Assembly: GCA_965198225.1 (NCBI GenBank)
Contig: CBDAOY010000007.1
Location: 990,045 to 1,054,044 of the forward strand
From: Terriglobia bacterium
GTDB taxonomy: Bacteria > Acidobacteriota > Terriglobia > 20CM-2-55-15
Direction: 5' to 3'
DNA length: 64,000 nucleotides
Part shown: positions 1 to 64,000 of the stretch, one piece after another
Layout: the number at the start of each line of letters is the position of its first letter
Position numbering within the stretch: position 1 is the stretch's first letter
Program-made: the position numbers and the translations under genes
Notes under the pieces: generated by a model
What the model was told of the DNA's origin: nothing
What the model saw: the letters and a program-made list of their open reading frames with translations, nothing else
Databases searched by the model: none

Positions 1-1669
1 CCCAGTAGTGATCCTCGACGACGACCAACCGGCCCCCTGTTTCCGCGGCTGCACGGATCAGGCCCTCGGCATCGATGGGCTTGACCGAGTATGCGTCGAT
101 GACCCGGATGGAGCAGCCTCGCTCCTTCAGGATGTCGTGTGCCTTCAAGCCTTCGTGGAGCGTGATCCCGGCGCCGACCACCGTGATGTTGTCATCATCG
201 GACTGTCTAAGAGTCTTCGAGCCGCCGATGTCAAAGACCTCGTCGGAGTCATAGATGACCGGTGCTTTCGGGCGGGTCGTGCGCAGATAGGAAATACCAT
301 CTTGATCCGCCAGTCTTGAGACCAGGCGTTCAGTCGAAACCGCGTCGCTCGGATACAGCACCACCGAGTCGGGAATGGCGCGAAACATCGCTATGTCTTC
401 CAAGCCCATCTGGGACGGTCCGTCCTGTCCTATCGAGACGCCGCAGTGGGAACCGACGAAGCGGATGTTCGCCCGGGAAATACGGGCCATCCGGATCTGG
501 TCGAAACTTCTGGTCAGAAAAGCTGCGAACGTCGAAACAAACGGGATCTTGCCGCAGGCGGACATGCCTGCAGCCACACCGACCATGTTCTGTTCCGCGA
601 TGAACATCTCGAAGAACTGATCGGCGTGATCGGCGAGGAGTTTCTGGGAGAATGTCGAGTTCTTCGTGTCGCCGTCGAGCGCAACGACACGCGGATCCTT
701 GTCGGCCAGCTTGACCAGGGCGTCACCGTAGGCCTCCCGCGTCGCGGCCTGATCTCCGCGGTTGCGGGTGACGTCGATGCGGTGTTCGACGTGGGCGGCT
801 TCGATCGGAATGCTCGGTCGCGGAGACGGTTTGTAGCCGTCTGAGCCGAGCGGGGTCGACAACTCCCGGAGTGCCGAGCTGAGTTCGGTCTTCGGTACGG
901 GCTTGCCGTGCCAGCCGTCCTTGTCTTCAAGAAGCGATACGCCTTTGCCCTTGAATGTGCGGGCGACGATCGCGCGGGGCCGATCGCCTCCCTCGGCCCG
1001 ACACTTCTCGAACGCGCCGGTGATCGCCTCGTAGTCGTGCCCGTCGATCGCGAGGGCGTACCATCCGAAAGCCCGGAATCGCTCTGCGTAACGGTCGACG
1101 TCGAAGCCGTACATCGTTCGCTGGCTCTGGCCCATGCCGTTGACATCGACGATGGCATAGAGGTTCTTCGTCTCGTAGAAACTCGCCAGCGCGGCCGCTT
1201 CCCACACCGAGCCCTCGGCGCACTCACCGTCTCCCAGCAGCACGTAAGTATCGTAGGGCGCGTCGTCCATGCGCGCGGCCAGCGCGAGGCCCAGCCCGGC
1301 CGACAGCCCCTGGCCCAGAGATCCCGTTGCCACGTCGACCCACGGGATTCGCGGGGTCGGGTGGCCCTCGAGGTCGCTGTCAAACTTGCGAAGGCTCAGC
1401 GTCGCGTTCTCATCCACAATTCCGGCTTCGGCGTACGCCGCGTACAAGAGCGGTGCCGCGTGGCCTTTCGACAACACGAACCGGTCGTTCGAAGGGTTGT
1501 TCGGCTCCTGCGGGTCGTAATGCATCTGCCGGAAGAATATGACCGAGGCCAGGTCTGCGGCCGACAGGCATGATGAAGGGTGTCCAGAGCCGGCCTCGGT
1601 CGTGGCCTTGATGGAGAGGACGCGCATTCGGCGCGCCTTTTCTTTGAGGACTTCGATGGGCGTGTCCAT
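1..1669 (-). CDS. tkt: transketolase (single polypeptide; the start codon is in the window and the 3' end runs off the window start)
   Basis: Manual minus-strand translation from the ATG at 1669 gives MDTPIEVLKEKARRMRVLSIKATTEAGSGHPSSCLSAADL...LLGDGECAEGSVWEAAALA...FIAEQNMVGVAAGMS...HCGVSIGQDGPSQMGLEDIAMFRAIP. These are transketolase TPP-binding and pyrimidine-binding motifs. The gene is absent from the ORF track because it has no stop inside the window. The listed ORFs here (514..1383 minus, 908..1573 plus) are off-frame or antisense shadows. Confidence 0.85.
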   Translation of the reverse strand, partial: MDTPIEVLKEKARRMRVLSIKATTEAGSGHPSSCLSAADLASVIFFRQMHYDPQEPNNPSNDRFVLSKGHAAPLLYAAYAEAGIVDENATLSLRKFDSDLEGHPTPRIPWVDVATGSLGQGLSAGLGLALAARMDDAPYDTYVLLGDGECAEGSVWEAAALASFYETKNLYAIVDVNGMGQSQRTMYGFDVDRYAERFRAFGWYALAIDGHDYEAITGAFEKCRAEGGDRPRAIVARTFKGKGVSLLEDKDGWHGKPVPKTELSSALRELSTPLGSDGYKPSPRPSIPIEAAHVEHRIDVTRNRGDQAATREAYGDALVKLADKDPRVVALDGDTKNSTFSQKLLADHADQFFEMFIAEQNMVGVAAGMSACGKIPFVSTFAAFLTRSFDQIRMARISRANIRFVGSHCGVSIGQDGPSQMGLEDIAMFRAIPDSVVLYPSDAVSTERLVSRLADQDGISYLRTTRPKAPVIYDSDEVFDIGGSKTLRQSDDDNITVVGAGITLHEGLKAHDILKERGCSIRVIDAYSVKPIDAEGLIRAAAETGGRLVVVEDHYW

Positions 1670-1925
1670 GATTTCGAACGCTGTTCCTTTTCGAACGGTT
1701 GACGACATGCTAAAGCAGCCCGAGGCCAGGCATCTCCGAGGGAACGCCGGACCGAAATTTGCCTGAGATGAAGTTGTGAATTATACGACACCTCTCGGGC
1801 CAGAAGCGGGGCCTAGAGGCAACGAAAACGGTTGGATGTTCGGCTTAGCCGTATCGCTGGTCCAATGTGATCCAGGTCTCTCCTGGCGGGCAGCCGATTC
1901 TTCTATAAAGACTGTAAAAAATGTA

Positions 1926-1954
1926 TTGACAACAAGATCACGAAAACAGATAAT
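1926..1954 (+). promoter_or_regulatory. sigma70-type promoter, TTGACA-17 nt-GATAAT, in an AT-rich island
   Basis: TTGACA lies at 1926-1931 and GATAAT at 1949-1954 with an exact 17-nt spacer. It points away from the divergent transketolase gene and toward the terminator at 1993-2021. Confidence 0.5.
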
Positions 1955-1960
1955 TCGCGT

Positions 1961-2021
1961 AATCTCATTAATTTGAGCGTTCCCCACACTCCGGGCCCTG
2001 CGCGATGCAGGGCCTTTTTTT
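1961..2021 (+). ncRNA. candidate small RNA (~60 nt) defined by the promoter and intrinsic terminator; no ORF
   Basis: The predicted TSS is ~1961, about 7 nt after the -10. The predicted 3' end is the U-tract at 2015-2021. There is no coding potential in between. Confidence 0.3.
1993..2021 (+). terminator. rho-independent terminator (GGCCCTGC-gcgat-GCAGGGCC followed by TTTTTTT)
   Basis: An 8-bp GC stem with a 5-nt loop is followed by a T7 run on the plus strand only. Confidence 0.6.
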
Positions 2022-2511
2022 CTGCAGAGACACCGATGATTCTTCACTCTCGGGGCAAACGGGGCGTGCAACCGGGCGTTACCATCTTGCGTGTGCTGTC
2101 GTCGGCGAACTGAGAAACTCGAACCAGCAGCGCCACCGAAACCTGCACGCAGTGGCCGCACTCCGGTTGGGGCTCAAGGTTCGACCAAACCTCGAGGTGA
2201 GCCGTCGCTCGAATCGACAGACGCCAGCACCGATCCGGACGCCGAGGATCGCGGCGTAAAGCACTCCAAGTGATGCCGGCCGTCCTGAGGGACCTACTCG
2301 GTACAGCGACCTTGTCACGAAAGACTTCCCGTTCTTTCTCCATTTCATGTTCCGTTGAGTCGAGTGATGAGCTGGTCTTTTCCCGTCGGTCATAGCATCC
2401 ACGGTATTGCAGCAGTCCAATCCGGTGGGCACGACGAGACCTCCCACCAACAGAATCCCGTCCGATTTTCGACCTGCTTCTCTAGAGCGGAAGTGTCCGC
2501 CAACCGTAATC

Positions 2512-3000
2512 CTAGGCGGTCTTGCCTACATCAAGCCATCTGCGAATCGCTCTGGAGGCGTCGCGCCGGATGATCTCTTCCAAGTACGGCACGAGGCAAG
2601 CATACGGACGCCTCAGCCAGGGCGTGCCCTTCGGATCATCCCCCGCGAAGCCAAAGTCGATCCAATCCTCGCATCCCGCGAAATGTCCGCCCCGGCAGAG
2701 CCGACATATTCGCCAGCGTAGCTTGCTTTTCGCGCCCTGTCCGAGGACTAGGAAAGTCTTTCGTTCGGCCTGCAGCTCCCGAATCTGCCTGAGTTCGTAG
2801 CGAAGAGATTCGGACATCATGTCAATCGTGACAATGACGTGGGACGACAGGCGAACGCACTCGCGGACCAGCTCGCGCCATTTGTCGTCCGGTGCGATTA
2901 GCTTCGGAATTGGCATGGGTCTGGCGGCCAAGTTCAAGGTTGACGAGCCCAAGCCGATAACGGAACACCCTTGACCTCCGGCCACGTAGTTGGGGCGCAC
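2512..3000 (-). CDS. hypothetical protein (162 aa, Cys-containing)
   Basis: The ORF is in the track. The protein is non-repetitive and has plausible codon usage. No family is recognised. Confidence 0.45.
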   Translation of the reverse strand: MRPNYVAGGQGCSVIGLGSSTLNLAARPMPIPKLIAPDDKWRELVRECVRLSSHVIVTIDMMSESLRYELRQIRELQAERKTFLVLGQGAKSKLRWRICRLCRGGHFAGCEDWIDFGFAGDDPKGTPWLRRPYACLVPYLEEIIRRDASRAIRRWLDVGKTA

Positions 3001-3161
3001 CCAACGTCTTGGGCTGGTTCCGTTGCTTGGCAGCGGTGCGAAGATCGAGAACCGGCTGGAGAATCGGGGTAGACCCGTCCAAACTGTGGGGTGAAATGCG
3101 GAGCACAGGACCGACCGTCAATGAATCAACTCTGTTATCAGCAGCTTACAGCTACGGGAAG

Positions 3162-3248
3162 CGGAGAGGGTGGGATTCGAACCCACGGTGGAGTCACCCC
3201 CACACCGGTTTTCGAGACCGGCCTGTTCAACCGCTCCAGCACCTCTCC
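3162..3248 (-). tRNA. tRNA-Ser (anticodon CGA)
   Basis: The reverse complement is GGAGAGGTGCTGGAGCGGTTGAACAGGCCGGTCTCGAAAACCGG...GGGTTCGAATCCCACCCTCTCCG. It has a 7-bp acceptor stem, the anticodon loop CTCGAAA, a long variable arm and the T-loop GGTTCGAATCC. Confidence 0.85.
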
Positions 3249-3322
3249 GTAGTTGATTTTACACCACTTAGCAAGGCCCACCACTTTTCATCGTCAGTCG
3301 ACAGTCCGCCTCCGTGGCAGCG

Positions 3323-3373
3323 CGGCAAGACAAACGAGGCCCCCCTCGAACATGAAGAAGGACTTGGGGGCCT
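3323..3373 (-). terminator. probable intrinsic terminator downstream of the giant SBBP/YVTN gene
   Basis: On the minus strand, AGGCCCCC...GGGGGCCT forms an 8-bp stem, followed by cgUUUGUCUU. Confidence 0.4.
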
Positions 3374-3402
3374 GGCCTATCGCTGCCCGGGAATCGTGGA
3401 TT

Positions 3403-6400
3403 TCAGTCTTCGCCGCCTTTCCCGGACTTCTTGGACTTATCTGACTTTTCGGATTTGTCCGATTTGCCGGACTTGCCCGACTCCTCAGACTTGTTCGATT
3501 TTCCGGACTTGTCGGACTTACCCGATTTGTCGTCATCGTCGCCTTCGATGTCAGCCTGGATGCGGATCTCTCCCGAGTCGTTGCCGATCGTTAGGTTGAC
3601 CTCGACTGGATTCGAGATACTGTCCAGATTCACGGCCTCCGCCTCGACTCGAAAGTCGAAGGCGTCCGGACCCAGCTCGCGAATCCTCAGCTCCAGCTCG
3701 ATCCCGGCGACCTCGCCTTCAAACTCAAAGATGTCCGCACCACCCTTACGGCGGAACTCCAGCGAACCTGCCGGCAGCGTCAGTTCGAAGACGCCGATGT
3801 TCAGGACAACATCTTCCTGTGACGGGTCGATACCGTCGGAAGCGACGCCCAGCGTGAAAGCTTCCCGGAGGTCGAACTCGCCGTCCGCGCCCGTTTCAAT
3901 CTCAGCGACGGCGGCGAAATCGGCAAATATCTCTGGCTGCGTGTCGCGGATGGTGATCTCCACAGTGTCGTCGACGCAGTCGGAGCGAGAGTTGCAGGCC
4001 CGGAAGGCCGCCGAAACAATGGTATCCGCTCCCACCGACGGTGCGAGGAACGTTGCGCTGGCTCCCGACGTCTCGAAGACGCCGTCGCTGTCTGTGTCCC
4101 ATTCAAGAGTCAGGAACGACACATCGCCCCCTTCCGCGTGGGTAACAGTCCCGTTGAGCGCAATCGACTCTCCTTCGTCGACCTCGTACGGCCCCCCGGC
4201 ATCCGCCGTGATACCGGCGAGATCCTCGTCGCCGAACGTGTCCCCGGGAGCTACTGCTGCTATTTCGTTGCCGTCGGAGTCAACCACCCGAAGTGCAACG
4301 TTGCCCAGATTCTCGACCAGGAACTGTCCCAGCGGGGACTCGGTGACCTTGCCGATCCCGCCCGTCGGGATCGACACGAAGGTGTCAGCGCCGAAGCCGA
4401 CCTCGACTGGCCCACGGAGGACCTCTAAGGTCAGGGACCCGCACAGGAACTTCACGGCATCGTTCTGGTCCAGGTCCACTCCCTGGCCGCACGCCACGAT
4501 GTGCGCCTTTTCGGTCCCGCCCCTGGCGTTGGCGAACAACCCGTTTCCGAACGCGTCCCAAACCGTCACGTGCTGGTCCGCCCGGATCATTATGAAACCG
4601 GAACTAATCCCGTCGCTGAAATCGTCAGAAAAGGTCTGATCGGTGTCCACCTGGTCGATGATCCCGTCGCCGTCCCGGTCTTGCGGACCGATGGCCGTGA
4701 CGCGGCCCCCCACCCCAACGATGGCGCCGACCACCTTGTTCGAAACCGTCCCGTTTTCGTCCACCACCTCGATGACCTGAACGACGGACTCACTGGCCAC
4801 GTAGACCTTCGTCCCGTCCGGACTCACTGTGACGTCACTACCGAACGCCCCCGGCACTGCCGGGACGACGACGTCCTTGACGTTCGTGTCGATAACCGCG
4901 ACTCCAAACGGTCCCATCGCAACGTAGACGAGATGGCCATGGCCGTCTACGGGCTGCGGTGTCACGGCCAGATCGGACGGTACACCTCCAACGCTGATGT
5001 CCTTGACCTTCATGCCGTACTCACTGGTGTTCCTGTCAGCGCCGATGACGGAGACGGTCTTCGCGTTGGCAAAGGTATTCCCCACATAGGCCCACTGACC
5101 GTCGGGCGTCACGAGTACAGGACTGGGCTGGGTACCGACAACGATGTCGAGGGCCTCGGAGGTCTCGGTGTCGATCCGCGTGACCTTTTTCTGTTCGCGC
5201 CGGGTGGCGTAGACCTGAGTGCCGTCCGGGTGCACCGCCACACCGTCGAAGTTTTCCGCTGCTTTACCGGAATGTAAGACGGTCAGACCATGGGTCTCAG
5301 TGTCCATCACGTAGATGTCCGACCTGTTGCCACCCTGGTTGTCATTTTTGTCCTCGTGGACCACGACGAAGAGCTTCGTTCCGTCGGGGCTCACGACCAG
5401 TGCTTCGGGACCTGGTCCAACGACGTCCTCAACGGGGATAGGGACCTTGTGCACCTGTTTGGTGGCCGTGTCGAAGACCACAACGTTTTGGAGGTTGTTA
5501 AGGGAGTCCCGCTCGAGCCCATAGACTTCTGCCCCGTCTGGACGGACTGCGACGGCACCTGGCGCGCGATCAGTCAGGCCCGGCACAAGAGCTCCCGGCA
5601 CCGTTTCGGTGAGCAGGCAGTCATTGGCGGTGTCGATGATGCGGCCGTCGCCGGTATAGGCAAGCGGCCCGCCACCGCCGGTGCACGAAAGGGTGATCTT
5701 CGCGACGAACGCGTCGTTTCCGATTCCAGCGTTTGGCTGCAGCGTATTCCCCTCCTGCGGGAAGTTGGCGGATCCCGTTGTGCCGGCGACATAGACCTCA
5801 CCGAACGGGTTGACCGCGATACCGGAGCCCCTGTCGGCTCCGCTTCCTCCAAGGTAGGTGGAATACACGAGGTCTGTCCCGGAAAGGTTGAACTTGCTGA
5901 TGAAGGCATCGCAGAGCGTGCCATCGTGCAAGTGGGCTACGGGGTCCTCGGGTAGAGGGTCGACGAGTGGGAAACCGGTCATCGGGGCAGTCGTCGAGCA
6001 GCCCTGCCCGGTCACGTAAACGCCCGAGGGGTCTGCCGCGACAGCGTATCCGTAGTCGTCTCCCACGCCGCCCAGGAACGTGGAATACGTGAGATCCGCA
6101 CAGTTGTTGTACTGGACCTGTCCGATCGGGCAGCTCACGAAGGAGGAGTTGCCCGCGGACAGTGCCGCCACAAACACATCGTAAGTCCCACCGCCATGTG
6201 TCTCCTGGTAGGTGCCCGGAAAGCCGAAATTGCTGGAGGAGACAGGGAAGTCCATCGAAATGGTCTCTCCTGTGACCACGATTCCCCACGGACTGAAGGA
6301 TATGCCTCGCGCCAGGTCCCAGCTGGAGCCGCCCAGGTAGGTGGCATACTCCAGACGAGCTATCCCCTGGTTGTTTGTGCCCAGTTCGGCCAGAAAGGCG

Positions 6401-8004
6401 TCGCATCCGCCGCCGTACTGGGTTGAGAAAGGAGTCGCCGAAGGAGGGGTGGGAAAGTCGTCTGAGCAGGTCTGTCCCGTCACGAAGGGGCCGGTCGACT
6501 CGGAGCCGACGATGATTCCCAGACCATCCTCGCTGGACTGGCCCCCAAGGTAGACACCGTAGTCGAAGTCGTGACAGTCGCTGTATTGGATTCCGTTGAT
6601 GTTGCAGGAACTCTCGTTGAAGGGAGTGCTGATATCGAGCTTGACCACGAAGGCGTCCCGGGCAAGCAGCGGATTGTTCACGTCGATGGAGAGCGTGGTC
6701 AGTGCGGATTGGGCGTTGTCGGCAGGGAAGTCCGCCGAGTGGGTTGTGCCGGTAACAAAGACGGAGTTCACGGTGTTCGGTAAGAGCGAGGGTGTCACAG
6801 CCACGCCGAGGGCGAGGTCGTCGCGGCTGCCGCCCAGATAGGTGGAGTACTGGAGTTGCCCGCTGAAGGGCGCGAGCGCAAGCACAAAGCCGTCCAGATC
6901 GGTGCCTCCTAACTTGTTGGGGTCCAATCCCCGGTCAAAGGCGTCGGGAGTCGTGGGGAAGTCCGATGACCTGGTGTGACCTACTACGTACACCGTGCCC
7001 GAGGGCGCCGGGACGATTCCCCTCGCGGACTCGTCGCCTGTCCCTCCGAAGTAGACGGAATAGGCCAGGGCGCCGGAGCTGTCTATCTTGACCACGAAGC
7101 CGTCGTCTCCTGCCGCCGGCGGCACCTGGGTTGCCGGACCGGGCAGTGTGGCGCCCGAGGTGGTCGACCCTGCTACATAAACGTTCCCCTCGCCGTCGAT
7201 GGCGATGCCACGGGCTGAATCCTCGCCCATCCCGCCAAGGTAGCTGGAGTAGCCTAGCTCCAGCACCGGATCGATGACCAGAGTTTTGCTGTCATCGTAT
7301 GCGGCCAGTTGAAAACCGACGACCTGGGATTCTGGATTCAAGAGGTATCCGCCGGGGACCGTTTGCCGCCGACCGTCGATTTCCTGGTAGATGACGGGTT
7401 TTCGAAGTCGAACCTCACCGGTGGAGGTGTCGAGGACGAGGTCCCCGTTCGTGTCGATTTCGACTCTATCCGGACCCTCCAAGGAAACCTTGATGGAGTC
7501 GGGATCAGCCCCGGGCGCAACTATGAAGTCGTGCTCCCAGCGCCGTTGGTTGCCATAGTGAACGAGGTCGATCCCTGGATAGACATTCTGGTATCGGACC
7601 CTTGCGTAGGTTGGGAGGTTGGTGCGCCACTTCTCGGGGTCGCTTCCGATGAAGTAACTGCTCTTGCCTGGCAGCTCCTGGAGGCCGATGATAGCCGATC
7701 CGGAGTCGGCGCCGACGAGCCGCATCCGCACCGCACTTGCCGGGGTTTTGCCGGCGTCGCGCTCACGGAGCAGAAGAACCGCTTCTTCGGAAGTCAGGAA
7801 GAGCGTATAGCCGCTGCCTCGGGAAATGAACCGGACCTCTTCGTCCGCCTGGCCCTGGTTGGGCTCGAAGGCCATCGGTAATTGCACGAAGGTCGCCGGC
7901 AGGCTCTGGTCGACCTTTCCTTCACCCTGGCTGTTGGCCCCCCCGGGGGAAACCACGATTCCGAACAAAAGGCAGACCAAGAAGGCTTTCATCGCCGATC
8001 GCAT
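3403..8004 (-). CDS. secreted giant beta-propeller repeat protein (1533 aa) with SBBP repeats, YVTN repeats, an Ig/PKD-like region and a C-terminal (KSGKSD)n low-complexity tail
   Basis: It has a signal peptide (MKAFLVCLLFGIVVSPGGANSQ). SBBP-type repeats are repeated (YSTYLGGSGxDxGxGIAV...GxVYVxGxTxSxxFP). YVTN-type repeats are present (VHPDGTQVYATRREQKKVTRIDTETSE...). The tail is DDDDKSGKSDKSGKSNKSEESGKSGKSDKSEKSDKSKKSGKGGED. Confidence 0.85.
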   Translation of the reverse strand: MRSAMKAFLVCLLFGIVVSPGGANSQGEGKVDQSLPATFVQLPMAFEPNQGQADEEVRFISRGSGYTLFLTSEEAVLLLRERDAGKTPASAVRMRLVGADSGSAIIGLQELPGKSSYFIGSDPEKWRTNLPTYARVRYQNVYPGIDLVHYGNQRRWEHDFIVAPGADPDSIKVSLEGPDRVEIDTNGDLVLDTSTGEVRLRKPVIYQEIDGRRQTVPGGYLLNPESQVVGFQLAAYDDSKTLVIDPVLELGYSSYLGGMGEDSARGIAIDGEGNVYVAGSTTSGATLPGPATQVPPAAGDDGFVVKIDSSGALAYSVYFGGTGDESARGIVPAPSGTVYVVGHTRSSDFPTTPDAFDRGLDPNKLGGTDLDGFVLALAPFSGQLQYSTYLGGSRDDLALGVAVTPSLLPNTVNSVFVTGTTHSADFPADNAQSALTTLSIDVNNPLLARDAFVVKLDISTPFNESSCNINGIQYSDCHDFDYGVYLGGQSSEDGLGIIVGSESTGPFVTGQTCSDDFPTPPSATPFSTQYGGGCDAFLAELGTNNQGIARLEYATYLGGSSWDLARGISFSPWGIVVTGETISMDFPVSSSNFGFPGTYQETHGGGTYDVFVAALSAGNSSFVSCPIGQVQYNNCADLTYSTFLGGVGDDYGYAVAADPSGVYVTGQGCSTTAPMTGFPLVDPLPEDPVAHLHDGTLCDAFISKFNLSGTDLVYSTYLGGSGADRGSGIAVNPFGEVYVAGTTGSANFPQEGNTLQPNAGIGNDAFVAKITLSCTGGGGPLAYTGDGRIIDTANDCLLTETVPGALVPGLTDRAPGAVAVRPDGAEVYGLERDSLNNLQNVVVFDTATKQVHKVPIPVEDVVGPGPEALVVSPDGTKLFVVVHEDKNDNQGGNRSDIYVMDTETHGLTVLHSGKAAENFDGVAVHPDGTQVYATRREQKKVTRIDTETSEALDIVVGTQPSPVLVTPDGQWAYVGNTFANAKTVSVIGADRNTSEYGMKVKDISVGGVPSDLAVTPQPVDGHGHLVYVAMGPFGVAVIDTNVKDVVVPAVPGAFGSDVTVSPDGTKVYVASESVVQVIEVVDENGTVSNKVVGAIVGVGGRVTAIGPQDRDGDGIIDQVDTDQTFSDDFSDGISSGFIMIRADQHVTVWDAFGNGLFANARGGTEKAHIVACGQGVDLDQNDAVKFLCGSLTLEVLRGPVEVGFGADTFVSIPTGGIGKVTESPLGQFLVENLGNVALRVVDSDGNEIAAVAPGDTFGDEDLAGITADAGGPYEVDEGESIALNGTVTHAEGGDVSFLTLEWDTDSDGVFETSGASATFLAPSVGADTIVSAAFRACNSRSDCVDDTVEITIRDTQPEIFADFAAVAEIETGADGEFDLREAFTLGVASDGIDPSQEDVVLNIGVFELTLPAGSLEFRRKGGADIFEFEGEVAGIELELRIRELGPDAFDFRVEAEAVNLDSISNPVEVNLTIGNDSGEIRIQADIEGDDDDKSGKSDKSGKSNKSEESGKSGKSDKSEKSDKSKKSGKGGED

Positions 8005-8082
8005 CTCTTCCCTCCGTTGCCCGGCAGATGTATGAACGCCGGGCTGATTCCATTTCTACGGGAGTGTCGGCGTTGACGGAAT

Positions 8083-8301
8083 CGCATGAACATGCGGTTT
8101 TCTCATCTAAGCCGATGGCCGAGACCGCGTATTGAGAACTCGGCAGGGGGACGGTTGCTGGAGCGGCGGTGAATTCTGATGGATGGAAGATGTAAGCCGA
8201 CGTCTCTGATCTATGGACTCAGGCGGCCGAGACCGCCCGTGTATCGCACGGCGCTACGAGCATTTGCAAGCGGGGGAGACTCGCATGAATATGCGGTTTT
8301 C
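8083..8301. promoter_or_regulatory. paired direct repeats (TCGCATGAAyATGCGGTTTTC twice, GGCCGAGACCGC twice) in the upstream region of the giant gene; possible enhancer-binding-protein sites
   Basis: The repeats were seen at 8083-8102 and 8282-8301. Each contains the imperfect palindrome CGCATG..CATGCG. They lie between the HK/NtrC operon and the giant gene. Confidence 0.25.
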
Positions 8302-8422
8302 GCTTCGTCCGTAAGAGATCAAATCTGAGAGCCTGGGAAGTGCTGTGATAGCCGCCAGCAAATCAGTAGTCAGTTGCTTTTGGCGCATCCCTAACTGACT
8401 ACCGACTCCTGACTACTAACCA

Positions 8423-9748
8423 TCAATTCTTCCAACTGTCGGCCCACAAAGGCAGGCGCAGCCTGGCCGCACAGCCTTGCCCCTCGCCCCGGTTCTCCAG
8501 TGTCAGGGTACCCTGATGCGCTTCTGCGATCTGTCGGCTCAAAACCAGCCCGATTCCCGAGCCGCCCTTCTTGGTGGTGAAGAAGGGGACGAACAGGTTG
8601 GAGGTGTTCGGCAGGCCCGGGCCTTCGTCTTCAACCCAGATGTGCAGGTGGCCGCCGGAGCGACTCCACCCCGTTCGCACATCACCTCCAGTTTCGAGAG
8701 ACGCGTCGACGGCATTCCGGACCAGGTTGATGAGGAGCTGCTCGATCTGTCCGCCGTCGGCTTCGATCGTGATCGGCGGACCTGGTATCAGGTTGACCGG
8801 CAGGCGCGTCTCCATTCCGACGACTCGACGTACCAGGGTGTCCACATCGACCTCTTCGGGTTTCGGTTGAGGTAGGCGTGCGAGCTTGGAATAGGACTCG
8901 ACGAACTGGATCAGGGAAGCGGATCGGGACGAGATCACCGAGAGACCGTGTTGGACGTCTTCCTCCCAGTCCGCCGGCCGCTGATCGCGCCCGAGCAGGC
9001 TCATGAGACTGCTCGCGATCGAGCTGATCGGTGTCAGGGAGTTGTTCAACTCGTGACCCAGAACGCGCACGATCCTCTGCCAGGTTCGCCTTTCCTCCTC
9101 GCGGAGCGTCCGGCTGAGATCGGACAGAACCAGCAGCTGGTGGGGAAGTCCACCCTGGCGAAAATTTGTCCGGCGGATCTCCCACCGGCCCCCGCCGCCC
9201 GGGAAACCGAACTCGACCAGCCGCGGCGTTTTGCCCTCCAGGCAATGTGCCAGACCCAGTTCGGCGGCGTTCGCGCCGAGCAGGCGTTCCCATGGTCTGT
9301 TCAGGAGGCGTTCGCCGGCACGGTTGACCAGCCGTAGCTTCTGGCCCTCGTCGAAGGAGAGTATCGCGACGTCGATCTCCTCCATGATCTTCTGCAAGAG
9401 CGCGGTTGCCTCGAGCGCGTCCATTCGCTGCCACCGGAGCGTGTCGGCGAGCGCGTTGATTTCTCGCGTCACATCTCCCAGCGCGTCGTCAATTCGGGCA
9501 CTGCTGCCACGGATCGAGTAGTCCCCCTCACGGAGCCCCGCGAGCAGGTTGGAAAGGGTCTGAAGGGGGAAGACCACTTTCTGCCTGGCGCCGAACGCCG
9601 CCCCTAACCAGACCACGAGGATCAACACCGACAGCGTCCACTGGACTTTCGCCGTGTAATCACTGCTCCAGAGGATAATCAGGGAGATGAGCGAGCCGGG
9701 GACCCCGGCGGTGAAGGCGATCCAGAATATGCGCTCTTCGTGTCGCAT
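8423..9748 (-). CDS. sensor histidine kinase (two N-terminal TM helices, HisKA, HATPase_c)
   Basis: The H-box is HELNNSLTPI and the G-boxes include GSGIGL. It is co-oriented with the NtrC-like gene. Confidence 0.85.
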   Translation of the reverse strand: MRHEERIFWIAFTAGVPGSLISLIILWSSDYTAKVQWTLSVLILVVWLGAAFGARQKVVFPLQTLSNLLAGLREGDYSIRGSSARIDDALGDVTREINALADTLRWQRMDALEATALLQKIMEEIDVAILSFDEGQKLRLVNRAGERLLNRPWERLLGANAAELGLAHCLEGKTPRLVEFGFPGGGGRWEIRRTNFRQGGLPHQLLVLSDLSRTLREEERRTWQRIVRVLGHELNNSLTPISSIASSLMSLLGRDQRPADWEEDVQHGLSVISSRSASLIQFVESYSKLARLPQPKPEEVDVDTLVRRVVGMETRLPVNLIPGPPITIEADGGQIEQLLINLVRNAVDASLETGGDVRTGWSRSGGHLHIWVEDEGPGLPNTSNLFVPFFTTKKGGSGIGLVLSRQIAEAHQGTLTLENRGEGQGCAARLRLPLWADSWKN

Positions 9749-10246
9749 GGCTCGTTTTAGTTACAAGTAGGCCGTTGTCCGTTATTGTGGCAAATGACTC
9801 GTAGCCGTAAGCTGATCGCTGATGGCCAACTGACCGCCGGCCGGCTGCAGGCCATAGCTATCACCGGCCGCATCGCCGCCACGTGCCACAACAACGGCCT
9901 ACGGATAACGACCTACATCACTCCCACCAACTCATCCTGGCCGGGGACCCGGCGGTGAAGGCAGTCCAGAATATGTAATCGTCGTGTCGCATGGTCCGTT
10001 TCGTTACAAGTAGGCCGTTATCCGTAGGCCGTTATTGTGGTAAATGACTCGTGGCCGGAAGCTGATCGCTGATGGCCGACTTACCCGCCGGCCGGCGGCA
10101 GTCTGGCCACGAGCTATCATCGACCGCTTAGCTGGGACGTGCCACAACAACGGCCTACGGATAACGGCCTACGGCCGCGTCAGCGGCCCAACGGCCTACG
10201 GATAACGACTCACGGCCGCGCCAGCGGCCCAACGGCCTACGCTCAA
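9749..10246. repeat. tandemly duplicated ~235-250 bp block. It carries REP/MITE-like inverted repeats of GTAGGCCGTTATCCGTAGGCCGTTATTGTGG and CCACAACAACGGCCTACGGATAACGGCCTAC, plus a degenerate second copy of the kinase 5' end.
   Basis: Block 9690-9920 aligns with 9941-10170 at about 85% identity. The second copy encodes a pseudo-start MRHDDYIFWTAFTAG.... The GGCCTACGGATAACG motif also occurs at 22297, 28721, 28782 and 28858. Confidence 0.7.
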
Positions 10247-11617
10247 TCACAACTCGTATCTTTGTATCCGCCTGTACAACGCGCTCCGGCTCAACCCCAG
10301 GGCCTTCGCCGCCTGGCTGACGTTGTTGTCGTACCGCGCGAGAGCCTTGCGGATCAGGAACGCTTCGACCTCCTCCAGGCTCATGTCTTCGACCCGGCCC
10401 GCGGTTTCACGGCCATCGTGCAGACCCAGATCGGCCGAGGTGATCATCTCTCCCTGCGCCATCAGGACGGCCCGCTCGATGGCATGGTCCAGTTCACGAA
10501 CGTTACCCGGCCACGGGTGGTCGACGAGGATCGGCAGTGCTGACGGATCGATACCACGAACCGGCTTGCGATACCGTTTTGCGTAGGTGTTCAAGAAGTG
10601 GATCGCCAGTGGCCGTATATCGTCGCGACGGTCTTTGAGGGAGGGCAGGCGAATCTCGATCGTATTCAGTCGAAACAGCAGGTCCGGGCGGAATCGTCCT
10701 TCGGCAGCTTCCTTGACCAGGTTCGCGTTCGTGGCCGACAGGACACGCACGTTCACGTTGCGTGTCTTGGACGAGCCGACGCGTTCCAACTCCCCGGATT
10801 CCAGGACGCGCAGCAGTTTGGCTTGCTGGGTCAGCGGAACGTTGGCGATCTCGTCGAGAAAGAGCGTTCCGCCGTTGGCCAGCTCAAAGCGCCCGACGCG
10901 GTCGGTCTTGGCATCGGTAAAAGCGCCTTTCACGTGTCCGAACAACTCGCTTTCGAAAACACCTTCCGCAAGTCCGCCGACGTTCACCGTGACCATGGTG
11001 TTCGACGCGCGTTCCGACAGCGCGTGGATGGTGCGTGCGACCACTTCCTTGCCGGTTCCGTGTTCACCTGTGATCAGCACGTTGGCGTCGGAGGGCGCAA
11101 TCCGTGTCATCAACTGGAGCACGGGTTGCATCGTAGCGGACTCGGCGATGAAGCTCGGCCGTCCCTCCGCGCGCAGCAATCGGTTCTCCGCTTCGAGTCG
11201 CTGCTCGTTCCGCAACGTTCGGCAGAGTTCGATCTGCGTGCGCACGATCGCCAGGAGGCGGGGGTTTTCCCACGGCTTCTGGATGAAATCCCGGGCCCCA
11301 CGACGCATTGCCTCGACGGCCAGCTCGATCGTACCCCAGGCCGTCATCACGACCACGGGCAGAGTGCTGTCGATGGTGCTGATTTTGGTCAGCAGGTCGA
11401 GTCCCTCCTGCCCGGAGGTGGTGTCCCTGGCGTAATTGAGATCCACGATCGCGACGTCGAAATCGCGCGCTTCGATCGCACTGAGGATACCCGACGGCGT
11501 CGTCGCGGCCTCGGTTCGATACCCTTCAGCCTTCAACAGAAGCCGCAGGGCCTCGAGGACGTCGGACTGATCATCCGCAATCAAGACCTGGGCCGGGGAA
11601 GCGCTTCGGTTTCTCAT
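10247..11617 (-). CDS. sigma54-dependent response regulator, NtrC/Fis family (REC + AAA+ sigma54 activator + HTH)
   Basis: It contains the REC aspartate pocket, GEHGTGKE, GAFTDA, ESELFGH and a C-terminal Fis-type HTH. Confidence 0.9.
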   Translation of the reverse strand: MRNRSASPAQVLIADDQSDVLEALRLLLKAEGYRTEAATTPSGILSAIEARDFDVAIVDLNYARDTTSGQEGLDLLTKISTIDSTLPVVVMTAWGTIELAVEAMRRGARDFIQKPWENPRLLAIVRTQIELCRTLRNEQRLEAENRLLRAEGRPSFIAESATMQPVLQLMTRIAPSDANVLITGEHGTGKEVVARTIHALSERASNTMVTVNVGGLAEGVFESELFGHVKGAFTDAKTDRVGRFELANGGTLFLDEIANVPLTQQAKLLRVLESGELERVGSSKTRNVNVRVLSATNANLVKEAAEGRFRPDLLFRLNTIEIRLPSLKDRRDDIRPLAIHFLNTYAKRYRKPVRGIDPSALPILVDHPWPGNVRELDHAIERAVLMAQGEMITSADLGLHDGRETAGRVEDMSLEEVEAFLIRKALARYDNNVSQAAKALGLSRSALYRRIQRYEL

Positions 11618-11763
11618 GGTGTCAATCAGGTGATCCTTAAGGTTTCCCGTTTCGGTCGTCGCACGGTGGCTTCCTTTTGTTTAGATTGTATCTCATTGAT
11701 AAGAATGTCCTTAAACTTTCCGGGAGGGAGGGTGCGTCGAGTGGGGTGTTCAGCGACGACAAC

Positions 11764-11817
11764 GGGTGTTCGAAAACGAACACCCGATCTCGCGTTCTCG
11801 TGTTCGAACCCGAACAC
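11764..11817. promoter_or_regulatory. two adjacent palindromic operator-like sites, GTGTTCG-N4-CGAACAC
   Basis: GGGTGTTCGAAAACGAACACCC lies at 11764-11785 and GTGTTCGAACCCGAACAC at 11800-11817. They sit in the AT-richer region upstream of the NtrC-like gene. Confidence 0.4.
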
Positions 11818-11873
11818 GCTTTGTCTTTAAGGTTGAGAGCCCAATGCAGCAAGATCGGACCGGGCCAGCAGCC

Positions 11874-12536
11874 CTAATCCCGGACCCACCCGTCGAAGAG
11901 CTGGATGATCCGATCGCCGCAGGCCGCGTTGGACTCGGAGTGAGTGACCTGTATGATAGTCGCCCCTTCGTCGTTCAGTTTCTTGAACAGCTCCATGATT
12001 TCGCGGCCCTGGCTGGAGTGCAGGTTGCCAGTTGGCTCGTCGGCGAGGATAACCTTCGGATCGGCGATCACGGCGCGCGCAACGGCGACGAGTTGCTGTT
12101 GACCGCCTGAGAGCTGGTTCGGGAAGAGGTCCTTCTTGCCGACCATCTGAAAACGGTCGAGCGCGTCGGCGACGATGGCCTGGCGTTCGCTACGTTTGAT
12201 GTTCCGGTAGGAGAGGGGAATGTCCAGGTTCTCGGCCACCGTCAGGCTGTCGAGCAGATGGTACTGCTGGAACACGAAGCCGATGTATTGCTTGTTCAGC
12301 TCGACTCGCTGCTTGGGTTTCATGCGGTGGACGGCGTTTTCCAGGAAGAAGAACTCTCCCTGCCAGGAACTGTCGAGCATGCCGAGTATCGCCAGGATCG
12401 TGGACTTGCCGGCCCCGGACGGTCCCATGACCGTCACGAACTCCCCTTGCTTGATGTCCAGATTGATCCGGCGCAGGACGTATGTTCGCCCGGCGCGCGT
12501 GTCGTAGAACTTTTCGAGATTTCGCAGTTGAATCAT
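11874..12536 (-). CDS. ABC transporter ATP-binding protein (MacB/LolD-type NBD, stand-alone)
   Basis: It has Walker A GPSGAGKST, the signature LSGGQQQ and Walker B ILADEPTGNL. Confidence 0.9.
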   Translation of the reverse strand: MIQLRNLEKFYDTRAGRTYVLRRINLDIKQGEFVTVMGPSGAGKSTILAILGMLDSSWQGEFFFLENAVHRMKPKQRVELNKQYIGFVFQQYHLLDSLTVAENLDIPLSYRNIKRSERQAIVADALDRFQMVGKKDLFPNQLSGGQQQLVAVARAVIADPKVILADEPTGNLHSSQGREIMELFKKLNDEGATIIQVTHSESNAACGDRIIQLFDGWVRD

Positions 12537-12549
12537 TCAGGGGGCGAAC

Positions 12550-13251
12550 CTACTCGCCCGCACCGATGCTTTCTTCGACGATGGCGCCGTCGAAGAGGTG
12601 GATTTCCCGTTCCGCGTAGCGCGCATACCGCGGGTCGTGCGTCACCATGCAGATCGTCGCGCCTTCCCGGTGGAGGCCGCGCATCAGATCCATGACCGCT
12701 TCACCGTTCTTGGAATCGAGGTTTCCAGTCGGCTCATCCGCCAGCAGGATCGAGGGTGTTCCACCCAAGGCGCGAGCCACCGCGACCCGCTGCTGCTGAC
12801 CACCCGACAACTGCGACGGGTAGTGCTTCATCCGGTGGGCCATCTCGACCTTGTCGAGCGCTTCCTGGACGGCCTTCTTCCGTTCGCTCGAGGGCATCCC
12901 GCGGTAGGTCAGAGGCAGTTCCACGTTTTCATAAACGGTGAGGTCGCCGATGAGGTTGAACGCCTGGAAGATGAAACCGACCTCCCGGTTTCGGATCCGC
13001 GCTCTCTCCGACAGAGACAGGTCAGCGACGGCTTTTCCGCTGAGCCAGTATTCGCCTTCTGTGGGCGAATCCAACAGACCCAGGATCGAAAGCAGCGTCG
13101 ATTTACCACAACCCGACGGGCCGGAAATCGACACGTACTCGCCCTTGTTGATGTTCAGGTGAATCCCCGCCAGCGCGTGAGTCTCCACTTCGTCGGTGTA
13201 GAAGATCTTTTTCACATCCTCCATCTGAATTACCGCTTGCTGCTCTGTCAT
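12550..13251 (-). CDS. ABC transporter ATP-binding protein (second stand-alone MacB/LolD-type NBD)
   Basis: It has [24 protein letters not shown] and LLADEPTGNLD. Confidence 0.9.
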   Translation of the reverse strand: MTEQQAVIQMEDVKKIFYTDEVETHALAGIHLNINKGEYVSISGPSGCGKSTLLSILGLLDSPTEGEYWLSGKAVADLSLSERARIRNREVGFIFQAFNLIGDLTVYENVELPLTYRGMPSSERKKAVQEALDKVEMAHRMKHYPSQLSGGQQQRVAVARALGGTPSILLADEPTGNLDSKNGEAVMDLMRGLHREGATICMVTHDPRYARYAEREIHLFDGAIVEESIGAGE

Positions 13252-13309
13252 TCTTCTCTCCTGCGCTCAATGATGATTTCGATTCTTGTGACGCAACCCT
13301 TTTCTCTGA

Positions 13310-14560
13310 TCAATTCAGTTGGACGCGATCGAACGCATCCCAGGCAGACATGTCGGAGAGGATCACTTCGTCTCCAACGTTGAGCCCCTGGACGATCTCC
13401 ATCGTGCTTACCGACGTCCGGCCCAGCCGGACCTGTGTCCGGACGGCTTCACCGTCAATGCCGAGCCTGAAGATCCCAACCAGGCTGTTTGCCTGTCCGT
13501 ACGCCGGCCGTCCGACGTAGAGGACATCTTCCAGGCGTTCGATCTCGACCGTGCCATCGACACTCAAGTCCGGGCGGGCTCCGCGGGGCAACTCCCCGTC
13601 GAGCCTGACGTCCACTTTGACCGTTCCGTTCAGCACCGCCGGGTCGATCCGGATCACCGTGCCGGGGATGACCCCGTTCCGGGTGTCGATGGAGGCAAAC
13701 TGCCCGACCTGGATGTCCTTGGCCTGAGTCTCTGCGATGTTCAGTTCGGCTTTGAGCTTTCCGGGTTCGGCCACTCGCGCGATCCGGCTGCCCGGCGAGA
13801 GGCGGTCACCGACCTCGATCGGAACCTGTTGCAGCACGCCGTGGATTCCGGCACGTACCCTCAGTTTTTCCAGCTCAGTCAGCCGGAGCTCGTATAGAGC
13901 ATTCAACTGTTCGATGCGGGCTTCCTGCGCTGCCAGCTGAGCTTCGGCGGCCTGCGAAGCGATTTCCAACCGCTGCCCCTCCAGCTTGAGCCGTTCGCTG
14001 AGCTGCTCGGCGTCGACGCGCGACTTGTTCAAGTTCAGTTCCGCGATCAAGCCCTCTTTTGCCAGCTCGGCATCGGCTTCATATTGCAGCCTGGCGCTGT
14101 TGGCCTGGCCTTCGATTGCAGCGGCCCCGGCCCGCTGGGTCAGCAGGTTGCTCTGAAGCTGGACCCGCAGGTTGGCCAGTTCGGCCTCAGCGACGCGGAT
14201 CTGGAGCGCGACGTCCAGCGTGGTCTGTTCCAGGTCGGGGTTGCTCAGCTCAACCACAACCGTCGCCGGGTCGACCGTGACGCCCGGCAGGACGACGATT
14301 CGTTCCACGAGTCCTTCCGTCGTGGCGGCGATCCACCGAATTTCCTCGGGCACGAGTTTGCCGAGTCCCCGAACCTGGCGGAGCATCTCACCTCGTTCCA
14401 CGGTGTCGATGTACACGGTCGCGCGATCGACCCGTGGCGCCGCCGGCTTCAATCGGGACAGACCCAGGGTGATGCCGGAACCGACAAGGATCACCAGCGT
14501 TCCATAGACGATGCGCTTGATCCGCTTCTTTCTGGCTTGAGATGGGCGGGGTTTATCCAT
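13310..14560 (-). CDS. HlyD/MacA-family periplasmic adaptor (membrane fusion protein)
   Basis: It has an N-terminal TM segment and a long coiled-coil hairpin, consistent with lipoyl/beta-barrel MFP architecture. Confidence 0.8.
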   Translation of the reverse strand: MDKPRPSQARKKRIKRIVYGTLVILVGSGITLGLSRLKPAAPRVDRATVYIDTVERGEMLRQVRGLGKLVPEEIRWIAATTEGLVERIVVLPGVTVDPATVVVELSNPDLEQTTLDVALQIRVAEAELANLRVQLQSNLLTQRAGAAAIEGQANSARLQYEADAELAKEGLIAELNLNKSRVDAEQLSERLKLEGQRLEIASQAAEAQLAAQEARIEQLNALYELRLTELEKLRVRAGIHGVLQQVPIEVGDRLSPGSRIARVAEPGKLKAELNIAETQAKDIQVGQFASIDTRNGVIPGTVIRIDPAVLNGTVKVDVRLDGELPRGARPDLSVDGTVEIERLEDVLYVGRPAYGQANSLVGIFRLGIDGEAVRTQVRLGRTSVSTMEIVQGLNVGDEVILSDMSAWDAFDRVQLN

Positions 14561-14723
14561 AAGTCCTCCGATGGTGGATATGCGAATCGCGTTCCAGTCT
14601 GCTGTTTCTGTTAAGTCTATCTGTTTTCATCACTTCCACTTCGTCGAATCCACTAAACCAGGACGCAAGGTGTTCGCTTCTGGGATTGCATTCAGCGAAA
14701 GCGAACGTGTTCACAACCTCGTC

Positions 14724-16436
14724 CTACTGCTGTCCAGCCACTCCCCGGGTTTGCACACTCGCCAGCGAGGGGCGTAACTGCTGCTCGATCTGGATATTGT
14801 TCCGTTCTAGCGTCCGACCCACGGCGCGGTCATAGGACACCACGGCCTTGACGTAATCGACGAGGGACCGGATTTCGGTCGTTTGCGCCTGGGTCAGGTT
14901 CCGCTGCTCCTGCAGCACGAAACGGATCGCCGATGCACCCAATCGGAATTTTCGCTGTTCGGCATCCAGGCGCCGCTCGGCCAGTTCCCTGGCGATCTGC
15001 GCCGCATCGATCCGGGCACGGTTCATCTCGATCTGGTTGTAGGCGTCCCGGACCTCGGTGGCGATCGCCTGCGCGGTTGCGGCCATACGCGATTCGTTGA
15101 GCCGCTTTTGGGTGGTCAACCGCGAATGGTTGGCCTTAGCCGACTTGTTGCTCAACGGAATCTGGAGCGAGAAGCCTACGGAGTAGCCAGTGAAGTCGAA
15201 GCCAAAGATGTCTTCGAACGCACCGCCGATTCCGCCGGGGACCTGTATCACCGAACCCGTGGGTTCTCCGAACACGTTGCCGCGAAGATTCCTCGTTCCG
15301 CCCAATCCGCTCTGAGTGTAGGATGCGCTGACATCCAACTGCGGCAGCAGCTGATTCTTAGCGAACGCGAGGTCGATATCGTTGTTCTGGACCTGCAGGT
15401 CGATCTGTCGCATTTCGGGCCGATTCAGCAGCGCCAGCCGAATCGCCTCCTCGACCGGCAGGATCTGGTCCTCGCGGCGTCCGCGGACATCTTCGATCGG
15501 ATTCAGCGACATCAGGACCAGAGCGGGATCGGGAACCCGGCTGACCATCTTCTTGATGCTGTCCTCGATCCGGGTTTTGGAGTAGTTCGCCAGAACCAGC
15601 CCCTCGCGACGGCTGGCCACCTCCGATTCCGCCTGAACGACTTCGATCGGTGCAAGGGTACCGATCTCGACCTGCTTGCGGTTGTCGTCGAGCGTACGCT
15701 GGGCCAGTTGCAGGGACTCTTGCTGGACCTTGATATCCTCCAGTGAGAAGACGAGGTCCCAGTAGAGGTTGTGAGCCTGGGTTACGAGGTCCATGACCTG
15801 CATTTCAAATTGAATCTCGGAAATATTCAGATTGTTCCGGGCGATCCGAATCTGGTTGGTGTTGTTGAGCCGGCCGAAGTTCCTCAACAGCGGCTGCGAG
15901 AACGAGTACTGCAGGCTGCCGAAGTAGGAGGGGTTTACCGAACTGAACAGGCTGTTGGTCGAACTTCGGTTCATCTGGAACCGCACCTGGTACGACGTTC
16001 CATGTTCGAGGAAGTGGTTGTACGTCACGGCGTAGTTTCCGCCCAGCCTCGAATTGGATGCCGCACCGTCCAGCGCGGATCCTGACGGCGTCGTGTTGCG
16101 GTTTATGTTGCCCGACAGCGTGAGCGTCGGATCAAACCGCCCGTAAAGCGTGTTGATCAGGTATTCCGTGGTCAACGGCGAAAAACGGTTCACACCGATG
16201 TCCATGTTGTTTTCCAGCATGAGCCGGATGACATCGTTCACCGAGAGAGGCAGGCCGCCATCCTGCTGGACCATTGCAACCAGCGATGCCGGTGGCGCGT
16301 CGGTTGTTTCCAGGGCAGCCAGACCGATTTGCGGCGGCCGGTACCGATCCAGGAAACCGGTCACCCAGTTCTGTGCGGAGGCGGTGGAACCCAGCAGCAG
16401 TACCCAGAGGGCGACCAAAGTCACATATTTTTTCAT
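14724..16436 (-). CDS. TolC-like outer membrane efflux protein (OEP family)
   Basis: The start was chosen at MKKYVTLVALWVLLLGSTASAQ, which has an AGGAG RBS 8 nt upstream. The track ORF starts 15 codons earlier. It has two OEP repeat halves. Confidence 0.8.
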   Translation of the reverse strand: MKKYVTLVALWVLLLGSTASAQNWVTGFLDRYRPPQIGLAALETTDAPPASLVAMVQQDGGLPLSVNDVIRLMLENNMDIGVNRFSPLTTEYLINTLYGRFDPTLTLSGNINRNTTPSGSALDGAASNSRLGGNYAVTYNHFLEHGTSYQVRFQMNRSSTNSLFSSVNPSYFGSLQYSFSQPLLRNFGRLNNTNQIRIARNNLNISEIQFEMQVMDLVTQAHNLYWDLVFSLEDIKVQQESLQLAQRTLDDNRKQVEIGTLAPIEVVQAESEVASRREGLVLANYSKTRIEDSIKKMVSRVPDPALVLMSLNPIEDVRGRREDQILPVEEAIRLALLNRPEMRQIDLQVQNNDIDLAFAKNQLLPQLDVSASYTQSGLGGTRNLRGNVFGEPTGSVIQVPGGIGGAFEDIFGFDFTGYSVGFSLQIPLSNKSAKANHSRLTTQKRLNESRMAATAQAIATEVRDAYNQIEMNRARIDAAQIARELAERRLDAEQRKFRLGASAIRFVLQEQRNLTQAQTTEIRSLVDYVKAVVSYDRAVGRTLERNNIQIEQQLRPSLASVQTRGVAGQQ

Positions 16437-16589
16437 TGAGATACTCCTAGGAACTCGTGCAATAAGGTGCGTCTTAATCAATCATCAAGCTCTTACGCCG
16501 CGGACGGGCGATCCGTTACGTCCGGAGGGCCTATTTAAAAGAAGTTAACAACATTCGCGACCGAATTCCACTGCCCCGGGGGTTTCTCC

Positions 16590-17387
16590 CTACAGGCCAC
16601 TGGACCGGCGCAGCCGGATCGCTCCGTTCACTGTCTTGAGGCGGAGATCCCGTCCGCCGTTTCCGATCGTCCCGTTCAGCCGTCGGCTTCCGAAGCGTCC
16701 CGACACGGTCATCGGGAAATCGCTGGAAATTCCGCCGTTCAGAGTTTCGGCCCGGACGTCTGCGTTGGTGTTGTCTGGGAGTTCAACCGTGATGCGACCG
16801 TTGACGGTTTCGAAAGTCAGGTCGTCCTGCCAGTCGCTCCGTCCCATCGAAACATCGATCGATCCGTTCACGGTCTTTGCCTGAACCAGCCCGGTGGCCG
16901 ATACCTCGACCTGGCCGTTTACGGTGTAGGCCTCGACGTCACCGTCGATCGAGTTGGCCTCGACACCGCCGTTCACGTTGCGTCCGATGAAACGTACACC
17001 CGCCGGAACCCGGACCGTGAAGTCCACTTCCACATCGTTGTCGTGCGTGTTCATGCGGCCGTCTGTGCCGGGTCTGCAATCGTTGGCTCGATCAGAGTTC
17101 CGACTCGGGTATACCGCGCAGATCGTGACGCCGTCGTCGTGCTCTATCGTCTCGATCTGGACAGAGTCGACGTCGCTACGGCGCGAGCTCTTGTTTGCGA
17201 CGACCTGCACCTGATTGCCCGATGCGGATGACGCTTCGACCTTACCGTTGATACCTTTGATTTCGATCGCTTTGCCGGCTGCGATCGTTCCTTCCCATTC
17301 GAAGCGTTCCTGTGCGAACGCGGATGGAATGCCGATGGTGGTGGCCATTCCCAGGACCAGGGCGGTTCGAGTCAGTGTCTGGTACAT
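16590..17387 (-). CDS. DUF4097-family secreted beta-helix (putative adhesin-like) protein
   Basis: It has a signal peptide (MYQTLTRTALVLGMATTIGIPSAFA) with an AAGGAG RBS. VNGxIxV beta-helix repeats are present. Confidence 0.75.
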   Translation of the reverse strand: MYQTLTRTALVLGMATTIGIPSAFAQERFEWEGTIAAGKAIEIKGINGKVEASSASGNQVQVVANKSSRRSDVDSVQIETIEHDDGVTICAVYPSRNSDRANDCRPGTDGRMNTHDNDVEVDFTVRVPAGVRFIGRNVNGGVEANSIDGDVEAYTVNGQVEVSATGLVQAKTVNGSIDVSMGRSDWQDDLTFETVNGRITVELPDNTNADVRAETLNGGISSDFPMTVSGRFGSRRLNGTIGNGGRDLRLKTVNGAIRLRRSSGL

Positions 17388-17705
17388 TTCTCTCTCCTTC
17401 ACGATATTGAGTGCACTTACGGGCAGGGTTACCCGAATGTTCAATACCGTCCACCAGTCCATCGGTTACGCCCGGTTCGGGATTCGCGAGTGCGATCGGT
17501 CGCAAATCGTCGTCCGGTCGCCTGCATGCTCGCATGCGCATCTCCCGTTCCATCGTTCCGATTCACGTAATTCGTTGAAAGCAATACGGCAATGGTTCAC
17601 CCGCGGGTGATGCCCCGCTGTCCCCGTGCCCGTCTGTGGGACGGCCGGTCCGAAAACGAACAGTGGAGTCGAGCAGGGCTGAATTCAGTCTGACGGACGC
17701 GGCGT

Positions 17706-18170
17706 TTACCGGCGCTCGCGAAAAAAGCGCTGCAGGAGATCCCTACATTCGACCCCGCGGACCCCTCCGAGCACTTCAATGCGGTGGTTCAGTCTCGCGT
17801 CGCGGGGCAGGTCGTAGAGCGATCCTGCCGCCCCCGCCTTGGGGTCGGACGCCCCGAACACGAGGCGATCGATCCGGGCGTGCGTCATCGCTCCGGCGCA
17901 CATCGGGCAGGGCTCCAACGTCACATAAAGGATCGTGCGTGCGAGCCGATAGTTGTCCAGCCGGTCGGACGCTTCGCGTATGGCGTTGATTTCGGCATGA
18001 GCCGTAGGATCTTTCAAACCTATCGGACAGTTGCGACCGCGTCCGACGACCTCTCCATCACGAACCACGATGGCGCCGATCGGGACTTCCCCGGCGTTCC
18101 CGGCTTCTTCGGCGAGCCCGAGTGCCAGTCCCATGAAATAGGGGTCATCGGATTGTCGGTCTGGAGGCAT
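17706..18170 (-). CDS. tadA: tRNA-specific adenosine deaminase
   Basis: It has the zinc-binding motifs HAEINAI and PCPMCAGA. Confidence 0.9.
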   Translation of the reverse strand: MPPDRQSDDPYFMGLALGLAEEAGNAGEVPIGAIVVRDGEVVGRGRNCPIGLKDPTAHAEINAIREASDRLDNYRLARTILYVTLEPCPMCAGAMTHARIDRLVFGASDPKAGAAGSLYDLPRDARLNHRIEVLGGVRGVECRDLLQRFFRERR

Positions 18171-18191
18171 GATTGCAGTAGAATCTAATCA

Positions 18192-19139
18192 ATGCGTCGT
18201 TTTGTGCTGATGGTAACACTCCTGGTCTTTGCCGCTCCGCTTTCGGCCCAGGGCATCCGGATGACTCCGGATTTTCTGCCCCTGGAAGTCGGAAACGTCT
18301 GGCGCTATGCCGTGACCGACCCGGATGGAGCGACGCTTGACGAGTTCACGATGGAGATCCGACAGCACACCATCGTGGAGGGGAAGAGCCTCTATGTCTT
18401 CACCCAGTTCCCGCTCGCACCCGGAATCGACGGGGGTGTCCCCGTGGGAGTGCGTCACGATCGAAACCTGCGCCAGTACAAGCGTTTTGACGGGGAGCTC
18501 GAAGAAGATCTGTTCCCCTCGGCCGGCGCTTCGACCGAGGTCCTCGAAAGAGACGCAAACGGGTTGCCCTTGAGGGTTGTGTTCGACTTCAGCCCGGGCC
18601 GGCTGACACTGGAGCGGGGCGTCGGCATCGTCGGGGCGGAGGCCGGGCTTCAGGTGATCAAGCTGGTCGGAGCTCGCGTAGGCGCGGTCGCGATCGGCGA
18701 GGTCGTTACGCGATCCCCGGGTCCGCAGGAGACCGCGCGGCCCGATTACCGGGACAACGTCGTCCCGATCACCGAGGAAAACCCGATGCTGGAGGTCGAA
18801 ACCGTCCAGGACGGAGACGGCCATCGCTTTCTGCTCCGGGTCCGGAACACGTCAGACAAGTTGTTGCCTTTTGATTTTTCTTCGAGCCAGAGCTTCGATT
18901 TCGTCGTGGTCGACCCAACCCACGGGCAGGAGATCTGGCGTTGGTCGCGCCGGATGTTCTTTTCCAAGGTCATCCGCAGCGAGGCGATTCGGGCACGTGG
19001 CGAGTGGGTGTTCGAAGCCGTATGGAATCATCGCGACGACAGCATGAACGAAGTCGAGCCCGGTACTTATCAGGTCTTCGCCGTCCTGACTGCTGAAACC
19101 CCTATCGAATCGGAAGCCTTCGACATCGAGGTCCCGTAG
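18192..19139 (+). CDS. secreted protein with a C-terminal BsuPI-like (intracellular proteinase inhibitor) domain
   Basis: It has a signal peptide. The C-terminal ...FDFSSSQSFDFVVVDPTHGQEIWRWSRRMFF...PGTYQVFAVL resembles the BsuPI fold signature. Confidence 0.6.
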   Translation: MRRFVLMVTLLVFAAPLSAQGIRMTPDFLPLEVGNVWRYAVTDPDGATLDEFTMEIRQHTIVEGKSLYVFTQFPLAPGIDGGVPVGVRHDRNLRQYKRFDGELEEDLFPSAGASTEVLERDANGLPLRVVFDFSPGRLTLERGVGIVGAEAGLQVIKLVGARVGAVAIGEVVTRSPGPQETARPDYRDNVVPITEENPMLEVETVQDGDGHRFLLRVRNTSDKLLPFDFSSSQSFDFVVVDPTHGQEIWRWSRRMFFSKVIRSEAIRARGEWVFEAVWNHRDDSMNEVEPGTYQVFAVLTAETPIESEAFDIEVP

Positions 19140-19167
19140 CCCGGACTCCCAGACAATTGGGACAATT

Positions 19168-19242
19168 CGGGGACGGAGACCGAATTCGTGGGGTCCGTAA
19201 CCGAACGGTTTAATGGTCCGGGTAATTCGGTCTCCGTCCCCG
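19168..19242. other. perfect 19-bp inverted repeat (CGGGGACGGAGACCGAATT / AATTCGGTCTCCGTCCCCG) with a 37-nt structured loop
   Basis: Seen directly in the sequence, it lies between the BsuPI-like gene and the M20 peptidase gene. No T-tract follows it. Confidence 0.6.
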
Positions 19243-19314
19243 ATCTCAACGCTTCGATCGTGGCCTTGGCGTATTCGGGTGAGAAATGCGCGGCAGCGTC
19301 TATACTGATCGCCG

Positions 19315-20523
19315 ATGAGATCGCCGGATTCGATCGTCACCTCCACCACTGTTCGGTTGCGGCTGCAGCGTCTGCGGTTGGACCCCCGTGTCCAGGCCGC
19401 CATCGAGTTCTTTCGCCGGAACGTTGAGGAGATCGAAGAGGAGCAGGTCCGGATCACCAGGATTCCTGCACCACCGTTCGAGGAAGCCGAGCGGGCTGAC
19501 CACTTCCTCCGACGTCTGACCGATTCCGGCTTTGACGCCACGAGGGACGCCATCGGCAACGTGATTGCGATCTTTGAGGAGTCCGGGTCGGACCCCCTGG
19601 TCGTCGGTGCCCATCTGGACACGGTTTTTCCCCGCGACACCCCCCTGGAACTCGACCGCCGTCCGCCCGTGTTGAGGCTTCCCGGCATCACCGACAACGG
19701 GACGGGTCTGGTGGCGGGAATCTGGCTGTTCCGGGCTGCTCGTGAAGCGGGAATGGAGTTCGAACGGCCTTTGCTGCTCGTCGGTAACGTCGGCGAGGAA
19801 GGGGTCGGCAACCTGAGGGGGATCCGCCATCTGTTTGAGAATCCTCCCTGGTCGGGTGATAGCTGCGAGTTCGTCGCACTCGACGGTGCCGGCCTTCAAC
19901 GCATCACCGTCTGTGGTCTGGGGAGTCGAAGGTTTCGCGTCCGAATGACGGGGCCCGGAGGTCACAGTTGGGCGGACTTCCCCAGGCCGAACCCCATCGA
20001 CGCGCTGGCGGTCGCAATCCAGGATCTGAATCTGGCGCTCCGGGACCCGCCGCCCGGAACCACCCATAATGTCGGCGTCATACACGGTGGCATCTCCGTC
20101 AACGCGATACCGTCAGAGGCGTACATGGAAGTCGATCTCCGTGCAACTTCCGAGACGAACCTCGACGATATGGAGCGTTGCTTCCGCTCTGCTGCGACGC
20201 GCGCCGCCGAGCGGGTCGGCGTAACGTGTGACATCGAGGTGATCGGCAGGCGCCCTTCCGGCGAAACTTCACCGGGAGCGGGCCTGGTACAGACGGCGGT
20301 CGAAGCGACGCGGCTGTGCGGCGTCGAGCCCATCCTGGATATCGGCTCGACCGATGCCAATGTCCCGATGTCTCTGGGTATTCCGGCGTTATCCATCGGA
20401 GGTGGTGGGAGCGGCGGCAACATCCACAGCCTTGAGGAGTGGTTCGACCCGACGGGTCGGCACGTCGGGTTGGAACGCCTTCTGCTGCTGGTCGCTGTCC
20501 TGGCTGGCCTGAAGGCGGCATGA
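19315..20523 (+). CDS. M20-family metallopeptidase (ArgE/DapE/CPG2-like)
   Basis: It has the ...GAHLDTV..., ...DNGTG..., ...GEEG... metal-ligand motifs. The start is uncertain. Confidence 0.8.
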   Translation: MRSPDSIVTSTTVRLRLQRLRLDPRVQAAIEFFRRNVEEIEEEQVRITRIPAPPFEEAERADHFLRRLTDSGFDATRDAIGNVIAIFEESGSDPLVVGAHLDTVFPRDTPLELDRRPPVLRLPGITDNGTGLVAGIWLFRAAREAGMEFERPLLLVGNVGEEGVGNLRGIRHLFENPPWSGDSCEFVALDGAGLQRITVCGLGSRRFRVRMTGPGGHSWADFPRPNPIDALAVAIQDLNLALRDPPPGTTHNVGVIHGGISVNAIPSEAYMEVDLRATSETNLDDMERCFRSAATRAAERVGVTCDIEVIGRRPSGETSPGAGLVQTAVEATRLCGVEPILDIGSTDANVPMSLGIPALSIGGGGSGGNIHSLEEWFDPTGRHVGLERLLLLVAVLAGLKAA

Positions 20524-20713
20524 CCGACGTTTCGGAAAGACGAAGCGATTGTGCAACCTCCAGGGCGCGGAGATGCCCGTGACCTTCCCGCCCTGGATCG
20601 GAAAGCGCCCAATCTGAAATCTCAAATCTGCTATTTCGAACTTCCAATATTCCTGGACCGCTCCGTCCTGCCTCGCCATAATCTCAGTTCACCAACTACC
20701 CCAAGGAGACCGA

Positions 20714-22300
20714 ATGATGAAGCGTTCATGGCAAGTACCGTCGCCGCGAGTGTATTTGCCGATCCTGCTTGTCCTCCTGCTGACGTTTCCCATCGCAGCC
20801 CAGATGCAGGAAACCGTGGACCTCGACGCCATTTACCGCATCAAGGACGAAGGGTTCAACCGATCCCAGGTAATGGACATCATGAGTTACCTGACCGACG
20901 TCCACGGGCCGCGGCTGACCGGGTCCCCCAACATCAGGGAAGCGGCAGAGTATGCCAGGAGCAAGCTCATCGAGTGGGAACTGGTCAACGTAGACCTGGA
21001 GAAGTGGGGTCCGTTCGGCCGCGGCTGGACCAACGATCGCTTCTCGGCCCACATGATGACCGGGGGACACGCTTACCCGATCATCGGATACACGAAGGCA
21101 TGGACTCCAGGAACGGACGGGGCCGTCAGTGGTGAAGTCGTGATCGCCGACATCGGGTCGGCCGCGGACTTCGACGAATACCGTGGCCAATTGCGCGGCA
21201 AGTTCGTTCTCATCTCTCCGATGCCGGCCGTTCCGGCGCTTTTTGACCCTCCTGCAGTTCGGCTGACCGACGAAATGCTGACCCAGCGTGCGATGCAGCG
21301 GCAGGCGCGGGGGCGCCGGGGCGGTCGCGGCCGAGGCGGTCGGGGTGGAGCCAGTTTCCGGCAGGAGCGGACACAGTACTTCGTCGATGAAGGCGTGGCG
21401 GCGCTTCTAGAGCCGGGTCGCGGGTCGGGAGGAACCGTGTTTGTCGGCGGCGGCGGTTCGCGCGATCCAGAAGCGGATCCGGTGCCCGTCCAGATCGTGC
21501 TGGCGGTGGAGCATTACGGCCGCATGTACCGGACGCTGCAGAGAAATGTCCCGGTCACGATGCAGATGGATGTCGCCAATACGTTCTACGACGACGACCT
21601 GGATGCCTTCAACGTGATCGGTGAGATACGTGGGGACGACAGGGCCGACGAGGTCGTCATGCTCGGTGCGCACTTCGATTCGTGGCACTCCGGCACCGGC
21701 GCGACCGACAACGCCGCCGGCTCGGCGGTCATGATGGAGGCCGTTCGGATCCTGAAGGAAACAGGACTGCGCATGCGTCGAACTGTCCGGATCGGACTCT
21801 GGACTGGGGAGGAACAGGGGTTGCTCGGTTCCCGGGCCTACGTCGGCGACCACTTCGGGGATCGAAGGACGATGGAGTTGAAGCCCGACCATGAGAAGTT
21901 CTCGGGGTATTTCAATGTCGACAACGGTACCGGCGCCATCCGCGGGGTGTACCTGCAGGGCAACGAGGCGATCGCTCCCGTTTTCGAGGCCTGGATGAAA
22001 CCCTTCGAGAACCTCGGCATGACGACGCTGGCGATTCGCAACACGGGAGGAACCGATCACCTTTCCTTCGACGCGATCGGCCTGCCGGGCTTTCAGTTTA
22101 TCCAGGATCCGGTGGAATACGGCAGCAGGACCCATCATTCCAGCATGGACGTATACGAGCGGATTCAACCCATGGATATGATGAAGAACGCTGTCATCGT
22201 TGCATCGTTCGTCTACCACACGGCCAATCGCGAGGAGCTCCTCCCGCGCAAGCCGCTGCCGCGGCCCCGGGACCGGGGAGGAAGGGGGCGGGGGCAGTAG
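20714..22300 (+). CDS. secreted M28-family aminopeptidase with a PA domain
   Basis: It has a signal peptide, the motifs GAHFDSW, DNAAGSA and GEEQGLLGS, and an RGG-rich linker. Confidence 0.85.
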   Translation: MMKRSWQVPSPRVYLPILLVLLLTFPIAAQMQETVDLDAIYRIKDEGFNRSQVMDIMSYLTDVHGPRLTGSPNIREAAEYARSKLIEWELVNVDLEKWGPFGRGWTNDRFSAHMMTGGHAYPIIGYTKAWTPGTDGAVSGEVVIADIGSAADFDEYRGQLRGKFVLISPMPAVPALFDPPAVRLTDEMLTQRAMQRQARGRRGGRGRGGRGGASFRQERTQYFVDEGVAALLEPGRGSGGTVFVGGGGSRDPEADPVPVQIVLAVEHYGRMYRTLQRNVPVTMQMDVANTFYDDDLDAFNVIGEIRGDDRADEVVMLGAHFDSWHSGTGATDNAAGSAVMMEAVRILKETGLRMRRTVRIGLWTGEEQGLLGSRAYVGDHFGDRRTMELKPDHEKFSGYFNVDNGTGAIRGVYLQGNEAIAPVFEAWMKPFENLGMTTLAIRNTGGTDHLSFDAIGLPGFQFIQDPVEYGSRTHHSSMDVYERIQPMDMMKNAVIVASFVYHTANREELLPRKPLPRPRDRGGRGRGQ

Positions 22301-22372
22301 GTCGTAGGCCGTAGGCAGTTGTGCGCGGGGGTCCGTTCAGCTTAACGGTCCGCGAGAGAGCCATCGTGAGGG

Positions 22373-22394
22373 GACAGGGCTAGCCCTGTCCCAG
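22373..22394. repeat. palindrome GGGGACAGGGCTAGCCCTGTCCC (member of the GGGACAGGG-N-CCCTGTCCC family)
   Basis: It is a perfect inverted repeat. Related copies are at 32163, 32301 and 40389. Confidence 0.6.
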
Positions 22395-22494
22395 GGTGTT
22401 CGCTGAGCAGAAAAGTCGGCAAACGACGGAACGCTCTCACGGACAGTTCCGTTATACTGTGATGATAGGCGCCATCTAGAACGGGGAGAAGATC

Positions 22495-23055
22495 ATGAGT
22501 GGTAATCAGGTTGAGGTCACGCGCGATTGTGAGGTAGTCGAAATTCCCGGCGGACAGACGCACCACTTGACGAAGGGAACCGCCGTCGCCATCACGCAGG
22601 CGCTCGGCGGATCCTACACGTTGATGGTGCCTTCACACGGGGGCCTGTTCCGACTGGCAGGGCGCGATGCCGACGCGATCGGCAAGGATCCGACTGAAGA
22701 GTCGACCGAAAGCGGCGCCGCGGCAGAACCTCTGGATTCCGAGCAGCTCGAAACGGAAATCTGGGCGCAGCTCAAAACGTGTTTCGACCCCGAAATCCCG
22801 GTCAACATCGTCGACCTCGGGCTGATCTACGGCATGACAGTGTCTCCTCTCGAAGATGGAGGAAACCACGTTGCGGTTCAGATGACGCTCACGGCTCAAG
22901 GTTGTGGGATGGGTGATTCGATTGCCGCCGACGCCCAGCACAAAATCCGACGCATCCCCCAGGTTGCCACCGCGGACGTGCAGGTGGTATGGGATCCTCC
23001 CTGGACGCCCGATAAGATGTCCTCTGAAGGCAAGGCGATGCTCGGGATCGGCTAG
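22495..23055 (+). CDS. DUF59 (MIP18/SufT-like) Fe-S cluster assembly protein, long form with an N-terminal extension
   Basis: The C-terminal IPVNIVDLGLIY...MTLTAQGCGMG...VVWDPPWTPDKMS matches the DUF59 core. Confidence 0.7.
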   Translation: MSGNQVEVTRDCEVVEIPGGQTHHLTKGTAVAITQALGGSYTLMVPSHGGLFRLAGRDADAIGKDPTEESTESGAAAEPLDSEQLETEIWAQLKTCFDPEIPVNIVDLGLIYGMTVSPLEDGGNHVAVQMTLTAQGCGMGDSIAADAQHKIRRIPQVATADVQVVWDPPWTPDKMSSEGKAMLGIG

Positions 23056-23301
23056 CCAGGCCAGCTTCCAACCCAAGAAGGGGGCGGGCGTGACGCGCCC
23101 GCTTCTCCATCAAAGTTTTTGGGATCTTTCGGCAACATAGCGGTCTAATTGCAAACCGCGATATTGACTAATCCGCATTGCATGTTGTTCATTGGAGATT
23201 GCTTCACTTCAAATTTTCGGGAACAAATCTCCCGGGAGTTACCGGCCTTAGCGCTGATCCCGGAACTCCAAGTTTTTCGCTTCACTGGTACAGGCCACTA
23301 G

Positions 23302-25374
23302 ATGACTCGACGAGAGCACGTTGACCTGAACTATCCCGAGTCGAGACGTGTCGATCAGGTCGACGACTATCACGGGCACCCCGTGGCCGATCCCTACCGG
23401 TGGCTCGAAGACATGGATTCGGATGAAACACGCAGCTGGATCGCGGCGCAGAACGAAATCACCGAACAGTTTCTTGATCGGGTGCCCGGAAGGAGCGAGA
23501 TCCTCCAACGCGTGACGGAGCTGTGGAACTTCGAGCGATTCGGGGTTCCGATCAGAGAGGGAGGACGCTACTTCTACTTCCGTAACAGCGGCCTGGAGAA
23601 TCAGGCCGTCCTGTACACGATGGAACAACTGGATGGCGAACCGCGCGTCCTTTTGGATCCGAACACGATGTCGGTGGATGGCACGCTCGCACTTGTGGCA
23701 TACGCGCCCAGCCGTGATGGAAGGTTCCTGGCCTACAGCGTGTCCACCAGCGGGTCCGACTGGCAGCATATACTCGTCCGCGACGTGGCCGGCGGAGCCG
23801 ATCTTGAGGACCGTCTCGATTGGGTCAAATTCTCGGACATTTCATGGACCGCGGACCACGAAGGCTTCTTCTACAGTTGCTACGACGCCCCTTCCGGCGA
23901 CGAATTCGCCGGCGAAAATTATTTCCAGAAGCTCTACTATCACCAGCTTGGAACTTCCCAGTCCGCAGATCGTCTCGTTTACGACAATCCCGACGAGCAG
24001 GAGTGGGGGTTCCTGGGTCACGTGACCGAGGACGGCCGTTACCTGGTCATTCACATCCGCAAAGGCTCGGGACCCAAACACTGCGTCTATTTCAAAGATC
24101 TCGACGAATCCGACGCCATGGACGATTGCGGGATCGTCAAACTGATGGACGGATTCGATGCGCGCTATGAGTTTGTCGGCAACGCTCGAGACGAGTTCTG
24201 GTTCCTTACCGATCGTGACGCTCCCCGTGCGCGGCTCGTGGGGGTCGACCTGGGACGAAGCGATCCGTCCCAGTGGCGGGAGATCATCCCGGAGGGTGAT
24301 GCCACGCTCGAGGCGGTCGTCGCGGCCGGCGAAGGCTTCGTCGCCCGCTTTCTCGAACACGCTCGCAGTCGAGTGGAGCTGTACGGTAGGGACGGCGGGC
24401 ATGTCCGGGAGTTGGAACTCCCCGGCATCGGGTCCGTAGTGGGTTTCTTCGGTAAAGCCGGCGGCACCGAAGCGTTCTACGCGTTTACGGATTTCACCAG
24501 TGCGCCAACCATTTACCGGTACGATGTCGCGACGGGTAAGAACGAGGTTTTCCGGAGTCCTCAGATCGACGTCGTGGGGAGCCGGTTCGAAACCCGACAG
24601 GTCTTCTACCAGAGCAGCGACGGAACGACGGTTCCGATGTTTCTCGTCCACCGGACCGACCTGGAGCTGGACGGGAACAACCCGACCCTGCTCTACGGTT
24701 ACGGCGGCTTCAACATATCGATGACCCCGGCGTTCTCCGTGCGCAACCTTGCCTGGCTCGAGATGGGCGGGGTTTATGCGGTCGCAAACATCCGGGGTGG
24801 CGGCGAATACGGTGAGGAGTGGCACCAGGCCGGAATCCGCCGCAACAAGCAGAACGGGATCGATGATTTCATCGCCGCGGCCGAATGGCTGACATCGAAC
24901 CGCTACACGAGCCCCAACCGCCTCGCGATCCACGGTGGGAGCAACGGCGGAATGCTCGTCGGGGCGTGCATGACGCAGCGACCCGACCTTTTCGCGGCTG
25001 TCGTGTCGGCGGTCGGTGTGATGGACCTGCTGCGTTTCGACAAGTTCACGATCGGATGGGCATGGCGCTCTGATTACGGGTCGCCGGACGATCCGGACGA
25101 CTTCAACATCCTCCGTGCCTGTTCGCCGTACCACAATCTACGAGAAGGAACAGAATACCCGGCGACGATGATCACCACCGGCGACCACGACGACCGTGTC
25201 GTCCCCTGTCACAGTTTCAAGTTCGCGGCAGCACTGCAGTCGGCGCAAGCCGCCAGGAGCGCTGCGGTGATACGGATCGGGGTCTCCGCGGGCCACGGCA
25301 TGGGTAAGCCGACTTCGATGCAGATCGAGGAGGCCGCCGACGTCCTGACCTTCCTCAAGCACTCGGTCATGTGA
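23302..25374 (+). CDS. prolyl oligopeptidase (S9A family)
   Basis: It has the N-terminal beta-propeller and C-terminal GGSNGGML nucleophile elbow, D and H. Confidence 0.9.
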   Translation: MTRREHVDLNYPESRRVDQVDDYHGHPVADPYRWLEDMDSDETRSWIAAQNEITEQFLDRVPGRSEILQRVTELWNFERFGVPIREGGRYFYFRNSGLENQAVLYTMEQLDGEPRVLLDPNTMSVDGTLALVAYAPSRDGRFLAYSVSTSGSDWQHILVRDVAGGADLEDRLDWVKFSDISWTADHEGFFYSCYDAPSGDEFAGENYFQKLYYHQLGTSQSADRLVYDNPDEQEWGFLGHVTEDGRYLVIHIRKGSGPKHCVYFKDLDESDAMDDCGIVKLMDGFDARYEFVGNARDEFWFLTDRDAPRARLVGVDLGRSDPSQWREIIPEGDATLEAVVAAGEGFVARFLEHARSRVELYGRDGGHVRELELPGIGSVVGFFGKAGGTEAFYAFTDFTSAPTIYRYDVATGKNEVFRSPQIDVVGSRFETRQVFYQSSDGTTVPMFLVHRTDLELDGNNPTLLYGYGGFNISMTPAFSVRNLAWLEMGGVYAVANIRGGGEYGEEWHQAGIRRNKQNGIDDFIAAAEWLTSNRYTSPNRLAIHGGSNGGMLVGACMTQRPDLFAAVVSAVGVMDLLRFDKFTIGWAWRSDYGSPDDPDDFNILRACSPYHNLREGTEYPATMITTGDHDDRVVPCHSFKFAAALQSAQAARSAAVIRIGVSAGHGMGKPTSMQIEEAADVLTFLKHSVM

Positions 25375-25413
25375 CGCTCACGTAGTGGGTCAGCTTGAAT
25401 TCAAACTGAACCA

Positions 25414-25688
25414 CTAGTGACCTGTAACAGTGCTATCGGTACCAGCGTTCGGCGGAACGGCGTCGGATTCTAGGAGTGACGCCCGAGCCAATGCTGTTTC
25501 ATTGCGAGGGCGTTACGACACCGAAGACGGCGCCGTTCCGACGAACCCTTCGGGCCGATGGGGGTTGCGGGCGATCTCTTTGTCGGAAGCCGTCACCGAT
25601 GAAAGAGCATCGCTTTCCGTCTCCCTCCTCGACCTCGCCCGCAAGACCCATCGGCGATGGTGCCGATAGCACTGTTACAGGCCACTAG
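25414..25688. mobile_element. 275-bp MITE-like element, copy 1, with ~33-bp terminal inverted repeats CTAGTGRCCTGTAACAGTGCTATCGG
   Basis: The left TIR is at 25414-25447 and the right TIR at 25656-25688. The interior is highly self-complementary. A near-identical copy is at 34705-34979. Confidence 0.7.
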
Positions 25689-25760
25689 CACGCTGCCGGC
25701 TGCCTTGATCGAAAGCGTGCTGCGTGATAGTTTTCATCCCGTACGTTACGGAGAATTCCC

Positions 25761-27671
25761 ATGAAAAAGAACCGTCTTCCGGTGCGTTTGCTTACCGTTG
25801 CCGCAGCCACGCTGGCGGTGATCTCTTGCAGCGGCGTTTCAGCCGACAACGAGTTTTTCGGTCGCGTGACACCGCCTGAAGGACAGGTGATGCGCTACAT
25901 TTCGGGATCCGAGCCGGAATCGCTGGATCCGCCGGTATCTTCCGGGCAGCCCGAGGCTCGCCTCTACATGGCGCTGTTCGAGGGGTTGACCGACTACAAC
26001 CCGAAGACCGCCGGTCCGATCCCGGGTGTTGCGGAGAGCTGGGAAGCCAATGCGGACAACTCCGAGTTTGTCTTCCACCTCCGTGAAGATGCCCGTTGGA
26101 GCAATGGCGAACCGGTCAGAGCCGGGGATTTCGTCTACTCCTGGCGTCGTGCGCTATCGCCGGAGCTGGCGTCCAGAAATGCCTACCTCGCCTACGACAT
26201 CAAGTACGCGCAGGCCTACAACGAGGGCGGCGTGTTCGTCCTCGATCCTGAGACCGGGGAATTTCTCCGCGCGGTGGAGACGGCCCAGGGACCGTCCGAT
26301 TCGGAAGAGAACGATGAGTCCACCGGGGACACAGCCTTTCATGTCTTCATCCAGGGACCCACCCGTCTGACGCTCCCCGGGGACGAGGAGAGTCGTCAGG
26401 CGATGTTCGACGAAGATACTGAACTGGCGGGCCGGATGGCTGGGAAGGAATTCGTTCCCGTCCAGGCCGAGAGCATCGGCATCGAAGCCGTCGACGACCA
26501 TACCTTCCGCGCGACTCTGGCTCGACCGGCGCCGTACTTTGTCGGCCTCGTGGCGCACCAGACCTTCATGCCGGTCCTCCAGTGGGTCGTCGAACAGTAC
26601 GGTGAGGCCTGGACAAAGCCGGAAAACATCGTCACGAACGGCGCTTTCAAGCTGGAATCCCGGAAGCCGTACAACGAGATCGTCATGGTTCGGGACCCGA
26701 TGTACTGGGACGCGGACGCAGTGCGTCTCGACAAGCTCATCTTCTACCCGATGGAAGACGCAACGACGATGATGAATCTCTACAAGGCCGGAGAGGTCGA
26801 TGCTGTCTTCAATCATGTCGTTCCGGTGGCCTGGCTGGATCTGATCCGCCCCCTCGCCGACTACATGGATGCGCCCGAGAACGCGGTCGGGTACTACATG
26901 TTCAACGTGACGCGACCTCCTATGGACGACATCCGGGTGCGAAAGGCCTTCAACGCGTCCATCGACAAAGAGGCCCTGGCCCAGTACCGCCGGGTGACCA
27001 AGCCGCTGACTGCCTTCAGCCCCGAGGGAATCTACCCGGGTTACCCCCAGCCGAAGGGAGACCCGTTCGATCGGGAGCGGGCACGGAAGTGGCTCGCCGA
27101 GGCGGGCTACGTCGATGCGGCGGGCAACTACGATCCTTCCACCTTTCCGATTGAAGAGGTCGAACTGACATACAACACTTCGGAAAGCAACCGGCAGGTG
27201 GCGGAGTTCATCCAGGCGCAATGGAAGCAGAACCTGGGCTTGACGGTTCCGCTCAAGAACATGGAATGGAAGACATTCCTGGTTGTACGGGCGGCGCTGG
27301 ACTACAAGGGCATCGGGCGTGCCGGCTGGGTCGGCGACTACATGGATCCGTTTACTTTCCTCAATATCTTCTACACCGCCGGAGGGGACAACGGCACTGG
27401 CTGGTGGGACCCGGAATACGTGCGTTTGCTCGACGAGGCGAACACGACGCTGGATCCGGCGCGACGTTACGAACTGCTCGCTGAAGCCGAAGCATACATG
27501 CTCGCGGCACAGCCGATCATCCCGTTCGAGACCAACGCGACAAACTGGATGAAGAAGCCCTACGTGAAAGGTATGTATCCGAACCCGGGGACCCTCCATG
27601 CCTGGAAGTTCGTCTACATCGAACATGATCCGGCGAAATGGGACAGCGGCGTGCCGGATATGAGTCAGTAG
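25761..27671 (+). CDS. ABC peptide transporter substrate-binding lipoprotein (family 5, OppA/DppA-like)
   Basis: It has the lipobox LAVISC and an SBP_bac_5 signature region. Confidence 0.85.
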   Translation: MKKNRLPVRLLTVAAATLAVISCSGVSADNEFFGRVTPPEGQVMRYISGSEPESLDPPVSSGQPEARLYMALFEGLTDYNPKTAGPIPGVAESWEANADNSEFVFHLREDARWSNGEPVRAGDFVYSWRRALSPELASRNAYLAYDIKYAQAYNEGGVFVLDPETGEFLRAVETAQGPSDSEENDESTGDTAFHVFIQGPTRLTLPGDEESRQAMFDEDTELAGRMAGKEFVPVQAESIGIEAVDDHTFRATLARPAPYFVGLVAHQTFMPVLQWVVEQYGEAWTKPENIVTNGAFKLESRKPYNEIVMVRDPMYWDADAVRLDKLIFYPMEDATTMMNLYKAGEVDAVFNHVVPVAWLDLIRPLADYMDAPENAVGYYMFNVTRPPMDDIRVRKAFNASIDKEALAQYRRVTKPLTAFSPEGIYPGYPQPKGDPFDRERARKWLAEAGYVDAAGNYDPSTFPIEEVELTYNTSESNRQVAEFIQAQWKQNLGLTVPLKNMEWKTFLVVRAALDYKGIGRAGWVGDYMDPFTFLNIFYTAGGDNGTGWWDPEYVRLLDEANTTLDPARRYELLAEAEAYMLAAQPIIPFETNATNWMKKPYVKGMYPNPGTLHAWKFVYIEHDPAKWDSGVPDMSQ

Positions 27672-27683
27672 CGTGAGGCCCAA

Positions 27684-27735
27684 TGTCCAAAGTCCGAGGT
27701 TCAAAGTCCGAGGTCCAAAGTCCAAGGTCGAATGT
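27684..27735. repeat. tandem ~15-bp repeat (GTCCAAAGTCCGAGG, 3.5 copies) between oppA and oppB
   Basis: Seen directly in the sequence. Confidence 0.6.
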
Positions 27736-27791
27736 CTGGAGATCAGTTAATGACGTCGGACAGTGGACTTCGGACCGTGGACTGATTCCCG

Positions 27792-28712
27792 ATGTTGCAT
27801 TTCATAATCCGCCGACTGATGGTGACGCTGCCGATGGTCCTGGTTGTCGTGTCGCTGACCTGGGCTTTGATCCGGCTGGCTCCCGGCAACTTCTACACGG
27901 GCGAGAAGCCGATTCCCCCAGCGATCGAAGCAAACCTCCGCGCCAAGTACGGGCTCGACCAGCCTTGGTACGTCCAGTACGGGAAGATGATCAGCAACAC
28001 GCTGAGGGGGGACTTCGGAAACTCGTTGCGATACCAGGGACAGTCGGTGAACGAGATCCTGGCTGCCTCGCTGCCGGTGTCGGCGGGGATTGGCTTCGCG
28101 GCATACCTGCTGGCCCTTCTCATCGGCGTGCTCGTCGGCACGGTCTCGGCGGTCAAACAGAATTCCAGCATGGACTACACGTCGATGGGCTTTGCCATGG
28201 TCGGCATCTCTGTGCCCAACTTCGTTCTCGGACCGATTCTGGTGCTGGCGTTCGCACTGACGCTGTTCTGGCTGCCTCCGGCCCGGTGGGAAGGCTTTTT
28301 CAGTGTCCATACCATTCTGCCCGTGATCACGCTGTCCGCAGTCTACATGGCCTACATCGCCCGGCTTGCGAGATCGGGAATGCTCGAGGTACTCCGATCC
28401 AACTACATCCGAACCGCGCGGGCCAAGGGTTTGGATGAGAAAACCGTCGTTGTGCGGCATGGCCTGAGGGGTGGACTGCTGCCCGTCGTTTCGTTCTCGG
28501 GTCCGGCTCTGGCCCTGCTCATATCGGGCACCGTAGTCGTCGAGCGCATTTTCGCGCTGCCGGGATTGGGAAACTATTTCATCAACGCCAACCTCAACCG
28601 CGATGAACCGTTGATCATCGGAATCGTCGCGTTTATGTCGATCTCGATCCTGATCTTCAATCTGCTGGTCGACATCGCGTATGGATTCCTGGACCCCAGG
28701 GTGAGGTATTGA
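27792..28712 (+). CDS. ABC peptide transporter permease (OppB/DppB-like)
   Basis: It has a BPD_transp_1 membrane domain. Confidence 0.85.
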   Translation: MLHFIIRRLMVTLPMVLVVVSLTWALIRLAPGNFYTGEKPIPPAIEANLRAKYGLDQPWYVQYGKMISNTLRGDFGNSLRYQGQSVNEILAASLPVSAGIGFAAYLLALLIGVLVGTVSAVKQNSSMDYTSMGFAMVGISVPNFVLGPILVLAFALTLFWLPPARWEGFFSVHTILPVITLSAVYMAYIARLARSGMLEVLRSNYIRTARAKGLDEKTVVVRHGLRGGLLPVVSFSGPALALLISGTVVVERIFALPGLGNYFINANLNRDEPLIIGIVAFMSISILIFNLLVDIAYGFLDPRVRY

Positions 28713-28898
28713 AGAAGTTATGCGTAGGCCGTTATCCGTTGTCGGAAGAGGAGCTACCAACTCACAACGACGTACCAACGGCCTACGGCCTACTGAACCG
28801 AGGAAGTTATGAGTAGTCAGCTGTCAGTAGTCAGTTTTGGGAAAGGGATGGCGTACCGCCCAACGGCCTACGGACAACGGCTTACGACTTATTGACGA
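28713..28898. repeat. intergenic REP/MITE-like repeats inside the opp operon (GTAGGCCGTTATCCG / CAACGGCCTACGG family plus two AGTAGTCAG units)
   Basis: The motifs are shared with 9749-10246 and 8365-8421. Confidence 0.6.
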
Positions 28899-29837
28899 AT
28901 GTCCCAGGTTACCGAAACCGAAGTTGTGGCCGGAACGTCCTTGTGGCGCGACGCATGGCGCCGCCTGCTTCGCAACAGGTTGGCCGTCATCGGCATGACT
29001 TTCGTCGCCTTGATCGTTCTCGCGTCGATCGTCGGCCCACCGATCATCGAGGCGACAACCGGTTTCACGTACGACTACATACCGGCTGATTCCTCGCAGA
29101 TTCGATCGTTCCCGCCATTCACGGCGCCTGACGGTTCCTTTTCCCTGACTCACCCGATGGGAACCGACGAGGCGGGGCGGGACATCCTCGCGAGAGTTCT
29201 GTTGGGCGGGCGAATCTCTCTCATGGTCGGAAGCATTTCGACGATCGTGTCCCTGCTCATCGGTGTGACATACGGGGCGACGGCCGGTTACGTGGGCGGC
29301 CGGGTCGATGACGGGATGATGCGCATCGTCGACGTGCTCTACGCGATTCCATACATGATGGTTGTGATCGTCCTGCTGGCTTTCTTCGGAGGTCAGTCGC
29401 CGCTGGGTCAGTTGTTTCTGTTGTTCTTCGCTCTCGGCGCCGTGTCGTGGCTGACGATGGCCCGAATCGTGCGGGGACAGGTGATCTCGTTGAAGAACCA
29501 GGAATTCGTCCTCGCCGCGCGCGCCGGGGGCGTGTCGACTCCAAAGATCATCTTCAGGCATCTCGTTCCGAACACGCTCGGACCGGTCGTCGTCTACGCG
29601 ACGTTAACGATCCCGTCCGTCATGCTGCTCGAGGCGTTCCTGTCTTTCCTGGGTCTCGGTGTCCAGGCTCCGCTCGCCTCGTGGGGGAGTCTCGCCGCGG
29701 ACGGCATCCGAAACATCGCCGTCTTCCCGTGGCAGCTGATCTTTCCCGGAGTGACGATGGCCGCGACGCTGTTCTCGTTGAACTTCATGGGTGACGGGCT
29801 CCGGGACGCCTTGGATCCGCAGATGCGAAAGATGTAA
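28899..29837 (+). CDS. ABC peptide transporter permease (OppC/DppC-like)
   Basis: It has a BPD_transp_1 membrane domain and an N-terminal OppC-type extension. Confidence 0.85.
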   Translation: MSQVTETEVVAGTSLWRDAWRRLLRNRLAVIGMTFVALIVLASIVGPPIIEATTGFTYDYIPADSSQIRSFPPFTAPDGSFSLTHPMGTDEAGRDILARVLLGGRISLMVGSISTIVSLLIGVTYGATAGYVGGRVDDGMMRIVDVLYAIPYMMVVIVLLAFFGGQSPLGQLFLLFFALGAVSWLTMARIVRGQVISLKNQEFVLAARAGGVSTPKIIFRHLVPNTLGPVVVYATLTIPSVMLLEAFLSFLGLGVQAPLASWGSLAADGIRNIAVFPWQLIFPGVTMAATLFSLNFMGDGLRDALDPQMRKM

Positions 29838-29978
29838 GCACGGATTACACGGATGGACTTACACATACAGGAGGAAGACAAGCCACGGATTGCACGGATT
29901 ACACGGACAGGAAGAAGCCCGTGGTCTGCATTCCGAAAAGACTACTCCTAATCCGTTAAATCCGTGTAATCCGTGGCT
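29838..29978. repeat. CACGGATTACACGGA repeat cluster (direct and inverted copies) between oppC and oppD
   Basis: Copies are at 29839-29855, 29884-29909 and 29951-29976. The flanking inverted repeats are GCCACGGATT / AATCCGTGGC. Confidence 0.6.
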
Positions 29979-29999
29979 TAGCAGTCTGAACATCAACGT

Positions 30000-31034
30000 A
30001 TGAACGAGGCTACGCTACTTTCGGTCCGATCACTAAGGACCTACTTCGAAACCGAGGACGGTACCGTCAGGGCGGTCGACGGTATCGATTTCGACCTCGC
30101 CTGCGGACGGACGCTCGGTATCGTCGGAGAATCCGGGTCCGGGAAGTCGGTCACCAACCTTTCGATCATGCGCCTGATCCCGTCGCCACCAGGTCGCATC
30201 GCTTCGGGCGAGATCGACTTCGACGGCCGGGATCTCCTGTCCCTGTCTGAGGAGGACATGCGCGGCGTTCGCGGCGATCGCATCGCGATGATCTTCCAGG
30301 ACCCTATGACTTCGTTGAACCCGTTCATGCGGATCTCGGACCAGCTCATGGAAGTGACCCGCCTCCACCTCGGGCACGGCAGGGCCGAGGCGCTCGAACA
30401 CGCGGTCGGAATGTTGGAGCTGGTCGGTATTCCGGATGCGCGCGAACGCGCGGGGAACTATCCACACGAGTTTTCCGGAGGAATGCGCCAACGCGTGATG
30501 ATAGCGATGGCATTATCGTGCGAGCCGAAACTGCTCATCGCCGACGAGCCAACGACGGCTCTGGACGTCACGATTCAGGCGCAGATTCTCGAACTGATCC
30601 GAAAACTGAAACGGGAGACAGGCACGAGCGTCATCCTGATCACCCACGACCTCGGCGTTGTAGCCGGTATGACCGACGACATCGTGGTCATGTACGCCGG
30701 CAAGGTCTTTGAACAGGCGCCGACACGCAGGCTGTTTGCCAATCCGGCCAATCCGTACACCGAAGGGTTGTTGCGCTCGGTCCCTGGACCGTCGTCGAAC
30801 GGCGGGGAGCTGTACCAGATTCCTGGTCTGCCTCCCGACCTCACGCGGCTCGGACCCGGCTGTCCGTTCGCGCCCCGATGCGACAGGGCGCAAGAGATCT
30901 GCAACAGCGAATTCCCGCCCTTCGTGGAACTCGGGCCCGACCATCACTCGCTGTGTCACTTCGCCGCCGAGGTTTACGCCGCGAACGGCGGGAGACAATA
31001 TGACGCCGGCTCGCCGTCCGAAACCGGTGATTGA
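30000..31034 (+). CDS. ABC peptide transporter ATP-binding protein (OppD/DppD-like)
   Basis: It has Walker A/B, the LSGGQ-like FSGGMRQR and a C-terminal oligopeptide-transporter domain. Confidence 0.9.
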
Positions 31035-32122
31035 GAGACATGGCTGAAAGCGCAACAGGACCGGACGTGGCCCACAACGGAACGCTTCTCTCGATCCGGG
31101 ATCTCAAGGTGCATTTCGATCTGGGCGGCGGAACCCTGTGGGATAGGGCCACAGGGGGGAGTCCGGTCCGGCGCGTCGTCAAGGCTGTCGACGGTGTGAC
31201 CATCGACATCCGCGCCGGCGAGACCCTGGGCCTGGTCGGAGAATCCGGATGCGGCAAGTCCACCCTCGGGCGTGCGCTGCTACGTTTGGAAGAGCCGACT
31301 GCCGGCGCGGTCGTTTTTCGCGGAGTGGACCTCCGCGGCCTGGCGCCGGCCGCGATGCGCGAGCAGCGGCGTCATCTGCAGATGATTTTCCAGGATCCGT
31401 ACGCGTCCCTGAACCCGCGCATGACGGTCGGGCAGATCGTCTCGGAGCCGATCGAGACCTTCGGACTGGCATCCGGCGCGGAAAAGGCCGGCCGGGTGAA
31501 TGAGCTGATGGAAACGGTCGGGCTCAGCCAGAGGTTCGTCAAGCGGTACCCGCACGAGTTCTCCGGCGGACAGCAACAGCGCATCGGCATCGCGCGCGCA
31601 CTGGCGGCCAATCCTGATTTCATTGTCGCCGACGAGCCCATATCGGCCCTGGACGTGTCGATCCAGGCGCAGATCATCAACTTGATCGAGCGGTTGCGCC
31701 GGGAACGAAACCTGACATACCTGTTCATCTCACACGATCTCCGCGCTATCCGGCACACTGCCGATCGCGTCGCGGTGATGTATCTGGGAAAGCTCGTCGA
31801 GCTGGGTGACGCCGAGACTCTCTACAACGACCCGCTCATGCCGTACACGAAGGCGCTGATCTCGGCGGTTCCCATTCCCGACCCCGAACGGGAGTTGGCG
31901 CGCGAGCGTGTCGTGCTGGAAGGTGACGTTCCGTCCCCCATCAACCCGCCCTCTGGCTGTCGCTTCCACACCCGCTGTCCTTATGCCATCCACGCTTGCA
32001 GGGAGAACGTGCCTGAGCTCGTCGAAATCAAGCCGGACCACATGGCCGCGTGCATCCGGATCAGTTCCGAGCAGCCCGACATCGACGGGGTTGCGCCTGA
32101 TTCGGCCCCGGGACTTGGTTGA
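31031..32122 (+). CDS. ABC peptide transporter ATP-binding protein (OppF/DppF-like)
   Basis: It has [17 protein letters not shown] and the C-terminal Cys cluster C..C...C. Confidence 0.9.
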
Positions 32123-32143
32123 GAAATTCCTGTCTGAAAAGTT

Positions 32144-32400
32144 TTGGGTAAGTAGACACCCGAGGACAGGGCTATACCCCTGTCCCCCTCACATTGGCTC
32201 TTTCACGGACTTTTCGCGTAGCGACCGGAAAACCCTCTGTGCCTCCGCGCCTTTGCGGTGAGATCGCCGCTCTGAAGAGTTCTGCGTAAGCAGACACCCG
32301 GGGACAGGGCTATACCCCTGTCCCCCTCACATTGGCTCTCTCACGGACATCCCGCGTAACGACAGGAAAACCCTCCGTGCCTCCGCGCCTCCGTGGTTAG
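32144..32400. repeat. two tandem ~139-bp repeat units in the convergent intergenic region. Each contains the palindrome GGGACAGGGCTATACCCCTGTCCCC.
   Basis: Unit A (32144-32282) aligns with unit B (32283-32400) at about 88% identity. Confidence 0.7.
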
Positions 32401-33713
32401 TCTTCTTTCATCACCAGTGTTTTTGCGTGTTTCGAGCGGAACAGGTAGGCCACGTAGCCGAGGGTGAGCGTGGCGATTCCGGTCAGAGTCGAGATCGGTT
32501 GGGACTGGATGCTCCACACGGTGATCCAGAGGGCAAAGATCGTGAAGATCAGCGGCGGGATGGGGTAGCCGATACAGATGCGGTGAGTGGAGCGGCCGGA
32601 TCGGCGGAGGCGGAACAGGCTGATCACCGTCAGCGCCGCAAAAATGTTCAGAGTGAAACCGATGTAGATCAGCAACGCGGTGAACGACGACGTCAGCGCA
32701 ATCAGCACCGCAAGGGTTGCCTGGAAGAACACGGCGAAACTGGGGACATTCCGATGATTGAGTCTGCCGAAACGCTCGGGAAGAAACCCGTCCCGGGCCA
32801 TGGCCTCGGCGACGCGCGGGCCGGTCAGGAGCATGGCGCTGATCGGAGCGATCAGGGTCACGGCGATCAAGGTCGACACGAGCCGCCCGCCCTCGGGTCC
32901 CCAGACGGTCCTCGCGACGAGGTAGCCGACTTCTTCGACGCCGGAGAGTTCCTCGAGTCCTACGGATCGCAAAAAGGAAAGGTTGACGAGAAAATACAGG
33001 AGCGTGACGCCGCCCGCGCCCCATAGCAAAGAGCGAGGCAGGTTGCGCTCCGGCCGATCGATCTCCGTCCCGATGTATGCCGCAGCATTCCAACCGCTGT
33101 AGGCGAACGAGATGAACACAAGAACGACCGCGAACGACGACGAGGTCCAGAATCCGGGATTGAACGTCAGGGGGGACCCCGACCTGACGTCCGGTCCGGC
33201 GAAGAGGATGCCGAACACGAACGCCAGGAGCAGGAGCACCTTGATGGCGATCATGATGGTCTGTACCCGGCTTCCGAGTTTCAGATCATATGCGTGGAGC
33301 AGGGCGAGCAACAGAATCGTTCCCGCCGCCATCCCCCGGACGGGCCAGTTCGGCAAAATGGTGCCGACGTAGAGATGCATGGCCATGGCCGATGCTGCGA
33401 TCGGGGCGGCAAACCCGACGATCAGGGAAACCCAGCCGGAAATGAAACCTGCGGCCGGGTGGAGAAGCCGGCTCAGATAATGGTATTCGCCGCCCGAGGC
33501 CGGGAAGTGTGCACCGATCTCCCCGTAACAGAGGGCGCCGCACAGGGCGATTGCGCCGCCGACCAGCCACCCGAGGAGAATGTCGCCGCCTTCGGCACCC
33601 ATGGACACCATCAACCCGGTCGTCGTGAAGATGCCGGTGCCGATCATGCTCGAGACGACGATCGCCGAAGCCGGTATCGCGCCCAGAACACGGCGGTTTT
33701 CGGTGTCTCTCAC
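32397..33713 (-). CDS. APC-family amino acid permease
   Basis: It has 12 TM helices and the N-terminal motif SSMIGTGIF. Confidence 0.85.
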   Translation of the reverse strand: MRDTENRRVLGAIPASAIVVSSMIGTGIFTTTGLMVSMGAEGGDILLGWLVGGAIALCGALCYGEIGAHFPASGGEYHYLSRLLHPAAGFISGWVSLIVGFAAPIAASAMAMHLYVGTILPNWPVRGMAAGTILLLALLHAYDLKLGSRVQTIMIAIKVLLLLAFVFGILFAGPDVRSGSPLTFNPGFWTSSSFAVVLVFISFAYSGWNAAAYIGTEIDRPERNLPRSLLWGAGGVTLLYFLVNLSFLRSVGLEELSGVEEVGYLVARTVWGPEGGRLVSTLIAVTLIAPISAMLLTGPRVAEAMARDGFLPERFGRLNHRNVPSFAVFFQATLAVLIALTSSFTALLIYIGFTLNIFAALTVISLFRLRRSGRSTHRICIGYPIPPLIFTIFALWITVWSIQSQPISTLTGIATLTLGYVAYLFRSKHAKTLVMKED

Positions 33714-33783
33714 GTCCAGGGAATCCTACCAGACTTGCCACGCGGGCCAGATGAAATGATGTAATACGAGTGAGGTCTGTTCG

Positions 33784-34683
33784 ATGCGTGTCTGTTACGG
33801 TCCCGGCTACACCATCCCTCTGCCGCACACCCATCCGTTTCCGATGGGCAAGTACGAGGCGCTCTACCGGATTCTGATCGAAGAGGGCTTGATCGTTCCC
33901 GCCGACGCGCACGATCCCGGCGAAGCGGATTGGAGCGACCTGGCCTTGGTGCATACCTACCAGTACCTCGATACGCTCCGCCGAGGCAGTCTCGACAGGG
34001 ATGCTGAACGGCGTCTGGGTCTGCCGTTTTCCGAAGTTCTTCTACGCCGCTCGCGCCTGGCCGTCCAGGGTACGATCGACGCCGGACAGTTTGCCCTCGA
34101 GGAAGGAATCGCAGCCAACCTGGCCGGCGGCACCCACCACGCGTTTCCGGGCCACGGTGAAGGCTACTGCCTGCTGAACGACGTCGCCGTCGCCGTGCGG
34201 GTCTTGAAACGCTCGAAGGCAATCGAGAACACCCTGGTGGTGGATCTGGACGTACATCACGGGAACGGCAGTGCCAGCATCTTTGCCGAGGACCCATCGA
34301 CCTTCACGTTGTCGATCCACGGCGCGAAGAATTACCCGTGGGTGAAACCTCCCTCCTCGATCGATGTGGCGCTTCCGGACGGGACCGGAGACGAAGAATA
34401 TGTCACAGCGCTCGTCAGCCACCTGGATACCGCGGTATCAGAGTCCTGCCCGGACCTGATCTTCTACCTGGCCGGCGTTGACGCCGCGGCCGGAGATCGT
34501 TTCGGCCGGCTCTCGCTCAGTCCGGAAGGCCTGCGTCGGAGGGACCGCTACGTTCTGGATGCTGCGAGACGTCACGGCATTCCGATCACGCTCCTGCTCT
34601 CGGGGGGGTATGCGAAAACGCCGCAGATGACTGCCGAGTTGCATGCCATCGTTCATCGTGAACGGTGCGCCGTCTACGGGTGA
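33784..34683 (+). CDS. histone deacetylase-superfamily protein (acetoin utilization/acetylpolyamine amidohydrolase-like)
   Basis: It has the HDAC motifs GGTHHAFPGHGEGYC and VVDLDVHHGNG. Confidence 0.8.
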   Translation: MRVCYGPGYTIPLPHTHPFPMGKYEALYRILIEEGLIVPADAHDPGEADWSDLALVHTYQYLDTLRRGSLDRDAERRLGLPFSEVLLRRSRLAVQGTIDAGQFALEEGIAANLAGGTHHAFPGHGEGYCLLNDVAVAVRVLKRSKAIENTLVVDLDVHHGNGSASIFAEDPSTFTLSIHGAKNYPWVKPPSSIDVALPDGTGDEEYVTALVSHLDTAVSESCPDLIFYLAGVDAAAGDRFGRLSLSPEGLRRRDRYVLDAARRHGIPITLLLSGGYAKTPQMTAELHAIVHRERCAVYG

Positions 34684-34704
34684 CCCAGACCGCTGCGGAG
34701 CATC

Positions 34705-34979
34705 CTAGTGACCTGTAACAGTGCTATCGGTACCAGCGTTCGGCGGAACGGCGTCGGATTCTAGGAGTGACGCTCGAGCCAATGCTGTTTCATTGCGAGG
34801 GCGTTGCGACACCGAAGACGGCGCCGTTCCGCCGAACCCTTCGGGCCGATGGGGGTTGCGGGCGATCTCTTTGTCGGAAGCCGTCACCGATGAAAGAGCA
34901 TCGCTTTCCGTCTCCCTCCTCGACCTCGCCCGCAAGACCCATCGGCGATGGTGCCGATAGCACTGCTACAGGCCACTAG
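34705..34979. mobile_element. 275-bp MITE-like element, copy 2
   Basis: It is about 97% identical to 25414-25688, with the same TIRs. Confidence 0.7.
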
Positions 34980-35073
34980 GGTCCTTCTGGTTGTGGTACC
35001 TCGCCGTCCGCTTGCTATAATTGCGACTCTCCAGTCACCCAGAGAAGCGTATGCCGTTCGGCAGGTTGTCAGG

Positions 35074-36888
35074 ATGGAAGAAGAGAAGCTCGACGAAATC
35101 TTGAAAGGACAGGACGAAGCGCCCGTCGTCGAAGAGAAGCTGCGCACGCCGATGACGATTCTCTTCAGCGACATCAAGGGGTCGACCGCGTACTTCGAAC
35201 GGTATGGCGACGTCGAAGGGCTCGCGATGGTCCAGCGCCACAACGATCTCCTGTTTCCCTGCGTCGAGAACAACCACGGTCGGATCATCAAAACGATCGG
35301 CGATGCGATCATGGCGCTTTTCAACAATCCTGTTGATGCCATGAAGGCGGCAGCCGCCATGCAGCGCTCACTGTTCGACGACCGGAGCAACCGGTCGGAA
35401 TCGCAACGGGTCCACATCCGCATCGGCCTTCACACCGGCTTGGGATTGATGCAGGACAACGACGTGTTCGGCGACGTCGTCAACGCCTCGGCCAGGGTAC
35501 AGAGCCAGTCCGAACCCGACCAGATACTGATCACCGACAGCCTGCTGCATGCCGCCGAGACGGCCGGCATGCAGGTGGGTAAGCTCGGGCGGGCCCGGAT
35601 GAAGGGTAAGGATGAGCCGATCGACATCTACGCGGTGGCCTGGTCCGGGTGGGCGACCCAGCAGTTGATCGACGAGCTGCAGAGGAAGTTCGACGGTGCG
35701 TTGAGGGGGGCGAAAGAGAGACACAAGGCCCTGGAGGAAGAATTCGACGCCGCCCGCGACGGGTGGCGTGATGAACGGCGCCGTCTAAACGCCGAAGTCG
35801 AGCGCCTCGAGGAAGGTGCTCTCGACGCGATGGAAACGGCGCGAAACCAGGTATCCGAAGAGTTCCAGAAACAGCACCAGTTCAAGCAGGAAGCGACCGA
35901 CAAGGCCCGCGGGCAGGCCGAGGAGGATCTCAAAGGCACTCAGGAACGATTCGAGGCCGAGCGCGTCTCACTGAAGGCTCAGATCGCCAACCTGGAGGGG
36001 CGCCTCGTCGAAGCGATGGAGCGGAGCAACAACCCTGCGCGGGCTGCGACCCAGATTCGAGAACAGGTTCAAACGCGGTTGGACCAGGCCAAGAAGGAAT
36101 GGCAAGCCCAGTGGGAAGTCGAGCGGAAAAGGCTGGAAGCCGAGATCGAGAATGCAAAGACTGCCGGTCAGCCCAAGGATCCGATGGCCGAGGCGCGCCG
36201 GTTGATGATGGAGAAAATCAAGGCCAAACAGGAGGGCCGGGAGCCGGGCACACCGGGCGCCGAACTGGCCGCTGCGAAGGAAAAAGCGGAGAAAGAGCGT
36301 GACGAACTGCAGGCTCGCGTCGCGGGTCTCGAAAAAGAGGTCCAGAATGCCGAGGAAATAATCCGCCAGGAGGTTTACAACGACCTGCGTCACAAGTACG
36401 ACCAGAAGCTCGAGGCCGCGGATCGGATCAAGAAGCAACTTCAGCACGAAGTCCAGTCGCTCTCCGAGCAGCTCCAGGGCGAACGGGAGTCGCTTTCAGC
36501 GAGAATCAATCAGCTCGAAGCGGATGTGTCCGAGGCTGAGAACGCAGCCCGCGTCCAGGCGTCGGCTGAGGTCCGTTCCGACTACGAAAGCAAACTCGAC
36601 GACGCGGAGCGCGCGCGCTCCCGGCTGGAACGCCGCCGTCAGGAAGCCGTCGAAGAGATGGAACTGGAACGTTCCCGCCTGGAGAAACAGGTGAAGACCC
36701 TCGAGGCCGGCGTGCAGGAGGCCCGTGAAATGGCCTTCAAACGATCAAGCGATCCGACGATCGAGGAGCTCAACCGGTTGAGGCATCACCTGGAAGAAGA
36801 ATTTCGCGAGAAGACCGCTGCGTGGGAAGACGAGAAGCGCCACCTGCTGGAAAAGATTGCCCGCCTCGAAAACCCTGAAGGCGATTGA
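35074..36888 (+). CDS. class III adenylate/guanylate cyclase catalytic domain fused to a ~430-aa coiled-coil region
   Basis: It has the CHD motifs ILFSDIKGSTAY, GDAIMALF and GLHTG...GDVVN. The C-terminal region is heptad-rich (E/R/K/A/L). The start was moved to MEEEKL because the track start lies inside the MITE. Confidence 0.75.
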   Translation: MEEEKLDEILKGQDEAPVVEEKLRTPMTILFSDIKGSTAYFERYGDVEGLAMVQRHNDLLFPCVENNHGRIIKTIGDAIMALFNNPVDAMKAAAAMQRSLFDDRSNRSESQRVHIRIGLHTGLGLMQDNDVFGDVVNASARVQSQSEPDQILITDSLLHAAETAGMQVGKLGRARMKGKDEPIDIYAVAWSGWATQQLIDELQRKFDGALRGAKERHKALEEEFDAARDGWRDERRRLNAEVERLEEGALDAMETARNQVSEEFQKQHQFKQEATDKARGQAEEDLKGTQERFEAERVSLKAQIANLEGRLVEAMERSNNPARAATQIREQVQTRLDQAKKEWQAQWEVERKRLEAEIENAKTAGQPKDPMAEARRLMMEKIKAKQEGREPGTPGAELAAAKEKAEKERDELQARVAGLEKEVQNAEEIIRQEVYNDLRHKYDQKLEAADRIKKQLQHEVQSLSEQLQGERESLSARINQLEADVSEAENAARVQASAEVRSDYESKLDDAERARSRLERRRQEAVEEMELERSRLEKQVKTLEAGVQEAREMAFKRSSDPTIEELNRLRHHLEEEFREKTAAWEDEKRHLLEKIARLENPEGD

Positions 36889-36927
36889 ATACGACCATCC
36901 GAATCCCTCCTTCGCGCGTCTAACCAG

Positions 36928-37194
36928 TTGACGCACCAGAAACGGTCAGCCACGGTGAGAGATATGGTCAAGAATTTCATCCCGAACTGCGACCTGTGCG
37001 GTCGAGAGATTCCCGAAGGGAAGTACCCGCAACGAAGGGTGCCGACGAACGGGATCGAACTGTTGATCGTGCTCCTGGAGAATTCCGATCCGGAACTGGA
37101 ACTGCGGGAAAACGAAGACGGGACCGTCGACCTGGACACGTGTCTGGACTGCTACACGCGGATGGCTTTTTCGCATAGCCACGCGGTGAATTAA
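36928..37194 (+). CDS. small zinc-ribbon-like protein (CxxC...CxxC)
   Basis: It has CDLCGREIP and CLDCYTRM. The alternative start is MVKNF. Confidence 0.4.
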   Translation: MTHQKRSATVRDMVKNFIPNCDLCGREIPEGKYPQRRVPTNGIELLIVLLENSDPELELRENEDGTVDLDTCLDCYTRMAFSHSHAVN

Positions 37195-37489
37195 GTGTGG
37201 GTGCGCTCTATATGAGCGCACATCGTTTCGGCTCAAAGAATGTGCGGTCATAGACCGCAGCTACACCTATCGCAAATTGCGATATTTGAAAGAATCCACA
37301 TTGCAGGTTGCTCATTGGAGATTGTTTCATTTTAGATTTCCGACCAATAAGAAATCGAGCAATTTGCAATCTCCAAATTTCCAATGCGGAATCGTCCAAT
37401 GACCAATCTGCAATAGCTGTCAGACGAGGTCCCAGCCACCTCCCTCGATCGAGTAGAATGTGCGGTCATAGAGCGCACCTACACTTCCA
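37195..37489. repeat. AT-rich repeat element with internal palindromes (GTGCGCTCTATATGAGCGCAC) and direct repeats (AGAATGTGCGGTCATAGAsCGCA)
   Basis: The core TTGCAGGTTGCTCATTGGAGATTGTTTCA has a ~75%-identical copy at 23160-23225. Confidence 0.55.
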
Positions 37490-38305
37490 CTAATTTCCCC
37501 TCCGAATATAAATATTTCCGTTGAACGTGGTGAGCTGGAACTCCGGTCCGCCGCCGTTGATGTTGCCCGTGATCGTCTTGTCGATTCGGATTCGGCTACG
37601 GTCGCCGCGCGATTCGTCGATGACTTCCTGCGTTCCGCCGGACTGCCGCTCGATCTCGAAGTCGCTGTAGATCTCTCCGTTGTCGGTCTTCATCTTGATC
37701 GTGGCGTTGACGTTGCCGGGGAGCGTGACGTCGATTTCACCGTTGAGGGTACTGAAAGACATCGGTGTGTCGGGGGTGACGCTCGTGAACGTGACCACGA
37801 CCTCGCCGTTCAAAGCGTTCGCGATGGCCGATCCGCCGATGTTCGTCAGCCGTACTGCGCCGTTGGTGTTGTCGACCTCGATCTCGCCGCGAACATCGGA
37901 CACCACGATATCGCCTCCGCTGACCGTGTCCAGCTCCAACGAGGTGTCGAAGGGAACCCGGAGCCTCACGTTCGTGACACGGGACATCGCGCTGCTTTCG
38001 ATCGTCATCACGTTGTTCCGTTCTTCTACTTCCAGCCCGGTCGACAGGTTCGGAATTCGTCGCAGGCCGCGTGCCCTGGGAGGTGCCTCTCGCCGCGATT
38101 CAGAATCCTGCCCGGCGGCCTCGATCACGACGTCGGAACCGTCGTAGCCCTCGACGGTGATCCCTCCCATGAGGATATCGGCGACGACGCGTCCCGGACG
38201 TGATGGGTCGGAAAACGGAAGCGTGATCTGTTCCTGCGCCGCTACGGGCAGCGCCGTGGCGAGGAGCAACGGGATGATCACAGTTGCGAGATTGGCTTTG
38301 TTCAT
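37490..38305 (-). CDS. DUF4097-family secreted beta-helix protein (last gene of the ECF sigma operon)
   Basis: It has a signal peptide and VNGxIxV repeats. Confidence 0.75.
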   Translation of the reverse strand: MNKANLATVIIPLLLATALPVAAQEQITLPFSDPSRPGRVVADILMGGITVEGYDGSDVVIEAAGQDSESRREAPPRARGLRRIPNLSTGLEVEERNNVMTIESSAMSRVTNVRLRVPFDTSLELDTVSGGDIVVSDVRGEIEVDNTNGAVRLTNIGGSAIANALNGEVVVTFTSVTPDTPMSFSTLNGEIDVTLPGNVNATIKMKTDNGEIYSDFEIERQSGGTQEVIDESRGDRSRIRIDKTITGNINGGGPEFQLTTFNGNIYIRRGN

Positions 38306-38360
38306 GGTCTTCTTCCTTCGAGGCAGAATCGCCGCATTCTCCTCTAATCGTGACGAGTGA

Positions 38361-39179
38361 TCACAAGTTCAGTTGATCGAGCCCCCACGCGGCGCGTTCG
38401 CGCACGCTTTCATGGACGGCTCCGTTCTGCCTCAGTTGTTCGAAAACCCCGATAGACCGCTGCTCCCGGATGTCGACCAGAAAATTGATCAATGAGATCT
38501 GGACCAGTGGCGACTCCTGCCGGGCCAGGGAATTCAAAACCCCCTCCCGAACGGAGGGCGTGTCGCTGAATTCCACGAGAGCATCGATGACGGCGAGCCT
38601 CACGTTCACGTTGGGGTCGTAGTTCAGCGTGCTCAACAGGGAAGTCAGGATCTCTTGGTTCGGTCGAGCGATTTGCGAAGTCCAGTTCACGCCACGCAGG
38701 CGCTGGCTGGCCGATTGCTGTTCGAGAAGGGAGAGGGCGACGAGCTGTCTGAGGCTCTGGACTTCTCCCTCCAGAGTGCGCAGGTCCCCGTTCGGAGCCT
38801 CTGTCACCATGAACTGCGTACCAACGACGAGTCCGACGACGAGAAGCGTCAGTGCCGAACCGAGCTGAACCAGCGGTTGGCTGGGCCACCATCCCGCTAT
38901 CCACTCATTGAGAGATTCGTGCCATCGCGGTCCTGGATGGGCGTTGGCCAGGCCTTCCTCGTAAGCCTCCAACATGGCTTCGAAACGGGCTCGAACTTTG
39001 GGTGAAGGTTCCTCCGTCGGGATCGAACCGAGCTTCGTCCAGATGCCCCTGAGGCTATCCGCCTCCTGCTGGCATGCCGAGCAGGTGTTCCAGTGAGTCT
39101 GGAGGGCTGTCTTGGAGAGCTCATCCAGACTATCGGTCAGATAATCGGGGAGTTTTTCTCTTACTTTTGCGCATTCCAT
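38361..39179 (-). CDS. anti-sigma factor (N-terminal zinc-finger HxxxCxxC, one TM helix, HEAT-like periplasmic domain)
   Basis: It has HWNTCSACQ and overlaps the ECF sigma gene by 19 nt. Confidence 0.75.
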   Translation of the reverse strand: MECAKVREKLPDYLTDSLDELSKTALQTHWNTCSACQQEADSLRGIWTKLGSIPTEEPSPKVRARFEAMLEAYEEGLANAHPGPRWHESLNEWIAGWWPSQPLVQLGSALTLLVVGLVVGTQFMVTEAPNGDLRTLEGEVQSLRQLVALSLLEQQSASQRLRGVNWTSQIARPNQEILTSLLSTLNYDPNVNVRLAVIDALVEFSDTPSVREGVLNSLARQESPLVQISLINFLVDIREQRSIGVFEQLRQNGAVHESVRERAAWGLDQLNL

Positions 39180-39745
39180 GACTTTTTCTCACCTGCAATC
39201 CTGAAATAGACCTTCCTCAGTTCCTGCGTTGCCCGGAAGACTCGAACCTTGACGGTTCCGGTGTCGCAGCCCATGACCTCGCCGATCTGATCGTATTTCA
39301 TGTTCTGAAACCGGCTCAGAATCAACACCTCGCGCTTCTCGTCGGGAAGATCCGCCAGAGCCCGTCGCAACAGCGCGGCCTCCTGCTTTTTCCCAAGGTC
39401 CTCGGGCGCGACCGACGGGCTCATCACCTCCAGCAGCGTGTCTTCGAAGTAGTACTCCCGCTTGTGCTTGTTGAGGTGGTCGATCCGGGCGTTCCGCGCG
39501 ATGTGGTACATCCACGTCGTGAACCGGCTGCTGGCTCGAAACGTAGCACGGTACTTCAGAATCCGGAAGAAGACGTCTTGAACGAGATCCTCGCTCACTT
39601 CGCGGCTGCCGGTCATCCGGATGAAGAAGTCGAACAGCTTCCTGTGATTCCGGTCAAACAGCACCCCCAGCTTGGCCACCTGCCCCTTGCTCACGTCGAG
39701 CATCAGGGCATCATCGCTGACGGAACTGACTTCCTGCGCCTTCAT
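39161..39745 (-). CDS. ECF (sigma-70 family group 4) RNA polymerase sigma factor
   Basis: It has region 2 (...DLVQDVF...) and the region 4 HTH. Confidence 0.85.
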   Translation of the reverse strand: MKAQEVSSVSDDALMLDVSKGQVAKLGVLFDRNHRKLFDFFIRMTGSREVSEDLVQDVFFRILKYRATFRASSRFTTWMYHIARNARIDHLNKHKREYYFEDTLLEVMSPSVAPEDLGKKQEAALLRRALADLPDEKREVLILSRFQNMKYDQIGEVMGCDTGTVKVRVFRATQELRKVYFRIAGEKKSWNAQK

Positions 39746-39899
39746 TCTTCCGATTCCAATCCTGAAAACCGATCGATTGTCAAAAGGTTACAGAAAACCG
39801 CAACCAAAAGGGGCGATGATTTCAGAGTCGGTTTCAGAAGTTGGAGACCAGGGCTTAAAGGATTGATCACAAGCGTCTTATCGCCTGCCGACAGGCAAG

Positions 39900-40340
39900 A
39901 TTGCGACGACGTGGACGATGTGCCGAATGGAAAGGGACTTCGCAGTTGTGCAGGGAACGGCTCCAGGCCATAACCGACTTCGATCCAGATCCGGCGTTCC
40001 TCGATCGACGTCAGTATCAGGACACCGTTGTCTTCACCCCGCTGCCCGATGCCCCAGCGTTCGAAAAGACGGTTGGCGAAGTCCGCAATCTCCCCGCCCT
40101 GGAGCGACGGCAGCGTGACGACGGCCACCTGCGGACCGGTCTTCTGCTCGAGCTACGCCAGAAACGGTTCCACCTGACCCCGCTCGGCACTCATCACATT
40201 CGCGAAGTCATTGACGTATCCGCCGGGCTCCAGCTGATTGTGGAGCGCATCGCCCGTCTTGGGCCGAGAGCGGGGTCTGGCCGACGCAGACGGTCAGTGA
40301 CAGGAGCAGGGGCAGGAACAGCTTTGTCGTCGGGCGAAGC
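39900..40340 (-). pseudogene. TPM-domain (YgcG-like) secreted protein, disrupted
   Basis: It has a signal peptide (MLRPTTKLFLPLLLSLTVCVGQ). The TPM motifs GYVNDFANVMSAERGQVEPFLA-[TAG at 40153-40155]-LEQKTGPQVAVVTLPSLQGGEIADFANRLFERWGIGQRGEDNGVLILTSIEERRIWIEVGYGLE are followed by loss of frame. Manual translation needs at least two frameshifts plus the in-frame stop. Confidence 0.4.
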
Positions 40341-40388
40341 ATCGCTCTTCCTATTGTATGCGACAGGGGAGGATGTTGTGATTTCTGG

Positions 40389-40424
40389 ATAAAATAGGGA
40401 CAGACTCCTGTGTCCCTATTTTAT
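40389..40424. repeat. inverted repeat ATAAAATAGGGACAG-N-CTGTGTCCCTATTTTAT
   Basis: It shares the GGGACAG...CTGTCCC core with the palindrome family. It sits at the promoter of the glycosyltransferase pair. Confidence 0.5.
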
Positions 40425-40448
40425 CGGCAACATTTTGAACCACTTAAA

Positions 40449-41150
40449 ATGCCGGCTATGAAGATCTCTGTCATCATCCCAGCCTACAACGAAGCGGACC
40501 AGATCGGGCTGACACTGGACGCCGTCCACGCCGCAGGCCTTGATGACGTTCTGGTGGTCGACGGCGGCAGTGCCGACGAAACGGTTCTGCACGCACAGGC
40601 CGCCCGGGTGACGACGATGGAGGGTCCCCGGGGAAGGGCGAGCCAGATGAACGCCGGCGCGCGAGTCAGCAGCGGGGAGGTCCTGCTGTTTCTCCACGCC
40701 GACACGCGCCTGCCGCCGGACGCGGGCCGGCTTGTCGAGAACGCCCTCGCGGACGATCGCGTCCTCGGTGGTGCCTTCCACCTGCGATTCGACTCCGGCG
40801 GCTGGCTCATGCGTCTGGTGAGCTTCCAGACCAACGTGCGTTCCTACATTCTCGCCCCCTGGGGGGATCAAGCTCTTTTCGTCCGCCGCACCTTCTTCCT
40901 CGAAACCGAAGGCTACCGGCAATGGCGCTTGATGGAGGACGTCGAAATGGCTCATCGCATCAAGAAGAACGGACGATTCACAATGATCCGGACCCCGGTG
41001 GTGACTTCCGGTCGACGATTTCGCGAGCAAGGCTTCATCCGAAACGGAGTCCGCAACCAGATGCTGATGGCGGCATACTATGCAGGCATTGCGCCGGACC
41101 GCCTGGCTCGATTCTATTCCTATGACCGGCGAACAAGAGAGGAACGCTGA
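40449..41150 (+). CDS. GT2-family glycosyltransferase, TIGR04283-like (rSAM/selenodomain-associated 'transferase 2')
   Basis: It has ISVIIPAYNEA and VLVVDGGSADET. It is paired with a DUF2064 gene with a 1-nt overlap. Confidence 0.75.
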   Translation: MPAMKISVIIPAYNEADQIGLTLDAVHAAGLDDVLVVDGGSADETVLHAQAARVTTMEGPRGRASQMNAGARVSSGEVLLFLHADTRLPPDAGRLVENALADDRVLGGAFHLRFDSGGWLMRLVSFQTNVRSYILAPWGDQALFVRRTFFLETEGYRQWRLMEDVEMAHRIKKNGRFTMIRTPVVTSGRRFREQGFIRNGVRNQMLMAAYYAGIAPDRLARFYSYDRRTREER

Positions 41151-41830
41151 TGAAGGCGCCGCTGGCGACCTCGCTTGTCATCATGGCCAAGGCGCCACGT
41201 GCCGGCCGCACGAAAACGCGCCTGTTTCCCGCTTTGACCCCTGATGAAGCCGCCGGTTTGTATCGGTCGATGTTGCTGGACACGATCGAGCGGCTCCGTT
41301 CGCTGTCCGGGTTCGAGCTCTGGCTGGCATTCACGCCGGAGGACGAACGGGCCTGGTTCGAGACGAACATCGATCCGCCGATCCCGTTGATGCCTCAGCG
41401 GGGCGACGATCTGGGCCAGCGTATGCACCACATCGTCGAAGACAGGTGCTCCGATGGAGCTGAAGCTGTGCTGCTCGTCGGAACCGACCTGCCCACGCTT
41501 CCCGCCGACTATGTGCGTCAGGCGGCGGATTTACTGCACGAGGACGACAGGGTCGTCCTCGGCCCGACCGAAGACGGGGGCTACTACCTGATCGGATTGT
41601 GCGAGCCGGACATCCGTCTGTTCGAACGAATCGAATGGAGCACGGATTCGGTCTTCCAGCAGACCGTCTGTCAGGCCGAGGCGGCAGGAAAGTCCGTCTC
41701 GACGGTTCCGTCCTGGTTCGACATCGACGAGCCTGCCGACCTCGAACGTCTCCGGAGCGCGCTCGAACACAGCGACGAGCAAACCCATCCCCCGCACACC
41801 GCGAACTTTCTGGCGTGTCTCGGAGGCTAG
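41150..41830 (+). CDS. DUF2064 / TIGR04282-like glycosyltransferase-like protein ('transferase 1')
   Basis: The N-terminal LVIMAKAPRAGRTKTRL...LYRSMLLDT is the DUF2064 signature. Confidence 0.75.
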   Translation: MKAPLATSLVIMAKAPRAGRTKTRLFPALTPDEAAGLYRSMLLDTIERLRSLSGFELWLAFTPEDERAWFETNIDPPIPLMPQRGDDLGQRMHHIVEDRCSDGAEAVLLVGTDLPTLPADYVRQAADLLHEDDRVVLGPTEDGGYYLIGLCEPDIRLFERIEWSTDSVFQQTVCQAEAAGKSVSTVPSWFDIDEPADLERLRSALEHSDEQTHPPHTANFLACLGG

Positions 41831-41869
41831 ACCATTTCGGGCCGTTCGATCGCGCCATAGCTGGCTCGA

Positions 41870-42511
41870 TCACTCCTCCGCTCCCGAATCTCCTTCAGTT
41901 GCGTCCTCCGTGAACTCCGCCAGCGAACGTCGCGCCATCTGTGTCAGCAGCACGGCGACGATCACGGTAGCACCGAGCCCGAACCAATAGAGGACGGTTT
42001 CTCCGGTCGTGGCCTCGCGTTGACCCGACAACATTTCCGCAATGTTGAAAGCGACGGACCCGATGTAGACGTACATCGCGGTGGCAGGGAACATTCCCAG
42101 AAAAGACGCCAATACATAGTCACGCAGGCGGACCCGCGTCAGGCCCAGCGAATAGTTCAGGAAGACGAAAGGAAAGACGGGCGACAGGCGGAGGAGTGTG
42201 ATCAGCTTGAATCCCGATTCTTCCGCGGCCTGGTTCAGCCGGTCGAGGAACGGCTGATTGCGGATCCGCCGCTCTATCCGGTGGCGGAACGCGGTACGAA
42301 CGAGTAGAAACGCGATCGTCGCGGCCAGGACGCTCACGGGAGAAACCAGAGCCGTTCCGAGAATCGGCCCGTATATGAATCCGGCGATCAGCGTCATCGC
42401 AGAGCCTGGAATCAGGGCGATGGTTGCAACTACGTATATAAGTGCGAAAGCGAGGGGACCGATCCAGCCCAGACCCCGGATCGTTTCGACAGCGATTATG
42501 ATCCAGTCGTC
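41870..42511 (-). CDS. DedA/TVP38/TMEM64-family membrane protein
   Basis: It has the SNARE-associated motif GFIYGP. Confidence 0.7.
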   Translation of the reverse strand, partial: DDWIIIAVETIRGLGWIGPLAFALIYVVATIALIPGSAMTLIAGFIYGPILGTALVSPVSVLAATIAFLLVRTAFRHRIERRIRNQPFLDRLNQAAEESGFKLITLLRLSPVFPFVFLNYSLGLTRVRLRDYVLASFLGMFPATAMYVYIGSVAFNIAEMLSGQREATTGETVLYWFGLGATVIVAVLLTQMARRSLAEFTEDATEGDSGAEE

Positions 42512-42623
42512 CATGAGTAAGTGGCCACCAGGCCATATCGCGCATGGCTTGCGCACGAACTCGACGTGGGCCATCGGCGTGAAGAAAGCGCCCGGCTCCA
42601 CAAATGTCGCCGGGTGCGGCCTA

Positions 42624-45077
42624 TCAGCAGCACTCGCCGGGTTCGCAACACTCAACGCTGGACAGCGCCGCGTCAGCATCCTTGGCCATCACCAGGAAAG
42701 ATCCCGCGTAAGGCTCTCGCGACAGTTTCGCAGCGGTATCGGTGCACACCTGGACGGGTTCGTTTCGGGGAAAGAGGTGGCCTTCCTCGTCGACGACCGC
42801 CTTCAGCGGGCCCAGATAGACGGCGCGCTGGCCTTCGAAGTTGCACACTCCGTTCTTCCCGAACTTGAAGCCCTGGATGATCAGCGAGTAGAAACGGTAG
42901 CCTTCGATCTCTTTCCAGAAGGTTTTCTCGACGAGCGACAGGCCGTAGAAACCCACCTGCTCGAGCATGGCGAAGTATTCATCTTCGGTCAGTGCTCCCG
43001 AGACGCACTCTCCCCACAGCCGGGGGTTGGCTTTCATGTGGTGGGGAATCTTCGATTCGGACACCGTGTCGGAGATGATCGCGCGGCCGTGATTCTTCAG
43101 AACCCGCCACATCTGCGAAAGTACGCGGCGTTTATCGGGCGAAAGGTTGATCACGCAGTTGGACGTCACGATATCGGCCTTCTGATCCTCCAGCGGAAGC
43201 TGTTCGAGGTATCCGCGCCGGAATTCGACGACGTCGTACCCGAGGGATTCGGCGACGATGCCCCGATTCCGTTCGGCCCGCTCGATCATTTCCGTCGTCA
43301 TGTCGATGCCGATCACACGACCGCTGGACCCGACGCGCTGTGCCGCGATAAAGCAGTCGATACCGCCTCCCGAACCGAGATCGACGTATGTTTCGCCCGG
43401 CTTGATGTCGGCGAACCGAATCGGGCTGCCGCAGCCGTAGGACACCTCGACGACTTCCTTCGGCAGTGCCCGAAGCTCGGCGGGGTCGTAGGCGGTCGGA
43501 CAGCACAGCGCTTCCTGAGGCTCGACGGCCGCCTGGGCGTAGAACTGGCGGACTTTCTCACGCGATCGTTCCAAGTCGACGGAGAGGACGCACGTGGAAC
43601 GGGATGTGGCGATCTCGAACCCCTCCGCTTCAATGGTTTCCATCTCAGAAAGCGATTCACCCATCGCGGCCACGACGGTCGGGGAATCGTATCCGGATGG
43701 GCCCTCATGGCTCTTGTTCTCAGAGGCGATCTGCTCGATCGCTCGGAGCAGCAGCCATTCGTGAACCTTCGAAAACGGGTCTTTTCCAAGGACGGTGCCG
43801 GAGTAGAAGAATGAATGTTCGACGTCACCGCCGCCGCACACGTAGCGCAGGTAGCATTCCTGACAGTCTTCTTTCGCGATGACGCTGGCTCGGCGCAGCG
43901 CGCGCGCGCGCGCGGATGTTTTCCAGATTTCCGCCAGCGGCTGTTCCTCGACGTTGCCCATAAGCAGTTCGGGGACACCGGCCAGCGCCGCGGAAGGATA
44001 GACGGTGCCGTCCGCGTAGACGCAGCAGCTGCTCGTGGCCGCGACCGACAGGTCCATCTTGACCCCGCGTCGGCCCTGAGCCCTTTCCCGGGCGACCTCG
44101 TAGTTGTCGAGCTCGATTCCCTTCGAAGATGCGTTTTCCAGGTATCGTTCCAGCATCTCGATGATGTCGGCGGTGAACGGACTCTGCATCTGGTCGTCTT
44201 CCAGAGCCCTGCCCTGTTTGTGGTCCCACAGCAGGTGATGACGCCGGACGCCGAGTTTGTCCAGGAACTCCGGGAATCGAGGAAGCGTGTCGAGGTTCGA
44301 GCGAGTCACGACAGTGGACACGGTCGGTTCAAACGCGGCGTCCAGCAGGGCGCCGATGCCTTCGACGGTTCGCTCGAACCCGGATCCGCGGATCGCGTGG
44401 TGGGTCTCGCGGTCGGGTCCGTCGATGCTGACCTGTAGGGCCACGTTGCCGTTCGCGGCGGCTTTGAGATTGGCCAGGGTATCGCCCCGGAAGAACATGG
44501 CGTTGGTCAGGATGACGAGTTCGCTGTCGGTGCAGATGGCCCGAACGATGTCGATCAGGTCGCGCCGTAAGAACGGCTCTCCACCGGTGATGTAAAATTG
44601 CCGAACACCCATCTGTTTCGCGTCGTCGACGATCTTCAGCCATCGATCAGTTGGAAGTCCCTCGATCCCTTTCGGGGAAGAATCCACGAGGCAGTGGGCG
44701 CAAGTCAGGTTGCAGCGGTTCGTCAGGTGCAGCCACATCTCTTGCGGCTCGTGGCGCTCGATCAACGCCCCGCGACCCGGATAGGTCGGGTGCTGGAACG
44801 GCTCGCTTCTCAGGAAGTCGGTCCGCAGTGCATGGTTGAGCAGCGTGCTGACGTCGAGCCAGGCTTCGGCCCAGTCCTTGCCCGCGTGGGACCGGTAGCG
44901 GCCCACAAGGTCCGAGACCCTCCGCTGTCCGTCGATCCAGCCGAGTATTTCGACGCCCGCTCGGTTCGTCACGATCCAGTTTGGCGCCTCGGGGTCGAAC
45001 ATCAGTCCGAATTCTCCGATCAGCCGCTCTTCGTAACGTGGGGGCGCGTGAAGTACCTGTTCAGGCAAGATAGTCAT
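42624..45077 (-). CDS. fusion protein: PqqD/RRE-like N-terminus + radical SAM (CxxxCxxC) + Cys-rich/SPASM-like domain (ArsS-like) + complete ArsM-type arsenite S-adenosylmethyltransferase
   Basis: The rSAM motif is TNRCNLTCAHC. The Cys-rich region is SSCCVYADGTVYPS...CQECYLRYVCGGGD. The ArsM half has LCCPTAY, YGCGSPI, VDLGSGGGIDCF, SNCVINLSPDK and LWGECVSGAL, with all four conserved ArsM cysteines present. The start has an AGGAGA RBS. Confidence 0.8.
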   Translation of the reverse strand: MTILPEQVLHAPPRYEERLIGEFGLMFDPEAPNWIVTNRAGVEILGWIDGQRRVSDLVGRYRSHAGKDWAEAWLDVSTLLNHALRTDFLRSEPFQHPTYPGRGALIERHEPQEMWLHLTNRCNLTCAHCLVDSSPKGIEGLPTDRWLKIVDDAKQMGVRQFYITGGEPFLRRDLIDIVRAICTDSELVILTNAMFFRGDTLANLKAAANGNVALQVSIDGPDRETHHAIRGSGFERTVEGIGALLDAAFEPTVSTVVTRSNLDTLPRFPEFLDKLGVRRHHLLWDHKQGRALEDDQMQSPFTADIIEMLERYLENASSKGIELDNYEVARERAQGRRGVKMDLSVAATSSCCVYADGTVYPSAALAGVPELLMGNVEEQPLAEIWKTSARARALRRASVIAKEDCQECYLRYVCGGGDVEHSFFYSGTVLGKDPFSKVHEWLLLRAIEQIASENKSHEGPSGYDSPTVVAAMGESLSEMETIEAEGFEIATSRSTCVLSVDLERSREKVRQFYAQAAVEPQEALCCPTAYDPAELRALPKEVVEVSYGCGSPIRFADIKPGETYVDLGSGGGIDCFIAAQRVGSSGRVIGIDMTTEMIERAERNRGIVAESLGYDVVEFRRGYLEQLPLEDQKADIVTSNCVINLSPDKRRVLSQMWRVLKNHGRAIISDTVSESKIPHHMKANPRLWGECVSGALTEDEYFAMLEQVGFYGLSLVEKTFWKEIEGYRFYSLIIQGFKFGKNGVCNFEGQRAVYLGPLKAVVDEEGHLFPRNEPVQVCTDTAAKLSREPYAGSFLVMAKDADAALSSVECCEPGECC

Positions 45078-45254
45078 GGGGTGTCTCCTGATTCAATGCG
45101 AAGGGCAAGTTCTCCGAACGAATCATTTGATCGACTTTTCTTCAGCCGATATTGTAAGCGAAGTCACCGAGATGGGAAGGGTAGCGTGGATGTCAAAGAC
45201 GAGAGAGGTGAGGGGCGCCGGCAGACGATGACGCGACCTGCCGGCGTCTGCGCC

Positions 45255-45588
45255 TTATCCCGGGCGTCGACGCATCTCTTCCCGGGTGATGAATCCATCA
45301 TCGTCCGCGTCGAGGCGGTCGAAGGCCTCAGTCGGTCGGGTCCACTCGTCACGAGAAACCTTGCCGTCGCCGTCTTCATCCATCTGGAGCATCGCGGCTC
45401 CCCGGCCACGTCCGCCTCTGCCCGGGCGGGAGTTCTGCATCTCTTCGAGAGTGATGAAGCCGTCGCCATCGGCGTCCATGGTCTCGAACATCTGCGCGGG
45501 ACCCGGAAACTCCTGCTGCGACACGCGTCCATCGCCATCGCTGTCGAGCCCCTGGAAACGGGCTTGAGGGTCTGCGCCTCTTCCGCCT
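45255..45588 (-). repeat. downstream copy of an exact ~310-bp tandem duplication. It encodes a now out-of-phase extra EF-hand segment (...DADDDGFITREEMRRRPG*).
   Basis: Region 45301-45590 is 100% identical to 45611-45900. At the junction the upstream copy carries 2-bp and 7-bp deletions, which create a TAG stop at 45589-45591. Confidence 0.7.
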
Positions 45589-46746
45589 CTATCCCGGGCG
45601 TCGCCATCTCTTCCCGAATCCATCATCGTCCGCGTCGAGGCGGTCGAAGGCCTCAGTCGGTCGGGTCCACTCGTCACGAGAAACCTTGCCGTCGCCGTCT
45701 TCATCCATCTGGAGCATCGCGGCTCCCCGGCCACGTCCGCCTCTGCCCGGGCGGGAGTTCTGCATCTCTTCGAGAGTGATGAAGCCGTCGCCATCGGCGT
45801 CCATGGTCTCGAACATCTGCGCGGGACCCGGAAACTCCTGCTGCGACACGCGTCCATCGCCATCGCTGTCGAGCCCCTGGAAACGGGCTTGAGGGTCTGC
45901 GCCTCTTCCGCCTCTGCCGCGGCCGCCCCCGAATTGCCGCTGGATTTCGTCACGAGCGAGGAGACCATCATCGTTTCGATCGAGCCGGTCGAACGTCTCG
46001 CCGTCGCCCGTCCACTCTTCCCGTGAGATTGTACCGTCCTCGTTCGTGTCCATGACGCCCATACCGCCCGCAGTCCCGGGCCTCTGCCCCGGCCGAGGGC
46101 GCATACCACGCATGCCGCGGCCGCGACGCTGTCCCTGTTCCTGTCCGTAGGCGGTGATCTCCCCTCTGAGAGCGACCTCGAGCGCTGCCCTGGCTTCGGG
46201 GACATCGAACCCGGCCGGCCCGGGGCGTCCCTTGAAGGCGATGGTGCCGTCGGAGCCCACGACATAGATCCGGTCGGGAAACGCGGCGTACGCATTCGCC
46301 GTCCGGTCGTCGATCTTGTCCAGAATGGTCGGCATCGAGATGTCCAAGGCGGTCGTACAGATGTTGGCTGCTTCCTGGCGCTGCTCGTCGGTTTTGGCTT
46401 GTTCGATCAGGATGCCGTCGATAACATTCGCCGCTCCGAGGTTGCCGTCGGTGGGATGCGCTTCTCGAATGTAGACGAAGAAGAAATTGGCGCGGTCCTT
46501 GTAAGCCTGGTACCAGTTTTCGATGTCCACGACATCGCGGCGGAACGGGCCTCAGGTATAGCTGGCGAAGATCAGCGCGGTCGGTCTGCCCGTCATCTCA
46601 GAAAGCGTAATCTTTTGCTTTCCGTCTTTTGTACTGAGCGTGAAATCAGGCGCCGTATCTCCAGGCGTGGGGCCGCCGCCTCGCCGCTGGGCCGTGGCAG
46701 GGCTCACCAGGACGAGGACCAATAACGCAGACGCGAATGTTCTCAT
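45589..46746 (-). CDS. selenoprotein: iodothyronine-deiodinase-like thioredoxin-fold domain (Sec encoded by UGA at 46552-46554) fused to a C-terminal EF-hand repeat array; secreted
   Basis: It has a signal peptide (MRTFASALLVLVLVSPATAQ) with a GGAGGA RBS. APDFTL...RPTALIFASYT-[TGA]-GPFRRD...FFFVYIREAHPTDG matches the deiodinase motifs FGSxT-U-PPF and FLxVYIxEAHPSDGW. The hairpin GAUGUC-GUGG-GACAUC lies 15 nt after the UGA. There are at least six DxDxDG EF-hand loops. Confidence 0.7.
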
Positions 46747-46843
46747 GGGTTTACTCCTCCGTCGACTATAGACAGGGCGGAGCGGCACGGGTTTAAGAGC
46801 GTTTTCAAATCGAATGAGGACCGCGTCCAGCGGTACGAGCTAG

Positions 46844-47016
46844 CTTCAGCCCCCTCCGCCAAGGAGGAAGCCTCCTGCGGCGCCGCGCGCTGTTCCCGAC
46901 GCCAGGTCTCCCAGGAGCAGACCGCCTATTGCGCCGACAACGGCAAACACCGCGATCGTGCCCATCTTGGCTGCTGCGGACTTCTTAGCGCAGCTTTGTT
47001 CTTCGTTCTCTGTCAC
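46844..47016 (-). CDS. small glycine-zipper membrane protein (~57 aa, GTG start); not in the ORF track
   Basis: Manual translation gives ...MGTIAVFAVVGAIGGLLLGDLASGTARGAAGGFLLGGGG*. Confidence 0.3.
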
Positions 47017-47152
47017 GAAAGAGCCTCAGTTTCCCCGTTCAGTCGATGATACCGGTGTTGTAACGGGATTTCTTCAAAAAAGCCGGGGTCTGCCGGGGCG
47101 TCGCCCGGATGCGGTAACATTAGGCTGACTTGAGTGTGATGGAGGCAGGTTC

Positions 47153-47431
47153 ATGAAAGCAATATGGCAGGGCGCGGTCTTGGCCGAAAGCGAAGATACC
47201 ATCGTCGTGGAAGGGAACCACTACTTCCCACCGGAGTCGACCGACACCTCCCACTTTCGGCAGAGCCGGACCCACACGGTCTGCCCGTGGAAAGGACAGG
47301 CCAGCTACTACGACATCGTCGTCGACGGCGACACCAATAAGGACGCCGCCTGGTTCTACCCCGAGACGAAGGAAGCCGCCGACCAGATTCGCGGTTATGT
47401 CGCGTTCTGGCACGGAGTCGAAATCACCTAA
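47153..47431 (+). CDS. DUF427-domain protein
   Basis: It has GNHYFP...HTVCPWKGQASYYD and a GGAGG RBS. Confidence 0.7.
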   Translation: MKAIWQGAVLAESEDTIVVEGNHYFPPESTDTSHFRQSRTHTVCPWKGQASYYDIVVDGDTNKDAAWFYPETKEAADQIRGYVAFWHGVEIT

Positions 47432-47558
47432 AACGGGGGCAGAGCCCCCATTTCCCTCTTTCGTTCTCAACTTATTTCTGTTTTGGGCAGCGTCCGACGA
47501 CGCTTCAAAACGATCTTGAGCTTGACAGAAAGCCACCCTATGTAGAAATCTACATTCG

Positions 47559-47864
47559 ATGCCTCGAAACTACATGACATATCCGTCCGGTCTGGTCCTG
47601 CAGGCAATCGCTTCGGGGCATCGGTATGGTTTCGATGTGATGGATGTGACGGGATTGCCGAGTGGTACGGTTTACCCGGCACTTCGGAAGCTGGAACGAG
47701 AGGGCTATGTCCGTTCCAGGTGGGAAGGCGAAGATGTGGCCCGCCAGGCAGGGCGTCCACCGCGGCGTTACTACGAGGTTAGCGGCCCTGGCTCGGCGGC
47801 CTTGACCCAGCTGCTGAAACGGTTTCCAGGACTGGCCCGGGCCCTTGCCGCGGAGGTCTTGTGA
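47559..47864 (+). CDS. PadR-family transcriptional regulator
   Basis: It has the winged-helix motif GYDV...GTVYPALRKLEREGYV. Confidence 0.85.
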   Translation: MPRNYMTYPSGLVLQAIASGHRYGFDVMDVTGLPSGTVYPALRKLEREGYVRSRWEGEDVARQAGRPPRRYYEVSGPGSAALTQLLKRFPGLARALAAEVL

Positions 47865-48452
47865 GGTGGGCAGGCGGCGAGCGGTCTCTCCGCGTCTGCC
47901 TGTTGTGGATTCGCGCTCTGTCGTTCCTCGTCCCGCCCCCGGGCCGGGACGAATGGATGCGGGAGTGGCGTGGCGAGCTTCTGCATCACTGGAGTGAGTT
48001 CGAGACAGGAGTTCAAAAGTCCCGTGCTGCAAGATTCGATTTGTTCCTACATTCGATGGGCGCCTTGCCTGATGCACTGTGTCTGCTGCGTCAGGAGTGG
48101 AGACTGGACATGCTGATGCAGGATCTGACCTATGCGGTACGGACGCTCGGCGCTCGACCGGGCTTCACCTTCGTAGTGATTTTCATTCTGGCGCTGGGTA
48201 TCGGGGCCAACACCGTCGTGTTCAGCGTCGTCGATGCCGTCCTGTTTCGACCCCTACCGTTTCCCGAGCCGGAGAGGCTGGTTGCGATCTGGGACGAAAA
48301 CACCCAAAAGTCGATGCTTCGTCAGGGTCCGGCGCCCGGCAATCTGCTGGACTGGCGTGACCAGTCACGGGTGTTCGATGGTATCGGAGCCTGGTACGCG
48401 GGCGAGCCCAGGACTGTGCGCGACGAGTCCAGTGCGGAGAAAGTGTCCGCCA
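47861..48452 (+). pseudogene. ADOP-type (MacB-like/FtsX) permease, N-terminal ~195 aa only; interrupted by a mobile element
   Basis: DLTYAVRTLGARPGFTFVVIFILALGIGANTVVFSVVDAVLFRPLPFPEPERLVAIWDE is the classic ADOP N-terminus. At ~48450 the reading frame runs into AT-rich foreign DNA and stops (..SATIGFYYV*). Confidence 0.7.
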
Positions 48453-48613
48453 CTATAGGATTTTATTATGTCTAATAATATCCATAAGTCTTATTTATAT
48501 CAACAGTATATCGTCCTAGACAATCCAGCGCCGTCTGGTATAATCCAAGCCTGTTGGGGGATATATTGGGGGAGTGCTGGAGTGCCTCTGCCCCATCGGT
48601 CGAGGGCTCTGCA

Positions 48614-49792
48614 ATGGCCATTCACAAACTCTCCCAACGCAAGGTAGACACCGCCGGTCCCGGCAAATACGAAGACGGCGGCGGGCTCCGCTTGGTGGTG
48701 TCCAATTCAGGCGCCAGGAGATGGGTCCTGCGTTACACCGTCCACGGCAAACGCCGGGAAATGGGTCTGGGCCGTTATCCCGATGTCGGGTTGGCCGATG
48801 CCCGCACGCAAGCGCTACGGCACCGGAGGCAGTTGGCGACGGGCGTAGATCCCATCGCAGCCCGCCGGGCGGCCCCGGAGACGCTACCCACCTTCACCAT
48901 CTGCGCCGCCCGGTATATCCGGGCCCATCGACGGAGTTGGCACAATGCCAAGCACGCGCGGCAATGGGTCCGGAGCCTGAAGACCTATGCCCGGCCCGTC
49001 ATCGGGGCCAAACGGGTCGACGCCATTGAGACTGAAGACATTGTAAAGATACTCTCTTCGATCTGGAACACCAAGACCGAAACGGCCAAGCGCGTGCAGG
49101 GGCGCATCGAAAATGTCCTGGACTTCGCCGCCGCGCACCAATACTGCGGTCCCCTGAACCCGGCCCGCTGGCGGGGCCATCTGGACAAGTTGCTCCCGAA
49201 GCCCTCCCGGGTGAAGCAAGTCACCCACCACCCGGCCATGCCGTATCCCGAGGTGGCGGACTTCCTGCAGGAGCTGTCCGGACACCGGAGTGTATCGGCG
49301 CAGGCGCTGCGGTTTTTGATCCTGACCGCCACGCGCACCAGTGAAGTCTTAGAGGCGCAGTGGCCGGAAATCGATCGGACCGCCGGTATATGGATCCTTC
49401 CCGCCTCCCGGATGAAAGCCCGACGGGAACATCGAGTTCCCTTATCGGATGCGACCCTGGCGGTTCTGGAAGACCTACCCCGCATGGCAGGCCACCCGTA
49501 TGTCTTCGCCGGATCTCGCCACGGACGCCCTCTGTCGAACATGGCCCTACTGAAATTGATGCGAGACATGGGATATTGCGTTGAGGGTTCCCGGGCTCAC
49601 TACGTGCCGCATGGATTTCGCTCCAGTTTTCGGGATTGGTCCGGCGAGGTGTCGAGCTTCCCGCGAGAAGTTGCGGAAATGGCCTTGGCCCACGTGGTGG
49701 AGAACAAGGTGGAAGCGGCCTACCGGCGGGGGGATCTGTTCGCCAAACGGCGCAGCATGATGCAGGCCTGGGCCGACTACCTCAAGAAGTAG
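48614..49792 (+). CDS. tyrosine-type site-specific integrase, phage P4-like (DUF4102 arm-binding N-terminus)
   Basis: It has KLSQRKVDTAGPGKYEDGGGLRLVV and the catalytic R...HGFRSSF...Y motifs. Confidence 0.85.
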   Translation: MAIHKLSQRKVDTAGPGKYEDGGGLRLVVSNSGARRWVLRYTVHGKRREMGLGRYPDVGLADARTQALRHRRQLATGVDPIAARRAAPETLPTFTICAARYIRAHRRSWHNAKHARQWVRSLKTYARPVIGAKRVDAIETEDIVKILSSIWNTKTETAKRVQGRIENVLDFAAAHQYCGPLNPARWRGHLDKLLPKPSRVKQVTHHPAMPYPEVADFLQELSGHRSVSAQALRFLILTATRTSEVLEAQWPEIDRTAGIWILPASRMKARREHRVPLSDATLAVLEDLPRMAGHPYVFAGSRHGRPLSNMALLKLMRDMGYCVEGSRAHYVPHGFRSSFRDWSGEVSSFPREVAEMALAHVVENKVEAAYRRGDLFAKRRSMMQAWADYLKK

Positions 49793-50066
49793 AAGGGCGG
49801 GTGCGCAAGGTCGACGGGCGGCCAACAATTCATGCATTCCGATGATTCCTTGAAGGAGCCCACTGCTTCCGAGGTGTGAAAGAATTCAGGCTGGTGCGGA
49901 TTCGACGCGGAAGTGGTCGGCGGAGTGAAAGGAGATGCGACAGAATCTGAGGATCTACGATTCCCGACCGAACCCCAGTGGGGCTAGTGTAGGCCGTCAC
50001 CAAAGGGCACCGCGGACTCGGTCGATGTGACTTTGATCAGGGAAAATCATGGACGGAACGGGTCCC

Positions 50067-50708
50067 TCAATGGATCGTCGGCTTCTCCACGCCGATGGTG
50101 GACAGTGCGTGTTGGCGGGCTCGCGTGCAGGCAACCACAACGGCATGAAGCTCTTTCTCCGCGATCCGTGAGAGTTCCCGCACGTTCTTGAGGCTCCGCG
50201 CCAGATCCATCTCCGAGCGCGACGATGTTCTCTCCAGACACTCCACCATGCTGTGCATCATGGCGTTGATCTCCCCGAGATTGTCCATGGCTTCGTGAGC
50301 CCGTTCGGGGAGATCCAGCACCTCCTCGGCACCGAACAGGCCGTCGATGAAACCTTCCAGCTCTTCCATGCGGGTGCGGCAGAGGCGACTCAGATCATCG
50401 AGCTCCGCCTTGGCGGCCATCGGTGTCAAACGGAACGGCCGGGTTCCCGATTGATGCTTTGCCAATTCGTTCCAGAGGCCCATGAGAGCCTCAAACAGCT
50501 CGTTGGCGGCAGCGACATCGTCAAACTTCGGCAGTTCTCCTCCCCAGAAAGCTGCTACGGTCGGGAGGGGCGACGCATCAAGATTGGGACTGGCGATGTT
50601 GCCGAGGAAGCGTGTGCGCACGACATGGAATGGAGTCGGACAGGCATAACCGTCCAATAGCCCGCGGACTCGTTCGTCGCCCTGATATCTGTGGGAACGT
50701 TTCTTCAT
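50067..50708 (-). CDS. YecA-like (UPF0149) family protein
   Basis: AAFWGGELPKFDDVAAANELFEALMGLWNELA resembles the UPF0149 N-terminal domain. Confidence 0.4.
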   Translation of the reverse strand: MKKRSHRYQGDERVRGLLDGYACPTPFHVVRTRFLGNIASPNLDASPLPTVAAFWGGELPKFDDVAAANELFEALMGLWNELAKHQSGTRPFRLTPMAAKAELDDLSRLCRTRMEELEGFIDGLFGAEEVLDLPERAHEAMDNLGEINAMMHSMVECLERTSSRSEMDLARSLKNVRELSRIAEKELHAVVVACTRARQHALSTIGVEKPTIH

Positions 50709-50795
50709 GCCCGATTAACTTCCGGCCGGCGTTGTGCCATTTCACCTTGTCCCTGCGGAAGCAGATTAGTCCGAAGAAGTTCGAGAATTTCCCGT

Positions 50796-51380
50796 TTACG
50801 TCCCACAGTTCTGGTAGTCCGAGGCCATACACGTGCGCGCCCACTCAATGGCGCGGCTGATCTGGGCACGGGTCATTTCACGTTCAAGGTTGCCCCGCGA
50901 CTCCTCGGGCCCAACGCCGGCGACGCTGACCCTCCCATTGGCGCTGGCGATATTGAACCACATGTGCGCGAGCACGTCGTCCTCGATGCCGCCCAAGCCG
51001 TTGTAGTACATCAACCCGAGGTTGAACTGCGCGCTCGCGTGCCCCTGCTCGGCCGCCATGCGGTACCATCGCGCCGCTTCCGCATCGTCTTCGATGACAC
51101 CCTCGCCGTGGGCATACATGGTTCCGAGATTGAATTGCGCACGCGCGTCCCCCTGCTCGGCCGCTATGCGGAACCACCGCATTGCTTCACGGTCATCCTC
51201 CATGGCGGCCTCGTCATCGTCGTAGGTGCTCCCGAGGCTGTCCGGCGTATCCGCGTTCCCCTGCTCGTCTTCGGCCTGAAAGCGTCCTGGTTCGTCCTGC
51301 GCCGGAACACATGCCGCGGCCAGCAGCCAGGAGCCGCAGAGCAGTGTCATCGCGATCCATCGGTTACGGTGTTTCTTCAC
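50796..51380 (-). CDS. Sel1-repeat (SLR) lipoprotein
   Basis: The lipobox is LLAAAC. There are three repeats of AxxWYRxAAEQGxAxAQFNLGxMY. Confidence 0.8.
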   Translation of the reverse strand: MKKHRNRWIAMTLLCGSWLLAAACVPAQDEPGRFQAEDEQGNADTPDSLGSTYDDDEAAMEDDREAMRWFRIAAEQGDARAQFNLGTMYAHGEGVIEDDAEAARWYRMAAEQGHASAQFNLGLMYYNGLGGIEDDVLAHMWFNIASANGRVSVAGVGPEESRGNLEREMTRAQISRAIEWARTCMASDYQNCGT

Positions 51381-51620
51381 GGCAGCCTCCCATGTCCTGG
51401 TGATCTTATGCCTTGAGACTGGATCGTCGATTGTAGGCGATCCAGGACGCGACCCTACAAGTACTTGGCGACTCTAGTGTAATGGGATCCGCAGGTTACG
51501 TTGCGTGCCGAACACGGATCACCGCTGGAGTGTGGACACAGCGGAAGGTTCACCGTGCCGACGGACGGGTAAGCCAGCCACCTTGAGCAGGATCATCTTG
51601 GGACGCCATCGGCGGCACAC

Positions 51621-51971
51621 CTAACGTCGGCGGCCGCAGGACACGAATATCTCCACGTCGGCCCTCAGCGCGCGCTCCGTGTTGTGGCTGAAGGCACCCC
51701 GGGCCGCTTTGAAGTAGGCGGCCAGTTGGTCCCCTGCCTCCGCAGCGTATTCAACACGGAACGAGAGCGTTCTCGAGCGGGTTGGTCTGCCCGATCGCCT
51801 TGTGCAGCGTGGCGATGCTGGAGACGTAGCGGCGCACCGTCGCCGGGGCCTTGACGCGCGCCATGTCGTCGATGAAGGCGACCAGGGTGGGGGCGTTGGC
51901 GGGCAACGCCGGCACGACCTGCTGCCGGCAGCCAGGATCTCCATCTCGCATGTCATCTCTGAAATCAGCAT
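51621..51971 (-). pseudogene. tyrosine recombinase N-terminal (SAM-like domain) fragment, frameshifted
   Basis: There are two overlapping frames (...LVAFIDDMARVKAPATVRRYVSSIATLHKAIG... and ...AAYFKAARGAFSHNTERALRADVEIF...). No catalytic domain follows. Confidence 0.3.
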
Positions 51972-52007
51972 CGGGCGGCCTCCGGTTCAGTCGAAAAAGG
52001 CCGCGAA

Positions 52008-52042
52008 TTTTACTCGCGATAATTCCAGTTATCGCGAGTAAA
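52008..52042. other. perfect inverted repeat TTTACTCGCGATAA-ttccag-TTATCGCGAGTAAA
   Basis: Seen directly. It lies next to the recombinase fragment. Confidence 0.6.
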
Positions 52043-52611
52043 GCCCCGAGATAACGCTTTCCTCGCCGTTGATCACACGGCGCGGCGGATTTTTTTCGAT
52101 CCGGCGCCTGCTGCCCATCAGCTCAGGGGGGGCGGGACGCAACGAGGTCTGTCTACCGAACGGGGGAGTTGTGGTGCCTTCTACGGCCCGAATGAGCGCG
52201 ACCAGATATCGCCAGCGAACCGGAGAAAGGGACATCGACTTGGCAGAACACCGTGAAATCGCGGCGTCACGCGTCACAGGGATAGACACGAAAGCGGTGG
52301 CGAAGGACTGAGGTGGCCGTATCGATACGGTCGTGGCGGCGCGCTCACCCGCAGCCGTGGCTGCGCCGATGATTTGTCCATGGGGCGATCCGCCGCGTGA
52401 CCGCAAGCCGCTGGCGATGAGTGCCTGCCCGGTTCACGGAAATCGGGCTATGGGCTCTGCCGTGCAGCGCCGCCCGCCTGTTCCGTGCCGAGCCCGTTGG
52501 CAGGACATGAGCAGTTTCGCCGCCGATACCGTCGATCAACGTGCGACCGTCATCACCGGTCCCCGGGTGTCGGTCCGCGGACGTCAATTCACAAGGGCGA
52601 CGCGCTACCGC

Positions 52612-53751
52612 ATGCGCGTGCTCTCTTTTTCGCTGCAAGGCCTTAAAACCGGGTTATTTCTGCTATTCGCATCACTGCTGGCCGTGTCGGCGCCGATTCA
52701 GGCCAGCGCGCAGGCGAACAGCCCTCCGGCGGTGACGGGGCCAACCAGCGTCGACTACGCCGAGAACAGCGAGGAGACGGTGGCCACGTATATCGCTACG
52801 GACCCGGAGGCCGAAGCAATCGCGTGGAGCGTGTCCGGGACGGACCATGCGCTGTTTTCCATCACTGCGGGTGTCCTGGAGTTCCTGAGCCCGCCGAACT
52901 ACGAGAGGCCTATCGACGAGGGCGAAGACAACGCGTATGAGGTGGGCGTCACGGCCACGGATTCCTCCGGGGCGGCCGCCACCGTTGCGGTCACCGTGAC
53001 GGTAACAGACGTCAACGACCCGAACATCGTCCTCATCATGGCGGACGATGTCGGTTATGAGGCCTTTGGGGCATACGGTAGCGCACAGTACAGAACGCCG
53101 CGAATTGATGAGCTTGCAGCCGCGGGAGTTCGCTTCACGAACGCTTACTCAAACCCGGTATGCACCCCGAGCAGAGTTGCCTTGATGACGGGTAAGAGCA
53201 GTGTCAGGAACTATGTGGATTTCGGAGTTCTACTCCCCGGAGAATACACGATTACTGATCTCTTTAGTGGGGCCGGATACGCAACGGCCATCGCCGGAAA
53301 GTGGCAGCTTCACGGTAGTGTCGTAGGTAGTGACGTAGTGGCTGGTGTCCCTGCCGGAACCGGATTCGACACGTATTCCTTGTGGAATACAGCCAACACG
53401 GGTCGTAGTCGCTACTGGAATCCTTCCATCGAACGCGACGGTGAAATCATCGATCTGGGCAGCGAGGATTACGGGCCCGACATATTCACGAATTTCCTGC
53501 TGGAATTCATAGAGTCCAACAGAGATAAACCGTTTTTCGCCTACTACCCGATGGTGCTTCCTCATGATCCGTTCGGCTCGCCGCCGCAAGCCCAATGCGT
53601 CGATACCGCTGACGGACAGTGCAATTTCGAGGACATGGTCGCGTATCTCGATTACAACGTCGGCCGCATACGCGACAAGCTGGCGGACCTGGAGCTACTC
53701 GACAACACAATCCTCATATTCACCTCCGACAACGGAACTCACGCACGCTGA
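52612..53751 (+). CDS. giant surface protein, segment 1: signal peptide + cadherin-like domain + sulfatase N-terminal half
   Basis: It has a signal peptide (LFLLFASLLAVSAPIQASA) and a cadherin repeat ending VTDVNDP. The sulfatase motifs are IVLIMADDVGYE and the formylglycine site CTPSRVALMTGK. The frame ends in TGA at 53749-53751, inside a cacgcacgc repeat. Confidence 0.75.
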   Translation: MRVLSFSLQGLKTGLFLLFASLLAVSAPIQASAQANSPPAVTGPTSVDYAENSEETVATYIATDPEAEAIAWSVSGTDHALFSITAGVLEFLSPPNYERPIDEGEDNAYEVGVTATDSSGAAATVAVTVTVTDVNDPNIVLIMADDVGYEAFGAYGSAQYRTPRIDELAAAGVRFTNAYSNPVCTPSRVALMTGKSSVRNYVDFGVLLPGEYTITDLFSGAGYATAIAGKWQLHGSVVGSDVVAGVPAGTGFDTYSLWNTANTGRSRYWNPSIERDGEIIDLGSEDYGPDIFTNFLLEFIESNRDKPFFAYYPMVLPHDPFGSPPQAQCVDTADGQCNFEDMVAYLDYNVGRIRDKLADLELLDNTILIFTSDNGTHAR

Positions 53752-56700
53752 TCTGATTTCAGAACTCGGGGGAGAAATGATCCATGGGGATAAGAACATG
53801 CCCAACAATGGCGGCACGCGGGTACCGCTGATAGTCAGCGTTCCAGGAGGTGAGGGGGGACGGGTGTTCGACGACCTGATCGACTTCACCGACTTTCTCC
53901 CGACTCTGGCTGATGCGGCAGGTCTTACGATTCCTGACGTCAATATGCTGGACGGCGTGAGTTTTTGGGACAGGCTTCAAGGCCGAACCGGCCAACCGCG
54001 GGAATGGATATATACCTATTACTTCCCACGTCCGTTCGCCGATAGGTTCGACAATCCGCAACGTCATCCAGAGGCGTCGTATGTCCGAGACAAGCGGTAC
54101 CAGCTCTACGGAACAGGAGAGTTCTTCGACATTTCCGTAGACCCTCACCAAGTGCATCCGTTGCCGAGTGACGATGAAGAGTCCAGCGCCGCCCGTACCA
54201 AGCTGCAAGCGGTTCTCGACTCGATGCCGGGGAGAGGTGAGGAGATTTACCCATATTTGATAGGAACTGTCCCGGACTCTGAGCCGCGCCCGCGATGGCG
54301 GCCCGTCCTGTCGAAAGCAACTGTGAACGGCGGCCAATTGACGCTCACTTACGCCGGAATTCTGGACTCAAGAGAAGCGCCTCCCGCAGATTCCTTCATT
54401 GTGAACGTTGATGGTTCCGAGCGTGCGGTCTCCACAGTTTCGATAAGCAAAACAGCGGTTACGCTTACACTCGCTTCGGCGGTTACAGTTGGCCAGACGG
54501 TGACGTTGAATTACACGCCGGGAACGAATGCGATTCAGCACGCGAACAGGCCATTCGGGCACAAAGCGGCACCCCTGGTTCGCCAAGGGGTGACGAACAA
54601 CACTGTGGACACGACGGCGCCGGCGGTGTTGTCGATCACGAGCGACGCGACGCACCCGACGAAGAACGCTTTCACGGTGACGATAACCTTTTCGGAGGAG
54701 GTGAGGGGACTCACGGCGGGGGAGATCGCGGTCACCAATGGCACGGGCTCGAACTTTGCGGGCACAGGCGCGAGCTACATGCTCGACATCGAACCCAGCG
54801 ACGATATCGAAGCCGACGTGACGGTCCGGGTTCCGGCCGATGCGGCGATGGACGCCGCGAACCTCGGCAACATCGAGGGGATCGAGACCTTCGCGGTGGA
54901 CACCCAGGCGCCGGCGGTGTTGTCGATCACGAGCGACGCGACACACCCGACGAAGGATGCTTTCAGGGTGACGATCACCTTTTCGGAGGCGGTGACGGAG
55001 CTCACGTCGCAGGATATCGCGGTCATGAACGGAGTGGGCTCGAACTTCGCGGGCACGGACGCGCGCTACACGCTCGACATCGAGCCCAGCGCCAATACCG
55101 AAGACGATGTGACGGTCCGGGTTCGGGCCAACGCGGCGGTGGACGGCGTGAACATCGGCAACGTCGAGGGGATCGAAACCTTTGCGGTGGACACCCAGGT
55201 GCCGAGGGTGTTGTCGATCACAAGCGACGCGGCGCACCCGACGAAGGATACTTTCACGGTAACGATCACCTTTTCGGAAGAGGTGACGGGGCTGACGGCG
55301 AGTGAGATCGTGGTCAGCAATGGCCGTGGCTCGAACTTCGCGGGCACGGGCGCACGCTACACGCTCGACATCGCTCCGAACGCCAACCTTGAAGCCGATG
55401 TGACGGTCCGGGTTCGAGCCAACGCGGCGGTGGACGGCGCGAACAACAGCCACGTCGACGAGGGCGAGACCTTCGCTGTGGACACGCGGGCACCGGTGTT
55501 GATGAGCGCTGCGGTGGATGGCGACACGCTGACGCTGAGCTATGGGGAGGCGCTGGGCAACCCGACACCGGAGCCGGGCGATTTCACGATGAATGTGGAG
55601 AGCGCTGGGCGGAGCGTTTCCAGGGTGGCGGTGAGCGGAAGAGCGGTGACTTTGACGCTTGCCTCGGCCGTGGCGCATGGCGAGACGGTGAGAGTGAGCT
55701 ACAGCCCGGGGACGAACCCGATCCAGGACGCGGTGGGCAACCAGGCTCTGGGACTGAGCAACGCGTCGGCCACCAACACTACGGATGCACCCAACACGGA
55801 TCCGATGATCACGAGTCCGGGGCCGTTCAATGTCACTGAGAATCAAGCGCGGGTGACCCGGCTGATGGCGGCCGACGCCGACCCGGGGGACGAGGTCACC
55901 GGCTATACGCTTGTCGGCGGAGCCGATCGGGCCCAGTTCACGGTCGGTGAGGATACCGGAGATCTGGGCTTCCGGGCGGTTCCGAACTTTGAAGCGCCCA
56001 CGGATGCCTTCAGTAACGATCCGCCAAGTGGGGCAGGAGACAACGAGTACATCGTGGTGGTCCAGGTCAGCAGCGGGGCAGGAACGCGGGTGCGGACGGC
56101 GGAACAGACGATTCGCGTGCGGGTGAGTGACGTGGAGGAGCTTCCAGCGGCGCCGGAGGAGCCGACTTTTCCGAGGGCGACGCCGGACAGCCTGACGGTG
56201 GCGTGGACGGAGCCGGACAACACCGGGCCGCCCATCACCGGCTATGACGTGCAATACCGGGAAGGCGTCAGCGGCGGCTTCACGGATGCGCCGCACTCCG
56301 GGACGGCCCAAACCACAACGCTCATGGGGTTGAGCGAGGGCACGGCCTACCAGGTGCAGGTGCGGGCGAGGAACGCGGAAGGAACAGGTGACTGGTCGGA
56401 GCCGGGCGAAGGACGGACCGTGGCCCCGCTGAGGGTTCGGATGACGCCGGAGCTGGAGCCGCCGGTGGAGGGCCCGTTCTCGGTGAGGTTCAGCTTTTCG
56501 GAGACGGTGACGGGTTTCAGCGGAAGCGACATCGAGACGGGTCAGGACCTTGCCTGCATGGACGATCAGAACAACCCGGTGTTCTGCAACCCCGGCTTTG
56601 CGGCATTCGAGACCACGGATAGCCGGGTCTTCACCACCCGCGTGACCCCGAGGACCGGCGGGGTGGCCAATAACTACAAGCTCACGCTCACGGTGCGTGC

Positions 56701-58837
56701 CGGCGGAGTGAGATCGTCTGTCGGCAATAAGCCTAACGAGGAGGCGACGCTTGAGGTGCCGGTGGCGCCGCCGGGGGTGACGGTGCCGATCGGGCCGCTG
56801 GGGCTGACGGCGAGCGGGGGAAACGGCCAGGTGGCGCTCCGGTGGAATGCCCCGGGGGACACCGGGGGCGCCGCGATGGTCCGCTACGAATACCGGGTGG
56901 CGGATGGCGTCGGCGGGGAGTTCGGCGCCTGGATGCGGGTGGATGCGGCGGCGAGGTCCGCGCCGGTCCCCGATCTGACGAACGGCCGGGAATACGTCTT
57001 CGAGCTGAGGGGGGTGAACGCCCTGGGCTACGGCGGGGTGGAGACCGTGCGAGCCACCCCGGTGCGCACCACCACCGGGGACGGAGGAGGCAGAGGAGGC
57101 GGCGGGGGTGGGGGCGCCCTCCGCGGGACAGTGCCGGGCGCGCCGACGAACCTGACGGCTGAGGGCGGGGACGGCCAGGTCGTACTGAGTTGGGACGCCC
57201 CGGAAAGCGACGGCGGGGCGGCGATCACCGATTACGAGTATTGGAACGGCGGGAGTCGGACCTGGACCTCCATCGGTTCCACGAACACCACCCATACGGT
57301 CACCGGCCTCGACAACGGAACGGAATACACCTTCCAGGTGCGGGCGGTCAACCGAAGGGGCCGGAGCCGGGCTTCCAACCGGGCTACGGCGACGCCGGAC
57401 GTGTTTATCCTGGACTTTGCGCATTTCGCCAATGGCGCGTCCATTACCTCCGATCTGGTGCTGGTGAACCCGGGAAGCATCCCGATCCGGCCCGTCGTTT
57501 ATTTCTACGACACCGGGGGCAATCCAATTAACGCCGAATCGGTGGTGGACGTCACCGGTGATCTGACGGTCGCCGAGGACGGTGCCTTGACGGTCCTGGC
57601 GGATATGGAGCCACTCAGAGAACTCACGATTGCGACCCACGGTCGGGGAGCGCTCGTGAGTGGATCGGTGAAGGTTGTCTCTTACGGTCCTGTCGGCGGG
57701 TTCCTGCGCTATAACGTCCCGGATGTCGGCGTGGCCGGTGTGGGAGCGAGCCCGCCCACACGGGATGTCCTTTTCCCGGCCCGCCGCGAGGCGGGAGGCA
57801 TCAATACGGCGGCGGCGATCCAGAACCTGGGAGAGGCACCGCTGGAGGTGAGCTGCCGATTGATGCGCGCGGGCGCGGTGCTGGAAGAGGCGGAGATCGC
57901 TCTTGCGCCCAACGGGCAGTCGAGTGTCTTTATCGACGAACAATTCCCCGCCACCGATACGTCCGACTTCGCGGGGTCGATGCACTGCGACGCCCCAGCG
58001 ACGTTCACCGGTGTGGCGGTCGAGATGGATGCTGTCCACCGCATCTTTACGGCACTGCCGGTGGTTTCCGCGGATCGGCTCAGCGGCGGCAGTGCGACGG
58101 TCCTGGACTTTGCGCATTTCGCCAATGGAGGTTCCATCACCTCCGATCTGGTGTTCGTGAATCTGAAGACCCGTCCGAGCGGGCCCGCGCCCACTCCCTT
58201 TCAGATGGCCATCCCTCCGAGCCGCCCTGCCATCCATTTCTACGACACGGAGGGCAATCCGATGGCGACCGAATCGGTGGTGGACATCACCGGCGATCTG
58301 GAAGTCACCGAAGACGGCGCCCTGACGGTCCGGACGGAGATGGAGCCCTTGGGCGTGCTCACGATTTCGACTCACAGCCGGGGCGATCTGGTGACCGGAT
58401 CGGTGAAGGTGGTCTCGGAGGGTCCCATCGGCGGGATGCTCCGCTTTGACCTCCCCGGCATCGGCGAGGCCGTGGTGGGGGCCAGCGAGCCCCTCAGCGA
58501 CTTCCTCTTCCCGGTGCGCCGCCAGGAGGGAGGCATCAACACGGGGGTCGCGATCCACAACCTGGAATCGAGTCCGGAGTTGGTGCGCTGCGAACTGCTG
58601 CGCGAGGGCGTGCTGCTCGATACCGTGAGCATCCCTCTTGAGGCCAACGGGCAGACCTCCGGGTTCATCGACGGGCGATTCCCCAGCGTCGATACGTCCG
58701 ACTTCGTGGGGTTGGTACGCTGCAATGCAGTCGGTGAGGGGCTCTTCAGTGCCGTCGCCCTGGAACTGGATGCCGCCAACCGCATCTTTACCACACTGCC
58801 AGTGATCCCGCTGCAAGAGACGATGTCTCAGGAATAG
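53738..58837 (+). CDS. giant surface protein, segment 2 (frameshift continuation of segment 1)
   Basis: It continues in the -1 frame as ...THADLISELGGEMIHGDKNMPNNGGTRVPLIVSVPG... (the sulfatase C-terminal half). This is followed by Ig-like repeats (TQAPAVLSITSDATHPTKDAFTVTITFSEEV...), three fibronectin type III domains, and two ~230-aa C-terminal repeats (LDFAHFANGxSITSDLV...). The intact gene product would be ~2070 aa. Confidence 0.7.
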   Translation, partial: LTHADLISELGGEMIHGDKNMPNNGGTRVPLIVSVPGGEGGRVFDDLIDFTDFLPTLADAAGLTIPDVNMLDGVSFWDRLQGRTGQPREWIYTYYFPRPFADRFDNPQRHPEASYVRDKRYQLYGTGEFFDISVDPHQVHPLPSDDEESSAARTKLQAVLDSMPGRGEEIYPYLIGTVPDSEPRPRWRPVLSKATVNGGQLTLTYAGILDSREAPPADSFIVNVDGSERAVSTVSISKTAVTLTLASAVTVGQTVTLNYTPGTNAIQHANRPFGHKAAPLVRQGVTNNTVDTTAPAVLSITSDATHPTKNAFTVTITFSEEVRGLTAGEIAVTNGTGSNFAGTGASYMLDIEPSDDIEADVTVRVPADAAMDAANLGNIEGIETFAVDTQAPAVLSITSDATHPTKDAFRVTITFSEAVTELTSQDIAVMNGVGSNFAGTDARYTLDIEPSANTEDDVTVRVRANAAVDGVNIGNVEGIETFAVDTQVPRVLSITSDAAHPTKDTFTVTITFSEEVTGLTASEIVVSNGRGSNFAGTGARYTLDIAPNANLEADVTVRVRANAAVDGANNSHVDEGETFAVDTRAPVLMSAAVDGDTLTLSYGEALGNPTPEPGDFTMNVESAGRSVSRVAVSGRAVTLTLASAVAHGETVRVSYSPGTNPIQDAVGNQALGLSNASATNTTDAPNTDPMITSPGPFNVTENQARVTRLMAADADPGDEVTGYTLVGGADRAQFTVGEDTGDLGFRAVPNFEAPTDAFSNDPPSGAGDNEYIVVVQVSSGAGTRVRTAEQTIRVRVSDVEELPAAPEEPTFPRATPDSLTVAWTEPDNTGPPITGYDVQYREGVSGGFTDAPHSGTAQTTTLMGLSEGTAYQVQVRARNAEGTGDWSEPGEGRTVAPLRVRMTPELEPPVEGPFSVRFSFSETVTGFSGSDIETGQDLACMDDQNNPVFCNPGFAAFETTDSRVFTTRVTPRTGGVANNYKLTLTVRAGGVRSSVGNKPNEEATLEVPVAPPGVTVPIGPLGLTASGGNGQVALRWNAPGDTGGAAMVRYEYRVADGVGGEFGAWMRVDAAARSAPVPDLTNGREYVFELRGVNALGYGGVETVRATPVRTTTGDGGGRGGGGGGGALRGTVPGAPTNLTAEGGDGQVVLSWDAPESDGGAAITDYEYWNGGSRTWTSIGSTNTTHTVTGLDNGTEYTFQVRAVNRRGRSRASNRATATPDVFILDFAHFANGASITSDLVLVNPGSIPIRPVVYFYDTGGNPINAESVVDVTGDLTVAEDGALTVLADMEPLRELTIATHGRGALVSGSVKVVSYGPVGGFLRYNVPDVGVAGVGASPPTRDVLFPARREAGGINTAAAIQNLGEAPLEVSCRLMRAGAVLEEAEIALAPNGQSSVFIDEQFPATDTSDFAGSMHCDAPATFTGVAVEMDAVHRIFTALPVVSADRLSGGSATVLDFAHFANGGSITSDLVFVNLKTRPSGPAPTPFQMAIPPSRPAIHFYDTEGNPMATESVVDITGDLEVTEDGALTVRTEMEPLGVLTISTHSRGDLVTGSVKVVSEGPIGGMLRFDLPGIGEAVVGASEPLSDFLFPVRRQEGGINTGVAIHNLESSPELVRCELLREGVLLDTVSIPLEANGQTSGFIDGRFPSVDTSDFVGLVRCNAVGEGLFSAVALELDAANRIFTTLPVIPLQETMSQE

Positions 58838-58873
58838 ACGGACGCGCCTGACAGGCTAGGCGACGGCGTCGCC

Positions 58874-59803
58874 ATGAGCTTCGAACCGGGCGTCGACGCC
58901 CAACGCGGGAGAGCCCGAGTCAGGGGGGCACGGACCACGGCATGCCTGGACGGTTCACGGCGCGCCGGCGGTAGACATCCGATCCGTGGACACCGTGGGC
59001 CGGGGGCGCCCCCGGATGCATACCGGAGGCCGGCGGGGGTCCATCATGCCTGGGATGACTGTGATGTCGATGTTGCCGTGCTCGGTCGCGTGCCTCGTCG
59101 CAGCCGGCATCCGCGGTGTTGCGGAATGGCTCCACGCGTTGAGGCTCGACGACAGCTCGCGCTGGCTGGGCCCATCCTCCGAAAACCTCTGCTATCCGTA
59201 TCGCGAAAGGCGCTGGCCTCCGGCGAGCCGGAAGATCCCCCCGGCTGGGAACGGATCTATGAAGGCTCGTTCCTGGAAGCAGCGCTGGTCACACAGCTTT
59301 CCGGCGACTTTCCCGGCCCGGTGCTGGCCGTGGTTTCGGTGCCCTTTTACTCGGCAGACCGGCAGCGGATTTTAGTCCCGCGAGGGGCGCGAGTCGTGGG
59401 CACGGCTCAGGCCGTGGCGAATCAGGACCAATCGCGCCTTGCCGTCAGTTTCCACCGTTTGATCTATCCGGACGGGCGTTGGGTGTCGCTGGAATTCAAC
59501 GGCCTCAATCAGGTCGGCGAGGGAGCCTTGAAAGATCAGGTCAACCGCCATTACCTATCCACGTTCGCCGCAGTCGGCGCGGTCGGCATCCTGAGCGGGC
59601 TGACCTTGCGCGGCTCCAATCCCTATGGCGGCGGGCAGCAGAGCCTTCAGGCTGGGGCCGGACAAGGGCTCGGCCAGGCCGCGACGCGCATCCTGGATCG
59701 TTTCCTGAATCGTTTGCCCACCCTCACCATTCGGGCCGGGCATCGGCTTCGCGTTTGGTTCACTTCCGACGTGCTGGTTCCCCGGCCCCAACAAGGAGAT
59801 TGA
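58874..59803 (+). CDS. VirB10/TrbI-family protein, C-terminal core domain only (possibly truncated)
   Basis: The C-terminal ~190 aa is LAVVSVPFYSADRQRILVPRGARVVGTAQ...RLIYPDGRWVSLEFNGLNQVGEGALKDQVNRHY...PTLTIRAGHRLRVWFTSDVLV. The upstream ~100 codons are Arg-rich and not protein-like, so the true start is uncertain. Confidence 0.55.
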   Translation: MSFEPGVDAQRGRARVRGARTTACLDGSRRAGGRHPIRGHRGPGAPPDAYRRPAGVHHAWDDCDVDVAVLGRVPRRSRHPRCCGMAPRVEARRQLALAGPILRKPLLSVSRKALASGEPEDPPGWERIYEGSFLEAALVTQLSGDFPGPVLAVVSVPFYSADRQRILVPRGARVVGTAQAVANQDQSRLAVSFHRLIYPDGRWVSLEFNGLNQVGEGALKDQVNRHYLSTFAAVGAVGILSGLTLRGSNPYGGGQQSLQAGAGQGLGQAATRILDRFLNRLPTLTIRAGHRLRVWFTSDVLVPRPQQGD

Positions 59804-59804
59804 A

Positions 59805-60722
59805 ATGAAAATGTACCGAAAAGCCTTCACCGTTGTTGTCATGGTTCCGATCCTCATCATGCTCACCACCACGCCCGCGCATGCCCTCTTCGGCTCGATC
59901 CTTGCGGGCATCCAACGCGCCCAGATGATCGCCAATCAGGGGATCCAGATCTACAAGGACACAATGGCGAAGATCACCCTGGACGGCCAATTGACCCAGA
60001 TGACGGATCAGTTCAACCACCTGCAAGAACAGGCGCTCGGAAGTGTCGGGGCGCTCACCGATCCGTTTACGCAGTTGGCTTCGGTGCCGACGCAGTTCAT
60101 CGGCGTGGGTCTCGCGTGGAAGAACGATTTTACCGGCGTTGCCGCGGAGCTTGTCTCGTCGGTGGAACAGATGGGCGAAACCGGCACGAGCTTTACCGAG
60201 TCGTGGCGTGATCGGCTCACCGCCGCCGACACGGTGACTGAGAGCGACATCATTGGTCTGTACAACTCTCAGCGGCCCGAAATGGCCCAGAGAGCGGCAC
60301 GGGGCTACCTTGCGGCGCGAGAGGAAGGCGAGAAACGCCTGGTCCTCGATCACGCCACGAGCGATGCGGCGGCGAATCTCATGATTGCGGCGCGTGAGGC
60401 TGTGGCCTCCTACGAAGGACTGCGAAACAACACCAATACTTCCAACACCGCGCTCGCTCAATCGCAGGTGGCCGGGACCCTGACCCAGGGGAACCTCACC
60501 GCGGCCATGGCGCAGTTGATGGCGTTCGATACAGCAAAGGCGGCAGCGGAAGATTACGAACGCGAGATCGCCCGGCGCGACGCGCTGGCGGAATGGGTCG
60601 AGGCCCAGCGCCGCGCGCGCGTCACCTTCGACGCGCAACAGGCCGGGCTCGATGCCCGGCGCGATGCGATGCGGGAAGGGTTGCTCTTCCAGATTCATCC
60701 GTTCTATCGCGGCGGGAACTAA
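59805..60722 (+). CDS. TrbJ/VirB5-like secreted conjugal transfer protein
   Basis: It has a signal peptide, is helical and Q/A-rich, and sits in the position before the trbL-like gene. Confidence 0.5.
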   Translation: MKMYRKAFTVVVMVPILIMLTTTPAHALFGSILAGIQRAQMIANQGIQIYKDTMAKITLDGQLTQMTDQFNHLQEQALGSVGALTDPFTQLASVPTQFIGVGLAWKNDFTGVAAELVSSVEQMGETGTSFTESWRDRLTAADTVTESDIIGLYNSQRPEMAQRAARGYLAAREEGEKRLVLDHATSDAAANLMIAAREAVASYEGLRNNTNTSNTALAQSQVAGTLTQGNLTAAMAQLMAFDTAKAAAEDYEREIARRDALAEWVEAQRRARVTFDAQQAGLDARRDAMREGLLFQIHPFYRGGN

Positions 60723-60734
60723 CCCGGTACGCCG

Positions 60735-61736
60735 ATGCAAATCCAACTCGACCCGGCGATCCCGGCCCAGGTCCCCCCGGAGCAGCTTCGGGATTTCAAG
60801 TCGTTTCTCGATACCGTTCTCGAGGGAATCATCGGCCCGGCGGCCAACCCTCTGCTGGAGACCGGAAACCTGCTGTGGACAGGGTTAGCCGCAATCGTGG
60901 TGGTGTTGACCGGCGCGAAGATCGCGTACAGCGGGAACATTCAGCCGTGGGACATCGTCCGGCTCGTCATCGGTCTGTGGGTGCCGTGGGTCATGTTGCA
61001 GTTCTACTCGACGCCCATCCCGGGGCTGGTCTTCACGTTCCCGGGGGTCATCACGGCGGGCGGGAATTGGTTGCACAATTTCTTGCTTGCGGACACGGCC
61101 TGGTCCATGCATAGCGAACTCGGAAACCTCGTCACCAACCTCGCGGAGGATCTTCAGGTGCAAGCGAATCAGGGGAGTATTCTCGGCGTGCTCACCGGCG
61201 GCGCTCACGCCGTGCTGACGCTCGTTGCCGGAGCCGTCATCATGCTGTTCGTCGTGACCTGTCTCGTCGTTTTGTTCGCGGTTACCTACGCTCAGGTGAT
61301 CTGGGCCCAGATCGCCCTGGCGATCCTCACGCTCCTGGGTCCGATCTTCATTCCCTGGCTGGTGTTTGAGCCGATGAGCTTCATGTTCTGGGGATGGTTC
61401 CGGGCGATGCTGACGTATTCGCTCTACGCCGTGATCGCCGGGGCCGTCATGCGCGTGTTTTCCGGCGTGGGCCTCGCCTACGTCACGACCCTGGGCACCG
61501 CCCAACTCAACTGGCAGTCCATTGGCGATCTCGGTTTGTGGCTCCTGGCGGTCCTGCCCCTGTTCGTGGCCGGGATCCTGTCATCGCTCAAGTGCGGGGA
61601 GCTCGCCTCGATGCTCGTCACCGGTGCCGGTGCATCGGGAAGCGGGCTCATGGGCATGGCGGGGATGGCGGGAACGGTTGCCACCGGCGCCAGCGTGCGC
61701 GCGGCCGCGAAAGCGGGGGCGGGAGGTCTGAAATGA
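60735..61736 (+). CDS. TrbL/VirB6-like polytopic membrane protein with a Gly-rich C-terminus
   Basis: It has multiple TM helices and the C-terminal tail GAGASGSGLMGMAGMAG. Confidence 0.55.
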   Translation: MQIQLDPAIPAQVPPEQLRDFKSFLDTVLEGIIGPAANPLLETGNLLWTGLAAIVVVLTGAKIAYSGNIQPWDIVRLVIGLWVPWVMLQFYSTPIPGLVFTFPGVITAGGNWLHNFLLADTAWSMHSELGNLVTNLAEDLQVQANQGSILGVLTGGAHAVLTLVAGAVIMLFVVTCLVVLFAVTYAQVIWAQIALAILTLLGPIFIPWLVFEPMSFMFWGWFRAMLTYSLYAVIAGAVMRVFSGVGLAYVTTLGTAQLNWQSIGDLGLWLLAVLPLFVAGILSSLKCGELASMLVTGAGASGSGLMGMAGMAGTVATGASVRAAAKAGAGGLK

Positions 61737-62404
61737 GCAAGAAGGAAACCCAAGACGCCGGGGTCGAATACGCCGAAATCTGGGGCGAGGCCATCCACGC
61801 GAACCACCACCTGCGGGTGCTCTCTGTCGGGCTGGGGGCGTTGTGCCTGTTGCTCGTCATCGTCGTCATCCGCATCGTGTCGGTCGCTCCCCCGCGCCCC
61901 ATCGTCGTGCGGGTGGATGAAGTCGGCCGCGCCGAGGCCGTCGCCTATGAAGCGATGGAGGCCCAGGCGGACCCCCTCGACCCCACCACCAAATACTTTC
62001 TCAATCGCTTTATCTATGACTTCTACTCCCGGCGGCGGGCCACGGTCGAAGAGAACTGGTCCCGGAGTCTGCGCTTCCTAACGACGGAACTTGCCGGTGC
62101 CTCGTTCCGGGCCGAGAGCCAGAACATCGCCCTTCTCGCGGCGGGCGCGGCGCGGGATGAACTGCAAGTGGATCGCGTCGTTTTGCGGATTCAAGCCAAC
62201 CCCCGGGAGCCCCACAGCGCGACGGCCGATTTCGATCTGGTGCGGCTGGTGGCGCAGAACGAAGTGGGCCGGGAACGCTGGACCCTCTCGCTTCAATTTC
62301 TGTTCCTCGATGAGATCCCGCCGGACCTGATCGTCCACAACCCGATGGGGATCGTGATCACCTATCTGCAAGGAGATCGGGCGATAGTCAGCGGCGAACC
62401 ATGA
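61732..62404 (+). CDS. TrbF/VirB8-like protein (N-terminal TM helix + NTF2-like periplasmic domain)
   Basis: It has an ATGA overlap with trbL-like. The matching motifs are PIVVRVDEVGRAEAV, FIYDFYSRRR and NPMGIVITYLQ. Confidence 0.55.
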
Positions 62405-63345
62405 TGATCGAGCATTTGCGGGGGAGGGAGCAAAAACTGGAACCGCTCGGTTGGACAGGGCGCGATGCGGAATGGATCGCGCTGGTGTGTTTGCATAGTG
62501 GCGTTTTCACCCGCGCACAATTCTGTTTCTACTTTGATACCCGCCGCGACCGCGCCCATCGGTTTGTACAGGCATTGGTGAAGCGGAGGTCGGCGGTCGA
62601 AACCGATGCCCTCACCTTCAATGGAGGAGGGAAGACGTGCCGGATATCGAGCAAACCGATCTACCGGGCGCTGGGGGTCGAGAACATCCGCCACCGCCGA
62701 AAAGCCCAACCGCCGGTGGTGATGCGGCGGCTCCTATCGCTGGATTTCGTTCTGGAACATCCGGGCATGAACTGGCTTCCCGCCGAGATGGAAAAGGTCG
62801 AGTTTTTTGACGGGCTCGGCCTCTCGCGGCGGTTGATTCCCCGCCGGATTTATTACGGGGCCGTGGGGGCCCAGAAACGCTACTTTGCGCTCAAACTTCC
62901 CCTTGCCGTGGACGCTCGAACCGTCACCTTCGCCTACGTCGATCCGGGGCACAGTACCGCTTCGGAATTGCACTCCTGGGGAGCCGCGCATGGGCCGCTT
63001 TGGGATGCGCTGCGGAAGACGGGGCGGCAGGTCCGGGTGATCGCCATTGCCGCCGAAAACAAGACGGTCGAGCGGGCGGAGCGGGTGTTGCGCGCATGGG
63101 CGGCGGCGGTCCCAGGGGAGCCCAGCGAGGAGCTGACGGTGAAGCGGGAAATCAAGGCGATTGACGAAGCGATGACCCACAAAGACCGGGAATTTCTGGC
63201 CCGGTACGGGGGATTCGGTGGAGCCATGAAACGGTCCGCGGCGCTCCAAAGTCTGCCCGAAGCGAAGGTGACGGAAGGGGTCTCGATTGACGACTACGGG
63301 ACGTGGTTTGCGGAGCGTTTTGCCGGTCCCGAAGGAATACTGTAA
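62401..63345 (+). CDS. hypothetical protein (314 aa, basic), last gene of the T4SS-like cluster
   Basis: The ORF is in the track and no family is recognised. It has an ATGA overlap with the upstream gene. Confidence 0.4.
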   Translation: MMIEHLRGREQKLEPLGWTGRDAEWIALVCLHSGVFTRAQFCFYFDTRRDRAHRFVQALVKRRSAVETDALTFNGGGKTCRISSKPIYRALGVENIRHRRKAQPPVVMRRLLSLDFVLEHPGMNWLPAEMEKVEFFDGLGLSRRLIPRRIYYGAVGAQKRYFALKLPLAVDARTVTFAYVDPGHSTASELHSWGAAHGPLWDALRKTGRQVRVIAIAAENKTVERAERVLRAWAAAVPGEPSEELTVKREIKAIDEAMTHKDREFLARYGGFGGAMKRSAALQSLPEAKVTEGVSIDDYGTWFAERFAGPEGIL

Positions 63346-63370
63346 TGGGGTTCAAAAGCAATGGGAAATG

Positions 63371-63656
63371 TGGCAGGATTCGAGGGATTTTTTCTTGCAA
63401 CACCTTCCGATCCAGGATGCAACACCCTCAGAGAGGGGGGTGTTGCAGGATTCGGACAAAAGGTGTTGCAATGCCACATCCTCCTATCTCCTTAATTCTT
63501 TTTTGGTTATCCCATACCAATCGGCCTCCACCGTGCCGATCCAGCGAAATCGGGGAGGACGATAGCGACCCCCCTAAAAAGCGCGGGGTCATGTGGCCCG
63601 GATAGAGGCGAGGTGTTGCACGCCTCTATCCGGCCCCATGAGGGTCGCTATCGTCC
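63371..63656. promoter_or_regulatory. iteron cluster (five copies of GGTGTTGCA / TGCAACACC, two GCAGGATTCG) plus a nested inverted repeat (outer 15-bp arms, inner 16-bp arms); candidate oriT or replication/regulatory origin
   Basis: The iterons are at 63395, 63417, 63439, 63461 and 63612. The outer IR GGACGATAGCGACCC (63558-63572) pairs with GGGTCGCTATCGTCC (63642-63656). The inner IR GGCCCGGATAGAGGCG (63595-63610) pairs with CGCCTCTATCCGGCC (63621-63635). Confidence 0.5.
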
Positions 63657-64000
63657 TTAATTGATCCCTGCGGGAAGGCTCGGAAAACGCCCCCAACGGG
63701 GGCCTTGACGGAAGGGAGACAGACCTATGAAATGGCGTCGATTCATCCCTCATATCCTTCTGTTTTTCGGCGGTCTCGGCTACGCCGTGTGGAGCTTTGT
63801 CCGGCGTCCCTTCCCCATGCTTGGCCGGGCGCATGAGAAGCGCCTGGAGCCAGGCGTTCTTGAGCATGACGCCCACGGCGCGGGCCAGCGCCGGATTGAT
63901 ACCGGCGGGCATGTTCAACGCCAGCACCTTGCCCCCCTCGATCAGTTCATAGAGTGGGGGCAGATGGCGCGGCCCCTCGATTCGTTCCTCTTCGACCGGC

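Follow-up and report, generated by a model that had tools for sequence, protein, structure and literature searches.

An 817-aa protein encoded in a 64-kb window (the whole stretch of 64,000 nucleotides analyzed here) carries a radical SAM enzyme and an ArsM-type arsenic methyltransferase in one polypeptide. This arrangement raises the question of what the two activities make together. A first-pass annotation, made from the sequence alone, had read the N-terminal half as ArsS-like and the surroundings as an arsenosugar-type locus. We examined the protein, its homologs, and their genomic context.

A widespread family of radical SAM-ArsM fusions

From its N terminus, the ORF product consists of an RRE-like domain, then a radical SAM core and a SPASM-like domain, and finally a complete ArsM (Table 1). 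The coordinates and domain matches were confirmed, as were the motifs CNLTCAHC (residues 122-129), CC (residues 525-526), YGCG, SNCVINL, and WGEC, which are all present in the ORF translation. The AF2 model of the 817-aa protein has a pLDDT of 84.4 and a pTM of 0.82.

Table 1. Features of the fusion locus, with positions numbered from the first nucleotide of the window.
Feature	Residues	Positions	Strand	Evidence
zf-HC2 anti-sigma factor		38361-39179	-	Pfam zf-HC2
ECF sigma factor		39161-39745	-	Pfam Sigma70_r2, Sigma70_r4_2
GT2 glycosyltransferase, TIGR04283		40410-41150	+	238.9 bits (cutoff 182)
DUF2064/TIGR04282, CofC-like putative nucleotidyltransferase		41150-41830	+	TIGR04282 195.6 bits (cutoff 134); PF09837 117 bits
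DedA/VTT (TVP38/TMEM64) membrane protein		41870-42679	-	PF09335 97.7 bits
Fusion gene	1-817	42624-45077	-	RRE-like, radical SAM core, SPASM-like, linker, ArsM-type methyltransferase
RRE/PqqD-like winged-helix domain	16-85	44823-45032	-	AF2 DSSP, PqqD matches
Radical SAM core	113-320	44118-44741	-	PF04055 79.5 bits
SPASM-like domain	340-435	43773-44060	-	PF13186 32.5 bits
Linker with C496	436-497	43587-43772	-	C496 in 184/184 fusions
ArsM-type As(III) SAM methyltransferase	498-797	42687-43586	-	NF008823 241.8 bits, CrArsM match
Flexible Cys-rich tail	798-817	42627-42686	-	pLDDT below 50

The protein is a member of a large, unnamed fusion family, for which we found no published paper or curated family. 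We found full-length fusions in no fewer than 80 species-level genomes, which represent a dozen or more phyla. Both halves are kept in 184 non-identical full-length homologs, the set over which we counted residue conservation; the covalent fusion is thus genuine, a product of neither chance nor assembly. The same radical SAM clade is also joined to ArsM-type domains in either order, sometimes with extra domains, as expected of a functional pair. NCBI names some family members 'PqqD family peptide modification chaperone'.

As had been proposed, the C-terminal half is a full ArsM. Its score on the ArsM model NF008823 lies slightly under the 263-bit cutoff, and it matches Methyltransf_31 (118 bits), CrArsM (E = 4e-39 over residues 498-797), human AS3MT (E = 1e-35), and CmArsM (E = 1.5e-30). 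Foldseek retrieved 4fs8 and 5evj as fold matches (E about 1e-21). The half comprises an N-terminal CC motif, a Rossmann domain, As-binding cysteines, and a C-terminal domain, and all catalytic cysteines (C525, C526, C549, C641, and C691) are invariant in 184/184 fusions. The protein ends in ...CCEPGECC directly before the stop codon. These last two cysteines are well conserved (C816 in 180 of the 184 fusions, C817 in 182), and nearly all complete fusion genes in the examined loci end in CC. The ArsM that partners ArsS on an Acinetobacter portensis plasmid likewise ends in ...GDCC.

The radical SAM half is not of the ArsS family

The radical SAM core contains a CX3CX2C motif (C122, C126, and C129) that is invariant across the 184 fusions, and a GGE motif (ITGGEPF). 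At the family level, however, the 'ArsS-like' assignment was wrong. TIGR04167, on which the genuine ArsS of the A. portensis plasmid scores 471 bits, is not among the 25 best NCBIfam matches of the radical half; the best (StsB, Rv1681, AhbD, NirJ2, MftC, PqqE, and similar models) all fall far below their cutoffs. When the N-terminal half of the family was aligned with three ArsS sequences in hhalign, the radical SAM core alone aligned (residues 108-251; 144 columns, 20% identity). We therefore rejected ArsS homology of the radical half beyond the core: the C-terminal Cys/Sec domain of ArsS is absent, its place taken by RRE-like and SPASM-like domains.

The radical half instead resembles the RRE-containing radical SAM/SPASM or twitch maturases CteB (5WGG), SuiB (5V1Q), SkfB (6EFN), and PqqE (6C8V), which share its order of RRE, radical SAM, and SPASM domains. 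These are the best Foldseek matches of residues 1-480 (E 1e-13 to 1e-18), with CteB reaching a TM-score of 0.71 over 479 columns, although sequence identity is only 14-22%. The linker that follows contains an S-x-C-V-L-S motif around C496; the motif also occurs in same-clade radical SAM relatives that lack ArsM (P0256 and P0252 carry ...HCACVLS/A...).

The predicted SPASM-like domain is present, but the full cysteine set expected of it is not. Four candidate cluster cysteines (C352 and a CX2CX5C motif formed by C405, C408, and C414) stand in place of the seven-Cys motif, and judging from sequence they would suffice for at most one auxiliary cluster. C352 is kept in 177 of the 184 fusions, whereas C405, C408, and C414 are kept in only 109, leaving 41% of the family without the SPASM cluster cysteines.

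The N-terminal RRE-like segment proved real. Its AF2 model (pLDDT about 90) has three strands (16-20, 23-28, and 33-37) followed by three helices (39-47, 54-65, and 69-85), which is the RRE topology. Pfam PqqD scores only 17.3 bits on the 817-aa protein against a gathering score of 23.4, but matches 8 of 23 family members at E ≤ 0.01 (best E 6e-8). We found no conserved precursor peptide gene beside the fusion, and no conserved small ORF within 1.5 kb of it in 80 loci.

Fusion loci share their accessory genes with ArsS loci

Three accessory genes are present in the window, encoding the GT2, DUF2064, and DedA proteins. Both transferase genes pass the models to which they had been provisionally assigned. 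Of the two observations that the first-pass annotation had set against itself, a radical half lacking ArsS similarity was found, and transferase genes failing TIGR04282 and TIGR04283 were not. The transferases had also been placed upstream of the fusion; they actually lie on the opposite strand, converging on the DedA gene. The GT2 gene probably starts at 40449, and its stop overlaps the DUF2064 start. The DedA gene, correctly described as adjacent, directly follows the fusion on the same strand, with its true start probably internal, near 42514.

An ECF sigma factor and a zf-HC2 anti-sigma factor are divergent from the GT2 gene and are a possible, weakly linked regulator of the locus. An ECF sigma cluster was found in 15 fusion loci, and the ArsS loci of B. 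glumae and A. portensis contain sigma and zf-HC2 genes as well; sigma-factor identity between the two kinds of locus, however, is only about 23%.

Across the family, recurrent neighbors of the fusion are a PiT permease, DedA, an FAD disulfide reductase (oxidoreductase), DUF547, TIGR04283, and TIGR04282. At least one of these six families lies within 10 kb in 61 of 79 fusion loci, and five or six are present in nine. DedA is found near 29-30 of 80 fusions (mostly on the same strand), TIGR04282/DUF2064 near 21-26, and the TIGR04283 GT2 near 22-32. In one locus (L066), a single strand encodes PiT, the fusion, GT2, DUF2064, DUF547, DedA, and the FAD oxidoreductase.

Bacterial ArsS (TIGR04167) loci contain the same set. 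On the A. portensis plasmid pJNE5-X3_NDM-1 (NZ_CP096121.1), an operon encodes ArsS, a DedA/FAD oxidoreductase, DUF547, TIGR04283, TIGR04282, an ArsM-type methyltransferase, and PiT. Its gene content corresponds one for one to that of the fullest fusion loci, except that separate ArsS and ArsM-type genes replace the fusion and an MTAP gene adjoins the operon. Between 15 and 29 of the fusion loci contain ortholog-level matches (34-47% identity) to the proteins of this operon, and the DedA protein of the window, which has only the three accessory genes, shares 37% identity with the DedA half of the plasmid's DedA/FAD oxidoreductase. Part of the set also occurs in the ArsS loci of B. glumae and H. 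volaticus. Neither the fusion loci nor the 64-kb window contain an ArsS-type gene. This synteny supports the original reading of an arsenosugar (ArsS)-type locus. However, five GT2-gene relatives that we sampled are not located anywhere near an ArsS or fusion gene, which makes the 'arsenosugar' label of TIGR04282 and TIGR04283 an inference in its own right.

A candidate bifunctional organoarsenical synthase

We lean toward reading the fusion as a bifunctional organoarsenical synthase, a non-orthologous replacement of ArsS joined to its ArsM partner, with the chemistry inferred. This reading draws on the sequence and fold of the ArsM half and its invariant cysteines, the universal CX3CX2C and the GGE motif, the accessory genes common to fusion and true arsS loci, and the absence of ArsS-type genes from fusion loci and the window. 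The ArsM half would bind As(III) through its invariant cysteines, use SAM to methylate it to MAs(III) or DMAs(III), and hand the trivalent arsenical directly to the radical SAM half. That half would cleave a second SAM to a 5'-deoxyadenosyl radical that adds to arsenic, an ArsS-type redox-neutral reaction that would yield dimethylarsinoyl-adenosine and make an auxiliary cluster unnecessary. Redox-neutral radical addition has been reported for ArsS (PMC13598754), and the loss of SPASM cluster cysteines in 41% of the family fits such a reaction. Conversion of the adenosyl-arsenical to a riboside (an arsenosugar-type product) might then fall to a nucleoside phosphorylase or hydrolase together with the CofC-like protein (TIGR04282) and the glycosyltransferase (TIGR04283), with DedA serving a membrane step.

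Known systems offer partial parallels. In Synechocystis sp. PCC 6803, ArsM is likewise coupled to a radical SAM enzyme, ArsS, but through adjacent, co-transcribed genes rather than covalent fusion (bioRxiv 10.1101/2022.09.23.509062). In the arsinothricin system of Burkholderia gladioli (arsQML), an ArsM works with the C-As-forming ArsL, which is reported to be a noncanonical radical SAM enzyme and to transfer a 3-amino-3-carboxypropyl group (bioRxiv 10.1101/2024.02.01.577332); the window protein differs in its SPASM-type fold and ArsS-type neighbors, and its ArsM half and C-terminal domain score 211 bits on the arsinothricin ArsM model NF040538, far below the cutoff of 500.

Several observations count against a replacement of ArsS. 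The radical half is no ArsS homolog beyond the core, and its nearest relatives act on peptides or cofactors; the model assigns no function to the RRE-like domain despite its good conservation; an MTAP-type phosphorylase is present in 2 of 3 ArsS loci examined but only 2 of 80 fusion loci; the window has few of the accessory genes; and the sampled GT2 relatives lie elsewhere. Some of these points would suit a radical half that acts on the ArsM-made arsenical without adenosylating arsenic, for example by hydrogen abstraction leading to a C-As or C-C bond with a lipid or sugar acceptor, giving a different organoarsenical, for instance an arsenolipid, rather than the ArsS product. The difference in family from ArsS, the near absence of MTAP, the four potential auxiliary-cluster cysteines kept in 59% of the family, the membrane location of DedA proteins, and the Tes/TrsS-like radical SAM genes and GT87 membrane transferases that recur in some loci all point this way. 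We nevertheless consider this chemistry rather unlikely: those cysteines are dispensable in the other 41%, and the accessory gene set is identical to that of ArsS loci, for which the same intermediate is the simplest reading.

The maturase-like architecture suggests another role, in which a peptide (either an unlinked precursor or the Cys-rich C-terminal tail of the enzyme itself or of a partner ArsM) would bind to the RRE-like domain, be modified by the radical SAM/SPASM portion, and be methylated or loaded with a metalloid by the ArsM-like half. The high-confidence RRE topology, the structural matches to the RiPP maturases SkfB, CteB, and SuiB, the chaperone name given to some members, and the nearly universal CC tail agree with this proposal. 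It is nonetheless quite improbable, given that RiPP SPASM maturases are understood to need the cluster cysteines missing from 41% of members, that no conserved small ORF accompanies the 80 fusions, that the As(III)-binding cysteines are all invariant, and that transporters, transferases, and redox enzymes, rather than proteases or RiPP exporters, make up the conserved neighborhood. The window protein also differs from the structurally matched maturases in being fused to ArsM and in its metalloid and sugar-transferase context. Very unlikely, in our view, is a substrate other than arsenic (Sb, Se, or Te) or a mere detoxification device, with PiT, DedA, and the FAD reductase handling a different oxyanion. 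PiT neighbors score best on a PiT-family sulfate permease model, DedA proteins have been linked to the uptake of selenite, the gene directly upstream in this lineage encodes a selenoprotein, and the TIGR0428x models were originally defined as 'selenodomain-associated', a label (rSAM/selenodomain-associated transferase 2) that JGI still applies to GT2-gene relatives. Yet the As(III)-binding cysteine set of characterized ArsM/AS3MT is fully kept, and ArsS, the only characterized enzyme of this neighborhood, acts on DMAs(III).

A radical enzyme from outside the ArsS family thus sits among the helper genes of ArsS, pointing to a possible second bacterial route to carbon-arsenic compounds that has yet to be described.

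Architecture and distribution of the fusion

The first-pass annotation had placed a radical SAM core and a SPASM-like domain in the N-terminal part of the 817-aa fusion protein, and both were recovered above their Pfam gathering scores (Radical_SAM PF04055, 79.5 bits against 29.5, residues 118-257; SPASM PF13186, 32.5 bits against 21.5, residues 348-409). SPASM was matched in 22 of 23 fusion members. Counting cysteine conservation over 184 non-identical fusions, we found the CX3CX2C radical SAM cluster site (C122, C126, C129) in all 184. The window protein lacks the full seven-cysteine motif that would hold two auxiliary [4Fe-4S] clusters, having just C352 (kept in 177 of 184) and a CX2CX5C motif (C405, C408, C414; 109 of 184) – so that auxiliary-cluster cysteines are missing in 41% of the family. 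A linker cysteine, C496, is invariant (184/184), and nearly every complete fusion gene ends in Cys-Cys followed by the stop codon (C816, 180/184; C817, 182/184).

The C-terminal half is, as had been proposed, a full ArsM-type methyltransferase. Pfam matched Methyltransf_31 at residues 558-707, and the ArsM model NF008823 (PRK11873) reached 241.8 bits across residues 524-719, slightly short of its 263-bit cutoff and above the 177 bits of the ArsM-type methyltransferase that accompanies a true ArsS, the known arsenosugar radical SAM enzyme, in A. portensis. Residues 498-797 matched CrArsM in phmmer (E 4e-39), and a Foldseek comparison of the half against the PDB returned 4fs8, 5evj and 8xt7 (E ~1e-21, ~300 columns), structures of CmArsM, CrArsM and human AS3MT with 28-35% identity. 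Both searches recovered the three-domain ArsM fold including its C-terminal domain. Consistent with this assignment, the cysteines of the CC, YGCG, SNCV and GEC motifs (C525, C526, C549, C641, C691) are kept in 184 of 184 fusions. ArsM methylates As(III), and we infer that the ArsM half carries out the same SAM-dependent reaction.

A protein search identified at least 120 full-length fusions (815-866 aa, 45-92% identity) that bear generic names only, and a genome scan located at least 80 full-length fusion loci among species-representative genomes. The closest relative, 95% identical, is encoded in a Terriglobia (Acidobacteriota) metagenome-assembled genome (L001), and the window probably derives from the same lineage. 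Hosts include Acidobacteriota, Nitrospirota (including Ca. Manganitrophus), anammox Planctomycetota, Gemmatimonadota, Elusimicrobiota and Chloroflexota, with further members in Myxococcota, Thermodesulfobacteriota, Spirochaetia, Nitrospinota, Omnitrophota and Wallbacteria. Full-text literature searches gave no description of a radical SAM–ArsM fusion. Its conservation in 184 sequences led us to reject misassembly or chance fusion as an explanation. Across the 80 loci, stop codons and downstream frames gave no sign of selenocysteine variants.

We searched the N-terminal half with HMMER against 1.84 billion representatives and followed this with Pfam scans. The same radical SAM clade includes a shorter RRE-rSAM-SPASM-ArsM form, a form with a non-ArsM methyltransferase, rSAM-SPASM-methyltransferase-DUF5714 proteins of about 980-1080 aa (P0266, P0276, P0288), and ~500 aa forms that are perhaps standalone genes or fragments. 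It also contains reverse-order ArsM-rSAM-SPASM proteins of about 680-710 aa that retain the ArsM cysteines (P0271, P0273). Occurrence of the fusion in both gene orders argues for the radical SAM and ArsM domains being a functional pair. For DUF5714, which is Cys-rich, our search gave no publications. Two genomes carry the fusion as two separate ORFs, broken at the SPASM region in L047 and beyond the radical SAM core in L075. Neither is a clean split version; frameshifts, pseudogenes or sequencing errors may account for them.

The radical SAM half is distinct from ArsS

The description of the radical SAM half as 'ArsS-like' did not survive comparison with ArsS itself. TIGR04167, the ArsS model, was outside the best 25 of 100 NCBIfam matches, the weakest of which 25 scored 71 bits, and the fusion thus falls short of the model's curated cutoff of 300 bits; as a control, the A. 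portensis ArsS from a PGAP-annotated plasmid scored 471 bits. No NCBIfam model reached its cutoff on the fusion, and the best 25 matches were SPASM-type peptide or cofactor maturases (StsB, Rv1681, AhbD, NirJ2, MftC, PqqE and others) with scores far below cutoffs. BLASTP aligned ArsS to the fusion at ~25-28% identity solely around the cluster motif. Similarly, hhalign of the family's N-terminal half against three ArsS sequences aligned 144 core columns at 20% identity and nothing else, mapping ArsS residues 18-164 onto fusion residues 108-251 and leaving ArsS residues 165-322 unaligned. The Cys/Sec-rich C-terminal domain specific to ArsS is therefore absent by this comparison, and no counterpart of it was present among the 12 Pfam families matched by the fusion. 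What ArsS does have in common with the whole fusion family is the canonical CX3CX2C site.

The locus and its accessory genes

Genes and other features at the fusion locus and in compared loci (window unless stated; numbered loci L045 and L067 are fusion loci, L090 and L092 are ArsS-type loci)
Feature	Position	Strand	Remark
ECF sigma factor and zf-HC2 anti-sigma factor with HEAT repeats	38361-39745	-	divergent from GT2 gene
GT2 glycosyltransferase gene (TIGR04283)	40410-41150	+	probable start 40449
DUF2064 gene (TIGR04282, CofC-like)	41150-41830	+	start overlaps GT2 stop at 41150
DedA/VTT membrane protein gene	41870-42679	-	true start probably internal, near 42514
Fusion ORF, 817 aa	42624-45077	-	directly upstream of DedA, same strand
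Tandem duplication	45291-45915		period 325 bp, 1.9 copies, 100% identical
ORFs with the same EF-hand peptide	45255-46295, 45589-46530		two frames
Deiodinase-like gene	45589-46746	-	directly upstream of fusion
In-frame TGA of deiodinase-like gene	46552-46554		active-site position
ORF preceding integrase gene	47861-48475		no family match
Tyrosine integrase gene	48554-49792		Arm-DNA-binding, Phage_int_M, Phage_integrase domains
MTAP gene, L092	15524-16387
MTAP gene, L090 (B. glumae)	11033-11914
MTAP gene, L045	5973-6854
MTAP gene, L067	5791-6642
Distant TrsS-like gene, L090	562-1959		adjoins DUF547

The two transferase genes were correctly recognized as a TIGR04283/TIGR04282 pair: the adjacent genes exceed the curated cutoffs in an NCBIfam search (238.9 bits against 182 and 195.6 against 134, respectively). 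They do lie near the fusion, as the first-pass annotation had it, but not upstream, since they are convergent with the fusion-DedA pair. The fusion is the single radical SAM gene in the window. A promoter and terminator scan of the locus performed no better than on shuffled sequence, with a lone weak -35/-10 match ~75 bp upstream of the fusion start.

To define the neighborhood across the family, we clustered all ORFs of the 80 loci, annotated recurrent families and ran profile searches over 79 loci. Six accessory families recur, and 61 of the 79 loci encode at least one of them within 10 kb (nine encode five or six). An ArsS-type accessory neighborhood thus holds for the family; the window itself contains three of the six, TIGR04283, TIGR04282 and DedA. 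An ArsS-type gene was found neither in the window nor in any fusion locus.

Accessory families near fusion genes (profile-search counts out of 79 loci)
Family	Profile search	Stricter BLASTP	Remark
TIGR04283-type GT2	32	22	fused forms included
PiT/PHO4-family permease	31		often abuts fusion
DedA/VTT	29
TIGR04282/DUF2064	25	21
MerA-like FAD disulfide oxidoreductase (NF004991)	22
DUF547	15

Searching PGAP-annotated plasmids with the GT2 protein provided ArsS reference loci. An operon on A. portensis plasmid pJNE5-X3_NDM-1 comprises, in order, arsS, TVP38(DedA)/FAD oxidoreductase, DUF547, TIGR04283, TIGR04282, a methyltransferase and an inorganic phosphate transporter, with an S-methyl-5'-thioadenosine phosphorylase (MTAP) gene alongside and thioredoxin, CcdA and sigma-factor genes nearby. 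Its methyltransferase is ArsM-type, with CC, YGCG, SNCVINL and GEC motifs and a C-terminal CC too. Overlapping gene sets surround arsS on Burkholderia glumae plasmid bglu_2p and a Hymenobacter volaticus plasmid. At orthologue level, counterparts of the A. portensis proteins were found in 29 fusion loci for PiT (43-47% identity), 22 for GT2, 21 for DUF2064, 17 for DedA/FAD oxidoreductase (39-41%) and 15 for DUF547 (35-40%). Among the fullest fusion loci, L066 encodes, in order, PiT, the fusion, GT2, DUF2064, DUF547, DedA and the FAD oxidoreductase. In gene content these loci match the ArsS operon one for one, so the sole difference is the presence of the fusion in place of ArsS and ArsM.

MTAP genes are present in two of the three ArsS-type loci and in only two fusion loci. 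The contexts of five GT2 relatives contained no ArsS or fusion gene. Since GT2 relatives are often found apart from ArsS genes, 'arsenosugar' as a name for TIGR04282 and TIGR04283 is still a prediction.

Other genes around the fusion

Sigma factor and zf-HC2 genes, which lie beside the GT2 gene in the window, also occur in ArsS loci, and 15 fusion loci encode an ECF sigma factor. We rejected the ECF sigma factor as a regulator common to ArsS loci, as it has only ~23% identity to their sigma factors, a generic similarity.

Seven fusion loci (L008, L011, L055, L057, L058, L062, L064) contain, 1.2-3.5 kb downstream, a radical SAM gene akin to the tetraether lipid synthase Tes and to TrsS (306 bits on the Tes model and 204 bits on the TrsS model, both under cutoffs). 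The B. glumae ArsS locus has a more distant TrsS-like gene. Recurrence of these genes is a possible hint that the product is linked to a lipid.

Immediately upstream of the fusion lies a gene whose product combines a signal peptide and EF-hand repeats with an iodothyronine-deiodinase-like thioredoxin fold (PF00837, 85.5 bits). The gene's in-frame TGA falls at the active-site position (IFASYT-TGA-GPFR). Two other fusion loci, L001 (94% identity) and L002 (74%), preserve this TGA together with the sequence on either side of it, so the gene very likely encodes a selenoprotein. There is a hairpin starting 15 nt beyond the TGA, but the SECIS fold there could not be told apart from that of shuffled sequence (z = 0.31). 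A perfect tandem duplication occupies the 3' portion of the gene; its 325-bp period is not divisible by three, which places one EF-hand peptide in two frames. The duplication could be recent, or an artefact of assembly.

Further along, downstream of the locus, the integrase region possibly represents an integrated element. Between 46000 and 52000 of the window we detected no tRNA gene, and GC content reaches 0.675 at 56-58 kb.

A predicted route to organoarsenicals

Taken together, we predict that the fusion locus is an organoarsenical gene cluster of the ArsS type whose radical SAM enzyme is non-orthologous to ArsS and fused to ArsM. Characterized ArsS catalyzes a redox-neutral addition of a 5'-deoxyadenosyl radical to DMAs(III), giving dimethylarsinoyl-adenosine (PMC13598754), and in Synechocystis arsS and arsM are co-transcribed neighbors (bioRxiv 10.1101/2022.09.23.509062). 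By analogy, the ArsM half would produce a trivalent methylarsenical and the radical SAM half would form the next C–As bond, most simply through adenosylation – that is, the fusion would convert DMAs(III) to dimethylarsinoyl-adenosine. That auxiliary-cluster cysteines are lost in 41% of the family is in keeping with a reaction for which no additional electron path is required. The transferase pair and DedA would act downstream of C–As bond formation: the adenosyl-arsenical would be phosphorolysed, then undergo CofC-like nucleotidyl transfer and finally GT2 transfer. We base the phosphorolysis step on the MTAP gene of ArsS loci, which makes MTAP a candidate for adenine removal from the adenosyl-arsenical, though few fusion loci encode it.

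This adenosylation model gives no role to the RRE-like domain. PqqD matched residues 26-86 below threshold (17.3 bits; gathering score 23.4), with 8 of 23 members matched at E <= 0.01 (best E 6e-8). In an AF2 model built from 23 homologues (pLDDT 84.4, pTM 0.82), however, residues 16-85 form the three strands and three helices of the RRE topology (pLDDT ~90). Foldseek matched the N-terminal half to SkfB, CteB, SuiB, PqqE, BlsE and anSME in the PDB, and the CteB match (479 columns, TM-score 0.71) includes the RRE-like region. Such a domain could be functional rather than a relic, binding the Cys-rich ArsM tail (...CC-x-P-x3-CC-stop) as a carrier peptide that passes thiolate-held methylated As(III) into the radical SAM site; the product would then be a new organoarsenical of a SPASM-type enzyme instead of the ArsS product. 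We consider this unlikely. Clustering of all 20-110 aa ORFs within 1.5 kb of the 80 fusion genes identified no cognate precursor peptide gene, the clusters being low-complexity or antisense to neighboring genes and hence spurious.

Implications

To our knowledge, ArsS and ArsL are the only radical SAM enzymes that make C–As bonds. If the adenosylation model is correct, the fusion would represent a third, structurally unrelated route to such bonds, hard-wired to ArsM, and a single-polypeptide system for studying how a toxic trivalent methylarsenical is handed over between active sites. The fusion also raises the question of which role an RRE domain can have beyond peptide natural products; were the carrier-peptide reading true, this would be the first RRE serving a small-molecule metalloid pathway. 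As far as we know, no function has been tested for the accessory set (PiT, DedA, FAD reductase, DUF547, TIGR04282, TIGR04283), which the fusion and ArsS loci together now define as one testable module.

Fusion hosts belong to soil, groundwater and sediment lineages, Acidobacteriota, Nitrospirota, anammox Planctomycetota, Gemmatimonadota and Elusimicrobia among them. We know of no case in which these groups were reported to produce arsenosugars or arsenolipids – and the predicted activity, if true, would widen the list of organisms that supply complex organoarsenicals to food webs and soils.

Follow-up and report, generated by a model that had tools for sequence, protein, structure and literature searches.

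A perfect tandem repeat of 325-nt period at the 3′ end of a probable EF-hand selenoprotein gene in a Terriglobia contig

The host gene and its neighbourhood

The window, a 64-kb stretch of contig CBDAOY010000007.1 from a soil Terriglobia metagenome-assembled genome (MAG), carries on its reverse strand a gene that starts at an ATG at 46746 with GGAGGAG ahead of it, lies in an open frame running from 46788 to 45589, and encodes a secreted deiodinase-family protein fused to six EF-hands (Table 1). The product matched the Pfam family T4_deiodinase (PF00837; E = 4.5e-24, 85.5 bits at a cutoff of 27), the NCBIfam model NF038285, 'deiodinase family protein' (254 bits at a cutoff of 250), and EF-hand families; the native protein holds six canonical EF-hand loops. 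An in-frame TGA at 46552–46554 lies in the motif FASYT-U-GPF, and the TGA within SYT-U-GPF is kept in the window and in four of the loci fetched from other contigs (L003, L004, L006 and L007), which reach down to 60% protein identity. A 7-bp hairpin, CGATGTC-GNG-GACATCG, placed 15 nt past the TGA, is conserved in the same four loci, with a fold z-score that is not significant. No tRNA-Sec was found within the 64-kb window. The host gene is probably a selenoprotein gene in which the TGA would be read as selenocysteine, and gene callers split it into a 64-aa open reading frame (ORF) and an ORF of 313 or 316 aa.

A family of deiodinase-like selenoproteins has been described from prokaryotes (PMC1088965; reviewed in PMC9312934), and the host gene resembles it in its PF00837 and NF038285 matches, in the UGA at its redox centre (SYT-U-GPF) and in the hairpin downstream of that UGA. 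To the features of this family, the subgroup containing the host gene adds a signal peptide and a C-terminal tail of six EF-hands.

The next gene downstream (42624–45077, reverse strand) encodes an 817-aa fusion of a PqqD-like N-terminus, a radical SAM/SPASM region and an ArsM-like domain; the last belongs to the arsenite methyltransferase family, and the protein ends in CCEPGECC. It is followed by DedA/VTT, DUF2064 and glycosyltransferase genes, a neighbourhood that L001 and L008 share.

Table 1 Features at the 3′ end of the deiodinase-family gene, in window coordinates
Feature	Coordinates	Strand	Description and basis
Affected gene	45589..46746	-	Signal peptide, deiodinase-family thioredoxin fold, Gly/Arg-rich linker, EF-hand tail
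GGCAGAGGCGGA motif at the 5′ breakpoint	45907..45918	-	The duplication has its 5′ breakpoint inside this motif, between 45916 and 45915; same 12-mer mid-unit at 45736-45747 and 45411-45422
Copy A (upstream, translated copy of the exact repeat)	45616..45915	-	100% identical to 45291-45590; in frame with the deiodinase ORF 45589..46530
Duplication junction, ending in TAG 45589-45591	45589..45615	-	Alignment of the copies; base-by-base comparison with L001, L003, L004 and L008; reconstruction of a clean duplication
25-nt junction proper	45615 down to 45591	-	Between Copy A and Copy B
Copy B (downstream copy of the exact repeat)	45291..45590	-	Past the stop; in the frame of ORF 45255..46295, unlike 45589..46530
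Native gene tail, ...ITREEMRRRPG plus TAA stop (45255-45257)	45255..45290	-	Same sequence as the tail in every single-copy sister contig
GC-rich hairpin, 10+2 bp stem	45216..45246	-	Begins 8 nt past the native stop; fold energy −29.6 kcal/mol

A perfect tandem repeat with a scarred junction

In the gene tail, 45291–45590 and 45616–45915 form a perfect tandem direct repeat of 325-nt period, identical at 300 of 300 nt (TRF score 1250, 100% matches, far beyond chance). The identical blocks cannot be extended by one base on either side, and none of the other offsets from 300 to 340 at this locus gave more than 40% identity. It is the sole 100% tandem repeat in the window, and its head-to-tail copies have the near-perfect identity that marks a recent tandem segmental duplication. 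An initial annotation had described an exact tandem duplication within the EF-hand tail; a perfect repeat, evidently very recent, is indeed present there, but at other coordinates. The intervals 45301–45590 and 45611–45900, which had been taken as identical (an offset of 310), share 26% identity, their register being off by 15 nt, and the unit of about 310 bp gives way to the measured period of 325 nt.

The ancestral unit is the final 334 nt of the gene and holds four EF-hands. From AGAGGCGGAAG..., within the Gly/Arg linker ahead of EF-hand 3, it runs to ...CCCGGGATA, where it breaks off after two of the three stop-codon bases. At the junction the 3′ end of the unit is joined to its 5′ start, ...CCCGGGAT(A)GAGGCGGAAG..., and the joint, GGGAT(A)GAGGCGG, offers at most 1 nt of microhomology. 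Alignment of both copies showed that 45591–45615 corresponds to the native tail 45256–45290 minus 9 nt. Against the single-copy sister contigs, seven of these bases (ATCACCC) are lost together and the other two, a C and a T, each on its own, in place of the 2-bp and 7-bp deletions first proposed; all three deletions lie in the tail of the first copy, no more than 33 nt from the joint. The junction 25-mer has no second site in the window and is absent from all 8 fetched loci.

Two sources of the junction were considered and rejected. Copying from a paralogue finds no similar sequence (up to 3 mismatches) in the window or the fetched loci. A 10-nt direct repeat, AGGCGCAGAC, has one copy in the unit start and one just past the stop; slippage between these AGGCGCAGAC copies would yield a 323-nt period and another junction.

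The hairpin past the native stop adjoins the 3′ breakpoint of the duplication. It folds at −29.6 kcal/mol (z = −2.3; 3 of 200 shuffled sequences folded equally well), and could be a transcript-end structure, albeit one that has no T-run and was not called by a consensus terminator scan.

Other repeats in the window are of different kinds. A sequence of about 275 nt occurs twice (25414–25688 and 34705–34979), 9.3 kb apart and 99% identical, and 110 nt of it recur at 97% identity in the sister species L006 (2365–2474), just upstream of the deiodinase gene there; the sequence could represent a short mobile or repetitive element. Two tandem arrays are diverged: one at 54605–55496 (291-nt period, 3.1 copies, 84%), which probably represents domain repeats in a large protein, and one at 32133–32390 (138-nt period, 1.9 copies, 90%).

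Effect on the stop codon and the protein

The gene ends at 45589, as originally annotated. The TAG at 45589–45591 is composed of the TA of the native TAA and the G that opens the next unit: the unit breaks off within the stop codon, and the first copy therefore retains a stop. This stop had been interpreted as premature and as a creation of the junction deletions. It is not premature, because it sits at the position homologous to the native stop: the product has 313 aa, compared with 316 aa for the native form from the same start, and no ancestral EF-hand is lost. Nor do the deletions create it, since a reconstructed clean duplication without them stops at the same codon. The deletions keep the reading frame because they sum to 9 nt (7+1+1); in a reconstruction with the 7-nt deletion alone, the frame would continue for more than 60 codons.

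At the protein level the tail changes from ...GF-ITREEMR-RRPG to ...GF-GKRW-RRPG, a net shortening by 3 residues, and the junction reads GKRWRRPG before the TAG. EF-hand 6 of the product lacks both its exiting helix and the Glu at loop position 12, and EF-hands 1–5 are intact; the duplication barely alters the protein. Copy A encodes ...RGGRGADPQ..., EF-hands 3–5 and the start of EF-hand 6, and in an EF-hand loop test (12-residue DxDxDG loops with an acidic position 12) it gave three canonical loops and one without Glu12 (DADDDGFGKRWR).

Copy B lies in the +1 frame because 325 = 3n+1. The downstream copy had been described as out of phase and as bearing the native C-terminus, and both points held, but it contains four canonical EF-hand loops and not three. 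It is an intact extra spare past the stop rather than a part of the gene that has been left out, and it is presumably untranslated. Stop-codon readthrough was dismissed as a route to its EF-hands: past the TAG the frame reads RRKRRRPSSPF..., which is the wrong one.

Relatives carry a single copy

Sister contigs were traced through the exact 817-aa downstream product and near-identical deiodinase products in sibling ENA assemblies, with ERZ25069191, ERZ25072076 and ERZ25067264 as sister samples. One contig, represented by L003 and L008 (ERZ25069191, 18x, 2.78 Mb, from another sample), aligns collinearly to the window for about 17 kb; apart from the insertion of 325 nt, the two differ there by 4 SNPs and one 2-nt indel. 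With 45591–45915 taken out, the window sequence matches L003 at all but 1 of 6,951 nt. L004 (6x, 382 kb) and L001/L005 (6x, 9 kb) are likewise single-copy with the native tail. The window shows 1-nt indels relative to L001 (6x) and L002 (2x), which may belong to those contigs.

A scan of GTDB species representatives, among which the window's own genome is not included, returned only two further, more distant Terriglobia MAGs, L006 (92% aa identity) and L007 (60%), each with a single tail and a complete sixth EF-hand. The 13 aligned homologues have the same arrangement, except for one shorter form, and the window product (P0121), encoded on a single contig of 1,077,544 nt, is the sole protein among the matches with a GKRW tail. 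In JGI metagenomes, a flexible pattern covering the native tail and the junction, which does match the window, gave 0 matches. The comparison with sister genomes that had been proposed at the outset thus yielded a single copy in 5 of 5 comparable relatives (L001, L003, L004, L006 and L007). Because these loci and the homologues have one tail, the single copy is ancestral, and within this set of sequences the two-copy state is derived and private to one contig.

The strains also differ around the gene. In L001 (113–1357) and L004 (1248–2492) the selenoprotein gene has a Transposase_mut (IS256-like) gene upstream of it, at a site corresponding to about 47007 of the window; neither the window nor L003 has it there. 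L008 loses its synteny with the window at window position 53622, next to transposases of its own. Mobile elements therefore differ between strains.

A further contig, L002 (ERZ25072670 ctg165375_2x_l, 1–1130), fuses a trigger-factor/ClpP (tig-clpP) locus directly to the EF-hand tail, of which it keeps the last 165 nt. It breaks at about 45415, inside the GGCAGAGGCGGA copy at window 45411–45422, and the 5′ breakpoint of the duplication falls in the same 12-mer. Either L002 is chimeric or a second rearrangement has occurred at GGCAGAGGCGGA. L002 also lacks 10 nt at window 42600–42609.

A real variant or an artefact

The two alternatives raised at the start, a recent duplication or an assembly artefact, remain the right pair. 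We consider the chances about even that a very recent tandem duplication, private to one lineage, took place at the 3′ end of the selenoprotein gene and that its scarred junction is real, and lean slightly towards a real duplication over an artefact. Both copies carry C (45331 and 45656) at a site that is G in L001 and L004, which speaks for a real event. So does the surrounding consensus, which is free of indels over about 17 kb except for the one 2-nt indel relative to L008. A poor local consensus would be expected of an artefact, and the 4 SNPs and single indel found in this span indicate that the window contig is not generally poor. Structural differences between strains, namely the transposase in L001 and L004 and the loss of synteny past 53622, also occur nearby.

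It is nevertheless quite conceivable, if short of probable, that the organism has one copy and that the second arose in assembly, consensus or library, from a chimeric or erroneous backbone read or from a polishing failure. The junction is known from one contig among all assemblies searched, and the virtually identical 18x strain (L003/L008) is single-copy. For clean slippage it is unusual that 300 nt without a difference should adjoin three small deletions, none of them farther than 33 nt from the joint; this 7+1+1-nt cluster resembles a low-quality patch and looks like poor consensus or a chimeric read. The 10-nt direct repeat AGGCGCAGAC, the expected substrate of ordinary slippage, was not used, and the same project yields at least one suspect join, that of the 2x contig L002, in the same EF-hand tail. 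That the arrangement was not reproduced in three sister contigs from other samples also fits an artefact, although a private real variant predicts the same. Against these points, the deleted bases lie outside homopolymers, the usual sites of long-read error, and the neighbouring 17 kb are clean. The ctgN_Nx_l names and megabase lengths suggest long-read assemblies, in which single reads would span the 625-nt structure; a 325-nt tandem is far below long-read size, so repeat collapse or expansion is not expected, and an assembler can put together only a junction that some read contains.

A mixture of the two is unlikely: the duplication would be real in some or all cells, and the junction deletions would be consensus errors from mixed one-copy and two-copy reads, such that the true first copy would encode the native 316-aa protein ending in TAG. 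A clean duplication, which ends at the same codon, would be phenotypically silent and could drift to detectable frequency, and perfect 300-nt repeats are expected to collapse often and to leave mixed populations. Partial deletions of 7, 1 and 1 nt, however, are no obvious product of window-based polishing.

The occurrence of GGCAGAGGCGGA at both the duplication breakpoint and the L002 break is a hint of fragility, drawn from two events selected post hoc. That GGCAGAGGCGGA is a genuine fragile site and the two-copy state a recombination-reversible switch between a crippled sixth EF-hand and the wild type seems very improbable. We give almost no credence to a functional device, either a variable-number contingency repeat or a programmed +1 frameshift at GGA-TAG-A that would fuse Copy B to the product and yield a ten-EF-hand protein: the frame of Copy B, counted from the A of the TAG, is shifted from that of Copy A by exactly +1, and the number of EF-hand pairs differs among distant orthologues (P0016 lacks the last pair), but the arrangement is in no relative examined, local RNA structure is not significant (z = +0.6) and an Rfam scan of the region gave only sub-threshold chance matches. 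A contingency locus was rejected on two copies only of a 325-nt unit, at the 3′ end at or beyond the stop, with one copy in all other strains; a prfB-like frameshift was rejected for want of a slippery codon (GGA cannot re-pair on GAT), of any counterpart in orthologues and of a structure signal.

Origin, fate and meaning

For a real, recent duplication, we propose the following course. A single illegitimate template switch or end-joining event beside the post-stop hairpin would have copied the 334-nt unit head to tail, and error-prone synthesis near the joint would have left the scarred junction. Copy B would then lie ahead of the usual 3′ hairpin of the gene as an untranslated spare. Direct repeats recombine through RecA-dependent recombination, and perfect repeats of 300 nt would do so readily, with collapse restoring the exact wild-type gene; the two-copy state would therefore be transient and without designed function.

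Work by Reams and Roth on gene duplication and amplification reportedly shows that short-junction tandem duplications in bacteria form independently of RecA and are lost in a RecA-dependent manner. The repeat resembles such duplications in its head-to-tail order, its novel junction with zero to few nucleotides of microhomology, its identical copies and its restriction to a single lineage, and, as for them, homologous recombination is expected to remove it rapidly and to leave the exact parent sequence. It differs in that the unit is 325–334 nt within and just past a gene instead of multi-kb, and in the three extra small junction deletions, which clean slippage does not make. With false tandem duplications in assemblies it shares its occurrence in one assembly, an irregular junction, single-copy related assemblies and the suspect 2x join of L002; unlike them, it lies in the interior of a contig of more than 1 Mb, has a clean surrounding consensus and is much shorter than long reads.

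The same tail appears to have a history of such events. The 334-nt unit is made of two older half-units of about 160–165 nt that are 68–75% identical, and the bases around the native stop (GGA TAA GGC GCA GAC) match the linker (GGA AGA GGC GCA GAC) at 13 of 15 positions. Together with the variable number of EF-hand pairs, this suggests that the tail grew by like duplications before. The ancient duplications of EF-hand pairs are the same kind of event, but they are in frame, diverged and translated, whereas the new one extends into the stop codon, lies out of phase and contributes nothing to the protein.

The duplication is an ordinary private event or an assembly error, and its biological weight is small, as it concerns one variant or error at one gene end in one soil Terriglobia MAG. 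For annotation, P0121 (313 aa) has a non-native C-terminus, and EF-hand or selenoprotein analyses of this MAG should use the 316-aa form (P0122). The 334 nt past the stop are a silent copy of coding sequence and not intergenic DNA, and 45255–45590 is best annotated as a silent duplicate. More interesting than the duplication is the host gene itself, which encodes a secreted deiodinase-like protein, probably a selenoprotein, with six EF-hands, beside a radical-SAM/ArsM-like fusion.

Follow-up and report, generated by a model that had tools for sequence, protein, structure and literature searches.

In a 64,000-nt stretch of a Terriglobia bacterium genome (the window), an open reading frame on the minus strand is interrupted by a single in-frame TGA. 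Does this codon end a gene, or is it read as selenocysteine (Sec), and if so, what kind of protein results? A preliminary description, made from the sequence alone, had proposed a secreted deiodinase-like selenoprotein with a C-terminal array of EF-hand repeats. This proposal agrees with the evidence presented below: the TGA is conserved, there are homologs with cysteine (Cys) in its place, a hairpin just downstream of it is constrained, and the best matches of known structure are the deiodinases Dio3 and Dio2. The explanation we consider best as a whole, with a probability of about 0.85, is an exported selenoprotein of 385 residues whose UGA is read by way of a SECIS-like hairpin; that the gene encodes a Sec-containing deiodinase-like protein with an EF-hand tail is, if anything, slightly more probable.

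Gene structure and reading frame

The locus holds one minus-strand gene, running from an ATG at 46746 to a TAG at 45589, with an in-frame TGA at 46554-46552. On either side of this codon the frame stays open, so that the gene is contiguous on read-through, as had been claimed. From N- to C-terminus, the 385-residue product consists of a signal peptide, a thioredoxin fold of the deiodinase family, a Gly/Arg linker, and six EF-hand loops. The motifs quoted in the preliminary description (APDFTL, ALIFASYT-TGA-GPF, and FFFVYIREAHPTDG) are all found in the sequence. Its gene extent, to a GTG at 46788, is probably too long: the likely start is the ATG at 46746, which lies behind a GGAGGAG at 46760-46754. 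The features are as follows, in order of translation:

46754..46760, minus strand: Shine-Dalgarno-like GGAGGAG, 7 nt 5' of the ATG; read from the sequence
46690..46746, minus strand: start codon ATG (46746-46744) and predicted Sec-type signal peptide, residues 1-19, MRTFASALLVLVLVSPATA with predicted cleavage before Q; read from the sequence
46162..46668, minus strand: thioredoxin-fold domain of the iodothyronine deiodinase family, residues 27-195; PF00837, PDB matches, Foldseek
46552..46554, minus strand: UGA, predicted selenocysteine codon, residue 65; TGA in 18 of 18 orthologous sequences, Cys in homologs
46521..46537, minus strand: predicted bacterial SECIS core, 7-bp stem and 3-nt loop; comparative evidence and folding
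46063..46161, minus strand: Gly/Arg/Gln-rich linker, residues 196-228, predicted to be disordered; AF2 model of an ortholog, composition
45592..46062, minus strand: EF-hand tail, residues 229-385; Pfam and regular-expression scan
45589..45591, minus strand: stop codon TAG, made at a tandem-duplication junction; read from the sequence, relatives differ
45255..45588, minus strand: untranslated second copy of the last ~334 nt of the gene; 300-nt perfect repeat

A basic N-terminus, a hydrophobic core, and a small-x-small cleavage-type motif have equivalents in all orthologs, which suggests that residues 1-19 are a Sec-type signal peptide and that the protein is exported.

The UGA as a probable selenocysteine codon

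The codon is TGA in all 18 distinct orthologous DNA sequences that were recovered, with protein identities of 45-97% and two architectures represented. These come from Terriglobia/Solibacteraceae MAGs and from soil and other metagenomes, in independent assemblies from ENA, NCBI, and JGI. Orthologs are also found on complete Terriglobia chromosomes (OZ252023.1 and OZ253536.1). Codon comparison of the orthologs shows conserved amino acids and variable third codon positions on both flanks of the TGA, and the motif at this site is U-G-P-F in every case. Alignment to homologs, which had been suggested as a check, places Cys at the TGA position in full-length proteins (P0021, P0022, P0025-28, P0032, P0034, and P0038), for example in FGNFTCGPFR and FGSCTCPPF. 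The correspondence of Sec and Cys at this site is clear.

In all databases checked, the gene is either truncated at the UGA or mistranslated. The database matches P0001-P0020 all start downstream of the TGA; one JGI gene call puts Trp at the UGA. The downstream piece begins at any of six different sites, depending on the choice of the gene caller, and thus has no conserved start of its own. TGA is also the commonest ordinary stop in the window, ending 23 of 49 ORFs; the genetic code is therefore standard, and genome-wide reassignment of TGA can be ruled out.

A SECIS-like hairpin downstream of the UGA

A hairpin with the sequence C-GAUGUC-GUG-GACAUC-G is found at 46537-46521 on the minus strand, starting 14 nt 3' of the UGA. 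Its 7-bp stem pairs 46537-46531 with 46527-46521, leaving a 3-nt apical loop (GUG, 46530-46528). The preliminary description had correctly noted a hairpin here, with GAUGUC beginning 15 nt after the UGA, but gave its sequence with one G too many. Compared to the published bSECIS model (PMC13188914, Fig. 2), the 3-nt loop begins with G[G/U], the stem has 7 bp, and 21 nt separate the UGA from the apical loop. The predicted free energy is -11.7 kcal/mol for the UGA plus 39 nt (the UGA-proximal 42 nt), and -7.2 kcal/mol for the hairpin alone, just short of the model's limit of -7.5.

Almost all orthologs are predicted to form the hairpin, with GUG, GGU, GGG, or GGC as the apical loop. In their stem alignment, pairing is kept in 98.9% of cells; a G-C to G-U change occurs once, as does a compensatory change from A-U to G-C. 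The latter is found in the second clade, so the covariation amounts to a single evolutionary event. Among 83 codons compared, only four have invariant third positions, and all four are within stem codons. At codon +5 the amino acid varies (Arg, Ala, Gly) while the pairing C is kept. These comparisons show a constraint on the hairpin at the RNA level. The hairpin is short, and its stem overlaps the conserved residues D-V-x-D-I, so its conservation is partly at the protein level. Folding of a 60-nt region was not more stable than that of shuffled sequence (z = -0.74), and the case for the hairpin was therefore rested on comparative evidence. Rfam searches of the whole window at gathering thresholds, and of the UGA region at permissive E-values, returned only a tRNA-Ser and a chance snoRNA match; Rfam has no general bacterial SECIS model.

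Selenocysteine machinery and other readings of the UGA

No selA, selB, selD, or tRNA-Sec was found in the 64-kb window by tRNA scanning and Pfam search, the latter covering 29 of the window's ORFs of at least 120 codons and a few shorter neighbors, nor was Sec machinery found in ~200 kb of related loci (tRNA scans, 19 loci). Its presence in the genome is thus assumed; Acidobacteria are recorded as Sec users (PMC1794560, Table 2). A scan of the window for other genes with in-frame TGA codons gave only shadow-frame artifacts, but its filter also missed the known gene, so it is uninformative as to a second selenoprotein.

Were the UGA a true stop, the locus would contain either a broken gene or two genes, one for a 64-residue secreted peptide and one for a 313-residue protein starting from a GTG in the hairpin loop. 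The database entries that begin after the TGA would fit this reading, as would the ordinary use of TGA as a stop in this genome. It is nevertheless very improbable: 18 distinct sequences, with identities as low as 45%, keep the same TGA, both of its flanks are under purifying selection, the called start of the downstream piece varies between orthologs, homologs with Cys at this position are full-length, and a protein made from the downstream piece would be without strands beta-1 and beta-2 and without the active site. That the TGA is a misread or misassembled TGC or TGT is hardly credible, since the codon is TGA in independent ENA, NCBI, and JGI assemblies, even though the 3' end of this gene does have an assembly-like oddity, a perfect tandem repeat with small deletions. 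It is harder to dispose of read-through without selenium, with insertion of Cys by a tRNA-Sec-like tRNA-Cys or of another residue by an allo-tRNA-type suppressor. Unusual tRNAs of Acidobacteria have been proposed to suppress nonsense codons, and other bacteria have tRNA-Sec mimics by which Cys is inserted (PMC5389517); the failure to see Sec machinery in the window or related loci points the same way. Against this, both the loop sequence and the spacing of the conserved hairpin match the bSECIS model for SelB-dependent recoding (PMC13188914), the position is that of the catalytic Sec or Cys in a family for which bacterial selenoproteins are well established (PMC1088965), and use of UGA instead of a Cys codon across a whole clade is hard to explain if Cys is what is inserted. 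We consider this reading improbable, and selenocysteine the best interpretation of the UGA.

The deiodinase domain

The fold family is clear from profile, sequence, and structure comparisons. Residues 27-190 match Pfam PF00837 (T4_deiodinase) at 85.5 bits against a cutoff of 27 (E 4.5e-24; profile positions 74-234 of 237), with weak Pfam matches to AhpC-TSA and Redoxin. By phmmer against the PDB, the best solved relatives are mouse Dio3 (4tr3, E 1.7e-17) and Dio2 (9h48, E 1.1e-11). In a Foldseek search with an AF2 model of the ortholog P0005, in which Trp was written at the Sec position, 4tr3 again ranked highest (TM to target 0.75), followed by 9h48; the next-best neighbors were ResA, TlpA, and DsbE. 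The model has pLDDT values above 90 in the deiodinase domain and below 50 in residues 174-203, the equivalent of the linker.

The domain contains the motifs S62-Y-T64-U65-G-P-F and Y92-I-R-E95-A-H97-P-T-D-G, and a Cys (Cys130) that is invariant in the clade and not conserved in all Cys-type homologs. Ser62, Thr64, Sec65, Tyr92, Glu95, and His97 align with Ser167, Thr169, Sec, Tyr197, Glu200, and His202 of the Dio3 active site. Of these Dio3 residues, Ser167, Thr169, Tyr197, Glu200, and His202, with His219, are assigned to a proton-relay set (PMC11592359); the equivalent of His219, at residue 117, is Ala or Pro. The residues that contact thyronine in Dio3 are not kept either, the clamp residue Arg275 being replaced by Pro175 and Trp207 by Asn102. 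Since Trp207, His219, and Arg275 are not conserved, there is no basis here for naming a substrate.

Deiodinase-like domains are widespread, with 1,277 cluster representatives at E <=1e-10 and many architectures. L022 has a fusion in which a TlpA-like redoxin domain with a WCAPC motif precedes a Sec-type deiodinase domain.

The EF-hand tail

The EF-hand loops are arranged in three pairs (46050-46015 and 45981-45946; 45870-45835 and 45801-45766; 45705-45670 and 45636-45601) with RGG-type linkers between them, and Pfam EF-hand_1, 5, 6, and 7 all score above their cutoffs. At least six canonical DxDxDG loops had been claimed. There are indeed six DxDxDG loops, but five are canonical (D-x-[DN]-x-[DN]-G-x5-E, with Glu at position 12, in pairs); the sixth, DADDDGFGKRWR, lacks Glu12, and does so in this window only. 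The tail was also compared with two known EF-hand families and belongs to neither: it scores 57.6 bits against a cutoff of 120 for XopAW (NF041410), and 40.7 bits against a cutoff of 135 for lanmodulin (NF053806). Like these, it has tandem, paired 12-residue loops of the canonical DxDxDG type. Lanmodulin loops have Pro at position 2, which is absent here, and, in contrast to both families, the EF-hands are here attached to an enzyme as its tail.

Relation to known deiodinase-like proteins

The preliminary description considered a protein of this kind to be undescribed, which overstates its novelty. Deiodinase-like proteins have been listed as a prokaryotic selenoprotein family since 2005 (PMC1088965, PMC13188914), when they were reported from the Sargasso Sea (Zhang et al., 2005), and are included in reviews (PMC9312934, PMC13188914); in addition, NCBIfam NF038285 ("deiodinase family protein," a hypothetical equivalog) already covers proteins with EF-hands and a Cys-type deiodinase domain. 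Systems of this kind are therefore known. The domain layout, with a Sec-type deiodinase-like domain followed by C-terminal EF-hands, is new, and our literature search found no paper on a protein of this form.

With the prokaryotic deiodinase-like family, the window protein shares a PF00837 domain with catalytic Sec, a predicted bSECIS just after the UGA, homologs with Cys, and presumably a redox function. It differs in having no Cys at +3 (U-G-P-F, nearer to the T-U-P-P-F of animals, as against the UxxC given in reviews for the family), in its additional predicted signal peptide and six-loop EF-hand tail, and in its source, soil Terriglobia rather than marine plankton. NF038285 likewise combines EF-hands and a deiodinase-like domain in one exported protein, but in the members examined (P0025, P0027, and P0022) the order is reversed, with the EF-hands N-terminal and the deiodinase domain C-terminal, and Cys takes the place of Sec (FGNFTCGPF). 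The window protein scores 247 bits against the NF038285 cutoff of 250, its best stretch covering profile positions 174-344 of 347, or about half, whereas true members reach 389-537 bits across positions 2-347.

At ~28% identity, the vertebrate enzymes Dio1-3 (4tr3, 9h48) have the same fold, the motif S-x-T-U-x-P-F with Sec, and the insertion edge Y-I-x-E-A-H-P-(S/T)-D-G. They are held by an N-terminal membrane anchor, where the window protein has a predicted cleavable signal peptide and an EF-hand tail, and their SECIS is in the 3' UTR, where that predicted here is inside the coding region. [quoted passage not shown] The extracytoplasmic thiol-disulfide oxidoreductases ResA, TlpA, and DsbE, and the 1-Cys or atypical 2-Cys peroxiredoxins, are likewise exported thioredoxin-fold proteins; the window protein differs from them in its lack of a CxxC, its deiodinase-specific insertion, and its Sec in place of Cys.

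Proposed mechanism and function

On the selenoprotein reading, translation would begin at the ATG at 46746. At the UGA (46554-46552), the 17-nt hairpin 14 nt downstream would act as a bacterial SECIS, recruiting SelB with Sec-tRNA(Sec); selenocysteine would be inserted at residue 65, and translation would continue to the TAG at 45589. After export and removal of the signal peptide, the mature protein would consist of a thioredoxin fold, a disordered Gly/Arg linker, and three EF-hand pairs, with Sec65 at the start of helix alpha-1 in the deiodinase-family fold and the EF-hand pairs binding Ca2+ outside the cytoplasm.

As in deiodinases and peroxiredoxins, Sec65 would presumably be a nucleophilic selenolate, and could attack its substrate at an electrophilic atom, which would be an aromatic-ring halogen or a peroxide oxygen. 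The oxidized selenium might then be resolved by a thiol, perhaps the clade-invariant Cys130, and re-reduced by a periplasmic thioredoxin of the TlpA/ResA type. The EF-hand array may tie folding, stability, or activity to extracytoplasmic Ca2+. We somewhat favor a redox enzyme recycled by a thioredoxin-like partner; any particular substrate would be doubtful at best.

Two independent architectures combine EF-hands with deiodinase-like domains: in the window protein the EF-hands are C-terminal, in NF038285 they are N-terminal. The joining in opposite orders and the TlpA-like fusion in one relative are testable hints of Ca2+ dependence and of a thioredoxin-type reductant, in a family whose function has been obscure since 2005; the finding as a whole overturns nothing. 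One bolder scheme, which we think unlikely, is a bacterial reductive dehalogenase of the deiodinase type, acting in soil Acidobacteria, outside the cytoplasm, on natural halogenated phenolics, with folding or activity gated by Ca2+ via the EF-hands. If so, it would be the first calcium-controlled selenoenzyme and a second bacterial route of reductive dehalogenation, independent of corrinoid cofactors, and the repeated independent joining of EF-hands to deiodinase domains would reflect a real functional coupling. At the level of annotation, a well-supported selenoprotein is now cut or mistranslated in databases, and its correction would improve the annotation of Terriglobia genomes; the deiodinase-like selenoprotein family would gain a probably exported form with a predicted calcium-binding array.

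Gene neighborhood

Immediately downstream of the gene, and in the same orientation, is a gene for an 817-residue radical SAM/SPASM protein with an ArsM-like methyltransferase; next come a VTT/DedA membrane protein and glycosyltransferases of TIGR04282 and TIGR04283. The same arrangement recurs in L001, L002, and L004-L007, with identities of 78-100%. Around the orthologs of L008-L011 and of the L018-L022 clade the neighboring genes are unrelated, and no partner gene conserved across clades was found beside the gene. An association with a radical SAM/selenodomain-associated gene set had been pointed out earlier. TIGR04282 and TIGR04283 are real, but adjoin the gene in one clade only, and NCBI now names them arsenosugar-biosynthesis glycosyltransferases.

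The protein could conceivably work with these adjacent organoarsenical (arsenosugar-type) genes, for example in reducing a periplasmic arsenic or selenium intermediate, instead of being a free-standing redox enzyme. Its same-strand position and the gene order kept in six related loci speak for this. The change of neighbors in the other clades speaks against it, as does localization, the putative partners being cytoplasmic or membrane proteins where the window protein has a predicted signal peptide; a promoter-like site between the gene and the radical SAM/ArsM-like gene is weak evidence in the same direction. We consider this possibility unlikely, and continue to prefer a free-standing enzyme.

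A putative strain-specific tandem duplication

After the gene, its last ~330 nt are repeated as a perfect tandem copy, which the preliminary description did not mention: 45291-45590 and 45616-45915 are identical over 300 nt. When the window's 313-residue C-terminal product was looked up by exact sequence, no other contig turned up, so the duplication allele is without independent support. The 334-nt duplication appears to be strain-specific and damages the sixth EF-hand; small deletions, of 7 nt and 2 nt, go with it. The second copy (45255..45588) encodes EF-hands 3 to 6 with an intact ending, FITREEMRRRPG and a stop, and is out of frame with the gene. The proteins of relatives end in DADDDGFITREEMRRRPG; L001 and L004 have a single copy, with a TAA stop at its end.

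Gene and Protein Layout

The minus-strand frame 46788-45589, as read from the sequence, has a single interruption, a TGA at 46554-46552, and is open on both sides of it; as the preliminary description proposed, the gene is split by a UGA and contiguous if this is read through. The most likely start is the ATG at 46746, with GGAGGAG seven bases ahead of it, giving a read-through product of 385 residues with the following parts:

Predicted features of the read-through product, from the N-terminus
N-terminus: typical signal peptide (predicted), MRTFASALLVLVLVSPATA, followed by Q
Residues 27-190: deiodinase domain (Pfam T4_deiodinase PF00837, 85.5 bits, cutoff 27)
Between deiodinase domain and tail: Gly/Arg-rich linker
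C-terminal tail: EF-hands (four Pfam EF-hand families exceed their cutoffs)

By regular-expression scan the tail contains six DxDxDG loops, five of them with the canonical Glu at position 12. The predicted signal peptide, the deiodinase-like domain and the array of six loops that had been described from the sequence are all present. The product is a single polypeptide, predicted to be exported, that unites an EF-hand array with a deiodinase fold whose catalytic residue is a predicted selenocysteine (Sec).

The TGA Codon

A protein search recovered ~20 clusters that share this arrangement of a deiodinase domain and C-terminal EF-hands, every one of which begins past the TGA, at six differing start positions; full-length homologs of 400-445 residues have Cys aligned to the TGA position. 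Ortholog DNA was collected from genomes (eight Terriglobia/Solibacteraceae MAGs), metagenomes, and exact look-up. The aligned codon is TGA in all 18 distinct ortholog sequences, with frame and amino acids kept both upstream and downstream. One ortholog, JGI call Ga0611942_0822029 (132-890 of the short contig L003), is written with Trp at this position where the DNA has TGA; L003 was thus translated with a TGA-as-sense alternative code, which conceals a selenoprotein. Of the window's 49 ORFs with 120 codons or more, 23 end in TGA, so the genetic code is the standard one. A second clade (related loci L018-L022, 45-49% identical) also has the TGA; instead of an EF-hand tail its members carry an uncharacterised N-terminal domain of ~200 residues without a Pfam match.

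No selA, selB, selD or tRNA-Sec gene is found in the 64-kb window or the fetched related loci, and the one pointer to putative Sec machinery is the published listing of Sec use among Acidobacteria (PMC1794560). The phylum also has unusual tRNAs for which a suppressor role has been proposed (PMC5389517), so that read-through of the UGA with insertion of some residue other than Sec stays a small rival to Sec insertion.

A SECIS-Like Hairpin

The preliminary description placed a hairpin past the UGA. The hairpin is real, but its sequence was given incorrectly: it is C-GAUGUC-GUG-GACAUC-G (46537-46521, minus strand), a stem of seven pairs capped by a three-base loop. The ORF finder called the GTG of this loop as the start of a downstream ORF of 313 residues. 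It fits the published bacterial SECIS model (PMC13188914, Fig. 2) in its 3-nt apical loop (G, then G or U), its 7 bp stem, and its UGA-to-loop distance of 21 nt. The UGA-proximal 42 nt have a folding energy of -11.7 kcal/mol, the hairpin alone only -7.2. Since the 60-nt region does not exceed shuffled sequence in stability (z = -0.74), the case for a SECIS rests on comparative evidence.

In a comparison of 13 different 48-nt sequences, pairing holds in 98.9% of the stem cells. One stem pair becomes G-U, and another changes from A-U to G-C in the second clade, with the encoded Asp becoming Gly and Ile becoming Thr; as a single event, this covariation is weak taken alone. The third codon positions are stronger evidence. 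Over 83 codons (-35 to +49, minus the TGA and one Trp), the only invariant third positions are in stem codons +5, +6, +7, and +9, while all others vary; that of stem codon +10 is kept in 17 of 18 sequences. At codon +5 the amino acid shifts (Arg, Ala, Gly), with the C that pairs with G of codon +11 retained. By our own hypergeometric estimate, the chance of four invariant sites all falling within the five stem codons is ~3 in a million. This confinement to the stem shows that the RNA is under selection, not the protein alone.

Fold, Active Site, and Possible Function

The best solved relatives by sequence are mouse Dio3 (4tr3, E 1.7e-17), then Dio2 (9h48). In an AlphaFold model of an ortholog (database protein P0005), pLDDT is >90 across most of the deiodinase domain, the linker is disordered, and one EF-hand pair is moderately confident. 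Foldseek again ranks 4tr3 and 9h48 top for this model, followed by exported thiol-disulfide oxidoreductases of the ResA/TlpA/DsbE type and 1-Cys peroxiredoxins.

Dio3 residues, their roles (PMC11592359), and counterparts here
Ser167, proton relay: Ser62, conserved
Thr169, proton relay: Thr64, conserved
Sec170, catalytic: Sec65 (predicted), conserved
Tyr197, proton relay: Tyr92, conserved
Glu200, proton relay: Glu95, conserved
His202, proton relay and substrate site: His97, conserved
Trp207, stacks on His202: Asn102, not conserved
His219, proton relay: Ala/Pro117, not conserved
Arg275, thyronine carboxylate clamp: Pro175, not conserved

By this comparison the selenoprotein is a member of the deiodinase fold family, yet there is no reason to expect thyronine as its substrate. 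The electrophilic atom attacked by the selenolate could be a halogen, as for deiodinases, or the oxygen of a peroxide, as for peroxiredoxins. The oxidised selenium would then be resolved by a thiol, for which Cys130, invariant across both Sec clades though not in all Cys-type homologs, is a candidate, and the enzyme is probably recycled by a periplasmic thioredoxin. The best hint of such recycling is locus L022 (1-2137), where the Sec-type deiodinase domain is preceded in the same protein by a TlpA-like redoxin domain (WCAPC), along with a lipoprotein signal.

The EF-hand tail probably couples folding, stability or activity to external Ca2+. In the Cys-type NCBIfam deiodinase family NF038285, with whole-profile scores of 389-537 bits for its members, the EF-hands are N-terminal rather than C-terminal. 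EF-hands have been joined to a deiodinase-like domain twice, which makes a chance association with Ca2+ improbable.

Prokaryotic selenoproteins of the deiodinase-like type have been recognised as a family since the Sargasso Sea study (PMC1088965), and current reviews list them with a UxxC motif (PMC9312934, PMC13188914), whereas the window protein has U-G-P-F. The domain is common: a Cys-type query matched 1,277 cluster representatives at E <=1e-10, the best 150 of which range from ~130 to ~1,190 residues. The suggestion that a deiodinase-like selenoprotein with an EF-hand array was undescribed agrees with a literature search that turned up nothing on the fusion, but the selenoprotein family itself was already known. 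No NCBIfam model spans the deiodinase plus C-terminal EF-hand architecture. The selenoprotein call is a solid and useful annotation, and offers testable hints on function.

A Tandem Duplication at the 3' End

The final ~334 nt of the gene occur twice in tandem (45255-45915), with 300 nt (45291-45590 and 45616-45915) 100% identical; close relatives L001 (99% DNA identity) and L004 carry this stretch once. Towards its end the translated (upstream) copy is missing 7 nt and 2 nt, and it stops at a TAG made at the junction, so that the protein ends in DADDDGFGKRWRRPG rather than DADDDGFITREEMRRRPG and EF-hand six is without its Glu12. The second copy is intact, out of frame, and untranslated. In an exact-sequence look-up, no other contig on record encodes this allele; the duplication is either a recent strain-specific event or an assembly artefact.

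Gene Neighbourhood

Downstream on the same strand lies an organoarsenical-type gene set (40410-45077):

42624-45077, minus: unusual 817-residue radical SAM/SPASM and ArsM-like methyltransferase fusion, ending CCEPGECC
41870-42679, minus: VTT/DedA membrane protein
41150-41830, minus: TIGR04282 member, exceeding the cutoff
40410-41150, minus: TIGR04283 glycosyltransferase, exceeding the cutoff

NCBIfam families related to the 817-residue fusion have Sec-Sec in their tails. The two TIGR matches agree with the earlier placement of the gene beside a radical SAM/selenodomain-associated set, although both families are now named arsenosugar-biosynthesis glycosyltransferases by NCBI. A functional link between the selenoprotein and these neighbours is possible but improbable: the gene order is retained in L001, L002, and L004-L007, but L008-L011 and L018-L022 lack it and have no neighbours in common, and a weak promoter-like site separates the selenoprotein gene from the radical SAM/ArsM-like gene.

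Directly upstream on the same strand (46846-47016) is a 56-residue Gly-rich predicted membrane protein with no family match, kept in L001, L002, and L004-L007. Beyond it, within 47559-63345, lie a PadR regulator and a 204-residue fragment without a Pfam match (47861-48475), relatives of which likewise lie behind a PadR gene in L005 and L007. Next come an integrase of phage type (48554-49792) and genes for conjugation (TrbI, 58874-59803; TrbL, 60735-61736; VirB8, 61394-62404), in what looks like an integrative conjugative element inserted ~1.8 kb from the selenoprotein gene. Within this putative element, a sulfatase gene (52333-53751) adjoins one for a 1,757-residue repeat protein (53564-58837) with fn3, Big_12, and SWM repeats and a sulfatase-like N-terminus. 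In the closest relatives, L001 (8248-9492) and L002 (113-1357), which are ~99% identical, a Transposase_mut insertion sequence lies just upstream of the small gene preceding the selenoprotein gene. In L001 this is followed by VirB8 and TrbL genes and additional transposases; compared with the window, the region is rearranged.

Follow-up and report, generated by a model that had tools for sequence, protein, structure and literature searches.

Islands of the P4/CP4-57 type usually go into tRNA or tmRNA genes, at the 3' end. A second class of relevant elements is formed by the MPF_T ICEs and plasmids with VirB/Trb genes, such as RP4 Tra2, Ti trb and the Tn4371-family ICEs. ICEs have been reported in Acidobacteria, and decayed multi-copy conjugative clusters are known from Orientia tsutsugamushi (Guglielmini et al. 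2011, PMC3158045).

Here, we consider one stretch of 64,000 nucleotides from a Terriglobia bacterium (the window) and essentially one question about its right-hand end: do an integrase, a giant surface-protein gene and a set of T4SS genes, all lying behind a broken permease gene, belong to one element? A preliminary description of this DNA held that they probably did. We argue instead that the locus is probably an island with a P4-type integrase, seated in an ADOP permease gene, carrying an ICE remnant and now decaying. The T4SS genes are not part of an ICE driven by that integrase; they are what is left of a separate and very common element. In other words, the region would be the left ~15.5 kb of an island that a P4-type tyrosine integrase put into the ADOP coding sequence, with an AT-rich arm, the integrase, a 213-aa partner, a Sel1 protein, the frameshifted giant gene and a 4.6-kb ICE remnant in that order. 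The left junction is made up as follows.

47559-47864, plus strand: PadR-family regulator (PF03551, E=6e-10), syntenic in the relative L066
47861-48475, plus strand: 5' fragment of the ADOP permease gene (TIGR03434 positions 1-111 of 803; tblastn match of P0122 ends at 48454)
48436-48453, plus strand: attL core GGAGAAAGTGTCCGCCAC, 18 bp, repeated at attR and present once in the empty site L067
48454-48613, plus strand: the island's AT-rich arm and leader, which precede the integrase gene and align with the leaders of L060, L005, L012 and L015
L068 9976-9993, outside the window: attR core GGAGAAAGTGTCCGCTAC, directly before the ADOP 3' remainder

The PadR gene is the upstream partner of the ADOP gene and belongs to the chromosomal flank. 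As the preliminary description had it, the pair is intact to about 48450, where the permease ORF runs into AT-rich DNA (33% GC over 48455-48540 vs 61% for the window) and stops. Homology to the full-length orthologue P0122, used as tblastn query, ends at 48454, so that residues 1-198 are genuine ADOP sequence and the last six codons and the stop come from the element; the ORF scores 111 bits against TIGR03434 (cut-off 622) and falls short of the full-length duplicated MacB_PCD/FtsX architecture. What the uninterrupted target looks like is given by the full-length orthologues P0122 and P0124 and by two relatives without the insertion, L066 (though there the gene is frameshifted into three ORFs) and L067 (though there it is 5'-deleted), in both of which o117, Peptidase_M14 and AMP-binding genes follow 3' of the ADOP gene.

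The missing part of the permease, which had been proposed as the thing to look for, does exist: P0362, 698 aa, at L068 10001-12097, on the same 2,784,501-bp contig as L001, with genes on its 3' side that are syntenic with L067. The predicted direct repeat stands in front of it. Because this remainder is preceded by an AT-rich element end and by the same core, identical to attL at 17 of 18 bases, we regard it as shown that the integrase-bearing element integrated site-specifically in the ADOP gene, at codon ~193-198, within 18 bp common to island and gene, and the permease gene is inactivated by the split. Recombination in that common core produced attL at 48436-48453 and attR before the 698-aa remainder, and the attP junction of an excised circular form would read …AACAATAACATATATC-GGAGAAAGTGTCCGCCAC-TATAGGATTT…. 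The usual tRNA or tmRNA target is not what we see: there is no tRNA within 45 kb of the junction (the sole tRNA of the window is at 3161-3248), and Rfam gave no match near attL. Nor is the breakpoint an assembly join, the outcome that would have undone the claim of an insertion; the attL junction reads the same in three assemblies (the window and two further contigs, L001 and L002, from two samples), and on the attR side L068 and L069, again from two samples, agree exactly. The same core and leader also occur in another genome, L060, at a junction outside any ADOP gene.

Next to attL lie the genes that we assign to the island.

48614-49792, plus strand: P4-type tyrosine integrase, 392 aa, intact (PF13356, PF22022, PF00589; PRK09692 at domain level; phrog_1 integrase)
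50067-50708, minus strand: 213-aa protein that adjoins a related integrase in L005 too (71% identity), with a sub-threshold UPF0149 match
50796-51380, minus strand: secreted Sel1-repeat protein, possibly a lipoprotein (PF08238, E=8e-25; signal peptide)
52009-52022 and 52029-52042: perfect inverted repeat of 14 bp, arms TTTACTCGCGATAA and TTATCGCGAGTAAA, 6 nt between them
52612-58837, plus strand: giant surface-protein gene, ~2075 codons if repaired, with a frameshift near 53745 (ORFs 52333-53751 and 53564-58837)

The integrase has the three domains expected of the P4 type, that is, the arm-type DNA-binding domain (Arm-DNA-bind_3, E=7e-24), the central SAM-like domain (Phage_int_M, E=3e-27) and the catalytic domain (Phage_integrase, E=5e-15), and inspection of the translation by eye finds the catalytic Arg...His-x-x-Arg...Tyr (TATRTSE, PHGFRSSFR, LAH, AAYRRGD). 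Its likeness to PRK09692 is at the level of domains only (158 bits, cut-off 434). The exact protein is present on two further contigs, and no excisionase was found. Most of this module had been read correctly from the start, including the integrase after the ADOP break and the Sel1 protein, a possible lipoprotein with a lipobox-like LAAAC. Two names are not confirmed: the "YecA-like" protein depends on the UPF0149 match (E=0.021), and the frameshifted N-terminal fragment of a recombinase finds no backing in Pfam or tblastx. The inverted repeat beside it is real and perfect, and measures 14 bp rather than 13.

The giant gene encodes a signal peptide, an Ig-like domain, a sulfatase, SWM repeats, three Big_12 domains, a cadherin domain, three fn3 domains and two C-terminal repeats, with SGSH_C also among its domains. 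The cadherin-sulfatase-Ig-FN3 composition first proposed therefore stands; a single ORF of more than 2000 aa does not, as it is split near 53745, and the window, L002 and L065 all share this same frameshift.

To the right of the giant gene the DNA changes character, and the features there are these.

59221-59803, plus strand: 3' part of VirB10/TrbI (PF03743)
59805-60722, plus strand: protein in the TrbJ/VirB5 position, intact, with a signal peptide, found between VirB10 and TrbL in ~45 loci
60735-61736, plus strand: TrbL/VirB6, intact (PF04610)
61733-62404, plus strand: VirB8/TrbF, intact (PF04335), start codon at 61733 with a ribosome-binding site
62401-63345, plus strand: o314, a conserved protein of the ICE, with 61 loci in GTDB genomes and 3173 homologues
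63396-63470: two direct and two inverted copies of TGCAACAC(C), with a fifth copy in the hairpin loop at 63613-63620
63556-63657: conserved nested hairpin, a candidate oriT, whose outer stem is invariant and which has two hairpins inside
63727-63824, plus strand: first ~33-35 codons of VirD4, the right end of the collinear remnant
63823-64000, minus strand: inverted internal fragment of VirD4, residues 517 down to 117, running ~1 kb past the window end

From 59221 to 63824, this 4.6-kb block (VirB10-TrbJ-TrbL-VirB8-o314-repeats/hairpin-VirD4) is collinear with, and 94.9% identical by blastn to, L070 6821-11425, a fuller paralogous copy in the same genome. The blastn match starts at 59221, which is the left breakpoint of the remnant. 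The VirB10 piece corresponds to about residues 268-462 of a 462-aa protein (tblastn against the L004 VirB10 covers only 272-462), so it is the C-terminal core only, as had been noticed; nothing that we found points to the giant gene as the cause of this truncation. TrbL and VirB8 were also rightly named, and TrbJ owes its name to position and a signal peptide only, with no match in Pfam, NCBIfam or PHROGs. Everything left of VirB10 codon ~268, VirB9 included, is gone, as are VirB11 and the ICE's own integrase. VirD4 is represented by residues 1-35 on the plus strand and 517-117 on the minus strand, followed by IS elements, rather than by an intact coupling protein. VirB4 gave no tblastn match with the L004 VirB4 in the window, L064 or L001, and neither VirB4 nor an intact VirD4 occurs in the ~21 kb after attL, an absence that had been named beforehand as telling against an ICE here; no relaxase domain was found in the scanned ORFs of the window and of L004, up to 10 kb left of o314, among which o314 and o300 have no family assignment. 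On the other hand, TrbJ, TrbL, VirB8 and o314 each retain their full length, with Ka/Ks against L070 of 0.08-0.24, and for this reason we consider the remnant to be young or still useful. It comes from a different mobile element, an MPF_T-type ICE with many copies in Acidobacteriota genomes, and has kept VirB10'-TrbJ-TrbL-VirB8-o314-hairpin-VirD4', with an inversion in the remaining VirD4.

The repeats and nested inverted repeats, which had been described as an iteron region, are found at 63396-63657. As DNA, the hairpin folds at -41.6 kcal/mol (z=-7.7), with compensatory changes in its inner stem, and the TGCAACAC motif varies by ICE lineage, changing along with the hairpin loop. We propose that o314 is a putative binder of these repeats; it has no match in Pfam, NCBIfam, PHROGs, the PDB or plasmids, and its AF2 model has a pLDDT of 49.

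In L005, L012 and L015, the hairpin is the insertion site of islands with related integrases. These islands sit at one exact hairpin position, in at least two ICE backgrounds, with differing cargo.

One might imagine that the clade of P4-type islands hitchhikes on the ICE, either by inserting in the outer stem of the hairpin (the candidate oriT) or by having captured the o314-hairpin module, so that it rides with the ICE or is mobilised by it, with the window copy at a look-alike site in ADOP. This is a tentative idea, and we think it rather unlikely. A post-hoc alignment of the ADOP site with the hairpin arm has 12 of 20 bases in common.

Could everything behind attL still be one ICE, with the P4-type integrase its own, inserted in ADOP and with a T4SS operon rearranged and truncated by the giant gene? 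Integrase, cargo and T4SS genes are indeed contiguous behind attL, and in L060 this leader again lies close to the ICE lineage in question, with ~6 kb between it and an orthologous remnant; the pairing, a point against our own reading, may mean that island and ICE remnant travel together and are not an accidental mosaic. Yet the supposedly rearranged order, VirB10-TrbJ-TrbL-VirB8-o314, is the native order of the ICE family, conserved in ~45 loci; intact members read ArdC-VirB3-VirB4-VirB9-VirB10-TrbJ-TrbL-VirB8-o314-VirD4-VirB11-integrase and have another tyrosine integrase at the end, accompanied or not by an HTH_17 excisionase. In none of 61 loci does an intact ICE end in this P4-type integrase, and the relatives of the window integrase are separate islands that interrupt ICE copies and carry unrelated cargo. 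The single-ICE model is thus very unlikely and already largely refuted: the degraded ICE material that had been recognized is real, and its ownership by the P4-type integrase is not. A working integrative mobilisable element, in which o314 and the repeat/hairpin module are kept as a putative transfer origin on which complete ICE copies elsewhere in the genome act in trans, seems to us unlikely, albeit less so. It would fit the intact o314, five TGCAACAC repeats and hairpin, the specificity motif shared with L070, the low Ka/Ks and the association seen again in L060; against it, the L060 o314 is cut down to residues 222-314, the co-existing variant L001 has lost the whole module, and attL and attR are not contiguous.

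That last point needs some detail. The preliminary description had the element simply extending beyond 15.5 kb, but on the only contig that holds both halves of the ADOP gene (ctg587049) one of these is at 46.7 kb and the other at 1,987.8 kb, both on the plus strand, and hence attL and attR are 1.94 Mb apart in direct orientation. They do not bound one contiguous, island-sized segment, and therefore no discrete element remains. This geometry counts against a simple decayed island, which does not predict it, and would take two or more rearrangements, a replicon-scale integration or a mistake in the assembly. Chimeric joins at repeats, at the 48454 junction or across the 1.94 Mb, might be expected of metagenome long-read assemblies at 4-18x in a region full of IS and ICE repeats, but the agreement of both junctions between contigs and samples and the duplicated core, which is a biological signature, speak against them, and a chimera would require two independent mis-joins; we hold an artefact to be quite improbable. 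Fusion of a ~1.94-Mb circular molecule (a chromid or second chromosome) bearing attP into ADOP by the integrase would account for the direct orientation, which a single inversion could not have produced. We find it highly improbable, given that the neighbours of attR look like ordinary chromosomal genes, that the IS debris present at each inner end is consistent with repeat-mediated rearrangement and that repeated copies of ICEs and IS elements abound in this genome. We return to the decaying island. IS debris adjoins attR, and in L001 a 10.9-kb deletion joins window position 53622 straight to VirD4 residue 268, from which we take decay to be ongoing; with the IS insertions, the deletion polymorphism and the 1.94-Mb separation, the island would be unable to conjugate and probably no longer excises as a unit. 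The ADOP site would be a secondary target, similar to the usual one of this integrase.

The locus itself is routine: a genomic island has inactivated a gene and holds a dead fragment of a conjugative element. More interesting are the hairpin-targeting integrase islands and the far-apart att sites, ~1.9 Mb between the halves of one gene being a handy marker of large-scale rearrangement in an uncultured lineage. The window is also an entry point to an ICE family that is unnamed, widespread and multi-copy in soil Acidobacteriota, with a lineage-specific repeat/hairpin module and an unassigned conserved protein that has more than 3000 homologues and no Pfam family.

How, then, does all of this compare with what has been described? 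Islands of the P4/CP4-57 type share with ours the three-domain integrase (with an N-terminal arm-binding DUF4102 domain in the known family), its gene beside attL behind an AT-rich arm, the short core duplicated at both junctions and cargo that differs among relatives, defence genes included. They differ in that the target here is inside a protein-coding gene, which was destroyed, that relatives of the integrase target a hairpin inside an ICE and that the two att sites here no longer lie next to each other. With the MPF_T ICEs and plasmids, the Acidobacteriota family has in common VirB3, VirB4, VirB6/TrbL, VirB8-VirB11 and VirD4 as well as ArdC and a tyrosine integrase, and its sub-order VirB9-VirB10-TrbJ-TrbL is similar to RP4 trbG-I-J-L; it departs from them in placing VirB8 after TrbL, in the 314-aa protein and repeat/hairpin module between VirB8 and VirD4, in the lack of a recognisable relaxase in the 21 kb examined here and in reaching ~9 copies on one contig, of which family the window has only a 4.6-kb fragment. 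The clusters of Orientia tsutsugamushi are alike in their many copies per genome, several of them pseudogenised or truncated, whereas many of the Acidobacteriota ICE copies look complete, and decay here is tied to IS elements and to the insertion of integrase islands of a second class.

The region is a decaying composite of two parts, an island with a P4-type tyrosine integrase and a fragment of an unrelated ICE that is highly successful in Acidobacteriota. The composite is without the genes needed for conjugation, and its ends are no longer adjacent. The preliminary description had taken all of this for a single rearranged ICE; its observation was largely right, and it is the reading as one element that we have replaced.

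Gene content of the island and its flank in the window, from ORF calling and family scans
47559-47864: PadR (family scan)
47861-48475: ORF of a 204-aa ADOP fragment, matching only positions 1-111 of 803 of TIGR03434
48455-48540: AT-rich stretch, 33% GC against 61% for the window
48614-49792: intact tyrosine integrase (Arm-DNA-bind_3, Phage_int_M and Phage_integrase domains)
minus strand: 213-aa ORF (o213), with only a sub-threshold UPF0149 match (E=0.021)
after the 213-aa ORF: Sel1-repeat protein (family scan)
52009-52042: perfect 14-bp inverted repeat
after the inverted repeat: very large surface-protein gene (sulfatase, SGSH_C, SWM, Big_12, cadherin and fn3 domains)
downstream of the giant gene: TrbI/VirB10, C-terminal core only
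between the TrbI/VirB10 core and TrbL: 305-aa secreted protein without a family match
then, in order: TrbL, VirB8 and the 314-aa o314, the last without a family match
after o314: short repeats and nested inverted repeats

The giant gene, earlier taken as one ORF, splits near 53745 into two overlapping frames (the frameshift is common to three assemblies); the inverted repeat is there and perfect, at 14 bp rather than 13; and the supposed recombinase N-terminal fragment at 51.6-52.0 kb drops out, since Pfam (E up to 1) and tblastx against the 70 comparison loci both gave no match. Rfam gave no RNA family in 47-64 kb, one chance-level match aside. Homologues of the giant protein's C-terminal repeat domain adjoin ICE fragments in three other genomes (L047 597-998, L048 3366-5094 and L063 9105-9290); ICEs may repeatedly carry genes of this type as cargo, or the proximity may be coincidental.

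Is the island truly inserted in the ADOP gene, or is the break an artefact of assembly? The exact protein of the window's integrase occurs on two ENA metagenome contigs, one of 2,784,501 bp (of which locus L001 is part) and one of 48,990 bp (loci L002 and L064), and the ADOP/integrase junction is common to both at >99.9% identity, so an assembly join at 48454 is ruled out. (Exact look-ups gave matches for the ATG-start integrase, the 225-aa TrbI and cluster members only, and none for o314, TrbJ, VirB8, the TTG-start integrase or the retrieved protein P0241.) Homology to ADOP orthologues stops at 48454 (residue 198). Searching with the ADOP fragment brought up loci in two related genomes, L066 (~72% nucleotide identity) and L067 (~91%), where the same upstream genes are followed by an ADOP gene uninterrupted by the element—frameshift-split in L066, 5'-deleted in L067—and then by a 117-119-aa ORF, a Peptidase_M14 gene and an AMP-binding gene. 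The frameshifts in L066 leave pieces of 208, 94 and 632 aa; L067 has lost PadR and about 85 codons from the start of ADOP (at 9772-10001), and the ADOP locus was therefore damaged independently in that lineage.

The other side of the insertion came from the closest orthologue: one member of its 90% cluster, 698 aa long, is encoded on the 2.78-Mb contig that also carries L001. In the locus of that member, L068, the syntenic downstream genes, 92% identical to L067, come after the 3' remainder of ADOP, and immediately upstream of the remainder stand the AT-rich element end and GGAGAAAGTGTCCGCTAC. In the window, GGAGAAAGTGTCCGCCAC lies at 48436-48453, and the L067 empty site has a single copy of it. 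The att core is an 18-bp direct repeat, identical at 17 of 18 positions, whose second copy (attR) is absent from the window, L001 and L064. Because L060, in another genome, joins the same core and leader to an unrelated flank, the core belongs to the element's attP, and the junction of the excised island is predicted to read AACAATAACATATATC-GGAGAAAGTGTCCGCCAC-TATAGGATTT. Two scans of JGI metagenome contigs, one with core plus leader and one with a degenerate leader pattern, found no other insertion sites. That is, the proposed insertion of an integrase element in the ADOP gene is borne out by attL, attR and the empty sites: the permease's 3' remainder and the direct repeat, to be sought downstream, are both at L068, and relatives that lack the insertion exist in L066 and L067.

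At the non-ADOP junction of L060 (3880-3960), the DNA before the core supplies a Shine-Dalgarno sequence and an ATG and so opens a short ORF, MKEEVSATIGFYDIQQYP; its VSATIGFY stretch recurs in the window as the read-through tail of the ADOP fragment. An integrase at least 90% identical to the window's (P0387, one of P0386-P0395 at that level) and an intact 892-aa ADOP orthologue (P0370) each lie on a 2,036,740-bp contig, which suggests a relative with the island elsewhere and ADOP whole.

How, then, did the two ends come to lie 1.94 Mb apart? On the 2.78-Mb contig, the 5' part of ADOP sits at ~46.7-47.3 kb and the 3' part at 1,987.8-1,989.9 kb. Both have the same strand, as L001 and L068 carry a forward orientation and reversed loci, such as L069, do get flagged. 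A single inversion would have placed the halves on opposite strands and is ruled out. We favour at least two repeat-mediated rearrangements, which would have moved attL and attR apart: attR is adjoined by fragments of IS21-like and IS256-like elements, and the block on the attL side is followed by an IS4-like element, an IS256-family element and other DDE transposases. The remaining options for the distance are that a very large replicon integrated or that the assembly is doubly chimeric; the attR-side arrangement recurs in L069, a contig from a third sample. The separation is a lead worth following.

Decay is visible within the population as well. In the 18x contig of the L001 sample, a 10.9-kb deletion brings window position 53622 up against VirD4 residue 268; a 7x contig of that sample (L065) matches the window at 100% identity over 53695-59926; and L064 has an extra IS of ~2 kb that L001 is without. 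The locus is therefore structurally polymorphic.

The second component is best understood from its family. A scan of GTDB genomes for o314 returned 61 loci, 59 of them in long-read Acidobacteriota MAGs (Terriglobia and Bryobacterales), one in Longimicrobiales and one in Latescibacterota, with up to about nine on one contig, the Terriglobia contig CBDCKA010000002.1. Some copies come in head-to-head pairs whose integrase ends face each other across a few hundred bp (L009, L010, L018 and L027, at about 14.7-21 kb of each). Synteny mapping and Pfam scans of the intact member L004 gave the architecture: on the left, an ArdC-like metallopeptidase, two ORFs without assigned function, VirB3, VirB4, VirB9, VirB10 (462 aa) and a TrbJ-position protein; on the right, TrbL, VirB8, o314, a repeat/hairpin intergenic region, VirD4, VirB11 and a terminal tyrosine integrase of another type than the window's. 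L070, a fuller copy in the window's own genome, has an extra HTH_17 excisionase-like gene before that integrase. Since the conserved architecture has it, the order VirB10-TrbJ-TrbL-VirB8, previously read with the truncated VirB10 as a sign of rearrangement, is native to the ICE.

What the window holds is a remnant (59221-63824, 94.9% identical to L070) that starts inside VirB10 at codon ~268 and stops after VirD4 codon ~35. To its right come a stretch of VirD4 in inverted orientation (residues 517 to 117) and, beyond that, IS elements; VirB3, VirB4, VirB9, VirB11 and the ICE integrase are absent from the remnant. The four genes that are complete in it retain their full length and give Ka/Ks of 0.08-0.24 in comparison with L070, and the truncation is thus recent relative to the divergence of the two copies.

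Islands and ICE meet elsewhere, too. Three loci have elements whose integrases share 44-45% identity with the window's; next to the one in L005 is an o213 of 71% identity. All three elements cut an ICE copy at the identical base of the hairpin that separates o314 from VirD4: in its outer stem, after GACGATAGC.

Island insertion point in the ICE hairpin
L005: 11154-11175
L012: 11135-11156
L015: 11129-11150

The interrupted ICE backgrounds are unlike one another, with different repeat motifs, and the cargo differs (a TonB receptor, a Kelch protein and a Fur regulator in one; a STAND NTPase and a helicase in another). One exact site in differing ICE lineages, with differing cargo, shows these to be separate integrative islands that target the ICE, a lead worth following. 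In L060, MmeI-type restriction-modification cargo lies between the window-type leader and core and, about 6 kb away, an orthologous remnant of the ICE (95% identity, TGCAACAC motif), so the association of island and ICE remnant may predate the ADOP insertion.

Repeat/hairpin module
window: 63396-63657
L004: 10990-11290
L012: 10960-11100

The module's outer stem is invariant over 14-18 bp, its inner hairpin carries compensatory changes, and its DNA fold has a z-score of -7.7. A motif of 8-9 nt stands in four upstream copies and once in the hairpin loop, and repeats and loop covary across ICE lineages: TGCAACAC in the window, L070 and L060, TGTTCCAC in L004, TGTGACA in L012. Such covariation suggests a lineage-specific DNA-binding specificity, possibly that of o314. 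From sequence, we infer that the module is a candidate protein-recognition site, possibly an oriT recognised by o314. This protein has >3000 homologues, no match in Pfam, NCBIfam, PHROGs, PDB sequences or PLSDB plasmids, and an AlphaFold model with a mean pLDDT of 49.

Elsewhere in the window, the product of a minus-strand gene (45589-46788) is a secreted protein that resembles deiodinases (PF00837) and has EF-hands at its C-terminus. The reading frame contains a TGA at 46552-46554, within the motif FASYT-[TGA]-GPF, which probably encodes selenocysteine and where gene callers break the gene in two; relative to L001, the window carries a 333-bp tandem duplication in the EF-hand part, with a frame change. 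There is also a MITE-like repeat of ~278 bp with terminal inverted repeats of ~34 bp (CTAGTGACCTGTAACAGTGCTATCGGTACCA…); the 91%-identical relative also has it at other positions, which indicates that it moved recently.

Copies of the MITE-like repeat
window: 25414-25689; 34702-34979
L067: 76-348; 2484-2759; 9315-9424

ICEs in Acidobacteria have already been reported (PMC3158045), and the literature searched held no description of this Acidobacteriota ICE family. The region is made of known kinds of element, of which it is a new member.
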